Source: Psammoneis japonica (lineage: Eukaryota). From it: a stretch of 64,000 nucleotides of DNA. Location of the stretch: NCBI GenBank assembly GCA_008632985.1, contig QPGO01000006.1, forward strand, positions 1 through 64,000. Reading direction: 5' to 3'. The notes under the pieces were generated by a model, which saw only the letters and a list, made by a program, of their open reading frames with translations, was not told the origin of the DNA and made no database searches. Positions within the stretch are counted from its first letter, which is position 1, and the number at the start of each line of letters is the position of its first letter. A program made the position numbers and the translations under genes. Positions 1 through 64,000 of this stretch are shown piece after piece.

Positions 1-276
1 CGCTAACGCATGTCAGTCATGTCGCGTGGGTCGCGCAAAAGTGCGCACCGAAACAACCGTCATGTGTCACAATTAATTCGAACGCCCGGCGCAAAATGCA
101 GCAAAATGATTGGTGCAGGCAATCGTCATGGCTCTATTTTCTGATAGTAGCGAGGGCGGCAATCCAAAATCTTTCGGTTTCAGACTTCGATCTAGAGAGT
201 TCCACCTAAAAGAGGAGGAACCAATGCAGGGGCCCTAATTCAGCTCAGCTCAGCGCAATCAGCAACTCCCGACGTT

Positions 277-287
277 TGACTCATCCG
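277..287 (+). promoter_or_regulatory. TGACTCATCCG motif (AP-1/GCN4-type bZIP core) upstream of the NHE gene
   Basis: Same 11-mer recurs at 40513-40523 and 40535-40545 (minus strand), 46527-46537 and 47164-47174. Confidence 0.45.
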
Positions 288-602
288 ACCAAAATCGAAG
301 AAGCGCGACGACGACTCCGCATCGCCATGATGATGATGCGAGTTGACCGCTGCAGAAAGTGCGGCGCAGACATTACAGATAACATCACTGTAAAACCAAC
401 ATCCAACTTCAGTTTCTGCTTGCACACTCCCTTATTGCTTCAAGATAAATAGGTTTTGCTTTCCCTTCAGCTGCGAACGCTTGCACAAAAGTGTCGAGTA
501 TAACGAGTGTAACCATCAGAATTCTGCCTCCTGCTAAGAACAGTATTTTCAAGTGCTGATTGAATCGTGCGGCAAAGCAGCAGTGGTTTTGAGAGAGTCA
601 TC

Positions 603-2870
603 ATGTCGACAGCAACAGTCGAAAGCCGGTTTAGTGGTACTGGAACACATCAAAAGAGGAATAAGATATTCTCTCTTTTATTTTGCATGCTCGGGGTCTT
701 TCTGCTCTTTGTTTTTCTGGTGGAATCGTTCGATCACAAGTATCAGGCAACGAACGCATCATCGCAAGTGCGAATAACAAAGGATGACGATGACAGCATC
801 GACGACGACGGCAAACGAGATGACGTCTGTAAAGCATACGTGATGAAGTTTCTTAATGGGACAACGGATGATCGGGATGAATGCCAAGGCATGCTAAACG
901 CCTATGAAGCGGCAAGCTGCAAGAACAACGGTGGCAAGAACTCGTTTGTGATTGATGATGGCGACGATGACGACCATGCTGCAGACGACGTATTGATTGA
1001 CGATGCATATGAAGTGTGGGAGTGCTGTTCCTCCATCTACAAATTTTACACTCGAAATTGCCATTCGCCCGATCTCGCATCGTTTCAGCTGTTGGGAATT
1101 GTGTTTGTGTTGATTCTTTGTGGGTTGGCGACTGGGTACGTGCGGAATGATAGTTATCCACACTTCTACTTTTGAACGCGGTGTTTACTTATATTGTATC
1201 ACTTACCCTTGTTGTTACGGGATTATAGTATGATTCGAGCGCTCGAGATTATGTGGCTTCCAGATGCAGGCGCGTGCATACTGGTTGGAGCAATCGTTGG
1301 CGGAACAATCAAGTTGATATCTCCAAGATTGTCATTTGATAATGACAATCACAACTTGTCATCCTTCAACAACAACTTGTTTCTGCACTTTTTACTTCCT
1401 CCCATTATCTTTGCTTCCGCCTTGAAAATTGATAAACGCGCCTTTTGGAGACACATTGGTCCGATTTTGATGTTGGCCACGGTAGGCACGGCCTTGAGTG
1501 CCGTGTTGATTGGATTCATTGCATTCGGACTGACGCAGATTTCTGGGCATTCCACCAGCTTGCCTCTTCTTGATTCGCTCTTGTTTGGTTCCCTTGCATC
1601 ATCCATTGATCCCGTTGCTACCCTTGGTATCCTTGAAAGCTTGGGGGTCAGCCGCACGGACACTATCTACGCATTGGTATTTGGCGAATCACTGCTGAAC
1701 GATGGGGTCGCAATCGTCTTGTTTGAGTCACTCATACGACATGTTGGCGACTTGAAAAGCGCAGCATCCTTACATGATACAGTCCAGCGCTTCTTGCTTG
1801 TATCCGGTGGTTCACTCTCCATTGGTATCGCGTCGGGATTTTTTTGCATGGTGTACTTTTTCGTGCTGCAGAACAAGCACCCAGCAGTTATGGAGGTGTC
1901 TATGTTTTTCTGTTGGGCTCTTATTCCCTATTACATTAGTGACGCGCTTGGGCTTTCAGGTATCATATCCATCATGACTGCTGGATTTTTCATGGACTAC
2001 TTCGTCATTGGTGGATGTCAGTCGGAAGAAACGCAATGGATGGATTATCTCGAATTCGAGTGTCTAGAGGCATCAGCTATGACAGAGAGAACCGGAAACC
2101 ACCGTCGATCGGGTGTTTTGACTTGGCTCTGCAAATTGAAACGCCTGCTGTTTTCGGGAAGAGGATGCATGTCTGCGAGATCGTCACGTCACGTTGGATT
2201 TGTTTCCGAGACGATTGCAACGCTTACAGAGACAGCCATTTTCGCATATTTGGGGTTATTTTTGTTTAGTAACAAGTACATGGCTGACCTACAATTGAAT
2301 GCAGCTGCTATTCTTAGCTGTGTGGTGAGCCGTGGGATAATGGTGCTGGTTCTAAGCTTGTTCCTAAATGGGTTGATGAAGTTAGATTTGATATGGAGGA
2401 TGAAGCAGTGCTTTAGAAGACTTAATTCTCCCAATAGCAATCAAAACGGGAGCTACGACGATGACGAGACTACAGTGGAATCATCAATAACGACGGGCGA
2501 CATCAAAACCTACCTGACGAGGGATACTCAGATGATCCTTTTCCTATCGGGTGTCAGAGGTGCTGTTTCCTTTGCGCTCGTTGAGAATATACCTTTGTAC
2601 AACGCTGTTACCAGAAGCGGCTCGTCGTACAAGGCGGAACTAAAGGCCATGACATCGTCATCTATACTCTTCACATTGTTTGTATTTGGGGCCGCGACAT
2701 ACGTTCGAGTGAAACGTTCTCAACATCAGCAAACACCTATGCCTGTGAGTGGTGCGAGTCGTGGACTAATGCAGCGGCTTTTGAGCCAGCCACTTGCTTC
2801 ATCTGATGAAGATTCATCCGATGAAGGAGATGACGAGAGCCGCGAAACGCCTTCGTTCCATAGGCACTAA
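603..2870 (+). CDS. Na+/H+ exchanger (CPA1/NHE family), 2 exons (603-1135, 1229-2870)
   Basis: Motifs FLHFLLPPIIF, FGSLASSIDPVATL, LVFGESLLNDGVAIVLF and SGVRGAVSFAL. GT-AG intron 1136-1228 joins the two ORFs in frame (LATG|MIRALE). Confidence 0.93.
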
Positions 2871-2999
2871 ATCTCTTTCTTCAGTTTTCGGCCGCACTTT
2901 AGACGATAGAGCGATATGTCCCTATATAACACTCTATGTTGCCGTTCTCTATATTCAATATGGGTGGGTTGCTGCATCGTTACCACGCAGCTAAACCGC

Positions 3000-5900
3000 G
3001 TTTGTATCAGAAGCGTTGGAGCAACATGGTTCTCTTTCCCTCTAAAAGACCCAACACGTACCGGTGCTCCAAAAGAGATTCAAGATGAAGTCCCCAAAGG
3101 TACAATCCGAAGAGACATGTTTAGCTTCTTTCAAGTGCAGCAAGCTGACTTCGAATACCACCGCTGGCGAGTTTGTCTTCCAACTCTATACGCCGTGGTG
3201 GCATATGCTGGATTGCAAGATCTGCGCAAGCCAGAAACATGTTTCTTCCAGAGTTCATCATTATTGTGTTCGTCGCGACACAAACAAATCCTCTTCAATT
3301 AAACCCACGACTGGTCGATTTTGTTGTTGTGTTTTCAAAGTCACGCCCTCCCCAAAGCGCGAATCTAGAACGTTGTTTTATCAGAACGGATGCATGCTCG
3401 TTTCGTCTTTCGAAAATCGGTAAATGTACCAAACGATGCTTCACGACATGTCGTCGTCGTCGTCGTGAGTAGTTCCAAGAAATAACAGCTTTTTCCAATT
3501 CGCATCACTTGAAAATTGATGCAGTAGAAATGGCAACGCGACCTTGTGCAAATCACCCCACTGTTCACTGCGTTGCGGATGACACGGATGAAACCATCAT
3601 CTGAACGGCATGCTTTGTCTATATTTGGAAGAAGATTCTTCTTTTTTCGCTGCAGCCTTGCGTCGTTTTGGAGGCATTGGTGCAAACGATGCTGAAAGAG
3701 CGACGGCAGATTATCATGGGCGAGTGCAAGAACAAGAGAGAAAACTATTACAGACATGCACATGTGATGATCCTGGGTCAGACCAAAACGACACAATCAT
3801 CAGGCGATCTTTGCGGCAGTACCACGAGAAAAGATCCAGCATGCGCACGCTGACGGGCTGTTCGCGCTGTGACCAAAAGCGGGGGAAATATCAAATAGAT
3901 TCATACAATCGTGAAGAATACAAGGGATGTAGAGTTATGATCCCGTACAATGAAAATGTGGCAAATGGCATTGCGAACGGAACACAAGCAACTGTGGCAA
4001 AAGTCGTGCTGAAACCAGGAGAACATTCATCGCAAGTGGTCTTGGACTGTGGAACATCCATTCGAGGTGTCACAGCATCCCAGGTGGATCATGTAGAACT
4101 CAAGCATAGCAACAAAAGCATCGATCCACCCACCTTTTGCTCAAGCCTGAGTCTTCCACTTTCAAAGCCTGTTCAAAGGACCCAACCCAACAGATGACAG
4201 CTGAGGAAAAAGAGAAACACATGCTCGGACTGAAAGTAACCCAATTGCCATTCATGACAAACAATGCGACTACAGGACACAAGCTTCAAGGAAGCGGTGT
4301 CGACAATGTGTTTGTGCGCAGCTGGAGCCACACACAAAACTGGGCATGTGTCATGCTCTCCAGGGTTGAGACCAGAAATGGTGTGTATCTTCGGCAACCG
4401 CTGAAGAGAGATTTAAGTCTGTGCAGACTGCCGGACGGGTGCAATGCCCTGCTCCGGTTGATGGAAGGAAAAAGTGTCATGTGCTTCACCAACGAACAGT
4501 GTGGCGACATTTTGCAGTCCAATTGACACATGGAACATTTTGACACTGCATGTGGGAATTATTTCTACATTTTGGAAAACATTCCAAGCTTTGTGCGCGG
4601 GCTTGCAGGCGTGCCCGGCAACAACCGATAGAAAACAAAGGGTCCAATCTAATGAATCGATGTCAGCACATCATTGCAATGACAGACACACTCAGCAACC
4701 AGTGATGCACAACGTCAGGACAGTTCTCTTGTCATCTGCCATAGAACGATCACACCAGAATTGTCAAAAAGGGGAAACCCACGTCTCTTCTTACAACACA
4801 TCCATGCACGAATGCAAGAATTAAATCGCCATTTTTTGATGTGATGTTAAAACACAAACACAGAATTGCATCGCACATCAATTGGTTGCGAACCCATCAT
4901 TTGAGCGTGAGAATTTTTTAAAAAATGATTGGTGGCAAGTAAAGATCAAAGCTCTAGAATTTGATGCTCGCGTGCATGGCAATCCAAACCAGCCCGGGTT
5001 CCACACCTCCTCACTTCGTGTCCAGAGTTCCCACCACAAAGGAGGAACCAATTTGAATGAGTAAAATGGGCAATGGGTCTCCCTGCACAAACCATGGCAC
5101 ACATTTGTACGTGAAACCTGCCAATCACACAACGTGACCTCGCAAAACCATCTGCAGATCCCACGACACGATCGTTCCCATGGACCCACGCTTTCTCGTG
5201 CAAGGGCACACAGTTGATTCAATCGACGTGTTGCATTGACTCAATTGCCTTGAAATCGTGGATCTGTCTGACTCTGCCATGTCCAACATCTTTCTTGCAC
5301 TCATCATTGTGCACTTCATTCTCTCGCTTCCAGCTCCACTTCATTCTCTGGCTTCCAGTTCTTGTCGGGGGCATCGAGATCGACGTTCGCTTCTTCCGTC
5401 GCTGTGTTTTTGGCCTCTTTCCTTGGGTGTTTCCAAAGAGCTGGACGACAACGGCAAGTCAACGACCGGCTTGTGCACCCAAGTTTCATGCCTTGACAAT
5501 CACATCTGACTGTGTTCTTGCGTTGTTGCCGCCTTGATGTGGGAGCCGGCATTTGCTGACGACCGCGATTGTGGAGAAGAGGACATCAAGCACTTCTGGT
5601 GCACCGTGCATCTCTTGGTTCGGATGTTTGCTGTCGACGCGTTCCAGACGCAGGTGGGAATCCGTGTGACATTGGGCCCGCAGACTTCTGCGTGCGAGCT
5701 CCGCAGTAAAATCATGCGGCAATTAAAGTGTCAATGATCGCCAACAGAAAATGAGGCAATTTTGCGAGTGCACAAACTTGCACATGATTGAAGCACATCA
5801 TTTTTTACTTGGCCAGTTGCATTCTTCAGACATTGAAGAATGCAACTGGCGCATTGTTGTTTCTATAAATTTGTGGTGTAAAACGTCTGGGGCTTCACAA

Positions 5901-8900
5901 AACAGCGAGTCTGGACAATTTTTTTTAAATGTCACACGTAGAAATCTACGTACGAAACATGCGACGGATGACAAAAATTGTTGTTGTCACACGTCAGCAC
6001 TACGAGCTCCCGCCCAGGGCTGGAACGCGTCTGTCTTTTGTTGCAGTCGTGCAATTGGTGTCAATGCAAAGCGGGTGTGGCGCATTTTTTGTAGCCCGAC
6101 GTTCCACAGTCAAGATGGTGGGTGAAACAACTCCAATCGCAGCAGCGCTCATCAAATTTGTTTGCAAGAAGGCACTCCGCGCAGCCAAAGGGCACACTTC
6201 CAGCATTGGATCCAAGGAAGACCCTTTGATTTTGCTGGCGAGTGTTGACATTGGAGAAGTCGTTTGTGCCGCTGACAAGAAGATCGCTGGCATTGAGATC
6301 CATCTGCTCATCGCGTCGGCACACGGACTTGACTCAACACAATGCATTGGACTTGCATCTCTGGTTTTCTGGTGCTTTGCTCCGTGGACATTCAAGTGTT
6401 GCAATGAAGGCTGTTTCAGGAAGGGACTGGAGTCGACCATTGAGTTGCTCAATGCCAAGCACAAATGAGGACAAACTGCAATTCTCAAACCGGGTTCGGG
6501 ACACATCGAAATGCAAGCAAAAATTCTCAAGGTGCATTTCAATGACAAGTCAGTTCCCTGTTGCACCATCCTCTTGCCCAACAAAAAGGAAATTCTGCAA
6601 ACGGATGAGTCGCAGTCAATGAAAGAGCTGCCTCCAACTCGTTGCAAGTATTTTGAAGACGATTTTGACGACGACGAGGACTAATTTGAATGAAGCAGGG
6701 AAATGATGTCTGTGTGGCACGTTTTGTTGAGCTCAAAAAGGTTCTGGCCGAAATGAACGCTGTGGTCCATGCATGCGTGGTGGCCTCACCAATGTGGGAA
6801 CCTGTCGGTGAGACAACACAAAAAAGCAATCCTGTGCACGACATTTGAGTTCTGCTTTTGGGGAAATTTAGCTGCGTCGGAATGGAAAGAACTTGTCAAA
6901 ATGACACTGCGAACAATGCCCACTCTCTCCACATGTTGCTTGTTTGGCACTGATTGTCTTTTGAGTTCTGCAGCATTTGTTTTTGATGCAATGTGTTCCA
7001 CATTTACGGCAGCTCTGTTGGGCCGGAGCGATGCTGAGCTTCCGACCATGCAACTGCTCGCACTCACTCTCTGCCAGACACAGATGCAACCATTGATGTT
7101 TCTTTTGGTTGTGGCATGCTGCGTGCTTTTGACGACGACAAAACTTGATGGATTTGTTGTCACATTTCCAATGGGTCGTCATCATCGTGCAAATCACAAT
7201 GCTCCGCCATGTGATCAATGGAAAAAGACATGTCTTCTTCGTCTTCCCATGATGATTCTTCTTCTTCTGCTTGCAGTTGTTGTCTCGCAAGAGCCGTCAT
7301 GCGATGCGACGACGATTGTCGATGAGAAGACTGTTTCATGCCACCAATGGACGACATGGAGGTAGACATGACTTCGCTCGCAGCCATGCTGGGAGTCATG
7401 TCACTTGCCAAACTGTGCGCATCCACTTGAAGGATTCATCATTGATTGTGTGCTTGCTGGAAACAACCGATGCTGCCATTGTCGCACCTGCAGCGCCATC
7501 TTTGCCACACTGGGGCCTGTCGTCCATGGCGCAGCAGTTGTCGTCATCTTGCTTTGATGTTTTTGTTTGGTCTTTTTGTTTCTCATTGCTCGTTTTGCTG
7601 GTCCGCGTCTGGTCTTGGGTCGTTTCTGCACTTTCCACCAAACTGCCAATGCAAGTGCCACGGCTGCCACGCAGACACCACAACTCCCGCATTGTTGCTG
7701 CTGCATTTCTTGGAAGACTTCAATGACTTGCACATTTGAGGCTTCTTGCAAAAACTCGTTGCATCGCCCAAGGCTTGCCGTTGCACCACATGCACAAATT
7801 CTGTTTCAACGGGACTGCCTTGAAAAAAACTTGGCCCATGCACTTCAAAGTCGTGGCAGTTGTCAACAAGACTCGATTTGATTTTTGCAAGCCCAAATCA
7901 ATGCGGGCTGTCCGTGGCAAACTTTGAACAAAGGATCTCATCAAGCATTGTGAACGGGAATCAAACGGCCCTCATTGATTCAGGCATTCCTGTCAATCTC
8001 GTGACACGCTCCGACGAACAATTGGAACGACTTTGCACCCAGGAAACACTTGAACTTCGCCCACAACATCTTCCGTGCACGGAGGACTTGCAGTCGCTAG
8101 TCCAGCCTCCACAAGCACGTCCAACTGATGGCATCCGTGTTGTCTGGGCCCAAGTAGAGTGCAGGAGGATGCCGGCACAGCCGTGCAGGTTTGCCAACTG
8201 CTTTGAGCAGCAACCGTTGGGTGCCTCGATGCATCATTGGATGCGCGTCCTGACTTAGATTCAAAACTGAATGCCGAGTCCAAGAAGACAGTCACACCAT
8301 CATAAAAAAATCAGTGAGACGCTAACTGCAGTTCGTGAGCGAGCAACATCTTGGACAGAGAGAGTGAGTGCGAAAGCACACTTGAAAAAGCCAACGCTTC
8401 CCAAGTCCCAACAGCAGCGTGCCTGGACCCCAGGGATCTTTTGCATCTTCGCCACTCGCAGCATCACTTTTAAAAAAAGAATTTCCTGTGTCACTGCAAA
8501 ATCAGTGTCTGTTGTCAAGGGTCGAAGACAAAGGGCATTGCATTCTCTCTCAGTTGATGAAAATTGAGTTGGGGGGACGTCTGCAATGCAATGCACTGCC
8601 CATCTTGCGTTGGGGGTGCCAATTTTCTGTGACACCTCACTCTTCAGCCGAACTTGACGCCGATGATGGCAACAAAAGGGTTCCGGGGCTTCCACTCCGC
8701 TTCATCACAAACATGCGGAACAAAACATTTTGCACGAAAAAGACACAGTCAAGTCGAGATTTCACAGAGCAAACAGCAGAGGCGTCGCTTCATCTCCTTC
8801 TCCCTCACAGGACCGGCAAACAGACAATCACGAATCTTTGCCCCCTCTGCATCCTTGCTGTTGACGTTGATTCAACCAAAACCAAAATCGCTGGTCACCC

Positions 8901-10720
8901 GCAGGATTCAAAAAGGCCTCAATGCACAACAATGGAGACAAAACATGCCGTCAAGGGTGGCGACCACTTGAGACGCAATGAGACGACTCCAGAGAGCATG
9001 ACAATTCTTGAGGAGAGACGACGCGACTCAAACTGACGGAGTCGACCCCACAGTTCCTGCAGAGCTTCTCACTCGACGCCAGACTTTCCTTCTTAAGAGT
9101 GCAGCATCAATGACGATGCATCGCAGCTGCTGTTGACGCCAAGGGCAGAGTCACTTTGTTTGCTCTTGGTGTGAATCCTTGCCTTGGCGGCGACACGTTG
9201 TGCTTTAGCCTCAAATTCCCAAGTGAGCTTGGATGCTGGAATGGCCAACATGCCAATGGAAAGACCACCGTCATCAATGCAACAGACTTGGTGCACCACG
9301 GAAAGTCTCCTTCGGGACCGCCATGTCCGGCAAGCATGAGCATCGACGTGCACATGATTGCACCGATTGAGCCAAAGCCCTCTGCGTCTTGCATGTCTTT
9401 GACATGGCGCGGGTGACAGAAATGTCAGAGGAAGGCGCAAAGAGCACCAGGTGGACACACATGATGAGGGCCACCTGCAAGGGTGACCCTTGCAACACAA
9501 TCTGCCACCCTGGAAATGCATTGGGTTTGCTGAGTCCGCCACCCTGGGAAAAGGATTGAGTCAGTTGAGTGCGAGGCAATCTGAGGAAAAGAAGACAGGA
9601 CAAGGTTGGAAACTCCACCCGCAAGACCAGCTCTTGCGGGAAAAGAGAAAGGTGGCCAATGAATCAATGAAGAGCAACAGTCTCTTGATGGGTGCCATGT
9701 GGCTGCATTTCTTTGATTCCACAATGGCAACGAGGAGAGTGACACACCCAATTAGAAAGAGTGTGGATGATGCTCCTTCTTCGATGAGAAACGTGTCTTT
9801 CTTGTGCTTGGAGTGCGGATCCATCGACAATCCGAAATCAAAAGCGTTGGAGCAATGTGGCTCTCTTTCCCTCTGAAAAAGACTCAATTTTTGACTTGCA
9901 TGTGCACCATGTGCCTTAGCATTTCCTGCATGATGGCAGCAGCATGTGCCACTGCTGCCAATTTGGCTTGGTGGGTCCAAATTTACATGCCGTGGACCAC
10001 ATTGTCAGGCAATTGTGGCAAGAGGAATCCCTGTGAGAGCTTCACCGTCTCCACACAGAGGTGTGCAATAGGTTGAGAGTCGATTGCCGCAAAAATTGAG
10101 CTAAATTTCTTGTCTTCTGCTGTCCTTTTCTTGTGCGAAGGCTCGAACTTCGTTTGCTTCGGCTGTTTGACGTGAGGATCACCAGGACGCAAATAATCAG
10201 GTGCATCGTCAGACTCGGAATGTTCACTTTTCTTTGGATTCGTCGCTCTTCTCTGCTTCAAATGTCGGTCATTCCCTCGCAAATGAAGTTTCCACTGTTC
10301 CTTTCCGCAAACAGCACTGAGAAGACACATGATGCCAAGCGCGGTGCTCAGATGCTTCACATTTTTTCTCTCGATACGATTGATGTGGCTCTGATCTTGA
10401 AAACATGGCCATTGTTCGCGTTGCCGCAGTTTGTGAGTGTGATCATTGTGTGTCGCATTGCGACCCCGAGTCATGATTGCGGCGGGATTCAATTTCTCAC
10501 ATGCACCACAATGACGTGTGATCGTGTTGCACCCGAACGACCACAAAACGATGGAATAGATTCACCTAGACGGTTCCCCCGTTGTGGCGTGTTGGTACAA
10601 CCGTCCTTTGAATACAAGCAATCGCAGCTCCACATACACTGTTGCGGTTCGAGCCGCCAAACGCCAAACGCCACAACCATCATTGCGAGTCGTGCACGTG
10701 ACTGAAAGCGCGGCATTAAT
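3000..10720. mobile_element. Degenerate TE block including a Helitron-like PIF1 helicase remnant; TpA-depleted from about 4.2 kb
   Basis: PIF1 motifs at 3.9-4.5 kb. Shared segment 3011-3050 / 9842-9883. Broken Tyr-free, Cys/His-rich ORFs throughout. Most of 5-10.7 kb is not assignable to a family. Confidence 0.6.
3610..4526 (+). pseudogene. PIF1-family helicase C-terminal part (Helitron RepHel-like), frameshifted near 4140
   Basis: YKGCRVM..NENVANGIANGTQATV; QLPFMTNNATTGHKLQG; NWACVMLSRV, equivalent to PIF1 motif VI YVALSRV with Y->C. Confidence 0.8.
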
Positions 10721-11034
10721 TCATGTTGGCGTTTTCCCGCGCTTTTTTCCAATATTTACAACGTATTTACTCTTTAATACGTGATATTTGACTGTATAGT
10801 CTAAATAGAGCTTTCATTAATTTATAGCATCTGTAATGACATAGGTGATAATTATTATTCAAGATGCTTCAGTAATATAAACTTTCTTATTTCAAAAAAG
10901 TGGGACTTCAACAAAAAATCGAAATTTTTAGCCATCGAAATTTTTCCAACGAAGCGGTGATCGGAAAGAAAACAGCATAAATCCTTCCGTTGAAGTCATT
11001 ACGTCAATCCTCAATACCTCTTTTTTTATCGACG

Positions 11035-12312
11035 ATGAGCGAAGGCGGGTTTTTACCATGGAAGAGGCAGCACGAAAAGCAATTCGCTACAGCGGCTGAT
11101 TACCGTGGGTTGAAGAATCCTTTGCCGCATCCGCCGGCAGGGAAAAGATGGCATCAAGATGAAGAAACGCGAGAATGGAGTCTAAAGTCTGACAGCGAAC
11201 ACGAGCGCAAGGATGAAGAAGAGAAAGTGCTGCACTGCATACCAGATATTGTCAACGAAGATTCGAAAACAAATGAAGGTGCAGATGAATGCGGAGACGA
11301 ATGGAGCTTGCTTTCCGACAAAATTTCAACCGGGTCAATCGGAGGCACGGGTGTGTTTGTTAACCGAGCTGGTTCCATATGTTCCATCACGTCGTTTTCG
11401 TCCAATCACTCGTCATCCACCGTTTCTTGTTCTGTGGACTATGTTGAGCATGTGGTGCTCCCTTCTGATACGCTTCAAGGTATTTGTCTTGCCTATAAAG
11501 TGAGTGGTATCACTTGAATTCTTTCCGTTTCCCGATGACGACTAGTTCTAACATTCTCGATGCTCCTTTTGTAGGTAAACGCAACTCGCATCCGGCAAGC
11601 AAACCACTTTAGTGGCAATTCGTTGCTCTTGGCTCCAAAGACATTGATAATCCCCATTACGAAGAGAGCTCAGCGAAGTGGGAAGATGTTTATTCAGTCG
11701 AAGGATACGCACGAGTACAAAATGTCTGCCTTTCGCGCCGAATGCCCAGACTATAGCTTGTCGGAATCCAAAGCGTCAGTACTCCTATTCTATCGTTTGT
11801 AATCTTGACTCCATCATGATACTCAAGGCCAAATGGTCGTTTTGTTTGTAGCTATCTCGAATTGAGTGACTGGGATTTGCACGAAGCAATTCGGTCCGCA
11901 CGAGAGGACAGCGAATGGGAAAAGCAGGAGACCTTTGATAATGATCCGGCGGGTGCCACCGACATTAAAATCACCGTTAAATGCGATGAACGAGGCGCAA
12001 TGGGCTTCACGACAATTGGAGCCGGTATTCAGCCGAGGGCAGCGCCGAAACCACCATCCGCAGCCAACCAGGTAATTTATGAAGGCGTTCCGGCCATTGC
12101 AACCAAAACAGTCACTCCCCAAGACGTTTACAATGTAAGTGACTCGTTCTCTATTGCTTGGATGACACTATAGCTAGTTAGACCAATTTGCTTCTTTCTT
12201 GTGTGTTTGTTTGCAACATTGTGCTGTTTAGGCCGCACCTCAGCATGATAACTTTGGTGTTGAATTGCAGCCACTAGTAAAGTCTTCTTCGGCTGGCGAT
12301 GAGGAAAGTTAA
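11035..12312 (+). CDS. LysM-domain protein with UBA-like segment, 4 exons (11035-11499, 11575-11774, 11852-12134, 12232-12312)
   Basis: Splicing gives HVVLPSDTLQGICLAYK|VNATRIRQANHFSGNSLLLAPKTLIIP (LysM) and ESKA|YLELSDWDLHEAI. Three GT-AG introns keep the frame to TAA at 12310-12312. Confidence 0.85.
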
Positions 12313-12522
12313 CTTGAACCTGATCGGTATTGGCATGGCTTTGGGAAAGAGGAGTACTTGGACACAAATGAGGGGAAGTAGTAGTGATATCTCTTTAAAT
12401 GAAGTAAATTTGTATCGTCAAGTATAAACTTGAGAGAGCTCGCAAAATTATTACTCTAGCTGCAACGCTTGTTATAGATAGTATTACGAATGGCAATCCC
12501 TATACAAAACACACTCCGATTG

Positions 12523-13677
12523 TTACTCTTTAGAAAAGGGTCCTCCAAGAGTATCATCATGAAAAATCTGTTCCATTTCCAGTGCCCACTCCTGCACCAA
12601 ATACCGATTGACACAAACTATATTGGACCAGTAGTGGTTTGAATAATGAAGCATCCAACAGTTCGTAATCCTCCACAACTTTTTCTTGCCAGCCCAATAG
12701 CACGTGAAGTGCAGACCATTCATGTACGTAATGGCGTCTTGCAAGGATTGCCCACTCCAGGGTCCCTTCCAGTTGTATCCAAATTCGACATACTCTGTTC
12801 GCTCGAGCGTCTGTTTTGCTCCCTTGAGAACATCAAAGTCAGCTCCCTCTACATTGGTGGTGGAGAGAATTTTAATCCGACCCTTTGGAATGTGCTTTTG
12901 GGCGTAGCTATCGAGCGTCATGCGTTCCACAGCCACGCATCCTTGATCTTTTCCATTCTTACACTCTTTCTTATTCGCCTCGGTCGGATAATACATCGTG
13001 CCTAGTGAGTTCGAAATGGCAGCATTTGTTACGATAAGCCCCTGCTTATCCAAGCCCGTAACTACCGACGCATGTTTGATTGCCTTTACGGATGACGGCA
13101 CGTGCTCAATACAATGCACTTGCGCCGATCGAGTAGGCCATTGATCAATGTTGAGATTACTCTCGTACCCACAGACAGGTTTTGCTCCATCGACACCCAG
13201 CGCTTGTTTCCACGCATCATTGTCCGCCTGCTTTATTGCACCACCCATTCTTAGCATGCGAACTGCGTCAAATCCGTGCGTACAACCGACATTGATGCCA
13301 ATGAATGGAGCTCTCCCCTGGAGTTGCTTGTAGTGACTCCACAACCAGTTTCTCGAGTCGGGGCATTTTGTTGCTACCGTTACACTGCATTCGTTTCTCC
13401 ATGGCTTATGAAAACAAGCATCTATGGCAGGTAATTGTCGCATAATTCTTTCCATCTGACCGGGACTGCATTGTGGAGGCTCCCCATAGATACTCTTGTG
13501 AGACGTTCTTGGATTCTGAGCCTGTGAGAAAAAGTACATTGAAACAATATGCCCAAACAGAACGATATTTATGCCGATCAACGCGAGAATACTGGAGTCA
13601 TAGCAATAACATATACCACGCCGACGACGTGGGTTGTTCTTTCTGACTGAAGGCAGCGGTAAGCGACGTGACGCCAT
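12523..13677 (-). CDS. Type II membrane FkbM-like (Methyltransf_21) methyltransferase-domain protein
   Basis: N-terminal TM helix, then FIGINVGCTHGFD, VHCIEHVP, TLDSY and NVEGADFDVLKGAKQTL...YVEFGY, which follow the FkbM pattern. Confidence 0.7.
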   Translation of the reverse strand: MASRRLPLPSVRKNNPRRRRGICYCYDSSILALIGINIVLFGHIVSMYFFSQAQNPRTSHKSIYGEPPQCSPGQMERIMRQLPAIDACFHKPWRNECSVTVATKCPDSRNWLWSHYKQLQGRAPFIGINVGCTHGFDAVRMLRMGGAIKQADNDAWKQALGVDGAKPVCGYESNLNIDQWPTRSAQVHCIEHVPSSVKAIKHASVVTGLDKQGLIVTNAAISNSLGTMYYPTEANKKECKNGKDQGCVAVERMTLDSYAQKHIPKGRIKILSTTNVEGADFDVLKGAKQTLERTEYVEFGYNWKGPWSGQSLQDAITYMNGLHFTCYWAGKKKLWRITNCWMLHYSNHYWSNIVCVNRYLVQEWALEMEQIFHDDTLGGPFSKE

Positions 13678-13804
13678 GGTGTTATTTTGTGCTAAGCGGT
13701 GAGAAGAACACTGAACACTACTGGCGAGAGTAACACATCCCCCCAGCTCAGGGATGCTTCTTGCAACAGCGATCAACGCCTAAGTGGGAGTCTTGAACCA
13801 CGAC

Positions 13805-13888
13805 TACCCCAAAAAATGCCAGGTTCTACCCCAAAAAATGCCAGGTTACCCCAAAAAATGCCAGGTTCTACCCCAAAAAATGCCAGGT
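13805..13888. repeat. Minisatellite, 4 x ~21 bp (TACCCCAAAAAATGCCAGGT[TC])
   Basis: Four near-identical tandem copies read directly, between divergently transcribed genes. Confidence 0.9.
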
Positions 13889-14266
13889 GAAACGTTCGCA
13901 ACACCGTTCCTCGTCTTCGCAACGTTACCCCCTTGCAGCGACAACAGCGCGCTTTCGCACGCCCTATGTTGGACGTGTTTTTTTTAGGCGCTCGAACTGT
14001 GAAAACAAGAATTCCTTCGCGTCGCGGGCGTATCATTCACAAAGAGATATATTTAGTATAAGTCAATAAATAACTTAAGTACCGATATTTACTATTAATA
14101 TCTGTTTAAAAATCAATGTCAATCGTACTTCGCTATAATCAGCGAATTTTGCAATCGCTCACATTTTTTGAGTGTTTTCGACACACAACGACAACTAATA
14201 ACCAGCGAGTGCATGAAGCACCATTGTTGATTGCATTCTTTTCATTCTCAGGATACAAAAAGCAAA

Positions 14267-15299
14267 ATGGGTTTGTTCAAGAAGCTAAAGAAGAGAATCA
14301 GATCCCCGTTTAAGCGCTTGCAGGGCAAGAAGAAGAAGAAGAAGTCGACAACTCTAGCGGAGGCATCGACTTGTGATGTTACAACCGAGACGAATACTAC
14401 AGACGGTCCAAAAAACCAGGAAAAGGTTGACAGCGATGTGGGTTCTATGCTAGGGAAGTTTCCGGAAGAGGTGTATGCTACAGAGACTGCAGCGGGCTCT
14501 GGTTCATTGATGGGATCGTATGTTTGTGCAAGCAACCTTGAATCTATCTCGGATGGAAGTCGAAACGATGCTGATGAAATCCTTGACCTAGCTGTTGCGA
14601 CTCCTTCTGATCAGGTAGAACAAGAAGCCAAAAATAGGAATCCAGAGGACGCATCTGTTGACGACCTCCTACGTGGACGTTCACAAAGAACAAAGATGGA
14701 ACCTTCAATTACTCCAGGAAGCATGTTCTCACCAAGACCACCGATAGAGCTTCCATCTAACGAAGAATCAAAACGTGTGGCGGACGATGATGACGATCAC
14801 GATGGCCAAACTAGACTCCTTCCCTCCTCGCTGCTCGGTCTTTACACCCGGCATCACGAACCCGATAGAGCAGTGACGCACATTTACCACGATGATCTCT
14901 CAACTTTGTACGAAGTACCTACTGACAAGGAGGACAACGATTCGCTAGCATCATGTACCAGCACCAATGATCTGGATGATATTTTGGGCGACTTTGCTGA
15001 TAAGAGCGATAAGAAGCAGGGGATAGCACGCAGCGCTAGCCGCAACAGTAATCCGGACAATTCCATTATTCAAATGAGGTGGGACTATGCGCTAAACATG
15101 GTGTGTAGCGAAGCATCTCAACTATTTGGTACTATTGCTCAGGTAAGCAACACTCACACTTATGGCGTGTTAGTTTCTGTCCTGACGTACGGCGACTCTA
15201 ACATGTGCTCATTCCTGTTGAAAATGCGACTTTCAACAAATAAAACTCTAGGCGGCGCTTGTCGATGACTCCTACGGACCTGATATGGCTGAAATTTGA
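14267..15299 (+). CDS. Hypothetical low-complexity acidic protein with Lys-rich N-terminus, 2 exons (14267-15142, 15252-15299)
   Basis: Long ORF starting MGLFKKLKKRIRSPF. Donor CAG|GTAAGC at 15143 and acceptor TAG at 15251 lead in frame to TGA at 15297-15299. Confidence 0.6.
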
Positions 15300-15559
15300 G
15301 CCAAGCATGCTAATCATCTGTTACGACAACCTTTATTAACATCTGATACGACATCTTATATTGCATACTGATACGCTGTGCAGCGCAAGAAGCGAAGAAG
15401 CAGTCCGTGAGAACTAGCATAGCTTAGAATAATAAACTTGCACCTGTTCAAAAAGAAACGAATCACTGTTTTGAGCAACTCCCTACGGTACTCTAGAGTA
15501 CGACCCGGGCACGTAGCCATATTTTTATACTCCACAAAGGCGCAGAGCACGGGGGGGGC

Positions 15560-15800
15560 ATCCCTCTCTCTACTCTACAGAGCAGGCTCTAGCTAGAGCT
15601 AGCTAGAGAGTCCTCTACTCGTAGAGAGCTCCCTACTCGAGTCTATCTCTCTAGTAGCTAGCTACTAGCTGGCTCTAGCTAGCTATTAGATAGCTCTACT
15701 CTACTCTCTACTAGCTAGTCTTTAGCTAGAGTAGAGCTTGCTAGTAGTAGCTACTAGCTAGCTCTCTCTCTCTCTAGCTAGAGAGTATGTACTGGTAGCA
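15560..15800. repeat. CTAG/TAG/AGAG-rich low-complexity tract
   Basis: Built from tagc, ctag, ctac and gaga words. Confidence 0.85.
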
Positions 15801-15998
15801 GAGGGAAGAGAGTGCGCTTTGTGCCGAGCCATGAGATAGAATGACTTCGATCCCGTGCATCGGACAATACGACAGGTACAGTATGGGTGGGTCATCTCTA
15901 TGACCATCGGTCATAAGGTCATTTCATCTGTTTTGCCGCTCATTTTTTCTTCAGCATATTCGCAGCTCGCAGCACAATTTGTTCGATCAAGGAATACA

Positions 15999-17345
15999 AT
16001 GAAGAAACGCTTCGTATGCTGTCTGCTTGTCCTTGTATGCAGTTTATCGCTTTGGACAGCACTCTTCAGCCAATCTGTTCAAAATAATCATTGGAGAAAA
16101 CTGGGGGTGAGCACCGAATATGATCATCTTGCTCTTCCCGCCGAAGAGCACGTCCTTCACGCTACAAATCACAGTGACGCAGCAGATCACAAGCCTTTGT
16201 TTATATTGCATGTCGGACCTTCAAAAACTGGAACGACGTCGATACAATGGTTTGCTGCCACACATGAAAAGCTCTTGCACAAAAGCAACTTTCATTATCT
16301 CGGGCATTTCAAGAACGCATCGAGTCTCCCAGAATTGAATCTGCACGTTCTGAGCGATCTATGCTATGCATGCAAAAAAGATCCAAGAAGAAAAGAGACC
16401 TGTATGGATCCGTGCCATGCCAGATGGAAGGAATTTGAAGCGTCGGTGAATCGTCATTACGAATTAGGTCACAATGTGTTTGTTTCCAATGAATTGTTTT
16501 CAGGATTCCGTGATGAACGCTATGAAATCGAGCCTCTATGGAACCCGCTTCTCCGTATCATTGATCAACACAAATGGGACGTCCGCGTCATCCTTGCGTA
16601 TCGCAGATATCACGAATGGGTACCGAGCAAATACTTCCAACTCTTTAACCCAAACGCGAAGAATAGAAATCAAGCTTGGACCGATGAAGGGGGTCGAACC
16701 CCTCCATTGTTCTCGGAGTATTATGAGAGCCACAAGAAAGACACGTTTAAGCACCCTGCTATTCTGAGACACAAGTGGCAGAAATACTTTTCAAACGTTT
16801 GGGTTTTCAATATGCATGAATCGAACAACAGTCCAAATCTCGTTCAGAGTTTCTATTGCAAAATGTTACCGGAGGCAAAACATGCGTGCAAGTACTTGAA
16901 GAGACTGCAAGAACAAGGCGATGATACTAGAATAGAAATAAACTCATCGACAAAAAAGGTGGTGCACTTCGACATGTTGGCTGTTGAAGCCTTTCGGCGG
17001 GGTTGGATCAAGAAGAACAGCACTCATTCCAGGACCGCAGTATGGCAAGCCGCCAAAGAATTCGCCGAAAACAAGGGAATGGTTCAACTATCGGACTTTC
17101 CTAGAAAGTGCCTTACAAAGGCACAAGTCAAAGAGTTTCTCACTCAAACATTGGAACTGGAAAAAGAAATGGTGCCAGATTTTTACAATTCGCCGTCGGG
17201 GAAACAGTCACTCTCGAGCAGCTTCTGGCAAGCGGTGAAGCAGGGTAAGTTTTGCTCAGTTCATGTCAACAAGGTTCTGAAGCAAGAAAAATGGAAACGG
17301 TTCTTTCATGGACGCTTTGGAGGAAAGAATCAGACCAAAGGATGA
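15999..17345 (+). CDS. Membrane-anchored P-loop/sulfotransferase-like protein
   Basis: N-terminal TM anchor; LFILHVGPSKTGTTSIQ (5'-PSB-like loop), FVSNELFS and VILAYRRYHEWVPSKY. Intronless 448-aa ORF. Confidence 0.75.
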   Translation: MKKRFVCCLLVLVCSLSLWTALFSQSVQNNHWRKLGVSTEYDHLALPAEEHVLHATNHSDAADHKPLFILHVGPSKTGTTSIQWFAATHEKLLHKSNFHYLGHFKNASSLPELNLHVLSDLCYACKKDPRRKETCMDPCHARWKEFEASVNRHYELGHNVFVSNELFSGFRDERYEIEPLWNPLLRIIDQHKWDVRVILAYRRYHEWVPSKYFQLFNPNAKNRNQAWTDEGGRTPPLFSEYYESHKKDTFKHPAILRHKWQKYFSNVWVFNMHESNNSPNLVQSFYCKMLPEAKHACKYLKRLQEQGDDTRIEINSSTKKVVHFDMLAVEAFRRGWIKKNSTHSRTAVWQAAKEFAENKGMVQLSDFPRKCLTKAQVKEFLTQTLELEKEMVPDFYNSPSGKQSLSSSFWQAVKQGKFCSVHVNKVLKQEKWKRFFHGRFGGKNQTKG

Positions 17346-17379
17346 CGGTAGAAGTGTCATGAAAGCGGAGGGGAGATCA

Positions 17380-19215
17380 AATAACAAGAGATAGGTAGAA
17401 ATGATTTGAACGAGGAGGAAGAGGCTCGTCGGGGGTGGGGAATGGAGTGTTTTGATGGCGATGACTCAAGCCAGAATAAGATTCACCAGCTTGTTCGTTG
17501 GCAGGCATAGTGTTGGTAACAACACAATGTCGCTGCCACCCATTTATTAAGCGCGGGAAAAGCAACGAAGAATCCAAGGCGTCTGCTCGAATCCGTGGTT
17601 TAGTCGTTTCGTCCAAATTTTGTAAGCCGACAGTGCAAAAAACGCTCTTTGTCTGTATCCTTCCGATTGCAGCAATAATACCGCTGGTTTGAGTTTGTGG
17701 ACTTTTGTCTCGGTTATAGTAACCCGAGTGCGCACGACGAGGATAGAAAGTGTAATCATTGGGAGCGCCGCTGTCGAGCAATCGTCGTCGTTGCTCGAAT
17801 CATTTGAATTTGCCCAACGCAAGTACAAGAATTGCTCAAAAAAGACAAGGCTTGGAACGGACTATGGCTTACTAAATGATGTGATTGGTGGGCGCGATCC
17901 AAGACCACGAGAAACTTTTGACATTTAGATATTGTCCGCATAGCACATGAGTTCATTTCGTTTTCGCCATTGGAGCAACTCGGGCGACATTCCTTACGTC
18001 AACTTGGAAGGCTGCGCCACGATGCGAGTCTTTTTCAAATACAAAACGAGGCGACTGACGAAGAATTGGGGGAGATAGAAACACAGAGGATATTGTGGTC
18101 GTCATATCGTTCCACCGGGTGTTACAGCTGTACTATATTGTTTAGTAGCCATTGTTGAACAATTGATTACAGATGTGGGATAGAAAATTTATTACAATGG
18201 AATTCTTCGGAAGCGAAATGTTGCTGACATTCTGTACAGAATTATATTCCTGTCGGTGGCGCTTTGTCGGTCGGCAGTATATATTCGGCATCAAATTCGC
18301 CCCCGGATAGCTCTCGCCTGAGCCACACAATCCCTGCGTTTGCGTCGTCGAGCTCTTCCTCTACATCATTGAGCTTTGCGTATGCGTGGGGGTTGTCGTT
18401 CTCGTGCTCCACAATCTCACCATCCGACAATTCGTCCTCGTCAGAATCACATCTGTAGCTCTCTTTCGCGTTCAGTTTTGAGGCGTCTCTGTAATCGGAG
18501 TGCTCTGATCGGAACCAGATGGATCTGCTAGAGTGGATCGCGAGGAGTTGATCATTATAATACAACGGTGCTTATCTCCGCGAATCCGGGTCGCACAATC
18601 CTGTACCCTCGACAAGTATCCAGCATTGATGGCACTCCAACAAGAGTTGCCCATTGACGTCCAGTAGCGGGAGGCTTGCCGGTATTGACCGAGAACGACT
18701 TGTCGTGGGGTACAGCAAAATATGATATAATGACAAGGACGATGATCCTTGTGCGTGGCAACAAACTTTGCGACAACGGTGCTTTGTTCTTGGATCCCTT
18801 GCCGTCGGACCCAATGCCCTCAACTTGTTGGGTTTCCGTCATGGAACCGTCAAAGCAGTAATGCATGGATACTACTCGAACTCAATTCTGATTGGTCGCT
18901 GAGTTGCTTGGTGAGCTTTTCGTTCGACTCCCTCCTATTTTTGGCCCGCTCGTGGTTTGCATGGCAGATCTCTCGGCAATACCAATTGATTTACGTGGAC
19001 AGTGATGACATCGAGACGTGAAACTCGTTCGCCGGCTGCTTCTTGATCGATACCCTTATCATTTCCTTGGCGTAGCTTTTTTCGATCTCCACTTCATGAT
19101 GTTTCTCTGGATCTCTCGATCTCTCTGAAGACCTTTCAGCATCCTCATTCTTGTGTATGTAGAGAATCAACAGCATAAAAATCATGTAGACAAGCTACCG
19201 GAATCTGAACCCCAT
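17380..19215 (-). pseudogene. Probable decayed gene of unknown family
   Basis: Protein-like fragments in changing frames (MGFRFR*LVYMIFMLLILY...; YRCDSDEDELSDGEIVEHE...) with in-frame stops. No family recognised. Confidence 0.3.
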
Positions 19216-19239
19216 CTACTCGTCGGTACTAATGATTCG

Positions 19240-19879
19240 TCAAGGCTGGACTGCTTCAGACTGTGATGCTGAATCCTTCAACATGTCCTCAACGCTTGCC
19301 CTTTCTCCTCTGCCCAAACGACATGTTTGTATATTGTCGTCATCACCATTGACAATAAGTTGATACCCTTTCATGTAGGTGCCACAAACAAGAGCCAGCA
19401 CAACATAAGCGCCCCACAGTCCGAACCACAGTGCTCCGCGTACGCCTTCATTGTCGCCTTCTCCCCAATCGCAAGTCCACACAATGCATGGTAGAAAATG
19501 AACCCAGATTCCAAATATGCATCCGACTGCGACGTGAAATAAAAACTCGGAAACAGTCCAAGGTCGCGGAGTTATCTTGACACGTTCGATTGATTTCGGA
19601 ATGTTCTCCGATGCGAACGTTATTTCCACAGCAGACACCGCAGAGCGATCGATACTCTGCCGAAACAACTCCACTCTCGTTGGATTTGATCTCTGTACAC
19701 CCCGTAATGTACAATCCAAAGAAGCGATAAAAGGGAGACACGATTGCATCTGGATTATTCTGAGCTCTTTGATGTCGAACCAAACATCGAGCATAAATAA
19801 AATGCAGCACGGTAAGGCCGAGAATAATGGCGACTACAATCAGAGCTCCACTTCGAGTGGCGGGCCATTCGTCGGACAT
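19240..19879 (-). pseudogene. Small membrane protein gene with one frameshift near 19620
   Basis: The N-terminal half (MSDEWPAT...GVCCGN) and C-terminal half (TFASENIPKS...AVQP*) lie in different frames and join at one point. Could be a sequencing error. Confidence 0.5.
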
Positions 19880-20811
19880 ATTGTTGAATCTCTTCTACCA
19901 AATAGAGCTATAAAGCCGATGACAGCAAAGGAAGACAAAGACGTGCGATAGACCTGTGTTATGGTGCGGGCTTTCGGTTTCCCGGCCGCTCCATCCATCC
20001 GGTCCATCCGCCCGCCCGCCCGTCGGCCCTGTGCATTGTATGTTCTTCAACCCGCTCCCGATCGTGCATTCTTGGGTTTTGGAGATGGTGAAGCATTCAT
20101 GCCGTGCGGTGGCGCCGACCCATGCTCGGCCTTGTTTGAGCTGTTCTCCATCGTTTTCGTTAATTGAAGACACTTGCATTACTTTGGGGAGGTGGCAGTG
20201 TCAGGTGAGACCCTTGGTTTGGCAAGAAACAAAGTTGTCGTTTTGTGTGGAAATCGAGATGAAGTTTTCGATCGTGTGTCAGCCATTTCTGAGCTGCGGC
20301 ACCCATGTTTTGATTTTCATTCATTCACCTCACCTCCTCTGATGCCCTTGGGCATGCTGTGTGTGATCTGTGGTGAGAAACATTGCACTGTCACATTGGC
20401 AAGAAGGGCCGCAAAATGAGGAATTGTCGCCACCCACACTTTGATGTTCGCGCATTCAGGCACCTCATGTGTTGTCTCCCATTGCTTTTGTCTCTTTGGC
20501 ACAAGATGTGAAAAGCATCTCACATGTCTTGGATGTGCTTTCTGTGTGATCTGTGGAGACAAACACATCGGCCGCACTCTTGTGGTCTCGTGCCGGCATT
20601 TTGTGTCTCTGTCACCGACCCGCGCTTGATGTTTGTTTGTTCGTTTCATCTTGACACTCACACTTCTCTAATTGAATCTTTGATTTGCAGCTGTGTTGGG
20701 GCTGTGCTGTCTTGGACGTGCTTTTGGTGTTGGCTGTGGCGAGAAACATCGTCCACACTTGTGTGGTCTCAAGTCTCAGATGTCAAGTTCGATGTGTGCC
20801 AGCGCCTTCTG

Positions 20812-21270
20812 CAGCATGCATGCAGACAAAAGGTTGTTTTTGTCATGCCCTTTGTGACATTTAAAGGCTGTGACACGTCGCCGTGATGCATTGGCTCTTG
20901 TCAGCAGCTGTGTGTTGCACTCCTCCCCATGTGTCGCGCATCCACACGGCTCTTTGCCAACGTGTGCTGACACTGCACGGTTTTGGCGGAACAGTGTGGG
21001 TGCACACGAAGGAACATGCAGAACTGCACAGAGTTTTGTGCGTTTGACAGTGATCAACGTTGCTGCAGACAACTCCTGCTCAGGGTTTCGAACCCCTGGC
21101 CTCCTGCCCAATGGTTGCGATGAACCACTCCGCTGTGAATTCACAGTGCAGCATGCATGCAGACAAAAGGCCATTTTTGTCATGCCCTTTGTGACATTTA
21201 AAGGCTGTGACACGTCGCCGTGACACATTGGCTCTCATTGGCAGCTGTGCATTGCACTTCTCCTTTCCAT
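20812..21270 (+). repeat. ~125-bp direct repeat (about 20812-20935 and 21149-21270)
   Basis: gcagcatgcatgcagacaaaagg..tttttgtcatgccctttgtgacatttaaaggctgtgacacgtcgccgtga present twice; differences are mostly TG<->CA. Confidence 0.85.
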
Positions 21271-22639
21271 CTGAGAACATGTTTGTCCCATTTGTCCAAC
21301 CTGCTGGATGCCAGTCAAGTCACAAAACAGAGCAGGGGTGCCAAACCAGTTCTTCTGTCATCCTGAAGCTGGCTTTGCTTTGTTTTCATTGGCGGCATCA
21401 TGTTCCCCAGCTGGTTGTCATGCGCCCAAGAGCCACCAAGCACTCTGACTGGAGCTCTCATGTCGTCCAACATCAGCGCATTTGATGGAAGAACAACAAG
21501 CAGCAAATCACTGGATGCGTCATTTGACAACCTGCAAGTGCCTCCAACTTGATTGAACACTGTTGAAAGGAACCTGACTCTTTTTGCCAGCAGCTGCAAA
21601 TGACGTGAACACTGGCTTGTCTGAGACACCCAAGACTGCAGCTGTGCCATGAGTGTTGCCAGCCTTCAGTTGACTGTGTTTGGCTTCAACATTTTTCTTG
21701 GCACAGTGCCCACATGCTTTGAGAAATGATTTGTTGTCAATTTTTAAGAACTTGGAAAGTTCTGGCTTGTGACATGTGACACAAGCCAGAACAATTTTCC
21801 AGGGATGAAGCCCTCCAGCACTCGTTCAATTTCATTGGGTCATTCAACAAAGGAGCCGATGGTGGCAAGTGCCTCTGCTGGTGAGGTCTGCGATGAAAAA
21901 TGATTGTTGCAGTCTGTGGCACACTTTCAAGGGCATGCCAAATTAATCTTGTGTGCAGCTGGGCACAAAAAGTGCAAAGCCATGCTGCTCTGCAAAACGC
22001 GTGCTTCATTTTGTGCAAAACACCCTGTTTGGCTCACCACCCCACATTCAATGCAAAATCCACCCAACTGTGTGCAGCAGGCATTTGTTGTGCGCTCGTT
22101 GGTCATGGCTGGGGGTGGCAGATCAACAATCAAAACCAGAAAGAACCCGGAAGTGAACATTTGCTGTGAGTGCACACGATTTGACTGCACAAACAGAAAA
22201 GAAAACTGCTTGACCCGACTGCTGTCAGAAGTGCCATGACAACCCAAGCCAAGGCTTGTCACTGGGGTGTTCTGCAAAACAGGGGTCGTGCTTTGCATGT
22301 TTCATCAATCCAGGGTGAAAGCAGGGTGAGGGGAGCCGCCCAATGCATGAGATCAATTCGGCATTTTGCCGCAGTGCAACTGCAGCTGCTTTCAGAAAAA
22401 ACAACCTGCCCTGCTTTGCCCCCCACAGCTCAATGCCAAGGATCATTTCTTTTGCTCTCTTGTCATGTGGTCTGTTTTCCATTTGTTGACTTGTGCAAGA
22501 CTGACAGTCATCAACATCAAGAAAGCAGCAGGAAAGGGTCCAAAGTTGATGCCATTGTGGTGCTGACATTTTTCTTGATTCACCCGCTGCACAAGTTGTT
22601 GCCCAACCAACGTGTTGACGAAGCCATTGATTGAATCAC

Positions 22640-22980
22640 AAGCGCCCAAACATGTTCATTGAAAACATTCAGAATTTGTGCTTCATGACTCAACTTGCGC
22701 TGAAGAACACTTTTGGGTGTTTTGCAAAAGTGGGTCAATGCAAACATGAGCTGCTCAAGAAAAAGTGAGCTCTCATCTTGCGGCGCCATTTGATGAAAAC
22801 AGACCCAATGAATGTTCAGAAATGCAGATGAGGGTGCATGCACAAGACATCTCAACATTTGAGGGTCTCTGCTTTTTTGCTGTTGAAAATTGTGCCACAG
22901 GTTCGGGCCACACACTTTGCTCAAAAATGGGCATTTTTGTGTGTGTGTGTGTGCAAACCTGAGTCTGGACCAAGTTGGAC
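22640..22980 (-). repeat. Dispersed repeat, homologous in inverted orientation to about 35100-35470
   Basis: Shared blocks aaaaatgccc.ttttt, gcacaattttcaacag.caaaa and tgagagct..tttt..tgagca. Confidence 0.6.
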
Positions 22981-25442
22981 ACAAAATGGCCAAGAGCACA
23001 AAATCCCAAAAGGTGCAAAATGGTCAAGGGCACAAAATGGGCAAGGCTGCTTAAAAAAATCACAAAAGGTGCAAAATGGCTGAGCGCAGAAAATCATGAA
23101 GGGCACACAGTGGCTGAGGGCACAAAAAGAGAAATGGCGCAAAATCAAAAAGGGCGCAATGTGGCCAAAATCACAAAATGATTGAGAGGGCACAGAGTGA
23201 GAGAGAGCACAAAGCCGCGGAGGGCACAAAATGGCTGGGGGCACAAAGGGCACAAAATGAGAGATGGCACAAAATCATGAAGGGCACAAAATGTGCGAGG
23301 GCGCGCAGAATGAAAGAGGGCACAAAACCATGAAGGGCACAAAATGGCTGGGGGCACAAAGTGAGAAAGGACAAAAAATCACAAAGGGTGCAAAATGGCG
23401 AAGGGCACAAAAGGGCTGGCTGCACATGACGAAACAACATTTGGGGTGACAAAGGGCACAAAATCCTGAAGGGCACAAAAGCACAAAGGTCACAAAATGG
23501 CCAAGGGCACAAAATGAGAAAAGGCAAAGAATTGCAAAGGGTGCAAAATGAGAGAGGGCACAAAGTTGCTGAGTGTGCAAAATGAGAGAGGACCCAAAAA
23601 TCATGGCGGGGCACAAAATGGCAGAGGGCACAAAATGAGAACAGCAGCAAAATCTCAAAGAAGGGTGCAACATTGCCAACAAGGGCACAAAGTGAGAAAG
23701 GGTGCAAAATCACAAAGAGTGCAAAATGGCCAAAGGCAAAGGTTCATGAGGGCACAAAATGAGAAAGAAGGGCACAAAGCTGTGAAGGGCACAAAATGTC
23801 TGAGGGCACAAAATCATGAAGGGCACAAAATGGATGAGGGCACAAAATTGGAAAGGGCGCCAAATCATGAAGGGCACAAAATGGATGAGGTCACCCAACC
23901 ACCCAGGGCACAAAATCACAAAGGTCTCAAAATGGATGAGGGCACAAAACAAGAGAGGGCACAAAACCACAAAGGGCACAAAATCACAAAGGGCACAAAA
24001 TGGCCAAAGGCACAAAATCATGAAGGGCACACAATGGCAGCCAAAAGCACAAAATGAGAAAGGGCACAAATTGACCGAGGGCACAAAATCACAAAGGGCA
24101 CAAAATGGCTGAGTGCGCAAAATGAAAAAAGGCAAAGAACTGCAAAAGGTGCAAAATGGTGAAGGGCACAAAATGAAAGAGGGCACAAACTCATGAAGGG
24201 CACAAAATGGCTGAGGTCACAAACTCATGAAGGGCACAAAATTGGAGCGGGCACAAAATGGATGAGGGCACCCAATGGCCAATGGCACAAAATCATGAAG
24301 GGGTCAAAATGGCTGAGGGTGCCAAATGAGAAAGTGCAAAAAACCGTGAAGGGCAAAAAAAAATTGTGGCTGGGGGGCACAAGGCACAAAGGGCACAACA
24401 TGAGAGAGGGCACAAAATCATGAAGGGCACAAAATGTGAGGGGGCACAGAATGAAAGAGGGCACAAAACCGTGAAGGGCACAAAATGGCCAGGGGCACAA
24501 AATGAGAAAGGACAAAAAATCACAAAGGGTGCAAAATGGCCAAAAAGGCACAAAATGGCTGATGGCTGCACATGATGAAAAAATGCGCGGAATGACAAAG
24601 GGCACAAAATCATGAGGGGCACAAAATGGCCAAAGGCACAAAATCATGAAGGGCACAAATGGCAGCCAAAGCCACAAAACAAGAAAGAGCACAAAATGAC
24701 CAAGGGCACAAAAGCACAAAGGGCACAAAATGGTTGAGGGTGCAAAATGAGAAAAGGCAAAGAACTGCAAAGGGCACAAAATGGCTGAGGGCACAAAATC
24801 ATGAAGGGCACAAAGTTGGAAAGGACACAAAATGGATGAGGGCACCCAGTGGCCAAGGGCACAAAATCATGCAGGGCTCAAAATGGCTGAGGGTGCCAAA
24901 TGAGCGAGTGTGCACAAAACCATGAGAAGAGCACAAAATGGCTGAGGGCACAAAACCACAAAGGGTGCAAAATGGCCAAAGGCACAAAATCATGAAGGGC
25001 ACACAATGGCAGCCAGAGGCACAAAATGAGAAAGGGCACAACTTGGCCAAGGGCACAAAATCACAAAGGGCACAATGTGGCTGAGTGCACAAAATAAAAA
25101 AGGCAAAGAACTGCAAAGGGTGCAAAATGGCGAAGAGCACAAAATGAGAGAGGGCACAAAATCATGAAGGGCACAAAATTGGAAAGGGCACAAAATTGGA
25201 AAGGGCACAAAATGGATGAGGCCCACCCAATGGCCAATGGCGCAAAATCACGAAGGGGTCAAAATGGCTGAGGGTGCCAAATGAGAGGGTGCAAAAAACT
25301 GTGAAGGGCAAAAAATTGCTGAGTGCACAGAATGAGAAAGGGTGCAAAATGGCTGAGGGAAGCCCAGCCCCAAATGGCTGGCTGCACAAACAAAGGGCAC
25401 AAAATGGCCAAGGGCACAAAATTGTGAAGAGCACAAAAAATG
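22980..25442 (+). repeat. Satellite, ~19-21-bp unit with GGGCACAAAAT core and higher-order duplications
   Basis: Roughly a hundred or more GGGCAC/GGGTGC-AAAAT cores with short variable linkers. 23260-23440 resembles 24400-24580, and 23980-24350 resembles 24950-25310. Confidence 0.95.
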
Positions 25443-25444
25443 GC

Positions 25445-25620
25445 TTTTGATGAGCTTTCAAGCAAGCAAAGGCATGGCACACCTCATCCAGGTGTCCCTC
25501 ACATGGCAGTGCTGGGCCAGAAGACATGGGCAAGATGGCAACAAAGATGTCCATGCATCTGAGCTCAACTGCACAAAGGAGCACCCTGCCAACAAACATG
25601 GGTGGCACCTTGCCAGATCA
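25445..25620 (-). mobile_element. Ty1/copia (diatom CoDi-like) RT-RNase H linker remnant
   Basis: CAVELRCMDIFVAILPMSSGPALPCEGHLDEVCHAFACLKAH matches the recalled copia pattern WAVELGRIDI...MSS..ALPREGHL..VYHIFAYLK. Confidence 0.75.
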
Positions 25621-26349
25621 AAGCAGCTGCATTTCCTGCTCAACCTCAGACACAACCACATCATGATTTGCTCACTCAGGTCCAAGAGCAATGAGGAAAT
25701 GGCTGTTGAGCTTTCCAACATTGTCTGTGGATGATTCAAAGTCATGAAGAAATGTGTGTCAAGAATGCAGTTGGTGCAGAAACCCCATTTGACAAGCCAA
25801 AGTGCCGCTGACATTGGATGCAATGAGGCCAGCAGTGGGGTTGAAATCATCCAAAAATGTTTCTCAAAGGCTGCAACATGCCAAATGGGCTGTCAGCACG
25901 TTTGCCATTTTCCCAGGTTGTGCTAGAGCTGTCGCACATTTCCTTGATGCAACAACGCTGTCTTTCATGAAAAACCAGCCAGTTTTCTTGAAACAAGCCA
26001 TTCTCTTTGGCGGCTTCAAAGAGGTTTTCTGCTCCAGCGCCAAACACCAAAAATGCACAACAGCTCAATCAAACTGCAGTGCAAGTGCACAGTTCTGTCA
26101 GAGCAAAGTGTTTTCATGGGGACCAAGGGCAAAGTCTTTTTGAGAGAATGCAGCCTCTCCAAATGCACATTGTGGGCATGTGTGGGTGTTGTTGGCAGAG
26201 CAAACCAAGAGTGTTTTGAGCTCTTGTTTCTTTCCACCACAAGAATGGTTGGCTCTGAACATCTGAACAAGCCCAACAACATGTGCTGCTGGGTCCACAA
26301 CAAAGACAACATTGACTTGCCTGACAACAAATGAGCATCAGCGTCATCT

Positions 26350-27148
26350 TCTGAAACTTTTTCTGAAAGTTGGCATGCCAAGTTTTGCCCCAAAATTGGC
26401 ATGCAAAGTTTTGGTCAAGATTGGCCTGCCAAGTTTCCCCTCAAAGTTGGCAAAGTTGGCATGCCAGGTTTGCTCCAAAGTTGAAGCACCAAGTTTTGCA
26501 CCAAAGTTGGCATGTCATGTTTTGCCCTGAAGTTGACATGCCAAGTTTTGCCCCAAAGCTGGCAAGCCAAGTTTTGCTGCAATTTGGCATGCCAAGTTTT
26601 GTCCCAAAGTTGGCATGCTTTGGCATGCCAAGTTTGCTCCAAAGTTGATGTGCCAAGTTTTGTGCCAAAGTTGGCAGGCCAAGTTTTGCTCAAGATTGGC
26701 ATGCTGAGCTTGCCCCCAAAGTTGGCGTGCCAGGATTTGCTCCAAAGTTGGCATGCCAAGTTTCTCCCCAAAGTTGGTGTGTGAGTTTTGCTCCAAAGTT
26801 GGCAGCACCAATTTGTGCCAAAGTTGGCATGCCAAGTTTTGCTCCAAAGTTGGTGCACCAAGTTTCCCCCAAAAGTTGGTGTGCCAAGTTTTGCTCCAAA
26901 GTTGGTGTGCTGTGTTTTGCCCCAAAGTTGGTGTGCCAAGTTTTGCGCCAAAGTTGGTGCTCCAGCTTCTTTTTCCTCAAAGGCGGCACACCACATTTTG
27001 TGCTCCAATGTTGGTGCACCGAGTTTTGACCCCAAGTTGGCATGCCATGTTTTGCCCCAAGTTGGCATGCCAAGCTTTGCTCCCAAGTCTGCACACCAAG
27101 TTTTGTGCTGCAGCTGGCATTCCAAGTTTTGCTCCAAAGTTGGCATGA
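26350..27148. repeat. Satellite, ~25-bp near-palindromic unit CCAAAGTTGGCATGCCAAGTTTTGC
   Basis: About 30 tandem units; the core AAAGTTGGCATGCCAAGTTT is almost its own reverse complement. Confidence 0.95.
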
Positions 27149-28439
27149 CATGGGATCCTTTGCAAGCCTATTGTTGTGGTTGCAACCTTCTCAGTGGAGT
27201 GGCCCAAAAAGGAAATTCATCTGGCTGACCATCTTTTTTGATGAAGTTGTGCCACAATCAGAAAGAGGCTTTCACAGTTTCAAGGTCAAGAGCTTGTGCC
27301 CACCAGCGGCTGCACTTGTTTTGTCAACCTTTTGGTTGCAGCATCTTTTGCAGCCCACAACCTTTGGTGGTGACAGCAGCTGCTCTCCCCTTCATTCATG
27401 TCTGTTGCAGGCTTGGTTGCTCAACAAGCCATGAGGCATCTGCAGCAAAGACCAAACAAAAGCAGAGCTGTGCATTGTTGGCAAAAATGTGGAGATTTGA
27501 ATGGCCATGCTTGTTCTTCCAACTGGCATTCCTCATGTGCAGAATGAAGTGGGTTGTTTAAGTCACTCTTTTGTTGCACAGCCACAAATGATGCAAACCA
27601 CAAGGCATCTTGAGCGAGGCCAAGGCAAAAGCAAAGCTGCACATCGTGGCAAACAACACATGGCAGATTGAGCAGTCATGCTTGCTCTTTCCTTTCACCT
27701 CTTTTGTGTGCAGTTGTGCAGTGGGTCATTTTCCTTCTCATGCAATGTGGCCACAAATGCAACCACCAGGGCTCCAAGCAATGGCCAGGGCAAAAATGGA
27801 GCTGCGCATGAGCAACGTCAATGTGGCTGATTTAATGGCAAAGTTTTTTTCCCTGCTCTTGCGCAAGGGGCCACATGGATGTCCATGGGACCAAAAGCAC
27901 ACCTGGCTAAAAAGGTTGATGCATGTTGCCGCACAATCCACTCAACCCCCCCTGAGCCCTTTCAGGTGTTCCAAGGTTTGTCCCAAAGCTTGCCTTGGTT
28001 GCTTGCAGTGGCTGCGGGTTGCCCAGAAAATGTCAGCAGAAATGTGCACGCACAAAACATGCAACAGATGACACAAAAAACAACCGCATCACATGCTGGC
28101 ACTGCAAGGTCCCACCTGGGACTGAAAAGCCTTGTTGCCAATGGCCGTTGGCATGAGAGACAACCTTCAAAAACTCTTCCTTTCTCAGCCACCTCAGTCA
28201 TCAGGGAGCCTCTTCCTCTTGTGGTCTGCTGCAATGACGGAACAGCACTCAGCCACAGTCTTGGTGCTGTTGAGCTTTGTGTGAGATGAGCAGTGGTCAG
28301 AAGATGATTGGGCTTGCATGTTGCACGCAAAACACACAGAAGCAAGATGAGTGCTTGTTGCTGCCCTTGTTTTTGGCCACTGCATTGAGAGACACCACGA
28401 AGGCCTTGGGGTGCTCAGCAGCCCGAGACCAAAGTGCTT

Positions 28440-29639
28440 GACTTTCCTTGGGGAGGCACGTCACTTCACTGGCAAGGAAAGCAGCAATGGCTGTTTTGGC
28501 TTGGTGGTTCTTGGAGCACATGACTGACCCCCCTGTTGTGGCAGCACTGCAGCACAGATTGAGCTCCCAGATTTGCCATGAACTCCTTCCCATTGTCTGC
28601 ATGGCTGGCCAGGGGGCAGCTGATCAAAGAGCAAAAGTGACAGAGCTCCTTGATCTCATGTGTGCAGCAATCTTTCAAAACCACTTTGAGCCACTTCATT
28701 GCCAGGGAGCTGGGGTCCTCTGGGCAGAGTTGGCAATGGCCTTTTTGTCAACCCACCAAGAGTCAATCTGGAAATCGTCCTGGAAACTGTGGCTCGTGAT
28801 GGGGGCTCAAGCCCCTCAAACTCTCACCACACAGATGTCTCTGTGTCTTGCTGCAATTGGGGCAAAGGCCAATGAAGTGAGAAACCAGCATCTCTGCAAC
28901 AGTGCAAAATTTCTTCCTAACTTGAGATGGCTTCACACCCCCGTGCCCATGGTGCTCCGCCACAGCATCAAAAGAAAACTGCTCAATGTGGACAACAACA
29001 AGCACCGACATCAAAGATCAATCCTCTCACCTTTCTTGATCCAGAAAAGCACATCATGGAAGAGGTTGTGGGTCTCCACCCAGCAACTCTGCTGTCAGGT
29101 GTGAGCTTGGTTGCCAAAAATTTGCAAAACTCCTTGGTGCTGAGCCCATCAGCACCCGCATGCCAGATCTTGATTGTGCAAACCTTCGTCTCTCACTCGG
29201 ATTGAAGCACAAGCTTGGGCCTTGTCCCAATCACAGCACTGTTGCAGCCATTGTCCATGACGCCAAACACAGCATTGTCAAAGGCCTCTCATTGATTTGT
29301 CTCCATTTGAAGATGCTCCTGACCTTGTCAGGAGAAGTTGCGACAGTGGTGTTGGAGTGGGAGGGAGGGACTCCTCTTGGCCAACAAAGTCAACAGAATG
29401 ACAGCAAGAGAGGAACAGCAAAAAGGCAAGAGAGGCAGATGGCCAAGGGTGCCATGTCTTGAGCCAGTCATCAATTCTTGAGAATCCGGTCACTGACAGA
29501 AGAAGGAACTCTTGCGAACCTGTGTGAGGCGGATTCCAGAAAATCCATGATTCACAAGAAATGGAATTTTGGAACCATTTTCACAAGATTCCATGCCGGG
29601 ATTCTCAAGAATCGCGGATTCACAAGAATCGTCGTAACA
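28440..29639 (-). mobile_element. Ginger/GIN-type (KRBA2/SCAND3-like) integrase transposon remnant with a putative terminus
   Basis: H2C2 zinc finger FDAVAEHHGHGG...LVSHFIGLCPNC and rve core LISCPLASHADNGKEF. Terminus reads TGTTACGAC on the minus strand at 29639, with ATTC[A/T]CAAGA sub-terminal repeats. Confidence 0.7.
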
Positions 29640-29921
29640 GATTGAAGATCCACGACAAGCCGTCTTACATGCACTCCACTAGTAGACCTATCTTCTTCGC
29701 CAATGATGCGATGGGGTGTCTGCTTTCCTTTTAGGAAGGTGGCGCGCGAGCAAAACTCCGACTGAGCAACACAGGAATTGGCCTTGACCCGCTTTTAAAT
29801 TTTTGCCGCGCAGAAAGCAGACCCCCAAAGGACCTAACAACAAAAATATCTGACAACAAAGTTTTCGATAGAATAGGACGCTGTACCAGCTTCTTATTTA
29901 CACAGTAGTATTTCGTGCAGT

Positions 29922-30974
29922 CTAACCCTTTCTTGACTGTTGAATAGTTTGTTTCGCTTCCTTTTCAGCTTGTGTTAATAGTTTTCCTTCTGCGAGTTTT
30001 TCCTTTCGTTCACTGTATCGATCCGTCAGGTCATCCGAAACCGGTGCCATGACGGCCGTAAACTTTGCAAATTCCTCTGCACAATCCACTACTCGGTTCC
30101 TAAAGTCACTGTCCTTCATTCGACCATCGTCCTCAAATTCCTTCCATGCTTTGGCCACGGAGCTTTGATTGGTACAACACGGCATTCTCATCCATCGTGC
30201 CAAGATACGCAAGGCATTGACTGCGTTAAACGACTGACTACCACCATTGACTTGCGCCACAAGGCACGTCTTGCCTTGGGTGGGTCGGACCGAGCCCGTG
30301 TTGAGCGGGATCCAATCAATCTGGTTTTTAAACACGCCCGTAATGGTCCCGTGCATTTCAGGACTGACCCATACATGACCATCCGACCAATGAGTCAGCG
30401 CTCTCAGTTCTTGGACCTTGGCATTCTCTTCCAACGACGGATCGCGTACCGGTAGGCCTCTTGGATTGTACACTCGCACGTCACACCCCAATGTTTCCAG
30501 CAAACGAGCGAATTCATACGCCAACTTGCGTGAGAAGGATGTAGGACGGAGAGAGCCATATAAAATCAGCAGCTTCGGTGCACGTCCAATGGGCATGTCG
30601 TGATAATTGCACTTTGTAATTGCGTCAGCAACCTCGTCTCGTATCCAACATGGCGAGTCTTCCAGATAAGCAGCTTGGTGTGCTAACCAACCACCGACAT
30701 GAGAGACAGCATCAGACTCGGTCGAATATCCCGGATGATCAAGACTGGCGAAAGCTTCCTTGTCGTCTCCAGACCACAGATTTGCATCCACCAATGTTTC
30801 GATCTTCTTTTCGTCGTCCGACATGATTGTGTTTTTCTGTCTGTGCGTTGAGGAGGCGTAGTATGAAAATTTAGTGGACGATCTTGTGGCTGCAGCAAAA
30901 GGCGCGTAAGTTGCGGTGTAGGCAACACGAATAGAGGATAATGCAATCGTCCAACGGCTTGCTAGCTTGTGCAT
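29922..30974 (-). CDS. arsH: Arsenical resistance protein ArsH (NADPH-dependent FMN reductase) with N-terminal extension
   Basis: [79 protein letters not shown] and DRYSERKE. Confidence 0.95.
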
Positions 30975-31142
30975 CGCATTGCAAAGCGGCGAGCTCCTGT
31001 TTTTATTGTGCTTCCATCGTTGGTCGTCGGAGGATCAAAAAATCGTCGAAATCGCGGCGGCATATTTGCGCATGCGCCACGTCATCAAAGTGAGAAACAT
31101 GATGACGTCATCTCCGGGTGCTGTTTTGGCCCAACACCAACT

Positions 31143-31219
31143 CTAAGCTAGCTCTAGCTACCGGTAGAGAGAGAGTCTACTCTAGCTAGAGTAGAGCTAG
31201 CTAGCTAGCTAGAGAGGGA

Positions 31220-31259
<40 letters not shown>

Positions 31260-31318
31260 CTAGAGCTAGTAAAGACTACCGGTAAGGTATTTCGGAGATA
31301 TCTACTAGCTCTAGATTA
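31143..31318. repeat. CTAG/TAG-rich tract with a (GA)n microsatellite
   Basis: Read directly. Confidence 0.85.
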
Positions 31319-31516
31319 TCAGCAAAAATGACAAGACAAACAAGATAATCCTAACAGGGTGATATAGAGTTTGTGTACAAACTGTCTTGGATAGAAACTA
31401 CAACACCTTCGTGGCTATCCTAGTAAATGCGACCGATGAGTTACAGTTTGATCGTCATGTAAAATATGTAAACATATGCCCCGAATGCTAAACTTCCAAC
31501 GTCTCTCTTTTTTCTC

Positions 31517-34484
31517 TTAATAACACGTGGTACAACAGGCGCACTCAACACTACCACCGGCGTCACAGTCGGCCGTCAACGTGTCAAGGTTAATTTCGCA
31601 TATTTCGGAAGGAACCGATCCAGTGATAAGGTTTCCGTCAAGTTCTAGTATTTCTACAAGAAGAAACAAGTAAAGGGAAATCAATGAGAAACACCTTTGA
31701 CGGAAAAAGGCTTTTGCTTTCTGTGATAAACCACATACCTAGAGTCACCAATTGTCCCAACTCTGACGGCACATTCCCGGTTAGTGAATTCGAAAAGAAT
31801 GTCAATTGCTCTATGGATTTGAACATGAACGAAATGCAATGAGATGCACATAAAATAAAAACAATATCAAGCATATGGGTGTACAGAGTCATTCAAGAAG
31901 CTTACCGATACTCTGTAGTGAGCCAAGCTCTGGCGGAATTGGTCCACTTAATCCACATTCGGATGCCGAAAACACGGCTGCAAAAAGACATTGCGTAGAA
32001 CCAAACAATTAAGCATGAGCAGAGAGATCCAAGCGGAAGCAATAGAAAGATATTAAAGCAAGCTCGTACTTACCCAGAGTGTCAAGCATTGACAGTGATG
32101 AAGGTATGGGCCCTACTAAGTCTGGATTTTCGTTGACCCATATCTCGGCTGGAGCGAAGACATTGGAAACAGTTTGCATGAGAAAGTATTTGAATTGGAC
32201 AAAAGTACAGATGCATATTGTAACCTACCAATTTGTCCAGTTCCCATTAAATCAATAAAGGAAAGATCTCCGTCAATCAGAGCGTCTTCTATGTAAAGGA
32301 ATTCTGTTGTTGAAAGAGAGACAAAGCGCATAGTTAGGCCCTGAATTACATATAACATGTAAGAAACTTGAGCGTGCATTCAACCCGTTTCACTCACGGA
32401 GACTTGGAAGTCTGGCAATTTCTGGAGGAACAGGAGAGTTATACTGGTTCCCACTCAATACGAGATACTCTGGGGCAGTAAAAAGCAAACCATAGTTGAG
32501 GTAAACATTGTTTGTCTGGAACGAGCAACACAACCATTTTGGGACTTACCCATTCTGTTCATGTTGGTAAAAATGCTTCCGTCAAGTTCACCGTACATGT
32601 AGGTATAGGAAACATCCAAATCGACTGCGGGATACATACAGTGTGAGCGAGATCTGGTTGGTGGCGATACGTGTGAAGGTCAAGTCTTGAACTTACCAAG
32701 ATCAGTGAGTTGGCTGATTCCCGGAGGAATGCCATTGTATTCAAAGCTCGTGTCCCCCAACATAAGATAATCTGTAGAGATCAGAATGCGCAAAGTCTCA
32801 TGAGAATTAGAAAACAAATATTGAGTTGAGTACATTGAGAGCAACGAAACAAGATATACGCACTGAGATTGGTGAGCTCCCCCAAGAAACTCGTCCCCTC
32901 TTCGCCTAAGTTGTGAAGCAGCATGTTGTCAAACACGTCAAGCCCAATCAACTTCTCCTTCAGAATTACAATCTCGGATGGAAAGCTTCCAGTCATATTA
33001 TTTGAATACAAGTCAACCGAAATGACACTGTCTTCGTCGTCGCAATTGATACCAAACCAATCACATTCGCTTTCGTTGGTTAGCCAGTTGGTTTCAACTC
33101 CCCATGGATCGACATTTGCATTGCCGGTAACAGCGTTTGGAACACCATTCGTGGCGTAGTAGATGCAAGCCAACACGTAGCGCTGCAATTTTCTCTCAGT
33201 AGAAATTTCCTCTGAACTATCATTTAACCACGCCAATGCGATTGACTGATAGCTTGACGGATCATCAAATTCAACCCCTCCGGTTCTTGATAAAGATTTT
33301 AGCAGGTCAACTAGAACTTCCTCCGTATCTTCCTCCACAGTACCAGTTGGCGCACTGGTACTCACAGGAGCTACGGACGGCGGCGGCATCATCGTAGGAG
33401 ACAACGTTACCTTTATTGTAGGCGTGGCCGTTGCACCAGCCGTAGGAACTTCAGTTCGGGGTTTAGTGGCCACTGTCGTTGGTGTTGCCGTTGCGTCTCC
33501 AGTAGTAGAAGCCACGGTGGGCGAAACAGTTTGGGGTTCAGTGGCCACTGCCGTTGGTGTTGCCGTTGCGTCTCCAGTAGTAGAAACCACGGTGGGCGAA
33601 ACAGTTTGAGGTACTGCTGAGTCTGGAACTGGTGCATCTGAAGCAGGAGTTACAGTCGGAGGAGTAGCTGGAGGCGAAGGCCACCAGTTGGTATCGGGTG
33701 GGGCATTTGTCGGCCCGGTCGGTGCATATGTTGGCCCGGGTGAGGGGGCGGGTGTTGGATCCAGCGTAAAAGAAGCAGCTGGAAATGAGGTTGCTGCAAC
33801 GGTTGTAGAAGCCACGGTGGGAGATGCAGTTTGAGGCAATCCAGAGTCTGGCACTGGTGCATCAGAAGAGGGAGCTATCGTCGGAGGTGCGGCATCTGGC
33901 ATGGCATTTGTCGGCCCGGGTGTGGGCATTATTGATGGAGCTAGGGTTGGAGTCATCGTAAAAGGCGTCGTTGGAAATGTTGTTTCTGTCTCTACGTCCG
34001 GAAGGGGCTCATCAGGCTCCTCCGGTCTATCTCCGGGTCCGACGTCCTGGTCATCCCCATATGGACCCGTCGGAAGCCCATTGTCTGGGTTAGAGCCCGC
34101 GGGAGGCTTGCTCGGCTTTTTCTTTTTCTTGGGCACATTGTTCTTAAACCATGGTCCGAATCTAAATTTCTTCGGCTTTTTGAGGGGAGGATTGGCAGGG
34201 TGAAAAAAGTCAGGTCCGTCGTAATATCCGTCGTGTGAGTCCGTGACAGCCCAAGTGTACTGTGCGGCTTTCTTTTGTTTCTTCGCTCGTCTCTGCACAA
34301 GATTTCCACTTTTCCCTCGCAAATGAGACCTTTCATTCACAAGTCCTCGTTTTCCTTTGTAACCTCCGGCATTCTCCCTGCTGGCTTTGCGAGCGAACTT
34401 GTTGTTACCAGTCAACGCTGGCACCGCATCGCTTTTGCCACAAAGAAGAAATAGGAAGGCAATCAATATTGTTGCCTTCATCAT
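31517..34484 (-). CDS. Secreted leucine-rich-repeat protein with Pro/Thr-rich stalk, about 9 exons
   Basis: Signal peptide, P/T-rich region with a 75-bp duplication, QRYVLACIYYATNG, WLTNESECDWFGINC cap, about one LRR per short exon, C-terminal TADCD...VECACCTTCY*. Eight GT-AG introns between about 31654 and 32863. Confidence 0.88.
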
Positions 34485-34819
34485 TGCCGCTCTCTTGCTC
34501 CTACTTCAGAATTTCAACTGGTGTTGGAGTGTGTCTTGTATTGTGTGGGCCTTTCCCCTTTCCCATCCAAACGTTGGATGTCGACGAAAATGTGACATTA
34601 TTTTTTTTGTCATCCGTTGAATTTTAATGAGTGTATTAAGAAGATGTATATATCATTGATAGAAATACACTATTCATCATTATAAAACGAATTGGGTTTT
34701 TGAATTTTAAAAAAGGTCGACAAAGATAAAAGAAACCTACGTCAATGAAATTGTGGTGATGCAGTTTTTCCAACGCACAACGCACGCGTACTTTCATCGC
34801 ACTGTACCGTGCAGCACTG

Positions 34820-36760
34820 CCACCCTTAAAACAGAATGTTGTGATGTGAGGTGTGCGATTGAGGATGATTCAAACCACACTGGACACCACCTCCTTGCTC
34901 TGCCGCATTCGAGCAAACAAGCTTCATTGATTGGTGGTGTCTCCTGCACTCTCTGTTGTTGGCCAAAAACCACAAGCAGCGATGTGCCAAGCACCTGGAA
35001 CAGAGCAATCACAACTCAGCTGGCCCTTGCCATTTGCAAGTTTTTCTGACTCATCAGCAAAACAATGAGTCCCGGTCCTGCACATCTTGTTTTTCACTTG
35101 ATCCCAACTTTGACTTGCTCCACAGACACTTGGGTGTGCACACGCATGAAAAATGCCCCTTTTTTTGCACACAAAACATGTGGTCCAACATTTCAGCACA
35201 ATTTTCAACAGTCAAAACACAACAATTTCCAAATGCACTGTTGTGAACATGTGCAGAAAGGTCTCATGCATGTGAAACTGAGGGTGGACAAAGTCATTGT
35301 GTGGCAGCTGAATTGTGCATGTCAATGTGAGAGCTTGGTTTTCCGATGAGCAATTTGCTTGTGGCCACACTCACATGCAAACAAAAATGCAAAATAATTT
35401 TTTTGCACACAAATCAACTCTTCAATGATGCCAAATGAAGTTTTGTTAGAATGCACAAACACAGGTTGCTCTCAACAGAGCAAGCAAAACACACGCAGAT
35501 GAACAAGATGTGAAAAGAAATGAAGCTCATTTCTCACACAATGAATTTTGGACCATCTTTCATGTTTTGTCTGCACAAATGACTGAAACACTTGCATCAG
35601 CTGATGATGTGAAGAACAAACACATGGCAATGGAAAAAATGTTTGCCCTTGGAGGCTGGCCATGAGCAAAATGAGAGGACCAGTCATGATTGTTGGCGAC
35701 AGATTTGTCTTCTTGTGCTGTGCTGCACTGCCTGTGACAAGCACTTTCATCACTGCCATCAATGACTCAGACTGCCCAAAACCACACGGTTGAAAAAAGC
35801 AGGCTGTCATGGTCACTGAAAGCCACCGCCATTTTGGCTGTTGGTTTGCTTGGATTTCATCTGTTCATTTTGCTCTCGCAAGCTGCTGGTGCACCCATGA
35901 AACATTTTTGTGTGTGTGAAGAGGGGGACACCTGCACACCACCCAAGTCTGGAACAAGTCCTTTGTTCTCATGAATGCTCAGCAGGTTGGTTGTTTTGGC
36001 TGTCACAGGCAAACCCTGCATTTGTCTGCAGCCTTTAAAATTGTTTTTGTTGGCTCAAATGGAAAGACACATCTTCTGCCCTGTTCAACATGATGCTGCA
36101 AATTGAGTCTGCCACAACTGAATCTGCTCCCAACAGCCACAACAATCCTTGTGAGGTGTTCCATCATCCAAGTCAATGCTGGTTGCATGTTTTTGAGTGG
36201 AAACATCACAGATTTGAACAACCTGACTCATCATTGTGATCCATTGCCCATTGTGGATCATGCTGCATGACACAAGTGGTTGCTGTGGAGCATCTGATGT
36301 TCAACATCGCCCCAACAGCACATGACAATTGGGGCAGCTTCTGCGACAGGGGTTCATTGTTCAACACTGCAAACGACAAAGAACGCGTGCTGGAGGGCAA
36401 GCTTCAAAGCACGGCCTGTGTGCTGCTGTCCACGACATCAATTCATCTCATTTCCAAAAATGCCGAGCACTTGCAATTCACAACATCGGGAATCCGAGTC
36501 CTGGATGAGCCATCTTTCCGATGCTGTGGGTTGTGGAGCAATGACTTGGCCCTCTGTGTGCACAAGCTTTCTGTGCCAGAAGTCCTCGTCAGCATTGCTC
36601 TCATTCTGCTTGACGGCATTGTGCGACACCAGCAGTCCTTTTGGCCAAAACAAGGCACAGAAAGAATGCATGGCAATGACACCAAAGACAAAAGGAAGAA
36701 GCAAGGTGCAAAGAATGATGACACATGTCCGAAGGGATTGTGCTAAGGGCTGGCATGAGC
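34820..36760. mobile_element. Degenerate TpA-depleted repeat block
   Basis: Near absence of TA; shares a dispersed repeat with 22640-22980. No family identified. Confidence 0.55.
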
Positions 36761-37112
36761 GCGCGTAAATGTGAAGTGATCTCGGGATTTACCCAGGTTG
36801 CATCGTGCTGCACCGCGGAAAAAATGCCGGCCAATGCGACGATGACACGCAGACGTCTATAACTTTTGCTAGTGAGCATGTTCGCTCCATGTAACTGGTT
36901 CTTAGGCTTTACATATGTGCCAATAAAGCATCACAGCGTGTAAGGCAACCGAGAAGGAAAGAAGGGGTTTACCTTTCAAGACTGTACATCTGCCGCTGTC
37001 AAAGTTGTGAATACTGCGCCTGCCAATCCGACTTTGGTCAAGACCCCCCAAACCCTGCTCATGTGGCACCAATCTTTTAGACTGCACTGCAAGTTGAACA
37101 TCCACTCGCGAA

Positions 37113-39420
37113 ATGGAAAGCGCACTAACCAACAGTCTTTCAAGCTTTCCCTCATTTGAAACTGGAAGCAAAGCGAGTGCTCGATCGATGGAATACTTCA
37201 AAACGGCCTTTCTAGACCGTGTGTACGAAGAGATCAAGAACGATGACCCGGAACCAGCGGGTAGTGATGATGAATCGGAAGAAGAACAAGAAGAGACCGA
37301 ACAAGAAGAGACCGATCAAGCAGAAGAGACTGAACAAGAAGAGCGAAGGAAGGAAGTATTAGCACACTTTGGAATGACAGCACTCTGTCACTCTACTGTA
37401 GTTCGCTGACTTGCGTACCTCAGCTACCGCCATCAACCGACCGTTCGAAACTGCTGCTGCGACAAGCATGAGAGTCCTGAGAATGTGAGAGCTCGTAAAA
37501 AGTTCATTGAATGGTTTACAGAACATGAAACGCTTATGCCAATGTGGGTGCAACTTACCGAATTTGAAATATCCAATGCCAAGAGCAAGGTTCCCAAGGC
37601 CCGACACAGTTTTGTACGCGAGGACGGCGAGACCTGCAAGGAATTCTTCGTGCTCGACGATGTGGCTGCCTTGCTGCCACTATGCAAGCCCCAGGTTTTT
37701 AAAGACGTCGAGTTTACCTGTGGCTTCTCAATTCGAAAAGACCCGACCAAGCGACCTTTGATAACAGTGGGCCAAGATGAAGCTATTGTAAACCAGTATA
37801 CTTTTTCAAGCCGTGCATGGCATCATTCGAAAGGCAGCGCAATCATTCGGCCGAAAAAATCTTGGGGACGGCATCATGCTGAGCGCACTTACTGTCTTTG
37901 TAACCGGCTTCGGAGGAGCAGATTTGCCGGAAATCACGCCGACCGTCCTTGCTCGCATCAATGAGTATCGATTAGGAGCAAGTAGCGAGTATTTGGACAA
38001 AGAAAGAGCGATGGAAGTTAGAAGCACAATGAAGAAGAAGCAGTTTGAAACCGCAGATGAAATTCGAGCCGTTTTTCTTACCAAGTTTCGTCACGGAAAA
38101 GAGAGACACGGATACTGGAATAATACACATGCAGTGGTCTAGACAGAGGACGTTGTAGACTGCCTTCGTGGCTTCTACCCTGGATTTCATTTCGCGCTTC
38201 TGTACGATCAAAGTTCGGGACATGCCAAGAAACGACCCGAGTCTTTGAATGTTAGTGTCATGAATGGCGGTTTCGGAGGGAGTCAGCCACTTATGCGAGA
38301 CACGCTACTTACAGAAGAGATGTTAGGACCTTTCATTGACAACATCGAGGTACCTTCCGACGGTGGCTTGAAGGTTGGCGACTATCAAGCCTTCACTTTT
38401 CCAAAGAATTCGACCGACCCAAGTTTGGACGGTCAAAAGGCTCTCAGCAAGGAAGAGCGAATTGAAAAGCAGTATCCAAAGCCTTTGCCTCCAAAGCAGG
38501 GAAAGAGGCGAAAGAAGGAAGATCTCAAACGAGATTTAGTCGCACGGAAGGTCGTCAGCGACGATAGCAAAATGAAACTAGGCAAACTCCAGCAACTCGC
38601 TCACGAATGTGAACCTCCAATCCCAACACACGAGCCTGCCACCTCAAGAGCAACTAAACGACCGCGTACCAAGCCAGAACTCTTCGCTGAGTTGCTTGAG
38701 AAGGGGTTAATCCAGCCGAATCGCCGGGCGTAAACTTGAAGAACTGCAGGATGTTGCTCGGCAAGCCAACATTCCAATCGAGAAAGACTTCGTCCCGATG
38801 ACTAATAGCTGGGATGGCGCCCCAAAAGGCATTTTACAGATATTGTACGAGACTGGTTGGATAGATCCTGAGTAGAAAGATCAGTGTAGGGTCACCGCAC
38901 CAAAGGAATTGTTAGATGCTTAGGGAAACGTCAAGCCAGAGTACCGAGACTATGTACTTACCGATTTGCTTGCGCGGCGCCGAGACATTGCAGATGAGCT
39001 AACAGCACTCGAGACACTTGTAAGCGAGATATCAGATGAAAGTTTACGGCCGCGGAGGAGCACCGCAACTTTACCAAGTGTGTTGATGCAGCATTAGCCG
39101 CTACAGCTGCTTGAAAAGACACTATAAGAAAGTATGCCGGACATGTGTATGGACAGATGATGGCTTATCGGGCGATTGCGGAGGAACAAGGCATGACGCG
39201 TCGGTGTCCTTCCAGCTTGCGGAGAAATTTCTCCGCAAGCATGAGTGCCACCGCTGTTCTGCCGATCAGGAAGGATCCCTGATCAAACAGGACGTGTCTG
39301 TAGCATTGAATGACCAGCAAAAAATGTTTGTGCAAAAGCGCACTGTCAGACAAACAGCATCAGACAACAATCGCAGTGTCGGTCCAGCTAGCTCCACTTA
39401 CCATGGATACACAAACTCCC
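37113..39420 (+). mobile_element. Disrupted DDE transposase-like gene (IS630/Tc1-like)
   Basis: PLITVGQDEAIVNQY; LGDGIMLSA; GYWNNTHAVV*TEDVVDCL; LLYDQSSGHAKKRPESLNVSVMNGGFGGSQPLMRDT; WDGAPKGILQILYETGWID; EKFLRKHECHR. Several stops and frameshifts; TIRs not found. Confidence 0.7.
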
Positions 39421-40512
39421 GTCAATGTCAGTGCTTGTTTTGATTCATAATCCACTAGAACAGGACAGACAAATGATTTTGCTGACAACAACAAGAAGAA
39501 TTCTTAGGGTTTCTTGTTTGTCTTGGAGGAAACACAAAATGAGCAAAGGTGCGTCTTGGGGTGCTGGCGCGCCGCTGGGTGCGTCTTCAATTTGTGCAAC
39601 TCGCTGACACCTCGTCACCACAAATTATGGACTGACGACAACCCTAGATTGATAAGGTTCAAGTCATTCTCGTCCTTCTCTGTGGATCCGAAAGGCCACA
39701 AGAAACAAAATTAAGACACCGCCTACATTGGAAAGATGGAGACGGAGAATAACATTGTTAGTTTGTAAATCCTCATACCAGTACTGTAAATGCATGATGC
39801 ATCAATACTGCTTAAATGTAAACACACCTTTTGTGCACAACCTTCAGAAGTAAACTGCACAAGATTCCAGCCTGCTAGCTCGCATTCCAATCGCAGACTC
39901 TCCACGCCACCAAGTTTTACCCCAGTTTTCGGTCCCCGAACGAGGGAGTACTACTAACCGGCACTCGGCAAGGTCATGGACGTTTATACCCAACCCATTG
40001 AGCATAATAAGTGTCATTCTTCGTGATGTTATCAACTGTAGCTTGCTTGGTTCGGTCCAAAAGGGAGCGTAGGCCACACCACAGACACGTTCCGATACAA
40101 GAAAGATTGTTAATTGAAATGAAATGGTGTCAATGCCGATGCGAAACTATCAGCCATTGTTCGTCCTTGGGGGTGATACATTGCCCCATATCCTCTATAT
40201 ATGAGTGATAAAGACGAGCATATCAAAGAAAACGAGTGAGATAGTGAAACAAAAGCGCAATACAATTCGATCGCGACAGAGAGCGATAATGAGTATCGAC
40301 TCGTGGTGTCAAGACAAAATCCATTTTTCATCTTACAATTGGTCGATAACCTTCAAACAAGCAATGCATATTCATTCTATATGACAGTAAGGACTAGTAG
40401 ATAGCGTTGGTATTGTTGAAAGGATCGGAAAATGCCTAATAAGCCGCTCCGATTATTCTCATGGTGTGTGCTGTTTCGAGCTTGAGCCGCGCGCTCATCG
40501 CTCATCGCTCAT

Positions 40513-40553
40513 CGGATGAGTCACGAGTGTGTGCCGGATGAGTCACGAGTGTG
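40513..40553 (-). promoter_or_regulatory. Tandem duplicated TGACTCATCCG motif (22-bp spacing) about 400 bp upstream of the aldehyde dehydrogenase
   Basis: cggatgagtcacgagtgtg occurs twice. Confidence 0.45.
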
Positions 40554-40941
40554 AGCCCACGCCACCCGGCCTGAAGGTTTGCTGGCGGGAAGGACAGACG
40601 CAAAATCTTCGGATGCACTTCACGTACAGTATTTTGTACCAGGAATGCCGTAGGTACCTTTACTACATACGACATTCTTGAAGTGACGCACATTGAGAAC
40701 CCGGATTTGTGTATCTTGCACAAGATCGCCTTTCTGTGCAACGAACATGCAACAAAACCTCTTCCATCTTTCTGAAAGGTCGCCTTGCTGTGCATTTATT
40801 GTTTGTAGTTGCCCTCGTCCTTTTGGAACGTCTCATAAAAGCAACAAACGGCTTACAGCATCACTTTTCACAGGTGAAGCTCCACAAAAAAGCTCATCAT
40901 CAGAATTATTATTGTTACTGATACTTCTCATCGCCTCCACC

Positions 40942-42479
40942 ATGACTTCTGTTATTGAATTCGGTCAATGGATTGGCAACAAGAACGTTGCCAGTCTCGA
41001 TTCTGCCACCATTGATGTGGAGAATCCGACGAATGAATCCATTATTGGAAAGGTTCCCGCCGGCTGTGCGGCCGACGCGGAAGCAGCGTTGAAACTCGCC
41101 AAGCAAGCTCAACCCGCCTGGGCCAAGACACCGTCGAGTGAACGAGCCAAGGTATTGAAGGGACTGGCATCCATTATTCGAGAGAACCGCGAGGAACTCA
41201 TTGAGCAACTCATTGCCGAACAAGCCAAGGTAGCCGGACTTGCGGCTGTCGAAATTGACGTGACGGCGGATTACTTTGATTACTATGCCGGATTGGCGTA
41301 TTCCTACGAGGGCGAGATTATTCAATCGTCCAATGCCGGCGAAAACATTTATCTTCATCAAGCACCCATTGGAGTGAGCGTCGGTATTTGTCCATGGAAC
41401 TTTCCCTTCTTTGTCATGGCTCGCAAGCTGGCTCCGGCTCTTTTGGTGGGATGCACTGTGGTTTGCAAGTCTTCAGAATTGACTCCGCTCACCTCCTTTC
41501 GATTTGCCGCACACGTATCCAAGGCGATTGAAGCCGGCAAACTCGAAATGGCACCCGGTATCTTTTCCATTGTCACGGGCTACGGTGCCACCATTGGTGA
41601 AGCACTCTGCACCAGTCCCATTGCCAATATCATTTCCATGACGGGATCCGTCGCGACCGGACAGCACATTATGAAGAATGCGGCTTCCAATATGACCAAG
41701 GTCAATTTGGAACTTGGCGGTAAGGCTCCCGCCATTGTCATGGAGGATGCCGACTTGGACAAGGCGGTCGATGCCATTGTCGCGTCGCGAGTCATTTATT
41801 CCGGACAAGTTTGCAATTGTGCCGAGCGTTGTTACGTACAAGAGTCTGTCTATGATGCCTTTGTCGAAAAGCTTGTGGCCAAAATGAAGGCCAGCAAGGT
41901 TGGAAAGCCACACGACTCTCCGGATTTTTGCAGTCTTATTTCCAAGGCACACCGTGAAAAGGTACAGGGCATGGTGGAACGTGCGGTTGAGGCGGGAGCG
42001 GAGGTTCTTTGTGGAGGAAACGTCATGGATGGACCTGGGTGAGTAATGTCAATACCAAGAGTTGTTCGTATCTCGTAAGGGGTCATTCTTAGCAACTGTA
42101 ATTCTTTATACTTTTATGTCGCAGGTATTGCTATGAGCCAACCGTATTGGCTAATGTTGCTCAGGATTCCGAAGTGATGCAAAAGGAAATCTTTGGCCCG
42201 GTGCTCCCCGTTATGAAATTCTCCACCTATGACGAAGCCCTCGAATTGGCCAATGATTGCGAATACGGCTTGGCGTCGTCTCTCTTTACCGAAAATTACC
42301 GCTTGATTGAGCGTGCCCGCACCGAGTTGCTCTTTGGAGAAACGTATATCAATCGCTTTCACTTTGAAGCTATTCAGGGATTTCATGCCGGATGGAGAAA
42401 GTCCGGTGTCGGTGGTACCGATGGAAAGCATGGCCTCTTGGAGTACTTGGCCACCAAGGTTGTTTACGTGCAGTCTTAG
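40942..42479 (+). CDS. aldA: NAD-dependent aldehyde dehydrogenase, AldA (lactaldehyde dehydrogenase)-like, 2 exons (40942-42038, 42125-42479)
   Basis: ICPWNFPF, MTGSVATG, LELGGKAP, GQVCNCAER, EIFGPVLP and the AldA-type C-terminus FGETYINRFHFEAIQGFHAGWRKSGVGGTDGKHGLLEYL. In-frame intron 42039-42124. Confidence 0.93.
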
Positions 42480-42785
42480 ACTATTTGACTTGTTGGACTC
42501 GCTGATGTGCTCAGAAGTTACGTGTTATTCCATGCAATATATAGTTTAAAGTAGTTTCGCAGTAGCTATTGTAGTTCAACATTTTAGTTTAGATACAAAG
42601 CACGCCAGGAGAACAACCTTTACGAATCATTTTTTAGATTTTGCATGTGCGTTCTTATAGACTACTAGACGTGTTGGACTTGCAGGCTAGCAAGACATGC
42701 TGAATGAAGCCTGTGTTCAGAAGTTACGTATTATTCCATACAAGATAGCACGCAAGGCGGAGAACAACCTTTACGACTCATTACT
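42480..42785 (+). repeat. Imperfect tandem duplication between convergent genes (about 42480-42632 and 42661-42785)
   Basis: tgttggact...tcagaagttacgt.ttattccat.caa...ggagaacaacctttacga occurs twice. Confidence 0.75.
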
Positions 42786-43251
42786 CATTATTTAGAAAAT
42801 CGATAACATTCTTAGGTTCTTCCTGAATCAATTTCAACAGCGGACCAAAGAGTTTATCCGGCTGCATCCGCTGTATTTGTTTCAGTTCTTCCCAGCTATA
42901 CGACCACCACCCTTCACACTTTTCTGGCTCCATGTTCTCGGGTATTCCGGTACATGTTGCCATTAGAAAGACCGTCACATAGTGTTTGCCTTCGCTCTCC
43001 ATAACATCATTCGTCACATGCCCATACTCGATTTTGGTGAGACTCAAATTCATTTCCTCCTTGACCTCACGACTTGCACACTGTTCCCACGATTCCATCA
43101 TTTCCAAGTGACCTCCCGGTAGAGCGAGTGTTCCAGCTCCATGAGAGCCACGGCGTATTCCGGCAAACACTCTGTTGCGAGTCGTAGGATCTTTAACCAA
43201 CACACCGACTCCGACTCGAACATGCTTTTGTTGCTTCGTTGTGGCCGTCAT
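42781..43251 (-). CDS. Nudix hydrolase, NUDT15/MTH2-like
   Basis: RVGVGV, RRGSHGAGTLALPGGHLEMMESWEQCASREVKEE (Nudix box), HYVTVF and NMEPEKCEGW. Confidence 0.92.
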   Translation of the reverse strand: MTATTKQQKHVRVGVGVLVKDPTTRNRVFAGIRRGSHGAGTLALPGGHLEMMESWEQCASREVKEEMNLSLTKIEYGHVTNDVMESEGKHYVTVFLMATCTGIPENMEPEKCEGWWSYSWEELKQIQRMQPDKLFGPLLKLIQEEPKNVIDFLNNE

Positions 43252-43620
43252 GTGATTGCACGCTGTCTATGTCCTCAATACAGATAAGAACGAAGACACG
43301 TTGATTCTTGAAAGCTGTACGCAAAAGAACAATCTCACCAACAAAACGCAACACTCAACACCGCAGAAACGCCATGGCGGCGAGCAGTCTCACGGCGGTC
43401 GCGTCAGCGTGCAGAAGTGCAGACCGCGTCGTCGAGCGCGTAAAACGACCGCGCGGGGATTCAAAATTCGAAATTGAAAAATTCGCGGTTTGAACCGTTG
43501 AGTAGTGGTTGCTTGAGTCGAAACTTCTACGGTCAATGCAAACAATGCATCAAACGCTCTCTTCCACACATCAAATAGTGTCTTGCAGCCATCTATTTGC
43601 TCTGCAAAGATTGCCAACAG

Positions 43621-46198
43621 ATGAATTCTGGTAGCAGAAACATGCCGCATGCACTGCTGCTGTTGATCCTCTTGGTGGTATTCTGTCCAGCAATCATACA
43701 CGCCCAAGCACCATGTACCTTGAACTGCGACCTTTTATTCGGACAAGACTGCCGTACTATAGAAAACAAAACTATCCGAGATTGTGACGTCCAGTGCGTC
43801 GGCGAAGCTTGCGACGGCCTCACCTTCATCAGGTGTCAGGTTTCGGGCAGCAACATGCGGGCAAAGGAGTACCGTGTTCAACCGTGATTTGCACGTCCTG
43901 TTTAGGAGGAGAGTTTCATGACAGTATGGTACCTGTACCTCTTGTACGCGCAATTTACTCAACAAGACCTGGAGCTGTCCATGCCCAGGTTTTGGCGATC
44001 CGACGTTACCTGCACAGATTGCAGGCAATCAATTTTTATGACTCTACGGTGAACTGCAATAATTGTGACCAAAACTCCTATTTTCGAAGTCATGTAACGT
44101 GGAACCAAGGACGACTCGATGGCCTGTCATCAAACAATCAAATGTACCAATCGCAAGTTGAATGTGCCGTTCCGCCTCGTCCGAATCAGGCAGGGATCTG
44201 CGGCAGTTTCCAGGGCGTATGTAGCTGCTGTCGTGGAGAGGGTTGCTTGGCTACTAGCGTAAAGTATCCTCTCTGCGAGCAAGAGGATTTTGCGAGCAAA
44301 TTCAAGTGCAGAGTCGGGTCTAACTTGCGAGGATCGACGCAATCCGTTTTGTACCCGTGAAATTCCCAACAACGGCGAACGTCTCGGCGCCAACTGGGGC
44401 GAGCCTCATATTGACACCATGGACGGCCTTGCCTATGAGTGCCATGTTCCTGGCGAACATATTTTGCTACGCAGTGAAAACAGGGAGATCCATGGACTCT
44501 TTGAGGTAGTAAGCGACGAGCTGCCTTTGACCATCACCACTGCCTTGGGGGTAACAAGCCCGCTTCTTGCTTCATCTCCGAAAAAATTCCAAATGTACAT
44601 TAGTAGCGACCCTCAAGAAAAGCTGATACGATCGAAGTGGGAGGTTGCAGCATATCGATGTATGAGAATTTTTTTCAACGCAACGAGGGATATTTTGATC
44701 TAAGCGGTTATTTGGATATTCGCATTCTTCCAGATTTGAATGAGATTCGGCTAAATTTCCCGTCGCTGGGTGTCTTTATGTTCCTTTATGTGGAGAAATA
44801 CATTGGCATTTGCTATTTCTCGGTCTTCACCAAACTCTTTGGTACCTACAACCATGGAAACTTGGAAGGTTTACTTGGTAACGCTAATTTCGACGTCGTT
44901 GATGACTGGAAGAACGTGACTACGGGCGAAACCATTCCTCTTCCTGACGCTGAGGGTCTACTCACTCAAGCGGCATACGACTACTGTGCGCAATGGTGTG
45001 TCACGGAAAAGGGTGATTCCCTGTTTGAAGGTCGCTACTCTAGCTCAGCAAGCTGGAATGAGATACAACGGTGCTCAACCCCTTACGTCAATTCATTTCC
45101 GTCCGATGGTCGCCGTCTGCTTGATAATTGTGTTGATTCTGCGGAGATTCAATTAATTTGTCAAGGGGATATTTCCTGTTTGATGGATGGGTGTGCATTA
45201 GGAGGAGAAGCTGCACGGGCCCATTTTGTACGCAAGGCGCAACTGATGCAAATGAGAGCGGAACTCGTGCCCGGCCCAAGCCGTCTAGAGCCGTCGGGAA
45301 CGCCATCTATAACACCATCATGGCAATCGTCATCCAAGCCGTCGGTGTTGCCATCAAGTACACCATCATTACTGCCATCGTTTTTGCCATCGGTATTTCC
45401 ATCAAGCATGCCATCAGACGTGCCGTCACCTAGGCCATCGTTGTCTCCGTCAACCAGGCCTTCTTTGATGCCGTCAGCCATTCCATCTGGCAGCCCAAGC
45501 TCCGTTCCATCCTTTGAGCCAACTCTCGAGGCGTCTCCATTCCCGACTGACCATCCAAATGGATCCAGTCTAGGGCCAAGTGTAGCACCAACTTTCCATC
45601 CCACCTCAATCCCAAGCACACTTCCGACATTGGAGCCCAGCATGTCTCAGAGTGAGAAGCCAAGCATGGAGCCAAGTTTTAAATCCCTTGAGCCAAGTCT
45701 CATGCCATCGCAATTCCCAACTGTTCATAAAAGTAAAAACCTGGAATGGTTCCAAGCTGGAGGTCACGTTCAGGGTCAGGATCAGCGCCAACTGCTAAAA
45801 ATCCTTTGATCCCGAGTGACAGTATGGCCAAGGAACCCCTAGAGGCTCCACGTAGAAGGCAAAGTTTAGAGCCGACAGCGGAGCTATCGTTCATCCGGTC
45901 TGGTGACGGACCAGTCTCTGAGCCAAGCCCCATCCCCAGTATTGTAGTATCTGTTCACCCAAGAAAGAAGCCCACCATGGCTGAAAGTTTCGCCCCAAGT
46001 GTAGGGCAAACCTCAAGCCCTGTCGACATGTCGATCTCTGATCCAACCTACGAATCTAGCTCATCGCCGAGCACTGGACAGAGTTTGAGCCCAAGCTCCG
46101 AAACTCGTTCCGCACCATCTTCAACGGGTGCAGCGGGAGGATTCTCTTGCTTGGCCATCGTCTTTGTTGTTGTTGTCATTCTCATATCGGGACCATAG
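43621..46198 (+). pseudogene. Secreted Cys-rich / VWD-domain protein with Pro-Ser repeats and C-terminal hydrophobic tail, broken by several frameshifts
   Basis: Signal peptide; NWGEPHIDTMDGLAYECHVPGEHILLRS (VWD start); GLLGNAN; PSxx repeats. Five consecutive ORFs in different frames. Confidence 0.65.
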
Positions 46199-46284
46199 GT
46201 ATTCCAGCAGCTCCAGCGAGTCTCTTGTAGGGTGTTATTGTGGGGAACAAACTCTTGTGAACCTGAAAAGCGAGCCTGTGTTTT

Positions 46285-47312
46285 CGAGTCGTCATATCAA
46301 GAGACTGGACTACATCGATCGAAATACATGGTAAATGACGCAGCCTTTCTCAAACAGTAGAACTACAATGCTCTGGGCTACTTCTTGGGGGTATCCGTCG
46401 CAGCAACATCGGTTCCGCAACTTCCAACCTCAAAGCTAGACTACTAGAGAGTAGAGAGTAGCTCTAGCTGGTAGTAGGCTTAGTCTACTAGAGAGTAGCT
46501 ACGTTCTCCAACCCTCACTCCACGTCTGACTCATCCGACCAAAAACGAATGAATGTTTTCGGCCATAGTGTATCAGAAGAGTGTACTTTTTGTGTGGTAT
46601 CTAAAGTATTTGTTCTTTACAATACTTGTATACACTTAACTTTTGGCAAACTTGAGGCAATCGTGGTGATGAGCATCGTTTAGACACTTAGTCCAACAGA
46701 AACTGAGTACCCAACAAGTTTAAGAAGTGACTTGAGCGCATTAGCGGAGACTCCGACCCCATCAGATCGTTGTTTCAGCAGGTGCCACCGTTCAAGAGTG
46801 CCTTCGATAGTACCAGGCTCCGCTTAAGATTGGCTAATGTCTTTACCTTACAGTCCGTTGGGAGACTGTCAAACGTGGCAACAAAAGCGGTGTCTTCGTC
46901 TTCGGTTTCGTTAAGACGCTGCTGGCGCTTGTTGTTGCGCTGCGGTTTTCGGCCGAATCATCATCCGGCGGCAACTTACGAGTCGTCATCAAGAGACTGG
47001 ACTAGGTCAATCGAAATAAAGGATGATTGATGCTGCCTTTTCTCAAACAGTAACTACAATGCTCAGCTCTCACACTTTTGGGGGGTATCGCCAAGGTATT
47101 ACCGGTATCGCCACAATGATGAGAGAATGCATGATGCGTCGCGCTACTGTGGATTAGCAGGTTTGACTCATCCGACCTTAATCGAAGGAACTCAGTTCCA
47201 GTATCAGAAGAGAGTAGTTTGTGTGTTAAATATACTATTCGTTCTTTAATAATAGTATTCTTCACTTTCGGCAAACTGAGTGCAATCGTGGCCATGAGCA
47301 TGGTTTAGACAC
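46285..47312. repeat. Diverged local duplication (about 46285-46690 and 46980-47312) flanking a copy of 51238-51364
   Basis: Shared caagagactggacta, ttctcaaacagta, tgactcatccgacc and ggcaaact.g..gcaatcgtgg..atgagcat.gtttagacac. 46702-46830 is nearly identical to 51238-51364. Confidence 0.8.
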
Positions 47313-47475
47313 AGGAATTTGACTATATACATAGACAGATGTTTTTTAAATAGAACGGACGTCAAACCAGCACGGATTCCTTCTGCTCTCAGCTCGATGC
47401 TCGATCCACGCTGATCAGAGCACAAATCGTCTCACTTTCTCTGTTGTTGTGATCGATAGAGCAAGTATTGTCACC

Positions 47476-49336
47476 ATGACTCCTTACCTTCTCTTCGCTA
47501 TGCTCAAGATCGCCATTATGGCTGTTCTTGTTGCTTCTATTGGCATGGAAATCCCTCTCGCTTTGTTCGGCGTCTTCGTTTTGACGAAGAGCTTGTGTCA
47601 TGTATCCTACCCAAAGTGCGAGCTCCATATATAGATGAGATGCCGTCATACTGCCTGACGGTTACCGGTAAGCCTCTTTACCATCTCGCTCGCTCAGTGG
47701 GCACTTTAATGTCTTAACCATTGAATCAACTAGTACATCGCCTACGTGGACATATCACCACACGCGACATCCTCCTTACTAGTGACTTCAATGTTCTTCG
47801 TTCACAACGATCCTCCTCGTTCCTATGTCAAGTCGGTTGCTCTGAGATTCCTGATTCCTAAGTCAGAGAACCGGTCTGTACACCGCTCCTTCTCATCCCT
47901 TCGAACAGAAAGTCTCTTTCGAGTTTCGAACCTTCGACCTCTTTTGACTTCACCGCCAATCAGAACTTTCAGCTGCTCAGACCTCGTCTTGCATCCGCTG
48001 TGCCAGGAAGCTATGTAGGAATCTCACCATGTCATGTATCCTACCCAAAGTGCGAGCTCCATATATAGATGAGATGCCGTCATACTGCCTGACGGTTACC
48101 GGTAAGCCTCTTTACCATCTCGCTCGCTCAGTGGGCACTTTAATGTCTTAACCATTGAATCAACTAGTACATCGCCTACGTGGACATATCACCACACGCG
48201 ACATCCTCCTTACTAGTGACTTCAATGTTCTTCGTTCACAACGATCCTCCTCGTTCCTATGTCAAGTCGGTTGCTCTGAGATTCCTGATTCCTAAGTCAG
48301 AGAACCGGTCTGTACACCGCTCCTTCTCATCCCTTCGAACAGAAAGTCTCTTTCGAGTTTCGAACCTTCGACCTCTTTTGACTTCACCGCCAATCAGAAC
48401 TTTCAGCTGCTCAGACCTCGTCTTGCATCCGCTGTGCCAGGAAGCTATGTAGGAATCTCACCATGTCATGTATCCTACCCAAAGTGCGAGCTCCATATAT
48501 AGATGAGATGCCGTCATACTGCCTGACGGTTACCGGTAAGCCTCTTTACCATCTCGCTCGCTCAGTGGGCACTTTAATGTCTTAACCATTGAATCAACTA
48601 GTACATCGCCTACGTGGACATATCACCACACGCGACAAGCTTGGCCGTCCTTGTTTTCTTGATTTTCCGACGCGTCGTTTTGAAAATCTCAAAAGTAAAA
48701 GCGTTCTTCATGAAGGGTCTATCCATTCGCCTTCCCACCCTTTCTACCGTTCATGCCGTCATCCGAGTTTGGTTTTTGAAGAAGACTCGTGCGACCATTC
48801 ACCTTCCCGTCCTTTCTACCGTTTATGCCGTCATCCGAGGTTGGTTTTTGAAAGAGAATCTTACGACCAAGCTCCAACGTGAACGCAAAATCGAAGTATT
48901 GAATCGCCACCTCAAGCTCCAGGAGGAACTTCGACAGTATGGCAGCACTTCTCTTCAAGGAATGGTGAATCGTCTCAAGCTCCAACGTGAACGCAAAATC
49001 GAAGTATTGAATCGCCACCTCAAGCTTCAGGAGGAACTTCGACAGTATGGCAGCACTTCTCTTCAAGGAATGGTGAATCGTCTCAAGCTCCAACGTGAAC
49101 GCAAAATCGAAGTATTGAATCGCCACCTCAAGCTCCAGGAGGAACTTCGACAGTATGGCAGCACTTCTCTTCAAGGAATGGCAAATCGTATCAAGCTCCA
49201 ACGTGGACTCAGGGAAGTCGCGGCGAAAAAGATCCAGAATGCATTTCGAAACCACGTTCAGGCAAAGGAGGCCGCTAAGGAAATGGAAACCAAAATGCTT
49301 GAGCTCGTGCAGAAGATGCAGGCCTTGAAACTGTAA
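47476..49336 (+). pseudogene. Membrane-anchored coiled-coil/IQ-motif ORF interrupted by a TRIM insertion
   Basis: Removing 47596-48643 restores the frame ...VLTKSL|AVLVFLIF... Contains 3 x 108-bp repeats (starting 48869, 48977, 49085) and an IQ-like AAKKIQNAFRNH. Confidence 0.75.
47596..48637 (-). mobile_element. Tandem TRIM: three 174-bp LTRs and two 260-bp internal regions, 6-bp TSD AGCTTG
   Basis: LTRs at 47596-47769, 48030-48203 and 48464-48637, each TGT...ACA. TSD at 47590-47595 and 48638-48643. On the minus strand a PBS-like TGGTGAGATTCC follows the LTR and a PPT-like AGTAAGGAGGA precedes it. Confidence 0.92.
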
Positions 49337-50106
49337 AGATTTAGGAGAACGTGCGGTCAGCGGGTATCATCTGGTACCCGACTCGTTGTGGTGGTGCTAC
49401 TTCTATATGAGTAAGCAAAAAGCCATCGAGTAGCTGATTTGACACTTTGACACCGAAGATTTGCAGGGACGAGGGAGCGAAAGACACCTTCCAGAATTAT
49501 ATGTAACGTTAGAATTATGCACAATTAAAGACAATCGACACGTTCCATTTAGAAGTATTTGTGTAGGCACAGTAGTCCAGATCAACATTGTTTTATCATT
49601 GCCGGTTCGCTATAGTATATCCTTTATAGTCCACCCGAACCACGGAAGATCAATTGCTACTACATTGTAACTAAAATGGTTCTCACAGAAACTGCCGCGA
49701 TAAAATCCTCGCAATAAACCGACCACGTATCCCAGCGCTGCACCAAATGTAAAGATTACGAGTCAATGATTCCAACAGCTCTTGTGTTTGGCCGCGCATA
49801 TCACCTCCTCCAAGCGCAACTCCGAGCGTACCATCACGTGCTGATTTAACTCCCTTGATGCCGGCTGCCGGAAAGTGCGAGTGTTGTGTTCCAGCCACCA
49901 AGGTCACGAGATGAGTGGTCCTCTGACTAGGAATCCTACCGTGGCCCCAATCAATGCACCAACCGGTGATAACAACTTTCTGCCTCTCTGCTTCTGCCCA
50001 ATACAGACTCTTTTTACGTCACGACTAAAAGATGGGTTTCCGCGACTGAGAATCGAAAATTCAAATCTTTTGGCGAATGCCGAGAAAGCTATTTGTTCAT
50101 TCCAGT

Positions 50107-51641
50107 TCATGCTTTGCCCATGGAATGCCACTGAGCCGCGTATATGCCCTTTTGTGGACCAACCTTGAGTAAATCATGGTGCGCACCCGTCTCCGCAATC
50201 GCTCCGTCCTTGATAACAGCGACTTTGTCTGAAAGCCGTCCTGTTGCCCACTTGTGAGAAGACAAGATTATCGTAGCACCCGTTTGTCGTAGTGCAGCTA
50301 GGAATCTGGCCTCTTCTGCTTCTGACATTGATGCTGTTACATCATCGAGAATCAATATAGATCCCAACAAACATTGTCAACCGAATTGTGTGATTTGGCT
50401 TGGTTGTCATTGTCGTATATAGCCTGAGCTAGAACTTCGGTGAGCAGAACTTTTGACCACTCTGAAGGAGACAATGCACTAGCCGGCAGTCGCAGTGCTG
50501 ACGGCTGTAGCTCATCCTCGTTTGCAGAGACGACTGTCGAGAGTCTTGAAAGAAGCCGCGGCAGTAGCGAAGTTCGAAACGCCAGTAATCTGAATACGCA
50601 CAAAACAATTGGCGCGATACTTGAGAATTACCGTGAAATCATCTCACCCTGGAAACAATACAAGTACTAACCTTCATAGCGAGGGCCATGGCGCTGCGTT
50701 CGCGACCTCCTGGGCTGTGAGGTTCGGCCATGCTGCGCCCGTTGTCGAAAGGCTCTAGTATCTCTTCGAGAGTGAGCCCTGACATTAACTCGGCACGATC
50801 AGTGACAGTGCGGACGTCTATTAAAGACACTCCAAGACGCTTCTTCAACTGGGTCCTGTCCCATTTTACTACGTCGATGCCGCCGACACTTAACGAGCCT
50901 CGGACTTTTGTCGTTGATTGAGATCGCTTCGGAGGTCGGACCACGGCCTCCACCAGCGCTTTCAACAAACGGGTCTTTCCGGAGCCATCATTTCCGAGCA
51001 ACACTAGCACTTCTCCATTACGGCATGAGATGAAGAGTATTGTACAATGAGCTTACGGGAGGGAGGACGGCACCAACATGCAACAAGCTCCTTAGGGCGT
51101 TCCACACGAGCCACCAGCTGAAAAAGAGAAGAACGGACAGATTCACCAACGTTGAATCGAGTCCGGGTAGAGATGACTGGGACATGCCAAGCACCACATA
51201 AAGTAACAGCGGGGTCGCAAGTAGCAATCCAGTAGAAACTGAGTACCCCACAAGTTTAAGAAGTGACTTGAGCGAACTAGCTGAGACTCCGAGCCCATCC
51301 GATCGTTGCTTCAGCAGGTGCCACCGTTCAAGAGTGCCTTCACTAGTACCAGGCTCCGCTTGAAGACTCAACCTTGACGCGCTGGAAACACCCAGCTTGT
51401 TCAGATTCTCGGTGCTGCTGGCTAGCAGCGATGCGGCAGGCTTCGTCCTCCATGTCATCGTCGTCAGTAGAGTCCGTTGCAGTTTCAAATACGTCCTTCT
51501 TTGTAATACCCAATCAGGAAACCGAGACACTAACAACAGGGCAACAACTACCGATATCTGGAAATGAAGTTTCTTCGGGGGCTCTTTCAGAAAGCTACTC
51601 GCGTTTTCGATTCCGAAGAAAGGCAAGATTGTATCTCTCAA
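50107..51641 (-). pseudogene. ABC-transporter-like ATPase gene remnant
   Basis: Walker A LLGNDGSGKTRLL, degenerate signature LSPSEWSKVLL, Walker B ILILDDVTASM, H-loop LSSHK and GIYAAQW. Frameshifts, and an apparent internal deletion near 51020. Confidence 0.75.
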
Positions 51642-54600
51642 GCCCTTGAAAACACGTATTGTTTCGGACCTCAGGTTTGCCTACGGCACTGGCCATGATC
51701 TCCAGTGTGGCAAGCTCAGTACTTCGTCAAAAGCAGAAACGATGGCAGCCAGTACTGGTTGCACAAACGACACCGTAACAATGCAAAGGCCGACCAGAAC
51801 CAAAAAGCTAGCGCAGCGTGTCTGAAAGATACGTGCGATGAGTGTCTTACTTGGGCCTACAAAGAACGTGAACTAACAGCAGAAGAGAAGAAACAAATCA
51901 GCAAGCAATCGAACGCACGAACAGCAATCACACCTGCAAGGACTAGGAACCTACGATACCTTTGTAAATGCCCTGGATTGCTGGAAGGCGCTGGGCAGAT
52001 CAGTGCTGCCTCTCTTACCAAGCCGAAAAAATACTCCTTTCATTGCCGCTGGCTGGAATCGTCTCAAGAACGGATCAACGTCCTGACTCGAATGATGAAT
52101 AATTTTCGGTTTGCTGTCCGGGTTGGCAGTAAGACACCCCAAGCTGCGGTTGTGCAGAGGCTACTATACCTTGCCCAGCTGCAAGTGCTGCACATGTGTA
52201 CATTATTCACTCCTACCGACATTGAGTAGTGCGGAAGCGTGGGCAATTTCCGAAACCGGACAAACCAACAGATCCGCTCCGTTAGAAGCTGTTCTCTGCG
52301 GCTCCGACGGGAATACTTCATCCCGAAGCTACGGCGGAGGTACTTGTTGATAAAGATGGCGAATAATCCATAAATTTTGAGGCCATTGTTTGGAACAACA
52401 CAGGGCACTCTCTCTCCACATTGTGGTGCACTCTCTGACCCAGACCTCGCCGCACACATCTCATGCAGCATGAGGAGTCACTGTCGTGAAAGTCGCCAAA
52501 GCAAATGCAACCCAACTGTCAAACGACGTTTACATCGACTGTAAGAGCATTCCCAATTACACTCATGCGATGCTGCATGATAAGGTGAACAACGTATGAT
52601 AAGTACCAAAAGGTGAGAGAGGCATCAGAGCAACAGAGACAACAAAATTCTGAAACATCGTAAGAATATTGCAAAAGACTAGTGACAACGCGTTGATCAG
52701 TCTTCCACAGATTGTGGACGAACCAGAGCACCAACTGACACAGCTGTAACAAATGCAGACAATGTGAATAAGAGAGACAATATATTAGTGACTTACCCTG
52801 TGCAAAGGCCTCGCGACAACGCTCCAAGAAGTGTTTCGCAACATCTTGTGTTTGTTGCTGCTTGCTGCATCAAGATTGTGCTGGTGTGTTGTTTTTTCTC
52901 GCGGATGTGAAACAGTCGCGCACTTTCACTCTGCGCGTCGTCGCGCGTCAAAGCAACAATGCATCGATCGTCGCTTTCACACACCTTTTTTGTGGTCACA
53001 GTCACACACTTTTCTTTTTGCAAGGATCGCAAAAACAGATGAATTCTAGCTGGAGAGATGCCACCTGGTGCACTGCTGCTGCTGCTGCTGCTTTTTCCTT
53101 TCTCTGAGTTGTTTTCAATCAAACAAGAGCCAAACACGTGCCTTGAGCTGCGACCCCCCCTTTGTTTGGGCAAAACTGCCAAGCCATGGAAAATGCAGCT
53201 GTCCAAGATTGTGGTGTCCAGCACATTGGTTGGTGCGAGGCCAGCAACACCACCATGATTTTTTGCTCCTCCAGCTCCGGGCCAGCTCCAGGTGGCACCT
53301 CGTGCTGTGTGCTGCGCGGCTGCAACAGCCATGAGAGCATTTTTTTCAGCGCGCCACAGGATGGAAAAAAAGAGCAACAAGGTGATTTTAACATCTTGCA
53401 CAAACCCGGCAAATGACAACACATCATTGGAGCTCTCATGGCTTGAGGCTGCTTTGCAGTCAATGGTCCAATGCAGTCAGCCTCAACACACAAAGCTCCC
53501 ACCACAAATTGTGCTCAATGAGGAGCGTCGTTTTGTGCATCGCCTGGGGCTGGAGCGCATCTCCAGCAAGCTCACAACAAACAAGAACAGGCTGCTCTGT
53601 TCATTCTGCAAGCTTGTCTCCCAACATTGTGCCATTTGCCACAAAAGAGCTCTCAAGCACACATGTCTTGCTCATGTTTGCAAACAGCTGGTGCACAAAG
53701 AAATGTGATGCAAGTGTTCTTGCCAGCACTCTCTTTTTCATTCTTGTCATTGCTCCCACCCAGACTGGCATCTTGTTTGTCAAAACATTTGACAGCAGCA
53801 CCCGTGCACTTTCCTGTCATGGAATTGAGGGAGAAAATCATCTGGCCCAACATGCTTTGTCAACAACATGCACAAATCTTTGGGAAAGCTCCCTCCTTTT
53901 GTGCCACTGCTTGTTTCGCTCACTTCAAAAGGGGATGGGTTCCAGCCACATGTGAACAAAAACATGCACAAAAATGGCACTTGCCCAATTTTTGCATGGT
54001 CTCCAACTTGCAAATGAGAGCTTTCACTTCCAAAAGTGTGGATTTGTCTAAATTTCAATGTTGGCAATGTCATTGTTTTGGTGCAATCAATGTTCTTTGT
54101 TGTGCTGGCAAATGAGCTGCAACACAAAAGGTGATTTTTGCCAAAATTTTTGAAGATTCACACACCATTGTTGCTGTTTGAAGGTTGACTCAAAATGTTT
54201 CTGCGTGCATTTCACAGGAGTGATCTGCTTGAACAAAATTCTCTGCAGCATGAGTGCCGATGCACAGTTAGAATTGTTTTCACTGAAAACTTTTGTGACA
54301 CATGTTCCTCCATGAAGACTTGAGCACCAATGAAAAAGTTGCTTGAATGTGTGTGCTCGAATCAAGTGCCAAAGCCAGAGCGCACAATCATTCTCAACAA
54401 ACAGCCTCAGTGCACAAAGCTTGCACAAATTGTGCTCAAAAGGGAGCATCATTTTTGTGTGTCACCTGGGGCTGGAGCATGTCCCAGGCTTTGGCACTTT
54501 GACATCATCTCCACAAATTGCGGGTGGTCCAACTCTCCTCTTGCTGTGCAGCGAGCAGAAATGCCTGGCTGCCTGGAGAAGATGTTGTCAAGAATCAAAA

Positions 54601-55984
54601 CAGCAGCAATGTTGGTGGTGTTTTGGATTGGCGGCAGTGATGATTGACTTGATTGGCTGGAAACTGGTTGCACAAGATTGTTGCCTGGGGTCGTGGTGGT
54701 GGTGCAAAGATTGTTCAAGAGGACAGAGATGAGATTCCATGAGAAGTTGCTTGTGCCCTTGCTGGCATTGACACTCCAGGCCAGCTGACCTTCTTGACTT
54801 CTCCATCTGACCCCATTCTCAACAACCGAGCACTGCACCATGTGGCGGATCAAATGAAAAAGAGCACGCCCTCTTTTGTGAAAACGCAGCAAATTTGTGT
54901 GTCAACCCAAGTGTTGCAGGATTTGTGTCAATCCAAGCATTTCAGCATTTTTCAATGGATGTTGCATTCATTGCCCAGTGCAAGGGGCAAAAGTGATTTT
55001 GCTTTTCTTGGCCACCATTCTCTTTTTCTTCCTTGCTGTGCTCTTTTGTCGTTGTTGATGCCAGATTGTTCTTGTGCAGATGAAGAATAAAAGTGAATGA
55101 AAGCAAAGTTACAGACCACCTGTCCATCTCCAATCTCCTCCCACCAACTCAACCAGAAGTGACCAACAAGTTGAGTTCGAGTGAGTCACTTGCTTTGGTT
55201 GCTGGAATGTGTCATGGTCCCATTCCACAGTTTCTCCTCAAAAAGATTTTTGACATTTGCGGTGCCACAGTTCTTTTTCAGGAAAGCATCGAAATCAATG
55301 GATTCTGCACCCTTTGAATGTCCTTCCATTGCAAGAACAAAGCATTGAGACACCAGACTCTCCAGCAAAATGTTCCTTTGCCAACCGCGCATGATCTCCT
55401 CTCTCCAGCTTTGAAGCATTCTCTGTGACAAATCCAGTTACCCTGTTCCAAGCGACAGTTCGCAGGTGAGACACCACTTCTTCCATTGCTTCAATTTGCT
55501 GAGACACCACGGGGAAGTCCACATTCTTTTCATCGTCCAGCTTCTCGTTCAGGCAGGCCATGTGCAGTTGTTTGAGGACCGGCTAAATGCGCAGTGCACA
55601 TTTTTGAGTTTTTGGGTCTCATTTTGCGCTGAATGCGCAAAAATGCGCTGCTGTGTAGAAACATGCCAGGATTCTACGTGGCGTCACACCTGAACGTTGC
55701 AACACACTCGTGATGAGCTTGCAACTGCAACAGAAGTGATTGGCCCTCTCTAGAGACAAGAAGTGACAGTCACATCACAAAACTCACTGTCACATGCATT
55801 TGCAGCTGTCACCCACTCAAGCAAGTGACAGTGCTTGCTGTTCAGTCGTTCAAACATGCAGATCTCAAGAATGTCGCGTGGGATCTCAGTCACGGTTGTG
55901 AAGCTCGCGGCAGTGCGCAGACAGTGCGCACAGGGTTGGAGGGAGGCTGTGACGTCATCTGTCAGTGCTGCATCTACGCAGAGT

Positions 55985-58210
55985 GCACCACCCCTGTGGC
56001 AGGGGGAGCTGTGTGTGTGTGTGTGGTTGTGCGCGCACGGCTTCGCCGTGTGTTGAGTTTTAATGTCAATGTCCACATGCATGTGCACATTCCACAAGCA
56101 AAAATTCCTGTTCCACAGCTCCCCCAAAACTCCAACCACCAAAAACCGAGGGGTTGGAAGTGCACTTTCGGGAGCTCTTTTTCTCCGCACAAAAAACACG
56201 CATTTCGTCGACTCGACCATGATGATGCCTCATGGTTCTTCCCCATCGCCTTCCCAGGATGCCGATCCTGCTGACACCGTTGCCAACAACACTGGCACAA
56301 CAGGCAATGTCATCATTCCGGTTCTCGTGGGTGTGACACGTGCAAAATGAGATGCCACAAACTCACACTGTTGTTTGCATGCTCCACCGCCTCCCACAGA
56401 CACTGTCACGAATTCCAACACCGCACCTGCGTTTCGCCCCCCTGGCATGCCCGATGCTGTTGCTCCTGCCCTTGCTGCCACAGGTGCTGTTGATGCTGTC
56501 ATTGCATTTTGCCAATGACGTCCACAATGAAATGCCAATGACTCACACTTCTTTCATTCTCGCCCCACCGCCTCCCACAGATGCTGTCACGAATTCCAAT
56601 GCCGCACCTGCGTTTCGGCCCCCTGGCATGCCCGACACTGTTGCTCCTGCTCTCACTGCCGCAGGTGCTGTTGATGCTGTTGTTGTCTTTTGCCAATGAT
56701 GTCCACAACGAAGTGCTTGTAGCTCACACTTCTTTCATTCTCACCCCACCGCCTCCCACAGATGCCATCACGAATTCCAATGCCGCACCTGCGTTTCGGC
56801 CCCCTGGCATGCCTGACACTGTCAATCCCACCCTTGCTGCTGCAGTTGCTGTTGACACTGTTGTTGTTTTTGCTTTGGAAGGAACACAATGGATGACGGA
56901 TGACGGCGGACCAGGAAACCCATGCAACCACGGCCTGCTGATGGACGACACATCAATGGACATGAATGGCGCCTCTTGGTTGGCTCTCGAGTGCAGTCTA
57001 ATCTTTAGAATGTACAGACACATCACGCAGCTCTCTGCAAATTAGAAACCTGACAACAATTGGATGGCAGGCATGCTTTCACAGTTTTTTAGTTTCAAGT
57101 TGGAGAGGTCAGCGAATTGGCATTTGTTTGCAGGCGACTTGGCAAGGTTTCAAATGGTGCATGTGACTTGGACACTGCTCCATTTTCCAGGACCAGGTCA
57201 TCATGTGCAACTCCACAAGAGGCCACTCTCGCCGTTTGAATTCTACATGTGATGCACAACATGCTGTTTTTGCATGTTGCTAAAATGGAGGCAGGCAGCA
57301 ACGTGCTTTTGGCAAATGCTCACTGTGTTTGTCGCTGTTAGACCTTCACAACCAGTGCCTTGTTGACAGCCATGCTGCCACTTTGCATGCCGGCACCTTC
57401 TCTGCCCATGTTCCATCAGCTGCGTCCTCCTTCACATGTTGCTGCGGTTCATCTTGACACTTGTTGTTGGCTCCGATTGGCTCCGCTGGGCTCTGGGTGA
57501 GTCTCAATCACCTCCAGACAGACAAGGTTCTGCTTGGGAACAATCATCCTGAGAAAGGTTGTCACCATGCCTCCTGTCATAGATGCTCCTCTGCCATGCC
57601 CACTGAACCTTGACGTCGGTTTGTTGCTTTTGTTTTTTGACCTGGTTTCAGAGCTGCACCCCAGACCGTTTGAGAGAAGGCTCATCAGCACCTTCCACAA
57701 CACGGCGATGCGAACGAGAATCCAGTTTCTCCGGGGACGCAATGACAGGAGCAGACCAATCACGGTGCTGTGTTTGTGTTTCAGGCACAGGATCCGGCGA
57801 ACAGAAGACCAAATCCTCCGGATGGCAAATCGGCTGTGTTTGGGTGACGACAGCGGGTGCAACAGCACCGGCCATTGCAGGAGGGACTGCCGCATCAGAT
57901 GTGGCAGGCGGGGATGCGTCAGGTGGTGTGGGGGACGAAGAACGGGAGGTCGTCATGGTCGAGTCAACGAAACGCGTGTTTTTTGTGCGGAGAAAAAGAG
58001 CTCCCAAAAGTGCGCTTCCGACCCCTCGGTTTTTGGTGGTTGGAGTTTTAGGGGAGAATGTGGTTCAGGATTTTTCCTGCTGCCATCAGCATTTGTGCAC
58101 AAATGCACAAACAAATGTGAGGACATTTGCACAAAAATGTGATGAACAAGACACAAACTGCCACGCAACCATGACATCACCATGTTCTCCCCTGCCACAG
58201 GGGTGAGAAT
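55985..58210. repeat. Inverted repeat pair (about 55985-56230 and 57950-58210)
   Basis: cccc[ct]aaaactccaaccaccaaaaaccgagggg...ggagctctttttctccgcacaaaaaacacg...gactcgaccatga and cacccctgtggcagggg present in opposite orientations. Confidence 0.88.
56340..56875 (+). repeat. Tandem repeat, 3 x 181 bp
   Basis: ccaccgcctcccacaga starts at 56384, 56565 and 56746; copies differ mainly by CA<->TG. Confidence 0.9.
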
Positions 58211-59269
58211 GCACGCAGCCAGTTTCAGCGCACAAATGGAGTGGCGTGCTTTCAAAAATTCGGCGCGCATGCCTGATCTGCACAAAATGCACGCACGTAA
58301 AAATGCACTACAAAATTCGTAGAGATGTTCATTTGAATTCACTTCACACACAAACATCACGGCAACGACACCGCGACATCGGCGGTGGACGCACACAACA
58401 ACGACAGCAGACTGGGGGGTTGTGATGCACTGAGACAACAACTGACATGATGAGAAATGAGGTGTCAATGTCAAATGACAATGATCGAGTTGTTTTGGGA
58501 GCTGGTTGAGCCATTGGTGACGAAGGGTTTTTGGCACGTGCAACTTGGCACTGAAATCACGCAGAGGTTTTGGCCACGGTGGGGCTGTTGTTTTTCACTT
58601 TTTTTGGGGTGCATTTTGTGTTTTCTCGGTCGATCGCATTGATGAAGCACTGAAGTGAGCACGCGACAACAGATTTTGACGAAAAGTTGGATTTTCATTC
58701 ATCACAGAGGATTGGCGCAGGGTTTTTAACACGGTGAAGCACGGGGGGACGATTTTTTCACCAGATTTGCAAGATCCTGCATCCCACCCAATTCGCGCGT
58801 AATGTCAGTGGATTGATGTATTTTTTACACGCAAGAAGCGCAACAACGTCGACACACCCGACATGACAGACTTCCCTGCTGTTGTCGTAATGAGTGAAAT
58901 CTTGTTGTGTTCGGTGCGTAGAGTCTAGTGCCATTTGTCCGCATGTAGACGAGTGCTGCGCACCGCACTTTTGGAAAGTGCGCCACTCCATGAGCGCAAA
59001 ACCGGGTTTCGACGAGCGCATTTAGCCGGTTGCAGTTTCATCGTGGGACCCCACAAATGCGGAGGGACCCGCAACCCGGAAATGTGTAGAGTTCTACGTG
59101 AATGCACGGGGACTGTTCACGCAGGTTTTGTGCCAGAGCTGTCTCGCGAACTGGGCGTTTTTTCGGATTTTTGTCGTAGAAACTGCACCAGTTTTGCGTG
59201 TGTAGGCTACATGTTTCAGCACCACATACAAAAATTCGCGTAGAGCTCTACAGGAGGGTCCCCTCCGTA

Positions 59270-60219
59270 TTTGTGGGGTCTCACGATGAAGTTGTTTCGT
59301 TGAGCATTCAATCACGCTGCTTCGAATGCTGTGGAGTGAGCGACACCAATCCGTCTTGAGCTTGACTCGTCGTCCTCCAGCCAATCGAAGGACATGGCCC
59401 TCGATGTTTTCTTGGGCGCGGATGCTCTGTTCATCCAATGAAGCTGCATCCAATCAAGGAACCCAAGCCTCCGCAATGCGAGGATGTTTGTCTACGTCGA
59501 GCTCGTAAAGGTCCAGACACTTGCCACCTTGATTGCTGCGTGTGCTCAACACCACTAGCGCTGGTTTGTTGCAGGCAAGCACCACTTGGTTTGGGGGTGA
59601 GACCCACTCGAGATTGACGGCACAACCATCCAGAGTGAGTTGCAAGAGTTCGTTGTAGAGCTCCGGTTGTTGCTTTAGCCACTCGTTGGCGTCTTTGGCT
59701 TGGTTGGGACCCGACAAGCCCAGACTTTGACGTGATTTTAGCCGAAGTTGCTGATCACCACGAATGGTGGCACGCAGGTAGGAAGACATGAGAGACCCAC
59801 CCGCTTTCTCTTCTATCCAGATGACCTTCGACAGGTTGAGGTTGGCCGTCATGGGATTCTCGGCCTCGGCATTCGAGAGCACCAGGACGTTGGAACTCGG
59901 TGCAGTGGGGAGCATGGCGGCAGCTAAATGTGCGGTGCGTTGTGTCCTGAAGTCGGCTGTCTTGGAAGTAGAAAGGATTCACACCTTGCTGCTTCGACGT
60001 ACATAGTTCCATGAGATTATGATAGAGACGCGTCCATTCAGAAACATCTCCAGCATCACAATGTGAAGCGCTAGTAGCATCTATGGGGAACACCGCCGTG
60101 GAAGTTCGTTGCGCAGAACGAGCAGCGACAGTTCGCTGCGAACGACGAGCAGAGAATGCCCTCGTCAAGAATGAAGTAGTCAAAGGCAGCAACACCGCAA
60201 AGAGACATAAAGGTGCCAT
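59270..60219 (-). pseudogene. rnl1: T4 RNA ligase 1 (Rnl1)-family gene with signal/transit-peptide-like N-terminus, inactivated
   Basis: LYHNLMELC, PGALECRG, ENPMT, EKAGGSLMSSYL (motif I KxDGS), NLEWVSPPNQVVLAC and ENIEGHV...KLKTDWCRSLHS are collinear with T4 Rnl1 as recalled. Deletion/frameshift near 59865, TGA at 59454-59456, truncated near 59270. Confidence 0.88.
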
Positions 60220-60879
60220 CGTAATCTACTCTGGAACAGCGTCGCTCTTAAAGTGTATGTTGTTGTTATGCTTGGGATCTCGTATCTAAGGGAAATCAAA
60301 ACGTGTCGAGAAGTGACCGTTTCCAGGGAAGGGAAACACGACGACTCTGGAGCGAGGCAAGCCGCAATGGGATGCTTGTAGCGGCCGCATCCTTCCTTTT
60401 TCACGTCTGTCAAATAAAGTAATCATTGGAATAATATCAAAGCCTCACAGTAGGCACGTCGAGACATGTATCGTACCGGTAGTCTGCAGAAGCAAGGTAG
60501 TTGGGTAGGACGTCTGCGGTTTGGGAGATAGCGATAGATGTTAGCAATTTTTTTCTTTTCTCAGCCATCATCGGCTTGACTTTCTTATTGTTAACATCGT
60601 ACACGGAAGGCATTATTGAGACGTTTATCGTGAAAGTAGTCACCGAAATTTTCCTGCTGGATTTCATCATCATAGAGCAACTACAACATAATGTTTCGGG
60701 CCTTTCCATCGAGACGGAGGTACATTCCTCTTTAGCTATATATCATCGTGACCATAACCCTACTATAGGATGATTCCGTTTCCATTCATTGCGTAACTTT
60801 CTTCTTACCCGAAGGCATCCATAGGAAGTAAGCAAGTGGATGAAGCCCTCCTGATTCGGTATATAATTTGGGCTCCATT

Positions 60880-62229
60880 CTAGCTGATGTCCTTTTCGGG
60901 AAATGTAGACTCTGAAACAAGCAACGCAGAGGCCTCTGTTGAGTGCAGTTCTTCCCTAGGAAGATCAACAACATTAACTACTGCAATGCCATTGTGTCCC
61001 GACAAAACTCTTCTGGCCGGTGCTTCGAACCATTGCGAAACGGCCAGCGACGCCATAATTGTGGCAATCCACTGAAAGGGTGCGTGCCACCAAGGAAGAC
61101 GGAATGTGAGACTGTAGTCTGACAATACGATATGCCAGTCTCCCATGAGAAATATCTTGACCGCCGCAGTATAATAGGCTAGTACCACAATGTGGAGACA
61201 ATACAAAACCAAGGAGAGCTGACCAAGCACCAGCAACGCCCGAGTAGACAAGATTTGTCGCGTCCAGCAAGTCCGGGCCGTGCCGTTGTCTGAAGAATCA
61301 TCGGCAAGCACCATGGAAGCTAGCCAAAGCGCATGTGCAGGAAACAAAATGGCTTCCAAAGCAATGGAGACATTGGTTCTTACCGATGAACCACAATAGT
61401 GTTGCACAATGGGTGCTTGGACGGCCGTCATGAGTAGCACCACAGATAGGGCATCCGTAAGAATGGCCCATTGCGAAGCCGATCCAATAGATGCTGTCGT
61501 TTCCCGCCGTTTCCGCTCAACCCATTCTCCCAAAAAGACACCGGCGAATATGTGAGGCAACCGACTCAAGCAGTGTACATGCCACACGAGCCAACCCATT
61601 TCGCGTTCAGCTTTAGGTATGGTAAACACGAGCGTCCAGAGTCCACCACTAAACAACCAAAAAGTAGCCATCCCGATCATCAGGGATCCATCGGTCCACT
61701 GTCGAATACGTTGCGACAGGACCGGAAAGCATGCATACCCGTAAAGGAATACAGCCACTTGCCACAGGACTCCACCCACATCAATAAGCGAAATAAACCA
61801 TCCTTGCAGGAAAAGAGCACACCCAGTAAAGGACCGCCATGCCGCAGCCTTGTCGGGTTGCTTGCATAGGACGAGGAGAATGGACAAATTCAATACCAGA
61901 GTCAAAAAGTATGTCGGAAAGAGCCGAGCGCAGCGTTTTCTCCAAAACAACCTGACGTTTGCCCAGGAATCCAATTTACTCGCATACAAGCGAGCCAAGG
62001 GAAGACCTGACAATATAAAGAACAGGGAAACCGCCTGGAGGTACTCGAATCCAACATTAACATCAAGAAACAAATCAGTTTGATGGCCGAGGAAAATTGC
62101 CATGGCGCAAACACCACGAAGGCCATTCAGTGGAACCATGTCGCGTAGCTGCGCGTTTCTGTCATGGGTTCCATGGTCATTCTGAGTGTTTTCAATGCGT
62201 TGCGAGAAAGCTTTCTTTGTCTCTGTCAT
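60880..62229 (-). CDS. Acyltransferase-3 (OafA/YrhL-like) membrane O-acyltransferase
   Basis: LNGLRGVCAMAIFLGH, AVSLFFILSG, FWRKRCARLFPTY, LGQLSLVLYCLH and WFEAP; many TM helices. Confidence 0.88.
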   Translation of the reverse strand: MTETKKAFSQRIENTQNDHGTHDRNAQLRDMVPLNGLRGVCAMAIFLGHQTDLFLDVNVGFEYLQAVSLFFILSGLPLARLYASKLDSWANVRLFWRKRCARLFPTYFLTLVLNLSILLVLCKQPDKAAAWRSFTGCALFLQGWFISLIDVGGVLWQVAVFLYGYACFPVLSQRIRQWTDGSLMIGMATFWLFSGGLWTLVFTIPKAEREMGWLVWHVHCLSRLPHIFAGVFLGEWVERKRRETTASIGSASQWAILTDALSVVLLMTAVQAPIVQHYCGSSVRTNVSIALEAILFPAHALWLASMVLADDSSDNGTARTCWTRQILSTRALLVLGQLSLVLYCLHIVVLAYYTAAVKIFLMGDWHIVLSDYSLTFRLPWWHAPFQWIATIMASLAVSQWFEAPARRVLSGHNGIAVVNVVDLPREELHSTEASALLVSESTFPEKDIS

Positions 62230-62439
62230 ATGATAATGCTAAAGCTATGCACAAAGGAAATACACAACAGACCACAAACACGCCATTGTCAGCCAACGAG
62301 CAACGAGGCAGCAACAGGCCGCAGAACGACACTGAGATTTAGTCGTGAATGACGTCATTCTCATTCGTTTGTTGAAAGTTCCAATCGGATTTGCCACTCT
62401 TGGGATTCTACTGGGTAGTTTCCCTAACCACTAAACAGC

Positions 62440-64000
62440 CGCTTACACTTCACGCTTCACTTTGCCACCGACAGCGCACTGTCTCCCGACCTTTGCCACG
62501 TCTGAAATTCTCCCTTGCATTTGCCACTGGTGTCAATGTCGCCACAATTTTGCAGGCACCTGCTGCGATGAGATCGTGGATGTGTCAAAAATTGCGCGCA
62601 CCACACCACCGTCGTTTGACAGACACAACAATGGCACACCTGCCTGACAGAGCTTGGAAGCTGGAAGTGAAGGAGACAGTGGTTTTTGTCTGTGTTTTCA
62701 AGAGGGGATGCACCCAACTGGTTGGACTGTGAAATGTTGAAAAGGTGCATCAGCTGCAACCGTGGCATGAATTGCCAGAGCATGATCTCTGTTTTTTGAT
62801 GCTCTTGGGGGCACATCTCACAGAGACATGGCCCTCTCTTGAGGTGGAGGACACAGTGCAACAAATCAGGGTTGGCATCACCACCATGAGTCGGGCAAAC
62901 CAAAATGACATGTGCAGCAGGAAGACAGATTTCTGCTGGGTGAGTGAAGGATGGGCACACTCAATGTTTGAATTGAAGAGCAAGTGTGCATCATCATCAG
63001 TGCTCTGCTTCAAAAAATTTAAAACAATGACAATGCATGCCAGATTCATAAAATTTCTGAAGGGGTGATGCAGAAAACTGCTGCATCCAGCACAATGCTG
63101 TTGGGCACATCTGTGCATGATTGCACCTGGCACCACTGTGATCACAATGCACCGCATCAACAAAAAAGCCTCGCTTCTCCAGAAAAAACAGCAAAATGCA
63201 AACCCTTGGCCATGATGCAGCTGGGGTTGAACCAACGAGCAAACCAAACATTCCAAAGCCCCACAAGTGATGAGGTGAGCAACAGTGTTCACAACACTCG
63301 GGCACCTTGCTCTGAACTCACTGGCTTTGTGACAGGCAGTGAAATGAGCAAGCACCACACAGGGAGAGTGCCAGAGATGGGGATGGATCCACCGATGTCA
63401 ATGGCAGTGCAAGAAATGAGCGGGGGTTGGTTGCACAACAAATGGGACTCTGACCTCCTCAGCCATTGATGAAGAAGCAGACAGAACAAGTGACAAACAA
63501 AAGAAAGAATGATGAGTGACAGGGAACATCATGCTTTTCCATGTCAGCACAAGTTTCTCAGCCAACAACAAGGCCATGGCAGGCCGGTGCAGCTGACCCA
63601 GCAGATTTCAATGAACCGGGACCCAAGTGCCAGTGTGCAGGTTGAACCTTCATGGAAAATTCAGGTGTTGTCCACATGATTCCAGCAAGCCCCAGCCAAA
63701 TTGCCCCCACCTGTGATGCACAGGAGTGTGATGAGCACCTGCTTCTTGCTGTGTCTCCCAAAAAATTCCAGACACACAATTGAAATGACCATCCAGAAAA
63801 GGCTGGTGCCATCAAAGTGGGAGGTTGCAGCATTTTGATGCGTGAGAATTTTTTTGACACAAAAATGAGGGACATTTTGACCCAAATGGTTGTGTGAAGA
63901 CATTTGCGCTGTTGCAGATTTGAGTGAGGAGACCAGGACAAGTTTCTCACAGTTGGGTGTCTCTTGTTGTGTCTGTGTGTGGAGAAGTGCATTTGTGTTT
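62440..64000. mobile_element. Start of another degenerate TpA/CpG-depleted repeat block, running off the window
   Basis: Composition only; no family recognised. Confidence 0.5.

Follow-up and report, generated by a model that had tools for sequence, protein, structure and literature searches.

The first 64,000 nucleotides of contig QPGO01000006.1 from the diatom Psammoneis japonica (the window) raise the question of how long stretches of nuclear DNA come to hold almost no TpA beside genes in which the dinucleotide is normally frequent. Host genes in the window agree with its assignment to a diatom. A sequence-only reading had proposed a repeat-restricted conversion of TpA to TpG or CpA, for which it named no earlier description in diatoms. 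Literature searches returned no report of TpA-specific hypermutation in diatoms, but a 2026 preprint describes it in mutation-accumulation lines of Bigelowiella natans; of 231 mutations that these lines acquired within two viral insertions, 230 were A>G or T>C, all at TpA (Mettrop et al., bioRxiv 10.64898/2026.01.13.699255; statements on B. natans, here and below, follow that preprint). The per-generation rate was ~1000-fold above background, in some lines only, and the ~95 Mb genome contains 124 TpA-depleted, CpA+TpG-enriched clusters rich in transposon-type domains. A TpA-specific process is already known from this unrelated alga, and its occurrence in a diatom is new as far as we found. The comparisons described here, which are of sequence, make it probable (about 0.8) that TpA-specific, DNA-level hypermutation acts in a diatom nuclear genome, on delimited and putatively silenced segments that consist of repeated, mobile or foreign DNA.

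TpA-depleted blocks and their limits

Blocks were called by a two-state HMM on TA positions, and expected counts were taken from the background frequency of 44.9 TA per 1000 dinucleotides. Five unstranded blocks were obtained, each within 0.8 kb of the limits given by the sequence-only reading, whose description of TA-poor, CA/TG-rich blocks beside genes of normal TA content was confirmed. Together they comprise 24,752 bp with 83 TA against ~1,111 expected, and cover 39% of the window at a TA observed/expected ratio of 0.02-0.10. In 1-kb sliding windows the ratio was 0.00-0.19 in blocks versus ~0.45-0.9 elsewhere, and CA+TG within blocks reached 1.5-2.3; in the neighbouring host genes and background TA stood at 0.5-0.7, i.e. 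already under-represented.

Block 1 (4956..10556) holds 34 TA in 5,601 bp (TA observed/expected 0.10, CpG 0.76, CA 1.53, TG 1.57), and none of its ORFs of at least 90 aa carries a Pfam domain. Block 2 (19961..29634; 16 TA in 9,674 bp, TA 0.03, CpG 0.27) includes two decayed tandem arrays, one with a 17/51-bp unit (23247-25214) and one with a 26-bp unit (26366-27147). Block 3 (34828..36743) has 3 TA in 1,916 bp (TA 0.02, CpG 0.27) and edges sharp to 100 bp or less; block 4 (52795..58799) has 28 TA in 6,005 bp (TA 0.07, CpG 0.55), and block 5 (62445..64000, running past the window end) has 2 TA in 1,556 bp (TA 0.02, CpG 0.26). A Pfam domain search of 149 block ORFs gave no match. Seven of the nine visible edges could be resolved to 100 bp or less; across the edge at 29634, successive 100-bp intervals contain 0, 0, 0, 0, 0, 0 and then 6, 1, 10 and 4 TA. 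Partly TA-depleted zones adjoin block 1 (~3.0-4.95 kb) and block 4 (58.8-60 kb). TG and CA counts are near-equal in each block (e.g. 548 vs 536).

Direction of change in polarised copies

Transition-tolerant local alignment recovered two pairs of normal and block copies, with scores of 190.5 and 288.5 compared with 44-50 for shuffles. The normal-TA counterpart, at 43532..44811 on the forward strand, lies in gene-like ORFs; its part 43532-43848 has a decayed copy in the left part of block 4 (52947-53282), and its part 44547-44811 has one in block 5 (63724-64000). The copies are old, at 29-36% divergence. Across both pairs none of 25 TA was retained and 15 had become TG or CA. In the block 5 pair, 14 TA read 5 TG, 5 CA, 2 TT, 1 AA and 1 CG, and 13 CG read 6 TG, 3 CA and 4 other, with none retained of either, while 14 of 16 TG were kept; in the noisier block 4 pair, 11 TA yielded 4 TG, 1 CA and 6 other, again with none retained.

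The polarised spectrum of the two pairs bears out the proposed TA context: A>G was found at 20/52 sites at TA, against 14-20% in the other contexts (AA 19/101, CA 17/87, GA 11/76). The paralogous letters quoted in the sequence-only reading (gcaaCAtgg and ctcTAaaa vs gcaaTGtgg and ctcTGaaa; ccccCAaaac vs ccccTAaaac) are as it stated. Other genomic copies of 55738-59107 agree in direction; among the 40 of 1,005 rows listed are 20 differences, in 9 of which the other copy carries TA where the window has TG or CA, with 5 showing CG and the reverse case for TA occurring in none. On sequence comparison, the in-window pairs and these other copies, together with the replacement of Tyr by Cys or His in pseudogenes, the mass balance of dinucleotides and the metagenome Helitron loci described below, show a change from TA to TG or CA in DNA that hits both strands.

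A>T was also elevated at TA (10/52, versus 4/101 at AA, 5/87 at CA and 0/76 at GA), a rise that a pure deaminase model does not predict.

Repeats and copy number

The right part of block 4 (~55.7-59.6 kb) is one of many copies of a repeat family: the summed depth of sequencing-run contigs over 55683-59610 is 1,200-11,226, compared with 57 in flanking single-copy DNA. Within it, an unstranded segment of ~2.2 kb (55980..58210) is missing from some other copies, as run X1 contigs show by the joints 55979->58206 and 55982->58212, and is probably a nested non-autonomous element. Its inverted arms (56101-56225 and 57950-58075) are 90% identical, or 99% when scored as purine/pyrimidine only, and TRF finds between them a tandem repeat of 181 bp x 2.7 (56384-56873). 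Among the differences listed, copies of this family vary in degree of mutation.

The claim that the process is repeat-restricted was right in that discrete blocks of decayed repeat or mobile DNA are affected, but too strong as worded. Block 5 has single-copy depth at a likeness of at least 80%, and not every repeat is hit by TA loss: a multi-copy stretch at 49.3-51.7 kb has normal TA, and a perfect tandem repeat of 434 bp x 2.4 (47596-48637) has a TA observed/expected ratio of ~0.7. Normal and mutated copies of one sequence occur together. Several targets would fit a mobile or foreign origin (a Helitron remnant, the high-copy repeat, tandem arrays and a phage-type RNA ligase pseudogene); the left part of block 4 and block 5 copy gene-like host sequence.

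Sharp limits of this kind could also arise had editing struck the sequences while they were still episomal, viral or transposition intermediates, akin to the action of APOBEC on retroviral cDNA, so that they were TA-free by the time they integrated. Most edges, at 100 bp or less, do resemble insertion boundaries with TA-rich DNA just outside, and the unequal mutation of family members, among the differences listed, would fit. We nonetheless consider this improbable. Units of the 26-bp array in block 2 differ by CA or TG at identical column pairs, which places mutation after array formation; decayed copies of gene-like host sequence are affected too, and blocks 1 and 4 each pass gradually into a zone of partial depletion. 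The B. natans mutations are reported to appear in place while the lines grow clonally, within single-copy DNA that has already integrated (bioRxiv 10.64898/2026.01.13.699255).

Tyrosine codons in two pseudogenes

On the forward strand at 3592..4523, in the partly depleted zone beside block 1, lies what is left of the C-terminal part of a RepHel protein (PIF1-type helicase) of a Helitron; this remnant consists of two ORFs (3592-4194 and 4110-4523) with a frameshift between them. The ORFs alone had no match in Pfam or PDB; a phmmer search against 1.84 billion representatives gave 180 matches at E<=1e-3, the long ones carrying Helitron_like_N and PIF1 domains. The remnant covers five of seven conserved Tyr columns, at which it reads Y, H, C, C and C, whereas 150 relatives seldom have Cys or His there (e.g. 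Y 77, C 3, H 1 in one column). The reported PIF1 replacements are thereby upheld and assigned to a Helitron. The putative copia motif (~25.2-25.6 kb, reverse strand) and integrase motif, which had been cited as further examples, found no support in Pfam or PDB.

The second pseudogene, on the reverse strand at 59097..59978 in the partly depleted zone beside block 4, encodes a T4-Rnl1-family RNA ligase (PDB 2c5u at E=1.2e-10 and 5.8e-4) of phage type (PHROG 562 at E=3.4e-21). Its KADGSL motif has become KAGGSL and an in-frame stop occupies 59454-59456. In an alignment with four relatives, Cys is found at three of four invariant Tyr columns and His at a Y/F column that is Y in T4 Rnl1, in agreement with the replacements that had been noted in this gene. 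Cys and His replacements within one ORF indicate that both strands were hit.

RNA editing had been judged unlikely on this ground, and the judgement stands. Under an ADAR-like scheme, A-to-I editing of double-stranded RNA would be followed by reverse transcription into new copies, and repeats often make double-stranded RNA. ADARs prefer a 5' U (bioRxiv 10.64898/2026.01.13.699255, Discussion). Against it, TA to TG and TA to CA both occur inside single ORFs, and the targets include the Helitron, tandem arrays and non-coding DNA. Helitrons are rolling-circle DNA transposons without an RNA intermediate, and ADARs are, to our knowledge, restricted to animals. As resident B. natans DNA is also reported to mutate in place (bioRxiv 10.64898/2026.01.13.699255), we regard this scheme as very unlikely.

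TpA-free relatives in metagenomes

At 53 metagenome loci with RepHel relatives, TA content over the match fell into a continuum of 0.30-0.84, except at three loci that are TA-free (observed/expected 0.00, 0.02 and 0.03). Cys or His recurs across the conserved Tyr columns in these three alone (CCFCCCH, CX-CHCC and --CKCH-), and none of the other 48 aligned loci has more than one such residue. The three contigs come from different metagenome records, one locus (L027) shows a sharp TA edge within a single contig, and Tyr-free Helitron fragments are present in ENA metagenome assemblies. These comparisons of sequence show the signature in independent environmental contigs as well.

A native TA-poor composition, owed to a TA-avoiding source or to selection rather than to directional mutation, would accord with the low background TA of the window and with the continuum among metagenome loci. 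It is largely refuted: five unrelated kinds of sequence share one extreme, the TA-free class (at most 0.03) is set apart from the others (at least 0.30), unmutated counterparts have TA exactly where block copies have TG or CA, and Cys or His stands at conserved Tyr in pseudogenes whose stops and frameshifts place them beyond selection.

The environmental contigs bear equally on the possibility of a sequencing or assembly artefact, such as long-read miscalling of modified bases in repeats. Modified bases cause systematic miscalls on some platforms, and the platform is on record neither for the assembly nor for runs X1-X3. Read-derived data support the assembled bases, in that an X1 contig of 4,565 bp spanning 59265-63829 departs from the assembly at 9 letters, although X1 may be the assembly's own source sample and so not independent of it. 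Strand-wise miscalls at a palindrome would also yield CG, which is depleted; copies differ in state, and the blocks have gathered stops, frameshifts and transversions as old pseudogenes typically do. With the same signature in three contigs of different metagenome records and in ENA Helitron fragments, and with the B. natans mutations called from Illumina data (bioRxiv 10.64898/2026.01.13.699255), an artefact is scarcely credible.

CpG loss in the same blocks

CpG is depleted in all five blocks (0.76, 0.27, 0.27, 0.55 and 0.26, versus 0.91-1.03 outside). Per 1000 dinucleotides, blocks differ from background by -41.5 TA, -27.3 CG and +71.5 CA+TG, and regression of CA+TG on TA and CG in 1-kb windows gave slopes of -1.16 and -0.74 (R2 0.90); ordinary CpG decay supplies roughly 40% of the CA/TG excess. 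In the two normal/block pairs, 0/13 and 4/14 CG were retained and 17 of 27 had become TG or CA. By these sequence comparisons, a methyl-CpG-type decay to TpG or CpA appears to act in the blocks, and it resembles the TA loss in that a palindromic dinucleotide is lost to TpG and CpA in silenced repeats (CpG 0.26-0.76).

Such decay was rejected as the source of the whole signal. The loss of TA exceeds that of CG, and TA is lost with CpG intact at 58.8-60 kb, where the composition profile gives TA ~0.2-0.5 and CpG ~1. Methyl-CpG decay is unable to remove TpA, and the two losses are separable, both in this zone and in the many metagenome loci that are CpG-poor with normal TA (e.g. L044, CG 0.19, TA 0.72). 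The sequence-only reading, which did not remark on the CpG depletion, had set 5-methylcytosine decay apart as running opposite to the TA loss, but CpG decay co-occurs with it. TA loss is the faster of the two, as judged from the 58.8-60 kb zone and from block 1, where TA has fallen to 0.10 with CpG still at 0.76.

Comparison with known systems

We infer that the diatom blocks and the TpA-only hypermutation of B. natans stem from one kind of process. In both, TpA would be the sole target and TpG and CpA the products, which here is suggested by the pairs and by Tyr to Cys/His replacement in two pseudogenes and three metagenome loci; regions are delimited with normal neighbours, as in our five blocks; and the long-term footprint reported in the preprint is likewise a fall in TpA and a rise in CpA+TpG, for which defence against invading DNA is proposed there. 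The hosts differ, a diatom (Stramenopiles) here and a chlorarachniophyte (Rhizaria) there. The footprint is saturated in the window, compared with a TA ratio of 0.45 reported for the B. natans viral region, and the targets are a Helitron, tandem arrays, a high-copy repeat and gene-fragment copies rather than the giant-virus and virophage insertions described in that source. A further difference is that CpG decay accompanies TA loss here.

Fungal RIP of ascomycetes is likewise a dinucleotide-specific transition hypermutation of repeated or mobile DNA that strikes both strands and destroys coding capacity. It changes C to T mainly at CpA and creates TpA, with a higher TpA/ApT ratio and a lower (CpA+TpG)/(ApC+GpT) ratio as its marks, whereas in the blocks TpA is destroyed by A:T to G:C change; RIP was rejected, the shifts in TA and in CA+TG being opposite in direction. 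RIP is set off by duplicated sequence, strikes all copies and depends on a sexual phase; here the perfect 434-bp tandem duplication and the multi-copy stretch are unmutated.

Adenosine deaminases (TadA, ADAT2-ADAT3, the engineered TadA DNA base editors and ADAR) share the A to I(G) chemistry. TadA/ADAT enzymes favour a 5' U/T, and their target, A34 of tRNA, lies 3' of the invariant U33, a natural T-A context. The natural enzymes act on RNA, whereas here DNA is changed, and we know of no natural chromatin-targeted DNA adenine deaminase that has been established.

Proposed mechanism and significance

In the reading that we favour, TpA-specific hypermutation, TA would be converted to TG or CA by A:T to G:C transitions on both strands until hardly any TA is left. 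Its targets would be the Helitron remnant, the tandem arrays, the high-copy family with its nested elements, the decayed gene-fragment copies and the Rnl1-like pseudogene, the targeted stretches being putatively silent chromatin. A second, slower process in the same stretches would be the decay of CpG to TpG or CpA, the outcome to be expected where diatom repeats carry methylated cytosine. We infer that the process serves as a genome defence.

As to chemistry, it is an evenly balanced proposition that a deaminase, TadA/ADAT2-like or other, is drawn to silent chromatin and there turns adenine into inosine. Because TpA is its own reverse complement, attack on A and attack on T are indistinguishable from sequence. 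The same TpA process might instead proceed by attack on thymine (e.g. 5-hydroxymethyluracil mispairing with G), by a mutagenic symmetric TpA modification or by error-prone repair synthesis, with no adenine deamination, which we think rather unlikely. A palindromic target, for which TA to TG on one strand is TA to CA on the other, and the near equality of TG and CA in all blocks suit these alternatives, and the excess of A>T at TA may point to a lesion or to repair in addition to simple deamination; in dinoflagellates, 5hmU is said to occur chiefly at TpA and TpC. The form that invokes Pol-eta, which the sequence-only reading had offered, is disfavoured. With a WA motif, AA should be lost as well, but per 1000 dinucleotides AA/TT goes up in the blocks, from 155.4 to 175.3, and A>G at AA is not above that at CA and is below that at TA.

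More tentatively, TpA hypermutation could represent a conserved, enzyme-driven editing defence that SAR eukaryotes share, among them diatoms, chlorarachniophytes and whichever hosts the TA-free metagenome contigs come from, and that outpaces methyl-CpG decay. Silent chromatin would be reached, for instance, through chromatin-reading domains fused to a deaminase; alternatively, the defence would act through a symmetric base mark on TpA, a second epigenetic dinucleotide akin to CpG. Deaminase-SAM-Tudor proteins, described as stramenopile-only by Iyer et al. 2011 (PMC3239186), may be one candidate enzyme.

Should the signature be confirmed genome-wide, a mutational defence known from a preprint on one rhizarian alga would extend to environmental contigs and to the diatoms, which are a major group and amenable to genetics; the enzyme could be sought through comparison of genomes that bear the signature with others that lack it, and through knock-outs in those diatoms that can be transformed. 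There would then be a natural DNA mutator that turns A:T into G:C and keeps strictly to one dinucleotide context, and models of mutation spectra and GC content would need a second hypermutable dinucleotide beside CpG. Confirmation would also explain why diatom repeat annotation fails on such blocks, as with the 149 ORFs that lack Pfam matches. Tyr-free, Cys/His-rich and stop-poor ORFs are artefacts of pseudogenes, and gene callers may list them among the proteins, as with P0195 and P0279.

TA is depleted in five sharply bounded blocks

In sliding 1-kb windows, the observed/expected ratio of TA fell to 0.00-0.19 in five stretches, compared with approximately 0.45-0.9 elsewhere, and CA+TG within these stretches reached an observed/expected ratio of 1.5-2.3. 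Borders were set by a two-state HMM on TA positions, which placed blocks 1 to 5 at 4956-10556, 19961-29634, 34828-36743, 52795-58799 and 62445-64000; these coordinates agree to within 0.8 kb with the five blocks claimed in the sequence-only reading, which had proposed a repeat-restricted hypermutation of TpA to TpG/CpA. The five blocks sum to 24,752 bp (39% of the window) and contain 83 TA, where approximately 1,111 would be expected at the background of 44.9 per 1000 dinucleotides. Edges were sharp to within 100 bp in seven of the nine visible cases, and partly depleted zones lie to the left of block 1 (approximately 3.0-4.95 kb) and to the right of block 4 (58.8-60 kb). TA-rich spikes were seen just beyond block edges, at 10756-10855 (17 TA per 100 bp), 34628-34727 (12), 29834-29933 (10) and 36843-36942 (9), and could mark favoured sites of insertion or intergenic promoter/terminator DNA. 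A TA-rich low-complexity stretch was also present in normal DNA at 15655-15781 (TAGCTAGA-type 68-bp unit, 1.9 copies; local TA observed/expected 1.23).

The earlier account of composition was accurate for the loss of TA and missed a parallel depletion of CpG, for which observed/expected was 0.76, 0.27, 0.27, 0.55 and 0.26 in blocks 1-5, respectively, versus 0.91-1.03 outside. Per 1000 dinucleotides, the blocks differed from background by -41.5 for TA, -27.3 for CG and +71.5 for CA+TG, such that the gain in CA+TG is matched by the summed losses; when CA+TG was regressed on TA and CG over all 1-kb windows, the slopes were -1.16 and -0.74 (R2 0.90). TA loss outpaces CpG decay, as is evident from block 1 (TA 0.10, CpG 0.76) and from the zone of an RNA ligase pseudogene considered below (TA 0.2-0.5, CpG approximately 1).

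Error-prone repair of the Pol-eta type, which had been offered as an alternative source of A>G changes at TA, would act at WA sites. AA/TT rises in the blocks, from 155.4 to 175.3 per 1000 dinucleotides, indicating that A is not lost after any W base, and this explanation is disfavoured. Strand-coordinated clusters of TG versus CA were not detected in the blocks (runs-test z -1.9 to +1.0). Among the 83 surviving TA, TTAA was over-represented 5.3-fold and CTAA/TTAG 3.1-fold, and ATAT accounted for 0 of 83; this bias may reflect a preference for certain flanking bases or recent C>T changes at CAA, and is treated as tentative because the metagenome loci described below, with 18 surviving TA, did not reproduce it.

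Paired copies give the direction of change

Pairs of normal and block copies were sought by transition-tolerant local alignment, in which shuffled controls scored 44-50, and a purine/pyrimidine-only self-comparison of the window confirmed two. Pair 1 matches normal, gene-like DNA at 44547-44811 with block sequence at 63724-64000 (score 288.5); pair 2, which is more diverged, matches gene-like DNA at 43532-43848 with block sequence at 52947-53282 (score 190.5). In pair 1, the normal copy has 14 TA, none of which was kept (5 became TG, 5 CA, 2 TT, 1 AA and 1 CG), and 13 CG, likewise all lost (6 TG, 3 CA, 4 other); TG was retained at 14 of 16 sites and CA at 7 of 11. In pair 2, TA was retained at 0 of 11 sites (4 TG, 1 CA, 6 other) and CG at 4 of 14. 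Weaker matches did not clearly exceed a reversed-sequence control, among them an inverted stretch of approximately 105 bp that blocks 3 and 2 may share (35128-35236 versus 22855-22958; 68 matches, 25 transitions, 11 transversions).

When substitutions were counted per site over the two pairs with strands symmetrised, A>G occurred at 20/52 sites in the TA context, versus 19/101 in AA, 17/87 in CA and 11/76 in GA; the TA value has a ceiling of 50%, since a single change destroys the site. C>T was found at 17/54 sites in the CG context, compared with 13/89, 7/53 and 10/63 elsewhere. A>T, which converts TA to TT/AA, was likewise raised at TA (10/52, versus 4/101, 5/87 and 0/76 in other contexts), and this excess, together with the enrichment of AA/TT in the blocks, is not accounted for by plain adenine deamination. 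The paralogous examples of TA versus TG/CA cited in the sequence-only reading are correct as quoted, and its direction of change, TA to TG/CA, is borne out both by these DNA pairs and by the replacement of tyrosine with cysteine or histidine in pseudogenes.

Tyrosine codons are lost from a Helitron remnant and an RNA ligase pseudogene

No transposon or viral Pfam domain was detected at E<=0.01 in the 149 stop-to-stop ORFs of at least 90 aa that overlap the blocks, the sole real Pfam match being a host acyltransferase. ORF 3592-4194 had no Pfam or PDB match, and the stretches previously read as PIF1 and copia yielded nothing in looser Pfam, stop read-through or PDB searches; the copia motif is thus unconfirmed, as is a supposed integrase change of GYP to SCP, whose motif was not located. 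The PIF1 identity emerged solely from a large phmmer search: against 1.84 billion representatives, ORF 3592-4194 gave 180 matches at E<=1e-3, the long ones being proteins of approximately 1,900 residues with Helitron_like_N and PIF1 domains (RepHel), and ORFs 3592-4194 and 4110-4523 both align to RepHel C-termini. The long relatives share seven conserved tyrosine columns, of which the window covers five; these read Y, H, C, C and C, at positions that are overwhelmingly tyrosine among the 150 relatives listed (e.g. Y 77, C 3, H 1). Because cysteine (TGY) and histidine (CAY) occur within one ORF, both DNA strands must have been mutated; this argument had been advanced against RNA editing and stands, leaving RNA editing disfavoured. 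A natively TA-poor composition is also disfavoured.

The second case is a T4-Rnl1-family RNA ligase pseudogene at 59097-59978 on the minus strand. Its ORF 59457-59978 (minus) resembles T4 RNA ligase 1 (PDB 2c5u, E=1.2e-10; PHROG 562, E=3.4e-21), and a chain of PDB 2c5u is matched again by the continuation ORF 59097-59453 (minus; E=5.8e-4). The window has Y, C, C and C at four tyrosine columns invariant among four relatives (MSSY is retained; LGY to LAC, GxY to GKC, WYL to WCR), and a further column with Y or F, tyrosine in T4 Rnl1 itself, has become H (EGY to EGH), in agreement with the tyrosine changes first proposed for this ORF. The ligase motif KADGSL is altered to KAGGSL and an in-frame stop then follows, which identifies the ORF as a pseudogene. 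It is of phage type, lies within a diatom nuclear window, and has its 3' part inside a high-copy repeat, which suggests a foreign or mobile origin.

Other copies support the bases and show repeats that keep TA

Contigs from three sequencing runs of a single study, X1, X2 and X3, were placed on 49300-64000 at 80% likeness or more, yielding 2,159, 60 and 0 contigs, respectively; at this likeness, those of X2 left most of blocks 4 and 5 uncovered, which says nothing about expression. One 4,565-bp X1 contig spans 59265-63829, most of block 5 included, and differs from the window at 9 letters, which lends the assembled bases support, although this contig may derive from the assembly's own sample. 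A sequencing or assembly artefact is disfavoured by the results as a whole.

Summed contig depth, which does not equal copy number, was 57 over 60.1-63.5 kb versus 1,200-11,226 over 55683-59610, placing the right half of block 4 in a family with many similar copies. Contig joints revealed that some copies are without 55980-58210 and without approximately 58233-58993, which points to nested elements in block 4. Letter differences were taken from 40 listed rows of 1,005. Among the 20 listed for 55738-59107, other copies had TA where the window has TG/CA in 9 and CG where the window has CA/TG in 5, with the reverse of the latter in 2 and other changes in 4; window TA against TG/CA elsewhere occurred in 0 of 20. 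In the normal-TA stretch at 49.3-51.4 kb, 4 of 20 listed rows had TA in the window versus TG in other copies.

Normal TA and an ORF resembling an ABC transporter are found at 49300-51750, where summed depth is 245-507 in X1 and 110-457 in X2 versus a baseline of approximately 57, and the window copy seems to be the family member that escaped mutation. Similarly, a 434-bp unit present in 2.4 copies at 100% identity (47596-48637), duplicated either very recently or in the assembly, lies in normal-TA DNA (TA observed/expected approximately 0.7). As both repeats keep TA, the trigger is not simply being repeated. The description "repeat-restricted" is too strong: the process is confined to discrete blocks in which repeated or mobile DNA has decayed, but block 5 is single-copy at 80% likeness or more and some repeats keep normal TA.

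Independent TA-free Helitron loci occur in metagenomes

Metagenome contigs were scanned with a four-row RepHel alignment, and 53 loci were confirmed among 135 pattern matches. TA observed/expected in the matched region was 0.00, 0.02 and 0.03 in three loci (L016, L027 and L036, respectively), versus 0.30-0.84 in the other 50. L016 has no TA in the 984 bp matched and 5 in its entire 4,056 bp; near position 1700, TA in L027 drops from 9-18 to 0-2 per 250 bp. The normal part of L027 contains an integrase-like ORF (3-842) next to the TA-free Helitron remnant, indicating that not every mobile element of that genome is affected. The seven conserved tyrosine positions read CCFCCCH, CX-CHCC and --CKCH- in L016, L027 and L036, with no tyrosine in any, whereas among the remaining 48 aligned loci cysteine or histidine was absent from these positions in 46 and present once in 2. 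At 41-49% protein identity to the window remnant, the three loci represent separate instances.

Loss of TA also deletes the stop codons TAA and TAG, so that spuriously long ORFs open up and are reported by gene callers. Among the predicted proteins of ENA metagenome assemblies there are likewise tyrosine-free Helitron fragments, with 0 tyrosines in 219 residues of P0195 and 0 in 243 of P0279. P0176, P0230, P0250 and P0258 were grouped with these two as tyrosine-free Helitron fragments in public collections.

A process resembling that of Bigelowiella natans

Taken together, the signal in the window is real and strong, and consists of TpA-specific transitions on both strands. The same signature is described for Bigelowiella natans in a preprint by Mettrop et al. 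(bioRxiv 10.64898/2026.01.13.699255), according to which 231 of 302 nuclear point mutations in 15 mutation-accumulation lines fell in integrated giant-virus and virophage regions; 230 of these 231 were A>G or T>C, all at TpA, at a rate of approximately 6e-7 per site per generation and in some lines only. The preprint further reports 124 TpA-depleted, CpA+TpG-enriched clusters in that genome, and its authors propose an ADAT2-like deaminase (10.64898/2026.01.13.699255). We infer that the process in the window is of the same kind. It would then be a B. natans-type defence driven by an enzyme, with adenine deamination as its proposed chemistry; the TpA target is palindromic, so that attack on A and attack on T are inseparable by sequence.

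In the literature searched, no report of this signature in diatoms was found, the B. natans preprint being the sole description, and a 2025 preprint on transposable elements of diatoms (10.1101/2025.10.24.684338) lacked all six relevant terms; PMC4504042 was rejected as a report, the "TpA" there standing for "Tpase". Within that scope the process is new for diatoms, as had been supposed, but the signature itself had already been described in B. natans. Deaminase-SAM-Tudor proteins restricted to stramenopiles, described by Iyer et al. 2011 (PMC3239186), offer a lead, though not a test, as enzyme candidates. The window itself derives from a diatom and not from B. natans, as its host genes show: they are ordinary and intron-poor, and the aldehyde dehydrogenase has its best named relatives, at 70-72% identity, in the diatom Pseudictyota dubia and in a record from MMETSP labelled "Helicot...".

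What the first reader, a model, noticed from the sequence alone, without database searches (positions are those of the whole stretch)
4200..10720. TpA loss is decoupled from CpG decay
This block has lost TA but keeps many CpGs (5371-5470 gcatcgagatcgacgttcgc...; 6658-6680 gacgattttgacgacgacgagg; 9018-9050). The same holds at block edges (19960-20200, 57500-58400). The cores of 21-29.5, 35-36.2, 53-55.5 and 62.6-64 kb lack both dinucleotides. This suggests TA conversion acts earlier or faster than 5mC deamination and is a separate process that converges on the same CA/TG product.
Basis: partly seen in the sequence, partly recalled or inferred. Interest (0 to 1): 0.75.

Follow-up and report, generated by a model that had tools for sequence, protein, structure and literature searches.

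The report
Fast TpA-erasing mutator in diatom heterochromatin
In this diatom genome, transposons and the gene copies caught beside them have their TA steps rewritten to TG or CA several times faster than their CG steps decay, the footprint of a DNA-mutating genome defence like one recently reported in an unrelated alga.

Summary
Observation confirmed: 4200-10720 has rho(TA) 0.13 and rho(CG) 0.77 (genic background 0.64 and 0.98). The host is a pennate diatom. The block is a mosaic of a Helitron end, a MITE and two duplicated host-type genes. Against intact paralogs the window copy has turned 58 of 65 TA into TG or CA, but only 31 of 88 CG. In copy families TA is lost 6-16 times faster than CG. 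Direction is fixed by conserved tyrosine codons. The two losses differ in rate and chemistry but share the same domains and rise together per copy (Spearman about 0.8), so the block is a middle-aged domain and the cores are old ones. TA hits are nearly pure transitions, not strand-coordinated beyond 2 nt, and carry same-strand neighbour A>G changes (TAA>TGG 9% vs 0.5%; ATA>GTG 5-6% vs 1%). Best reading: a heterochromatin-targeted adenine deaminase; a polymerase-iota-type short patch is the main rival. No enzyme is shown. The TpA signature is described in Bigelowiella natans (2026 preprint); the scan noted it before on other pieces of this genome.

The parts
3067..3746 (+). Upstream part of duplicated segment X, not converted (normal TA)
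   Evidence: Matches paralogs at 81-91%; 14-17 TA per 500 bp
3918..5053 (+). 3' fragment of a Helitron-type transposon (helicase end and subterminal region), partly converted
   Evidence: 12 other copies aligned; 21 of 74 TA sites and 34 of 37 CG sites kept; a related full-length family carries PIF1 and Helitron_like_N domains
5052..5635 (+). Segment X, first part: converted copy of a multicopy host-type gene of no known family
   Evidence: Three TA-retaining paralogs, with 313-345 aa open frames; no convincing Pfam match
5636..6031 (.). MITE-like insertion with terminal inverted repeats, younger than its surroundings
   Evidence: More than 20 copies near 94% identity; 11 TA and 24 CG here against 30 and 26 in the least changed copy
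6031..9157 (+). Segment X, second part, almost fully converted
   Evidence: Over the aligned part of X (to 6955) 58 of 65 reference TA became TG or CA, 31 of 88 CG became TG or CA; shared with another converted copy to 9156
9028..9830 (-). Converted fragment of a host ion-channel gene (Ion_trans plus EF-hand); the parent gene elsewhere is intact
   Evidence: In 9110-9830, 0 of 36 parental TA kept (29 to CA or TG) and 19 of 41 CG kept; domains
10550..10800 (.). Sharp right boundary of the converted domain
   Evidence: TA per 100 bp goes from 0-3 to 10-14 within about 200 bp
20000..29500 (.). Older domain: CpG-keeping left rim (20000-21000) and core lacking both dinucleotides, with 17-nt and 26-nt tandem arrays
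35000..36700 (.). Old core lacking both dinucleotides
52800..59000 (.). Old core (53000-55500) and long CpG-keeping, TA-free part (55500-59000)
62500..64000 (.). Old core, continuing past the window; holds a converted copy of the intact stretch 44559-44811
   Evidence: 0 of 14 parental TA and 0 of 13 parental CG kept; continues in the next contig stretch

Best explanation
Once a region of this diatom genome becomes a silenced, transposon-seeded domain, two clocks start. The slow one is ordinary C>T decay of (presumably methylated) CpG. The fast one, about 6-16 times faster per dinucleotide, changes the A of TpA to G on either strand, site by site, until no TpA is left. Shown: the A:T>G:C direction, the TpA specificity, the rate ratio, confinement to shared domains, sparing of parent genes outside them, and short same-strand multi-hit events. 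Inferred: the lesion is hypoxanthine, made by an adenine deaminase of the TadA/ADAT2 kind acting in a locally opened bubble of 3-4 nt on heterochromatic DNA and fixed at replication; the effect is to destroy transposon proteins (Tyr to Cys/His). 4200-10720 is a middle-aged domain, in which the fast clock has nearly run out and the slow one has removed about a third of CpG. My odds: about 0.93 for the two-clock phenomenon, about 0.6 that the fast clock is an adenine deaminase.
For: Polarity: intact paralogs with open frames; the 36 ambiguous TG/CA sites at codon positions 1-2 all have C or T in third position, as TAY codons would, whereas CG sites have all four bases; at 12 columns with conserved Tyr in 106 outside homologs one copy reads Cys 7, His 3, Tyr 2. 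Independence: copies differ in outcome at the same site; TG 2266, CA 2135. Purity: 14 non-transition cells among 5713 at TA sites, as a miscoding base would give. Context: target A is hit most with T or C 3' (hazard 1.55, 1.09 against 0.42-0.45 for A, G); TAC is the preferred motif of TadA-derived editors (PMC8065034, passages). Same-strand neighbours: A at +1 changes in 68 of 761 cells when the target is hit against 11 of 2138 otherwise, A at -2 in 56 of 992 against 11 of 1045; repeated in the window's own Helitron family (7 of 82 against 1 of 479; 8 of 159 against 2 of 304); not explained by the new context (old TGA>TGG 36 of 3917, old ATG>GTG 31 of 3027). An ADAT2-like gene is present. No alkyladenine glycosylase match was found, with the control ringing in 4 of 14 genomes.
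Against: No enzyme is tied to the process. The deaminases found look like the ordinary set, with no chromatin-reader fusion seen in the frames read. The favoured A two bases 5' of the target and the relative resistance of CGTA/TACG sites are not what I recall of the TadA substrate. After T, the next 5' base for A>G is A, not C (1.3% against 0.5-0.6%), though much of this is neighbour hits. A polymerase-iota-like gene is present, and so is endonuclease V, which can act on inosine (function recalled). No methylation or chromatin data were available. Sites within a family are not fully independent of shared descent (pairwise agreement of outcome averages 0.59).
Confidence: 0.6

Rival explanations
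1. Error-prone short-patch synthesis: something marks or excises at TpA in heterochromatin and a polymerase-iota-type enzyme fills 1-4 nt, putting G opposite template T.
For: A polymerase-iota-like gene is in the genome (E 2e-26 to pol iota, next family 1e-14). Pol iota inserts G opposite T more often than A (PMC3031609, start of abstract in the listing) and contributes to tandem mutations (PMC4995076, passages). Tandem TAA>TGG fits.
Against: Almost no transversions at TA (14 of 5713 cells), whereas I recall appreciable T:T misinsertion by pol iota; neighbour hits occur on the 5' side too; a separate TpA-specific trigger is still needed; TA conversion does not depend on distance to CpG (rho 0.04, p 0.43, 328 sites).
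Confidence: 0.2
2. A modified base at TpA (methylated adenine or oxidised thymine) laid down in silenced DNA decays or miscodes, as 5mC does at CpG.
For: Symmetric dinucleotide target, site-by-site independence and steady covariation with CpG decay resemble a mark-and-decay process.
Against: No MT-A70 or Tet_JBP match (these searches had no ringing control, so they are weak); same-strand neighbour hits are not expected from passive decay and are absent around CpG events.
Confidence: 0.13
3. The TG/CA steps come from CpG decay alone, or TA-poor composition is inherited from the elements or selected for.
For: CpG decay gives the same products and does operate here.
Against: Intact paralogs carry TA at those sites; codon and homolog tests show Tyr codons as the start; the inferred starting composition matches the genic background (rho TA 0.66-0.71, CG 0.97-1.01); outcomes differ between copies.
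Confidence: 0.02
4. Base-calling or assembly artefact caused by modified bases in repeats.
For: A strand-symmetric miscall at TpA would also give random TG or CA with no strand coordination.
Against: A separately assembled public contig of 4875 nt spans 8949-13823 with 5 other letters; TA-retaining young copies sit inside converted blocks; conversion tracks CpG loss per copy. Caveat: that run may be the window's own sample and its library type is not on record.
Confidence: 0.02
5. RIP-like, pairing-triggered mutation of all duplicated sequence, perhaps through diatom DNMT4 (RID-related) enzymes.
For: Duplicated host genes are hit; diatoms have DNMT4 enzymes possibly related to RID (PMC9998398, passages); several C5-methyltransferase genes are present.
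Against: Opposite chemistry; three of seven X copies and both parent genes are untouched although repeated; no strand-coordinated tracts.
Confidence: 0.03

Closest known systems
TpA-restricted hypermutation of integrated viral DNA in Bigelowiella natans (Mettrop et al., bioRxiv 10.64898/2026.01.13.699255)
   Same: T/A>C/G transitions at TpA giving TpG or CpA on either strand, in discrete regions; ADAT2 proposed as candidate; TpA-poor coding sequences there are enriched for transposon domains.
   Different: There it was measured live in two virus-derived regions of a rhizarian alga. Here it is read from copy divergence in a diatom, runs to near completion, hits Helitrons, a MITE and host-gene duplicates, and shares its domains with CpG decay. 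The preprint's main text has no occurrence of 'CpG', 'diatom', 'tandem', 'flanking' or 'polymerase'; its supplements were not seen.
Repeat-induced point mutation (RIP) of ascomycete fungi
   Same: Repeat-associated, dinucleotide-specific transition mutagenesis that ruins transposon genes.
   Different: RIP is C:G>T:A, mostly at CpA, and alters both paired copies (PMC2621366, start of abstract); here A:T>G:C at TpA, parent copies spared, no long strand-coordinated tracts.
5mC deamination at CpG in methylated diatom transposons (DNMT5a-dependent CG methylation, PMC9998398)
   Same: Accounts for the slow CG>TG/CA clock in the same domains (inferred).
   Different: Cannot produce TA>TG/CA; 6-16 times slower; no neighbour hits.
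TadA/ADAT2-type adenine deaminases and adenine base editors
   Same: Pure A>G, 5' T requirement, 3' pyrimidine preference (TAC motif, PMC8065034), neighbouring A edits.
   Different: No natural enzyme is identified here; extra preference for A at -2 and resistance of CpG-adjacent sites.

Membership tests
B. natans-type TpA hypermutation | Almost only T/A>C/G transitions | tested here: met
   TG 2266, CA 2135, CG 25, 14 other changed cells at 346 TA sites
B. natans-type TpA hypermutation | Restricted to TpA | tested here: met
   About 78% of TA cells converted against 0.57% A>G/T>C more than 6 nt from a TA site (180 of 31452); neighbour hits are a minor exception
B. natans-type TpA hypermutation | Confined to discrete regions | tested here: met
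   Sharp boundaries; paralogs outside are untouched
B. natans-type TpA hypermutation | Targets are integrated viral sequences | tested here: not met
   Identified targets in the block are a Helitron end, a MITE and host-type gene copies; parts of the block (about 9830-10550) remain unassigned
B. natans-type TpA hypermutation | Active now, about 1000-fold above background, in a subset of lines | not testable with these tools
   One TA>TG difference at 9207 between the window and a public contig is only a hint
B. natans-type TpA hypermutation | ADAT2 candidate present | tested here: inconclusive
   ADAT2-like gene present, but it is a housekeeping gene and no link is shown in either organism
Fungal RIP | C:G>T:A transitions | tested here: not met
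   Non-CpG C>T is 0.2-0.5%; the dominant change is A:T>G:C
Fungal RIP | All paired copies are mutated | tested here: not met
   Three X paralogs and the channel gene keep their TA
Fungal RIP | Strand-coordinated tracts (recalled feature) | tested here: not met
   Same-strand outcome is at the shuffled level from 3 nt to 4 kb
5mC decay at CpG | CpG-specific C>T well above other C>T | tested here: met
   886 of 5932 CG cells converted against 0.2-0.5% at other C
5mC decay at CpG | The CpGs are methylated | not testable with these tools
   C5-methyltransferase genes present, one DNMT3-like; DNMT5 not identified

The most novel reading that the evidence does not exclude
Diatoms, and perhaps SAR algae more widely, have a chromatin-guided DNA adenine editor: a natural base editor recruited to methylated transposon domains, working in 3-4 nt bubbles, that erases TpA and Tyr codons without needing homology pairing. 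Three of 120 related helicases from other public sources show the same Tyr-to-Cys/His pattern, so it may be spread across lineages.
Probability: 0.4. Interest if true: 0.9.

Novelty: new variant of a known kind. Interest (0 to 1): 0.62.

Why it matters
It would be an adenine-based counterpart of RIP in a major phytoplankton group and a second lineage for a process known from one preprint. The neighbour-hit signature, flanking motif and spared parent genes give concrete predictions that separate a deaminase from an error-prone polymerase, in a group with knockout tools. The two clocks also date heterochromatic insertions (TA for young, CG for old), and they warn that long stop-poor frames with few Tyr in such genomes are dead elements. 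A natural double-stranded-DNA adenine editor would interest the base-editing field.

Tried and rejected
Long-range strand coordination (processive, kataegis- or RIP-like tracts): absent for TA-TA, CG-CG and TA-CG pairs beyond 2 nt; only TATA is coordinated (74 of 119 against 48% shuffled, z 3.3), and one TA-CG bin reached z 2.5 among 11. Dependence of TA conversion on nearby CpG: none for distance or density; a weak same-copy local covariation (about +0.04 to +0.05 within 30 nt, 2-3 standard errors) remains. My first site classification gave 21% CpG loss because 34 sites with rare CG were misfiled; searches corrected it to 15%. Of 20 stretches fetched for the second Helitron family, 2 (L070, L071) gave no long match and were not used; one gave two rows. 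No unconverted Helitron copy was found among those read. A dedicated deaminase with a chromatin-reader domain was not seen in the PF00383 and PF02137 loci read. MT-A70 and Tet_JBP searches were empty but had no ringing control. The second public run covers little of the block while showing spliced flanking genes; lack of cover is not evidence. The 58-nt match of 10229-10286 to 34269-34326 was not recovered by BLAST and is treated as chance. Literature searches for a diatom report of this process found none; the library lacks most subscription papers.
Full report
Observation. The block 4200-10720 has rho(TA) 0.13 and rho(CG) 0.77 against 0.64 and 0.98 in the gene-rich parts, with CA/TG at 1.55. 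In 5000-10500 there are 34 TA where 246 are expected and 254 CG where 301 are expected. The pattern is nested: 15 of 128 windows are low-TA/high-CG and 2 the reverse; in 13 further stretches 59 and 1 of 258 (these stretches were chosen around copies, not at random).

Host and anatomy. A flanking gene matches diatom proteins at 72-76% (named hits Seminavis, Cylindrotheca, Amphora); the genome is 91 Mb. The block is a mosaic: a Helitron-type 3' fragment at 3918-5053, a duplicated segment X at 5052-5635 and 6031-9157, a MITE at 5636-6031, and a fragment of a host ion-channel gene at 9028-9830. About 9830-10550 is unassigned.

What happened to TA. X has three paralogs with normal TA and open frames of 313-345 aa, and four converted copies. 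Against the majority of the three, the window copy turned 65 TA into TG 34, CA 24, TA 4, other 3, and 88 CG into CG 55, TG 19, CA 12, other 2; TA became CG once in 268 cells over four copies. The channel fragment kept 0 of 36 parental TA and 19 of 41 CG, while the parent gene is intact. In a full-length Helitron family (19 rows from 18 loci) 346 TA sites hold TG 2266, CA 2135, TA 1274, CG 25 and 14 other cells, and 369 CG sites hold CG 5046, CA 468, TG 418. Direction is fixed three ways: intact paralogs; all 36 ambiguous TG/CA sites at codon positions 1-2 have a pyrimidine third base, as Tyr codons do; and at 12 columns with conserved Tyr in 106 outside homologs one copy reads Cys 7, His 3, Tyr 2. 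In the window's own Helitron family one helicase position reads Cys in 6 and His in 6 of the 12 copies that are in frame, never Tyr. A separately assembled public contig agrees with 8949-13823 except for 5 letters, which argues against a base-calling artefact, although the run may be the same sample.

Two clocks, one compartment. The ratio of loss rates (minus log of the fraction kept) is 6.1, 7.1, 9.3 and 6.9 in the four X copies, 9.3 and 16 in the two Helitron families; one row of the second family is lower, at 3.5. Unconverted paralogs show neither loss. Per copy the two losses correlate (Spearman 0.83; 0.78 after correcting the site classes). A MITE copy with 30 TA sits as a TA-normal island inside a fully converted block, while the copy here keeps 11, as expected if exposure time sets the level. 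Some block edges have a CpG-keeping rim (20000-21000, 55500-59000) and others none (29500, 35000, 62500), which fits later additions to a domain rather than a constant gradient (inference).

Targeting. Being repeated is not enough: three X paralogs, the channel gene and the gene at 44559-44811 are spared while their copies inside domains are converted. One spared paralog lies 1-2 kb from converted DNA on both sides. Position in a silenced domain, not pairing, is the simplest reading. This is inferred; no chromatin data were available.

Chemistry. Changes at TA are nearly pure transitions. The target A is hit most in ATAY and least in YTAR contexts; TTAA survives best in the window's blocks (0.49 of background against 0.00 for ATAT). 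Outcomes are not strand-coordinated from 3 nt to 4 kb, so sites are hit one at a time. But a hit carries same-strand neighbours: A at +1 changes in 68 of 761 cells against 6 of 1153 (other strand hit) and 5 of 985 (site kept); A at -2 in 56 of 992 against 10 of 966 and 1 of 79; the window's family repeats this. 41 of 178 TAA sites show TGG in at least one copy, so it is not a few inherited events. Old TGA and ATG change at only about 1%, and CpG events show no such neighbours. An earlier-findings search for this signature returned nothing. TA conversion does not depend on distance to CpG.

Mechanism. A miscoding base made in a 3-4 nt opening fits best, hence an adenine deaminase of the TadA/ADAT2 kind (odds about 0.6); TAC is the preferred motif of TadA-derived editors (PMC8065034, passages). 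The genome has an ADAT2-like gene, a TadA-like gene and two PF02137 genes, none with a visible targeting domain, and no alkyladenine-glycosylase match, but it has endonuclease V. The main rival is a polymerase-iota-type short patch: the gene is present, pol iota puts G opposite T (PMC3031609, start of abstract) and contributes to tandem mutations (PMC4995076, passages), but the lack of transversions counts against it. A modified base at TpA is third. The slow clock is taken as 5mC decay because diatom transposons carry DNMT5a-dependent CG methylation (PMC9998398, passages).

Comparison with what is known. The same TpA>TpG/CpA signature was measured in mutation-accumulation lines of Bigelowiella natans, in two virus-derived regions, with ADAT2 proposed (bioRxiv 10.64898/2026.01.13.699255; I read parts 1-3 of 5, abstract to conclusion, and ran a term search; supplements closed, and they may hold context data). 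An earlier scan note led me to that paper. It works like that process; it differs in lineage, in targets and in sharing domains with CpG decay, so I file it as a variant. It is not RIP. Six searches found no diatom report. The scan has noted the phenomenon on many other pieces of this genome (81 notes hold the words, 8 shown), including the two-clock reading; those notes are not counted as evidence. Three of 120 related helicases from other public sources have under 1.2% Tyr and read Cys or His in 22 of 36 cells at the conserved columns, a hint that the process exists beyond this genome.

Verdict. Real, well supported as a phenomenon, enzyme unknown. Interest 0.62; new variant of a known kind.

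Noticed in passing
L106, L107, L108 (G000 C301 and C297): Duplicated C5-DNA-methyltransferase gene copies are themselves TA-erased and broken, while related single genes (L102, L103) are normal; one related gene lies next to a chromodomain frame (L109).
   Followed up: no
window 22960-25600 and 26360-27170: Degenerate tandem arrays of 17-nt and 26-nt units inside the oldest core, free of TA and CG.
   Followed up: no
window 15500-15800 and 31100-31300: Short CTAG-rich simple repeats with high TA in gene-rich DNA, not converted.
   Followed up: no
window 47596-49211: Perfect young tandem duplications (434-nt and 108-nt units, 96-100% identical) with normal TA: more evidence that duplication alone does not trigger conversion.
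   Followed up: partly
window 9207: One TA>TG difference between the window and a public contig, inside the block; may be ongoing mutation or an allele.
   Followed up: partly
L075:5750-10000: A copia-type retrotransposon next to an intact X paralog is only partly converted, with a sharp edge.
   Followed up: no
L075:2964-3905 and paralogs: Segment X encodes a protein of at least 313 aa with no convincing Pfam match, in at least 7 copies, 4 of them on the window's contig.
   Followed up: partly
P0129, P0134, P0187: Helicase homologs from other public sources with the same Tyr-to-Cys/His pattern.
   Followed up: partly
window 29922-31034 (-): ArsH-type arsenic-resistance reductase, shared with other diatoms.
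   Followed up: no

What the first reader, a model, noticed from the sequence alone, without database searches (positions are those of the whole stretch)
59270..60219. Phage T4-type RNA ligase 1 homologue with an apparent organelle-targeting presequence
Collinear similarity to T4 gp63/Rnl1 over most of the adenylyltransferase domain (NLMELC, ALECRG, ENP, KxxGSL, EGYV...KIKSDWY equivalents). It is preceded by a hydrophobic signal peptide, an SF/AF junction and an Arg/Ser/Ala-rich stretch, resembling a diatom bipartite plastid-targeting sequence. Rnl1 is known for tRNA repair in phages and some viruses. A targeted eukaryotic version would imply horizontally acquired organellar RNA repair (inference). 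This copy is dead, so an intact paralogue or allele may exist elsewhere.
Basis: partly seen in the sequence, partly recalled or inferred. Interest (0 to 1): 0.72.

Follow-up and report, generated by a model that had tools for sequence, protein, structure and literature searches.

The report
Dead plastid-addressed phage RNA ligase
A diatom-like genome holds the broken remains of a phage-type RNA-joining enzyme gene that carries a chloroplast address label, a hint that such a borrowed enzyme once worked in the plastid, but no intact copy with that label was found.

Summary
It is a T4 Rnl1 homologue (TIGR02308 E 1.5e-28, PDB T4 Rnl1 E 1.9e-19; Pfam misses it). It runs from ATG 60219 to about 55186. 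It is broken by a roughly 86-nt frameshifting deletion that removes the Lys75 motif, a TGA, a 3.7-kb hAT-like insertion with a nested MITE, and TpA-type decay (6 of 8 conserved Tyr read Cys/His). Short-read contigs share the deletion and the stop. The 62-residue extension has all scorable features of a diatom plastid presequence: Phe at +1, ASAFind transit score 4.6-4.8, and a rule passed by 21 of 2,208 ATG starts, 14 of them light-harvesting genes. SignalP was not run. The genome's one intact stand-alone Rnl1 has no presequence and a separate origin (AU p 1e-5). Three further copies are more decayed. Best reading: a fossil of a once plastid-targeted, phage-derived ligase. Function was never shown. 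The scan had noted the TpA decay and a fused Rnl1 enzyme elsewhere in this genome, but not this gene.

The parts
60172..60219 (-). Signal-peptide-like segment, residues 1-16; first cleavage candidate TTS|F, second candidate TRA|F after residue 21
   Evidence: 8-residue hydropathy 3.3, no charge; ASAFind cleavage-site score 5.68 and 7.37; SignalP not run
60034..60171 (-). Transit-peptide-like stretch (residues 17-45: 6 Arg, 0 Asp/Glu, 8 Ser/Thr, 6 Ala) and linker to the ligase
   Evidence: ASAFind transit score 4.79 or 4.62; own light-harvesting proteins 4.33-5.99
59866..60033 (-). Rnl1 N-terminal sub-domain up to the Arg54 equivalent (NLMELC ... ALECR)
   Evidence: TIGR02308 E 1.2e-6; 2c5u_A 4-55
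59859..59870 (-). Junction of a frameshifting deletion of about 86 nt that removed the segment holding the Lys75-Phe-Phe-Asn motif
   Evidence: Copy 2 at C8:64.9-65.0 kb has 87 nt here; short-read contigs show no gap against the window
59290..59864 (-). Nucleotidyltransferase core, motifs I to V; the motif I Asp reads Gly
   Evidence: 2c5u_A 82-257 E 1.9e-19; column check
59454..59456 (-). In-frame TGA
59038..59289 (.). 252-bp MITE-like element with 30-bp terminal inverted repeats and a 4-bp duplication (AGTT), sitting inside the right-hand target duplication of the larger element
   Evidence: read depth up to about 3,800 against 57 on the gene
55573..59032 (.). hAT-like non-autonomous element, enlarged by nested repeats, that splits the gene; target duplication CAGTTGTT
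   Evidence: Left end has 35 matches in the genome; 8-bp duplications flank 3 of 5 other copies read, the other 2 showed no right end; copy 2 has the empty site
55186..55572 (-). Displaced Rnl1 C-terminal domain, with one more frameshift near 55376
   Evidence: Own Rnl1 profile, columns 277-355, E 4e-7 among 2,616 ORFs; next piece columns 346-383, E 2.4; DNA collinear with copy 2; Pfam and PHROGs give no Rnl1 hit
60880..62226 (-). Upstream neighbour: intact intronless Acyl_transf_3 gene; fragments of it travel with the decayed Rnl1 copies
   Evidence: PF01757 E 3.4e-21
63587..64000 (-). 3' flank of decayed copy 2, which lies just outside the window at G000:C8:64018-65037

Best explanation
The locus is a pseudogene of a phage-derived, stand-alone T4-type RNA ligase 1 that had gained a diatom bipartite presequence and was once imported into the plastid stroma. 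Shown: Rnl1 ancestry of all three domains, the in-frame extension, the lesions, and their partial order. The gene and part of its neighbour were duplicated while the ligase frame still held the Lys75 segment and had no insertion. The window copy then lost about 86 nt, gained a stop, was split by an hAT-like element, and decayed by TpA to TpG/CpA changes that are strongest beside the insertion. Inferred: the fusion was expressed and imported. By analogy with T4 Rnl1 it sealed 3'-OH/5'-phosphate breaks in plastid RNA, most likely tRNA anticodon loops, after some other enzyme healed the ends. It is now inactive.
For: The extension is stop-free, in frame, and starts at the only ATG before residue 70, which lies inside the first ligase helix. 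ASAFind matrix (PMC4329603 Table S2): Phe at +1 and transit score 4.79 or 4.62 against a cut-off of 2. A signal-plus-Phe-plus-transit rule passes 21 of 2,208 ATG starts in own-genome DNA: 14 light-harvesting starts, this gene, and 6 others; 216 of 20,000 shuffles of the same residues pass. 26 of 33 near-invariant columns covered by the two main pieces are kept, including the catalytic Lys. Copy 2 keeps the deleted segment and the empty insertion site. 6 of 8 conserved-Tyr columns read Cys or His, against 0 of the same 8 in the intact C150 paralogue. TpA observed/expected: 0.53 presequence, 0.65 N-domain, 0.26 core, 0.04 C-domain. Precedent for a plastid-targeted RNA ligase: the chloroplast isoform of plant tRNA ligase (PMC5789856, passages).
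Against: No intact homologue with a presequence: 0 of 373 proteins, and 1 of 164 locus ORFs, that one an unconvincing Cys(+1) hit upstream of a normal start. No relative above about 48% identity; word-based searches with the window piece found none. All sister copies lack the 5' end, so selection on the presequence cannot be tested. SignalP was not run. My rule was written after seeing the sequence and passes only 7 of 15 curated light-harvesting starts. An ACG at codon 63 lies where some phage homologues start. No end-healing kinase with a plastid presequence was recognised among 18 AAA_33 matches (22 of 78 candidates scored), and the fused RNA-repair enzyme has no signal peptide.
Confidence: 0.58

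Rival explanations
1. The presequence is genuine but the fusion never worked: a phage-type ligase sequence landed in frame behind the first exon of a host plastid-protein gene and decayed without ever being selected.
For: No intact targeted homologue anywhere searched; no healing partner recognised; diatoms hold several independent untargeted Rnl1 genes, so raw material is at hand.
Against: No donor of the extension is found in the genome by DNA or protein search and no remnant of another host protein was recognised next to it. The ligase is far from every sampled relative and has host-like GC3 (0.53 against 0.50-0.54), which fits long residence but is blurred by the TpA decay.
Confidence: 0.2
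2. The signal peptide is real but the protein went to the ER, the periplastid space or outside the cell rather than the stroma.
For: The site lacks the Ala-Pro of the canonical ASAFAP motif and the first candidate scores 5.68, below the 7.15-9.39 of own light-harvesting proteins.
Against: Both candidate cleavage sites have Phe at +1, and the following stretch is basic, hydroxyl-rich and free of acids, which PMC4329603 (passages) gives as the stromal-import signature.
Confidence: 0.1
3. The extension is a chance open frame. The ligase began at a start codon, now decayed, at the edge of the domain and was cytosolic or nuclear like the other diatom Rnl1 proteins.
For: ACG at codon 63; TA-poor DNA has few stops; 6 of about 2,190 ATG starts other than light-harvesting genes and this gene pass the rule; both diatom-labelled homologues and the C150 paralogue lack an extension.
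Against: The pass rate of at most 0.3% must be combined with a stop-free run of 62 codons in the right frame; this stretch is only mildly TA-depleted (0.53).
Confidence: 0.1
4. The broken frame is an assembly error or the locus is phage contamination.
For: Closest named relatives are T4-like phage genes.
Against: A short-read contig spans 59265-62500 with 9 substitutions and no gap, joining the gene to the acyltransferase. Host transposons and host-type TpA decay mark it. Neighbours are ordinary eukaryotic genes.
Confidence: 0.02

Closest known systems
Bacteriophage T4 RNA ligase 1 (Rnl1/gp63; PDB 2c5u, 5tt6; TIGR02308, phrog_562)
   Same: Collinear N-terminal sub-domain, nucleotidyltransferase core and, weakly, C-terminal domain; Arg54 and Lys99 equivalents kept.
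   Different: Nuclear gene of a eukaryote; 62-residue targeting-like extension; Lys75 segment deleted, motif I Asp changed, stop, frameshifts and insertion; no kinase-phosphatase partner beside it.
Stand-alone Rnl1 proteins labelled as diatom in EukProt (Entomoneis paludosa P0387, same 90% cluster as P0142; Helicotheca tamesis P0355) and the intact paralogue G000:C150
   Same: Same family, same domain content, diatom or diatom-like host.
   Different: None has a presequence; the extra length of P0387 is an internal duplication. C150 nests in a separate clade of unnamed phage-like proteins (100/100) and is rejected as sister (p 1e-5); grouping with the Entomoneis clade is neither found nor rejected (p 0.22).
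Chloroplast isoform of plant tRNA ligase
   Same: An RNA ligase with an N-terminal transit peptide for plastid import (PMC5789856, passages).
   Different: A trifunctional ligase-kinase-phosphodiesterase of another lineage (PMC6379707, passages), native to plants, with a primary-plastid transit peptide.
TpA hypermutation of foreign DNA in Bigelowiella natans (bioRxiv 10.64898/2026.01.13.699255)
   Same: TpA to TpG/CpA signature (parts 1-2 of 5 of the text read).
   Different: There it was measured as new mutations in integrated viral regions. Here it is inferred from composition and codons, centred on transposons, with CpG loss as well.

Membership tests
T4 Rnl1 (RnlA) family | Profile match to the family over the adenylyltransferase domain | tested here: met
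   TIGR02308 E 1.5e-28 and 1.2e-6, under the whole-protein cut-off; phrog_562 E 1.2e-32; Pfam PF09511 no hit
T4 Rnl1 (RnlA) family | N-terminal sub-domain with Arg54 and Lys75, both essential in T4 (PMC6379707, passage) | tested here: not met
   Arg54 equivalent present; the segment with Lys75-Phe76 is deleted
T4 Rnl1 (RnlA) family | Motif I KxDG | tested here: not met
   Lys kept; Asp, 100% conserved in 351 homologues, reads Gly
T4 Rnl1 (RnlA) family | Core motifs with Glu (NxE), EG and KxK (motif names recalled) | tested here: met
   columns 622, 857-858, 907-909
T4 Rnl1 (RnlA) family | C-terminal helical domain | tested here: inconclusive
   Own profile E 4e-7 and DNA collinearity; PF20819, phrog_562 and TIGR02308 give no hit
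T4 Rnl1 (RnlA) family | Intact reading frame and RNA-joining activity | tested here: not met
   Deletion, TGA, insertion and second frameshift; activity itself not testable
Diatom bipartite plastid presequence (ASAFAP type) | ER-type signal peptide called by SignalP | not testable with these tools
   Surrogate only: uncharged hydrophobic core 3.3 and small residues at -3/-1
Diatom bipartite plastid presequence (ASAFAP type) | Phe, Trp, Tyr or Leu at +1 and transit score above 2 | tested here: met
   Phe at both candidate sites; 4.79 and 4.62; Phe alone contributes 3.25
Diatom bipartite plastid presequence (ASAFAP type) | Transit part rich in hydroxylated residues, net positive, few acids | tested here: met
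   Residues 17-45: 8 Ser/Thr, 6 Arg, 0 Asp/Glu
Diatom bipartite plastid presequence (ASAFAP type) | Import into the plastid in vivo | not testable with these tools
   needs a GFP fusion
hAT-type DNA transposon (the 3.5-kb insertion) | Short terminal inverted repeats and 8-bp target duplication (hAT trait recalled) | tested here: met
hAT-type DNA transposon (the 3.5-kb insertion) | Link to an hAT transposase | not tested
   no autonomous partner was looked for

The most novel reading that the evidence does not exclude
A diatom lineage took up a phage RNA ligase 1, addressed it to the plastid and used it for plastid tRNA or RNA repair, and sister species still carry it intact. It is one of several independent Rnl1 acquisitions in diatoms: this gene, C150, the Entomoneis clade and the Helicotheca protein. 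This would be a phage-derived RNA repair activity inside a secondary plastid.
Probability: 0.3. Interest if true: 0.75.

Novelty: new variant of a known kind. Interest (0 to 1): 0.44.

Why it matters
If the presequence worked, a phage anti-defence enzyme was retargeted to a secondary plastid, which would point to an unrecognised need to mend broken RNA there. The locus also shows that stand-alone T4-type Rnl1 genes entered diatoms more than once, with one intact copy in this genome ready to assay. It gives a partly ordered case of a foreign gene being duplicated, split by a transposon and eroded by TpA hypermutation. The limit is that the targeted form is known only as a fossil.

Tried and rejected
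Pfam scans of all window pieces: no Rnl1 hit. Word-based protein search with frame B among longer proteins: 918 candidates, none significant; weak evidence. Pattern scans with frame B: 97 metagenome and 2 viral stretches matched, none a relative. Alignment-based scans gave 80 of 187 metagenome loci, 80 of 126 viral loci and 7 prokaryote loci; none is close to the window gene. P0387 looked like a presequence-bearing diatom homologue by length (461 aa) but has an internal duplication. P0143 and P0213 have long acidic, low-complexity extensions without a hydrophobic core. Sequencing runs: no RNA holder listed; run X3 laid nothing. ESM Atlas: no usable hit for the N-terminal piece; the core hits PF09511 clusters, which is no evidence on taxa. 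An intron that would mend the frameshift was rejected because sequence is missing, not extra. A mitochondrial presequence was judged unlikely (hydrophobic start, helical moment 0.35). The first quick tree put the gene near eukaryote-like sequences (SH-aLRT 90); the careful tree of 30 rows did not. No structure or complex prediction was run.

Full report
Observation. The minus strand carries an ATG at 60219 with an in-frame stop three codons upstream. Frame A gives a 62-residue extension and then NLMELC to ALECRG. Frame B, from 59864, gives ENP, KAGGSL, NLEW, EGHV and KLKTDWC, with a TGA at 59454-59456. Pfam finds nothing in the window pieces. PHROGs phrog_562 hits frame B at E 1.2e-32 and frame A at 2.7e-4. 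TIGR02308 hits them at 1.5e-28 and 1.2e-6. T4 Rnl1 chain 2c5u_A aligns over residues 82-257 (E 1.9e-19) and 4-55 (E 4.4e-4). The chain is numbered one above T4, so T4 residues from about 56 to 79 have no counterpart. The host is diatom-like by inference: 82 light-harvesting matches with ASAFAP-type starts and ordinary eukaryotic neighbours.

The gene is longer than reported. DNA at 55228-55573 matches what follows the ligase in a second copy just outside the window. A profile built from 251 fetched homologues hits 55298-55582 at columns 277-355 (E 4e-7 among 2,616 ORFs) and the next piece weakly at columns 346-383 (E 2.4). Library profiles do not recognise these pieces. The intervening 3.7 kb begins with a repeat that has 35 matches in the genome. 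In 3 of 5 other copies read, that element is about 480 bp with terminal inverted repeats and 8-bp target duplications; the other 2 showed no right end in the stretch held. An 8-bp duplication is an hAT trait (recalled). In the window the duplication is CAGTTGTT at 55565-55572; its right-hand copy is interrupted by a 252-bp MITE-like element at 59038-59289.

The lesions are real. One contig of run X1 covers 59265-62500 with 9 substitutions and no gap; one of run X2 covers 59692-60991 with 5 and no gap. The three runs are one sample, possibly the source of the assembly, so this excludes an assembly error but says nothing about the population. Copy 2 (G000:C8:64018-65037) has 87 nt where the window has none, and an empty site at the insertion. 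The deleted segment holds the Lys-Phe-Phe-Asn motif, whose Lys is 100% conserved in 351 homologues; Lys75 is essential in T4 Rnl1 (PMC6379707, passages). The motif I Asp reads Gly, and a second frameshift lies near 55376. The product cannot be an active ligase.

Decay. TpA observed/expected is 0.53 in the extension, 0.65 in the N-domain, 0.26 in the core and 0.04 in the C-domain, against 0.58 in the acyltransferase and 0.44 in the intact paralogue. Six of 8 conserved-Tyr columns in the two main pieces read Cys or His; the intact paralogue has Tyr at 7 of the same 8 and Pro at one. Of the 9 differences to the X1 contig, 3 are TA/CA and 2 are CG/TG. This matches the TpA to TpG/CpA process reported in Bigelowiella natans (bioRxiv 10.64898/2026.01.13.699255, parts 1-2 of 5 read). 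I saw the depletion; the paper came from an earlier scan note.

Other copies. Searches of the genome give three more decayed copies (C8:64 kb, C58, C8:162 kb). Copy 2 is a tandem duplicate that also holds bits of the acyltransferase and lacks the ligase 5' end. The two dispersed copies share a further deletion and so derive from copy 2 (inference). The family search scored 6 candidates and kept 4: the window gene, an intact 370-residue stand-alone Rnl1 on C150, and two copies of a 1,080-codon fused repair enzyme on C86 and C126. The DNA of the 5' end is single-copy. C150 has both Pfam domains, is 50-53% identical to unnamed proteins, lies between host genes behind a copia element, and has no signal peptide upstream. 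The fused enzyme has none either.

The presequence. Residues 1-16 are uncharged and hydrophobic and end TTS|F, like the genome's own light-harvesting starts (TTA|F, TSA|F). Residues 17-45 hold 6 Arg, no acid, 8 Ser/Thr and 6 Ala. With the published ASAFind matrix (PMC4329603, passages and Table S2) the sites after residues 16 and 21 score 5.68 and 7.37 for cleavage and 4.79 and 4.62 for transit. Fifteen curated light-harvesting starts (of 30 loci fetched; the rest had introns or unclear starts) score 7.15-9.39 and 4.33-5.99. The cut-off is 2, and Phe alone gives 3.25, so that test is lenient. The SignalP step could not be run. A stricter rule of my own, written after seeing the sequence, passes 7 of those 15. 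It passes 21 of 2,208 stop-free ATG starts in the window and 37 own-genome loci: 14 light-harvesting starts, this gene, 4 copies of one repeat frame, one other gene start with a convincing presequence, and one unexplained. Of 20,000 shuffles of the gene's own first 50 residues, 216 pass. The next in-frame Met is residue 70, inside the first ligase helix; an ACG at codon 63 is a possible decayed start. No donor of the extension is found in the genome.

Relatives. A full-library search with the core gave 235 hits, the best listed at up to 48% identity. Two homologues carry diatom labels in EukProt, from Entomoneis paludosa and Helicotheca tamesis; neither has an extension. Among 373 fetched proteins and 164 locus ORFs whose N-domain aligns, none of the proteins and one ORF shows a signal-like start, and that one has Cys at +1 upstream of a normal start. 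In a 30-row tree (rows chosen by me: top hits and eukaryote-looking sequences) the gene is a long branch beside unnamed P0129 (93/89, unstarred). C150 nests in another clade at 100/100, and the two diatom-labelled proteins fall apart from each other and from both. A clade of the gene with C150 is rejected (p-AU 1.1e-5); one with the Entomoneis group is not (p-AU 0.22). The donor cannot be named; the nearest named genes are from T4-like phages at about 44%. Giant viruses were not tested separately.

Mechanism. Shown: ancestry, anatomy, lesions and part of their order. Inferred: expression, plastid import and substrate. T4 Rnl1 joins 3'-OH and 5'-phosphate ends, and its C-domain directs it to broken tRNA anticodon loops (PMC6379707, passages). 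An intact ancestor with that domain would most likely have done the same in the stroma, given a healing enzyme. None was recognised among 18 AAA_33 matches, from 22 of 78 candidates scored. I give 0.58 to a once-functional plastid enzyme, 0.2 to a genuine presequence in a never-working fusion, 0.1 to another secretory destination and 0.1 to a chance frame.

Literature. Full-text searches for RNA ligase/Rnl1/diatom, T4 RNA ligase/diatom/horizontal transfer/phage, T4 Rnl1/eukaryote/chloroplast/RNA repair and diatom/RNA ligase/plastid/RNA repair/kinase gave no paper. A looser search gave 179; the 15 listed do not contain Rnl1 (listing only). The library lacks most subscription papers, and bioRxiv supplements were not seen. 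A plastid-targeted RNA ligase is known in plants from another family.

Verdict. A real and unusual fossil: a phage-type Rnl1 with a credible diatom plastid presequence, dead in both alleles seen, with no intact targeted relative found. New variant of a known kind; interest 0.44.

Noticed in passing
G000:C150:52566-53678 (L008 4067-5179, minus strand): Intact 370-residue stand-alone T4-type Rnl1 between host genes, just behind a copia LTR element, with a possible 5' untranslated intron; a separate acquisition and the best candidate for an assay.
   Followed up: partly
P0387/P0142 and P0355 (EukProt labels Entomoneis paludosa, Helicotheca tamesis): Stand-alone Rnl1 proteins in diatom transcriptomes fall in different parts of the tree; P0123 of the Entomoneis clade sits on a 1.7-Mb contig. 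Repeated uptake by diatoms is suggested; contamination of the transcriptomes was not excluded.
   Followed up: partly
window 60880-62226: Intronless Acyl_transf_3 gene, single intact copy in the genome, directly upstream of the ligase; may itself be of foreign origin.
   Followed up: no
G000:C8:63587-68067, C58:350021-353285, C8:162-165 kb, C8:176-178 kb: A composite repeat carries ligase and acyltransferase fragments and an unidentified frame whose ATG start passes the presequence rule in 4 copies; no Pfam hit.
   Followed up: partly
L007 2870-3022 and 7172-7324 (C58): The composite repeat is flanked by a 153-bp direct repeat that copies the His-rich 3' end of the neighbouring cyclophilin-like gene.
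   Followed up: no
window 5000-10000, 20000-29500, 35000-36500, 53000-58700, 62500-64000: Sharp tracts with almost no TA and, in most, little CG, alternating with normal gene-bearing DNA.
   Followed up: partly
window 56338-56923: Three tandem 181-bp repeats inside the insertion, with 126-bp inverted repeats at 56119-56244 and 57931-58056 marking another nested element.
   Followed up: no
window 23000-26000: Strongly A-skewed tract (AT skew about 0.6) with no TA, whose reading frames look repetitive.
   Followed up: no
window 29922-31034 (minus strand): Open frame that reads like an ArsH-type NADPH-dependent FMN reductase with a possible N-terminal extension (resemblance recalled, not tested).
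   Followed up: no
G000:C86:439-3678 and C126: Two near-identical copies of a 1,080-codon fused RNA-repair enzyme with an Rnl1-like ligase; no signal peptide at the start.
   Followed up: partly
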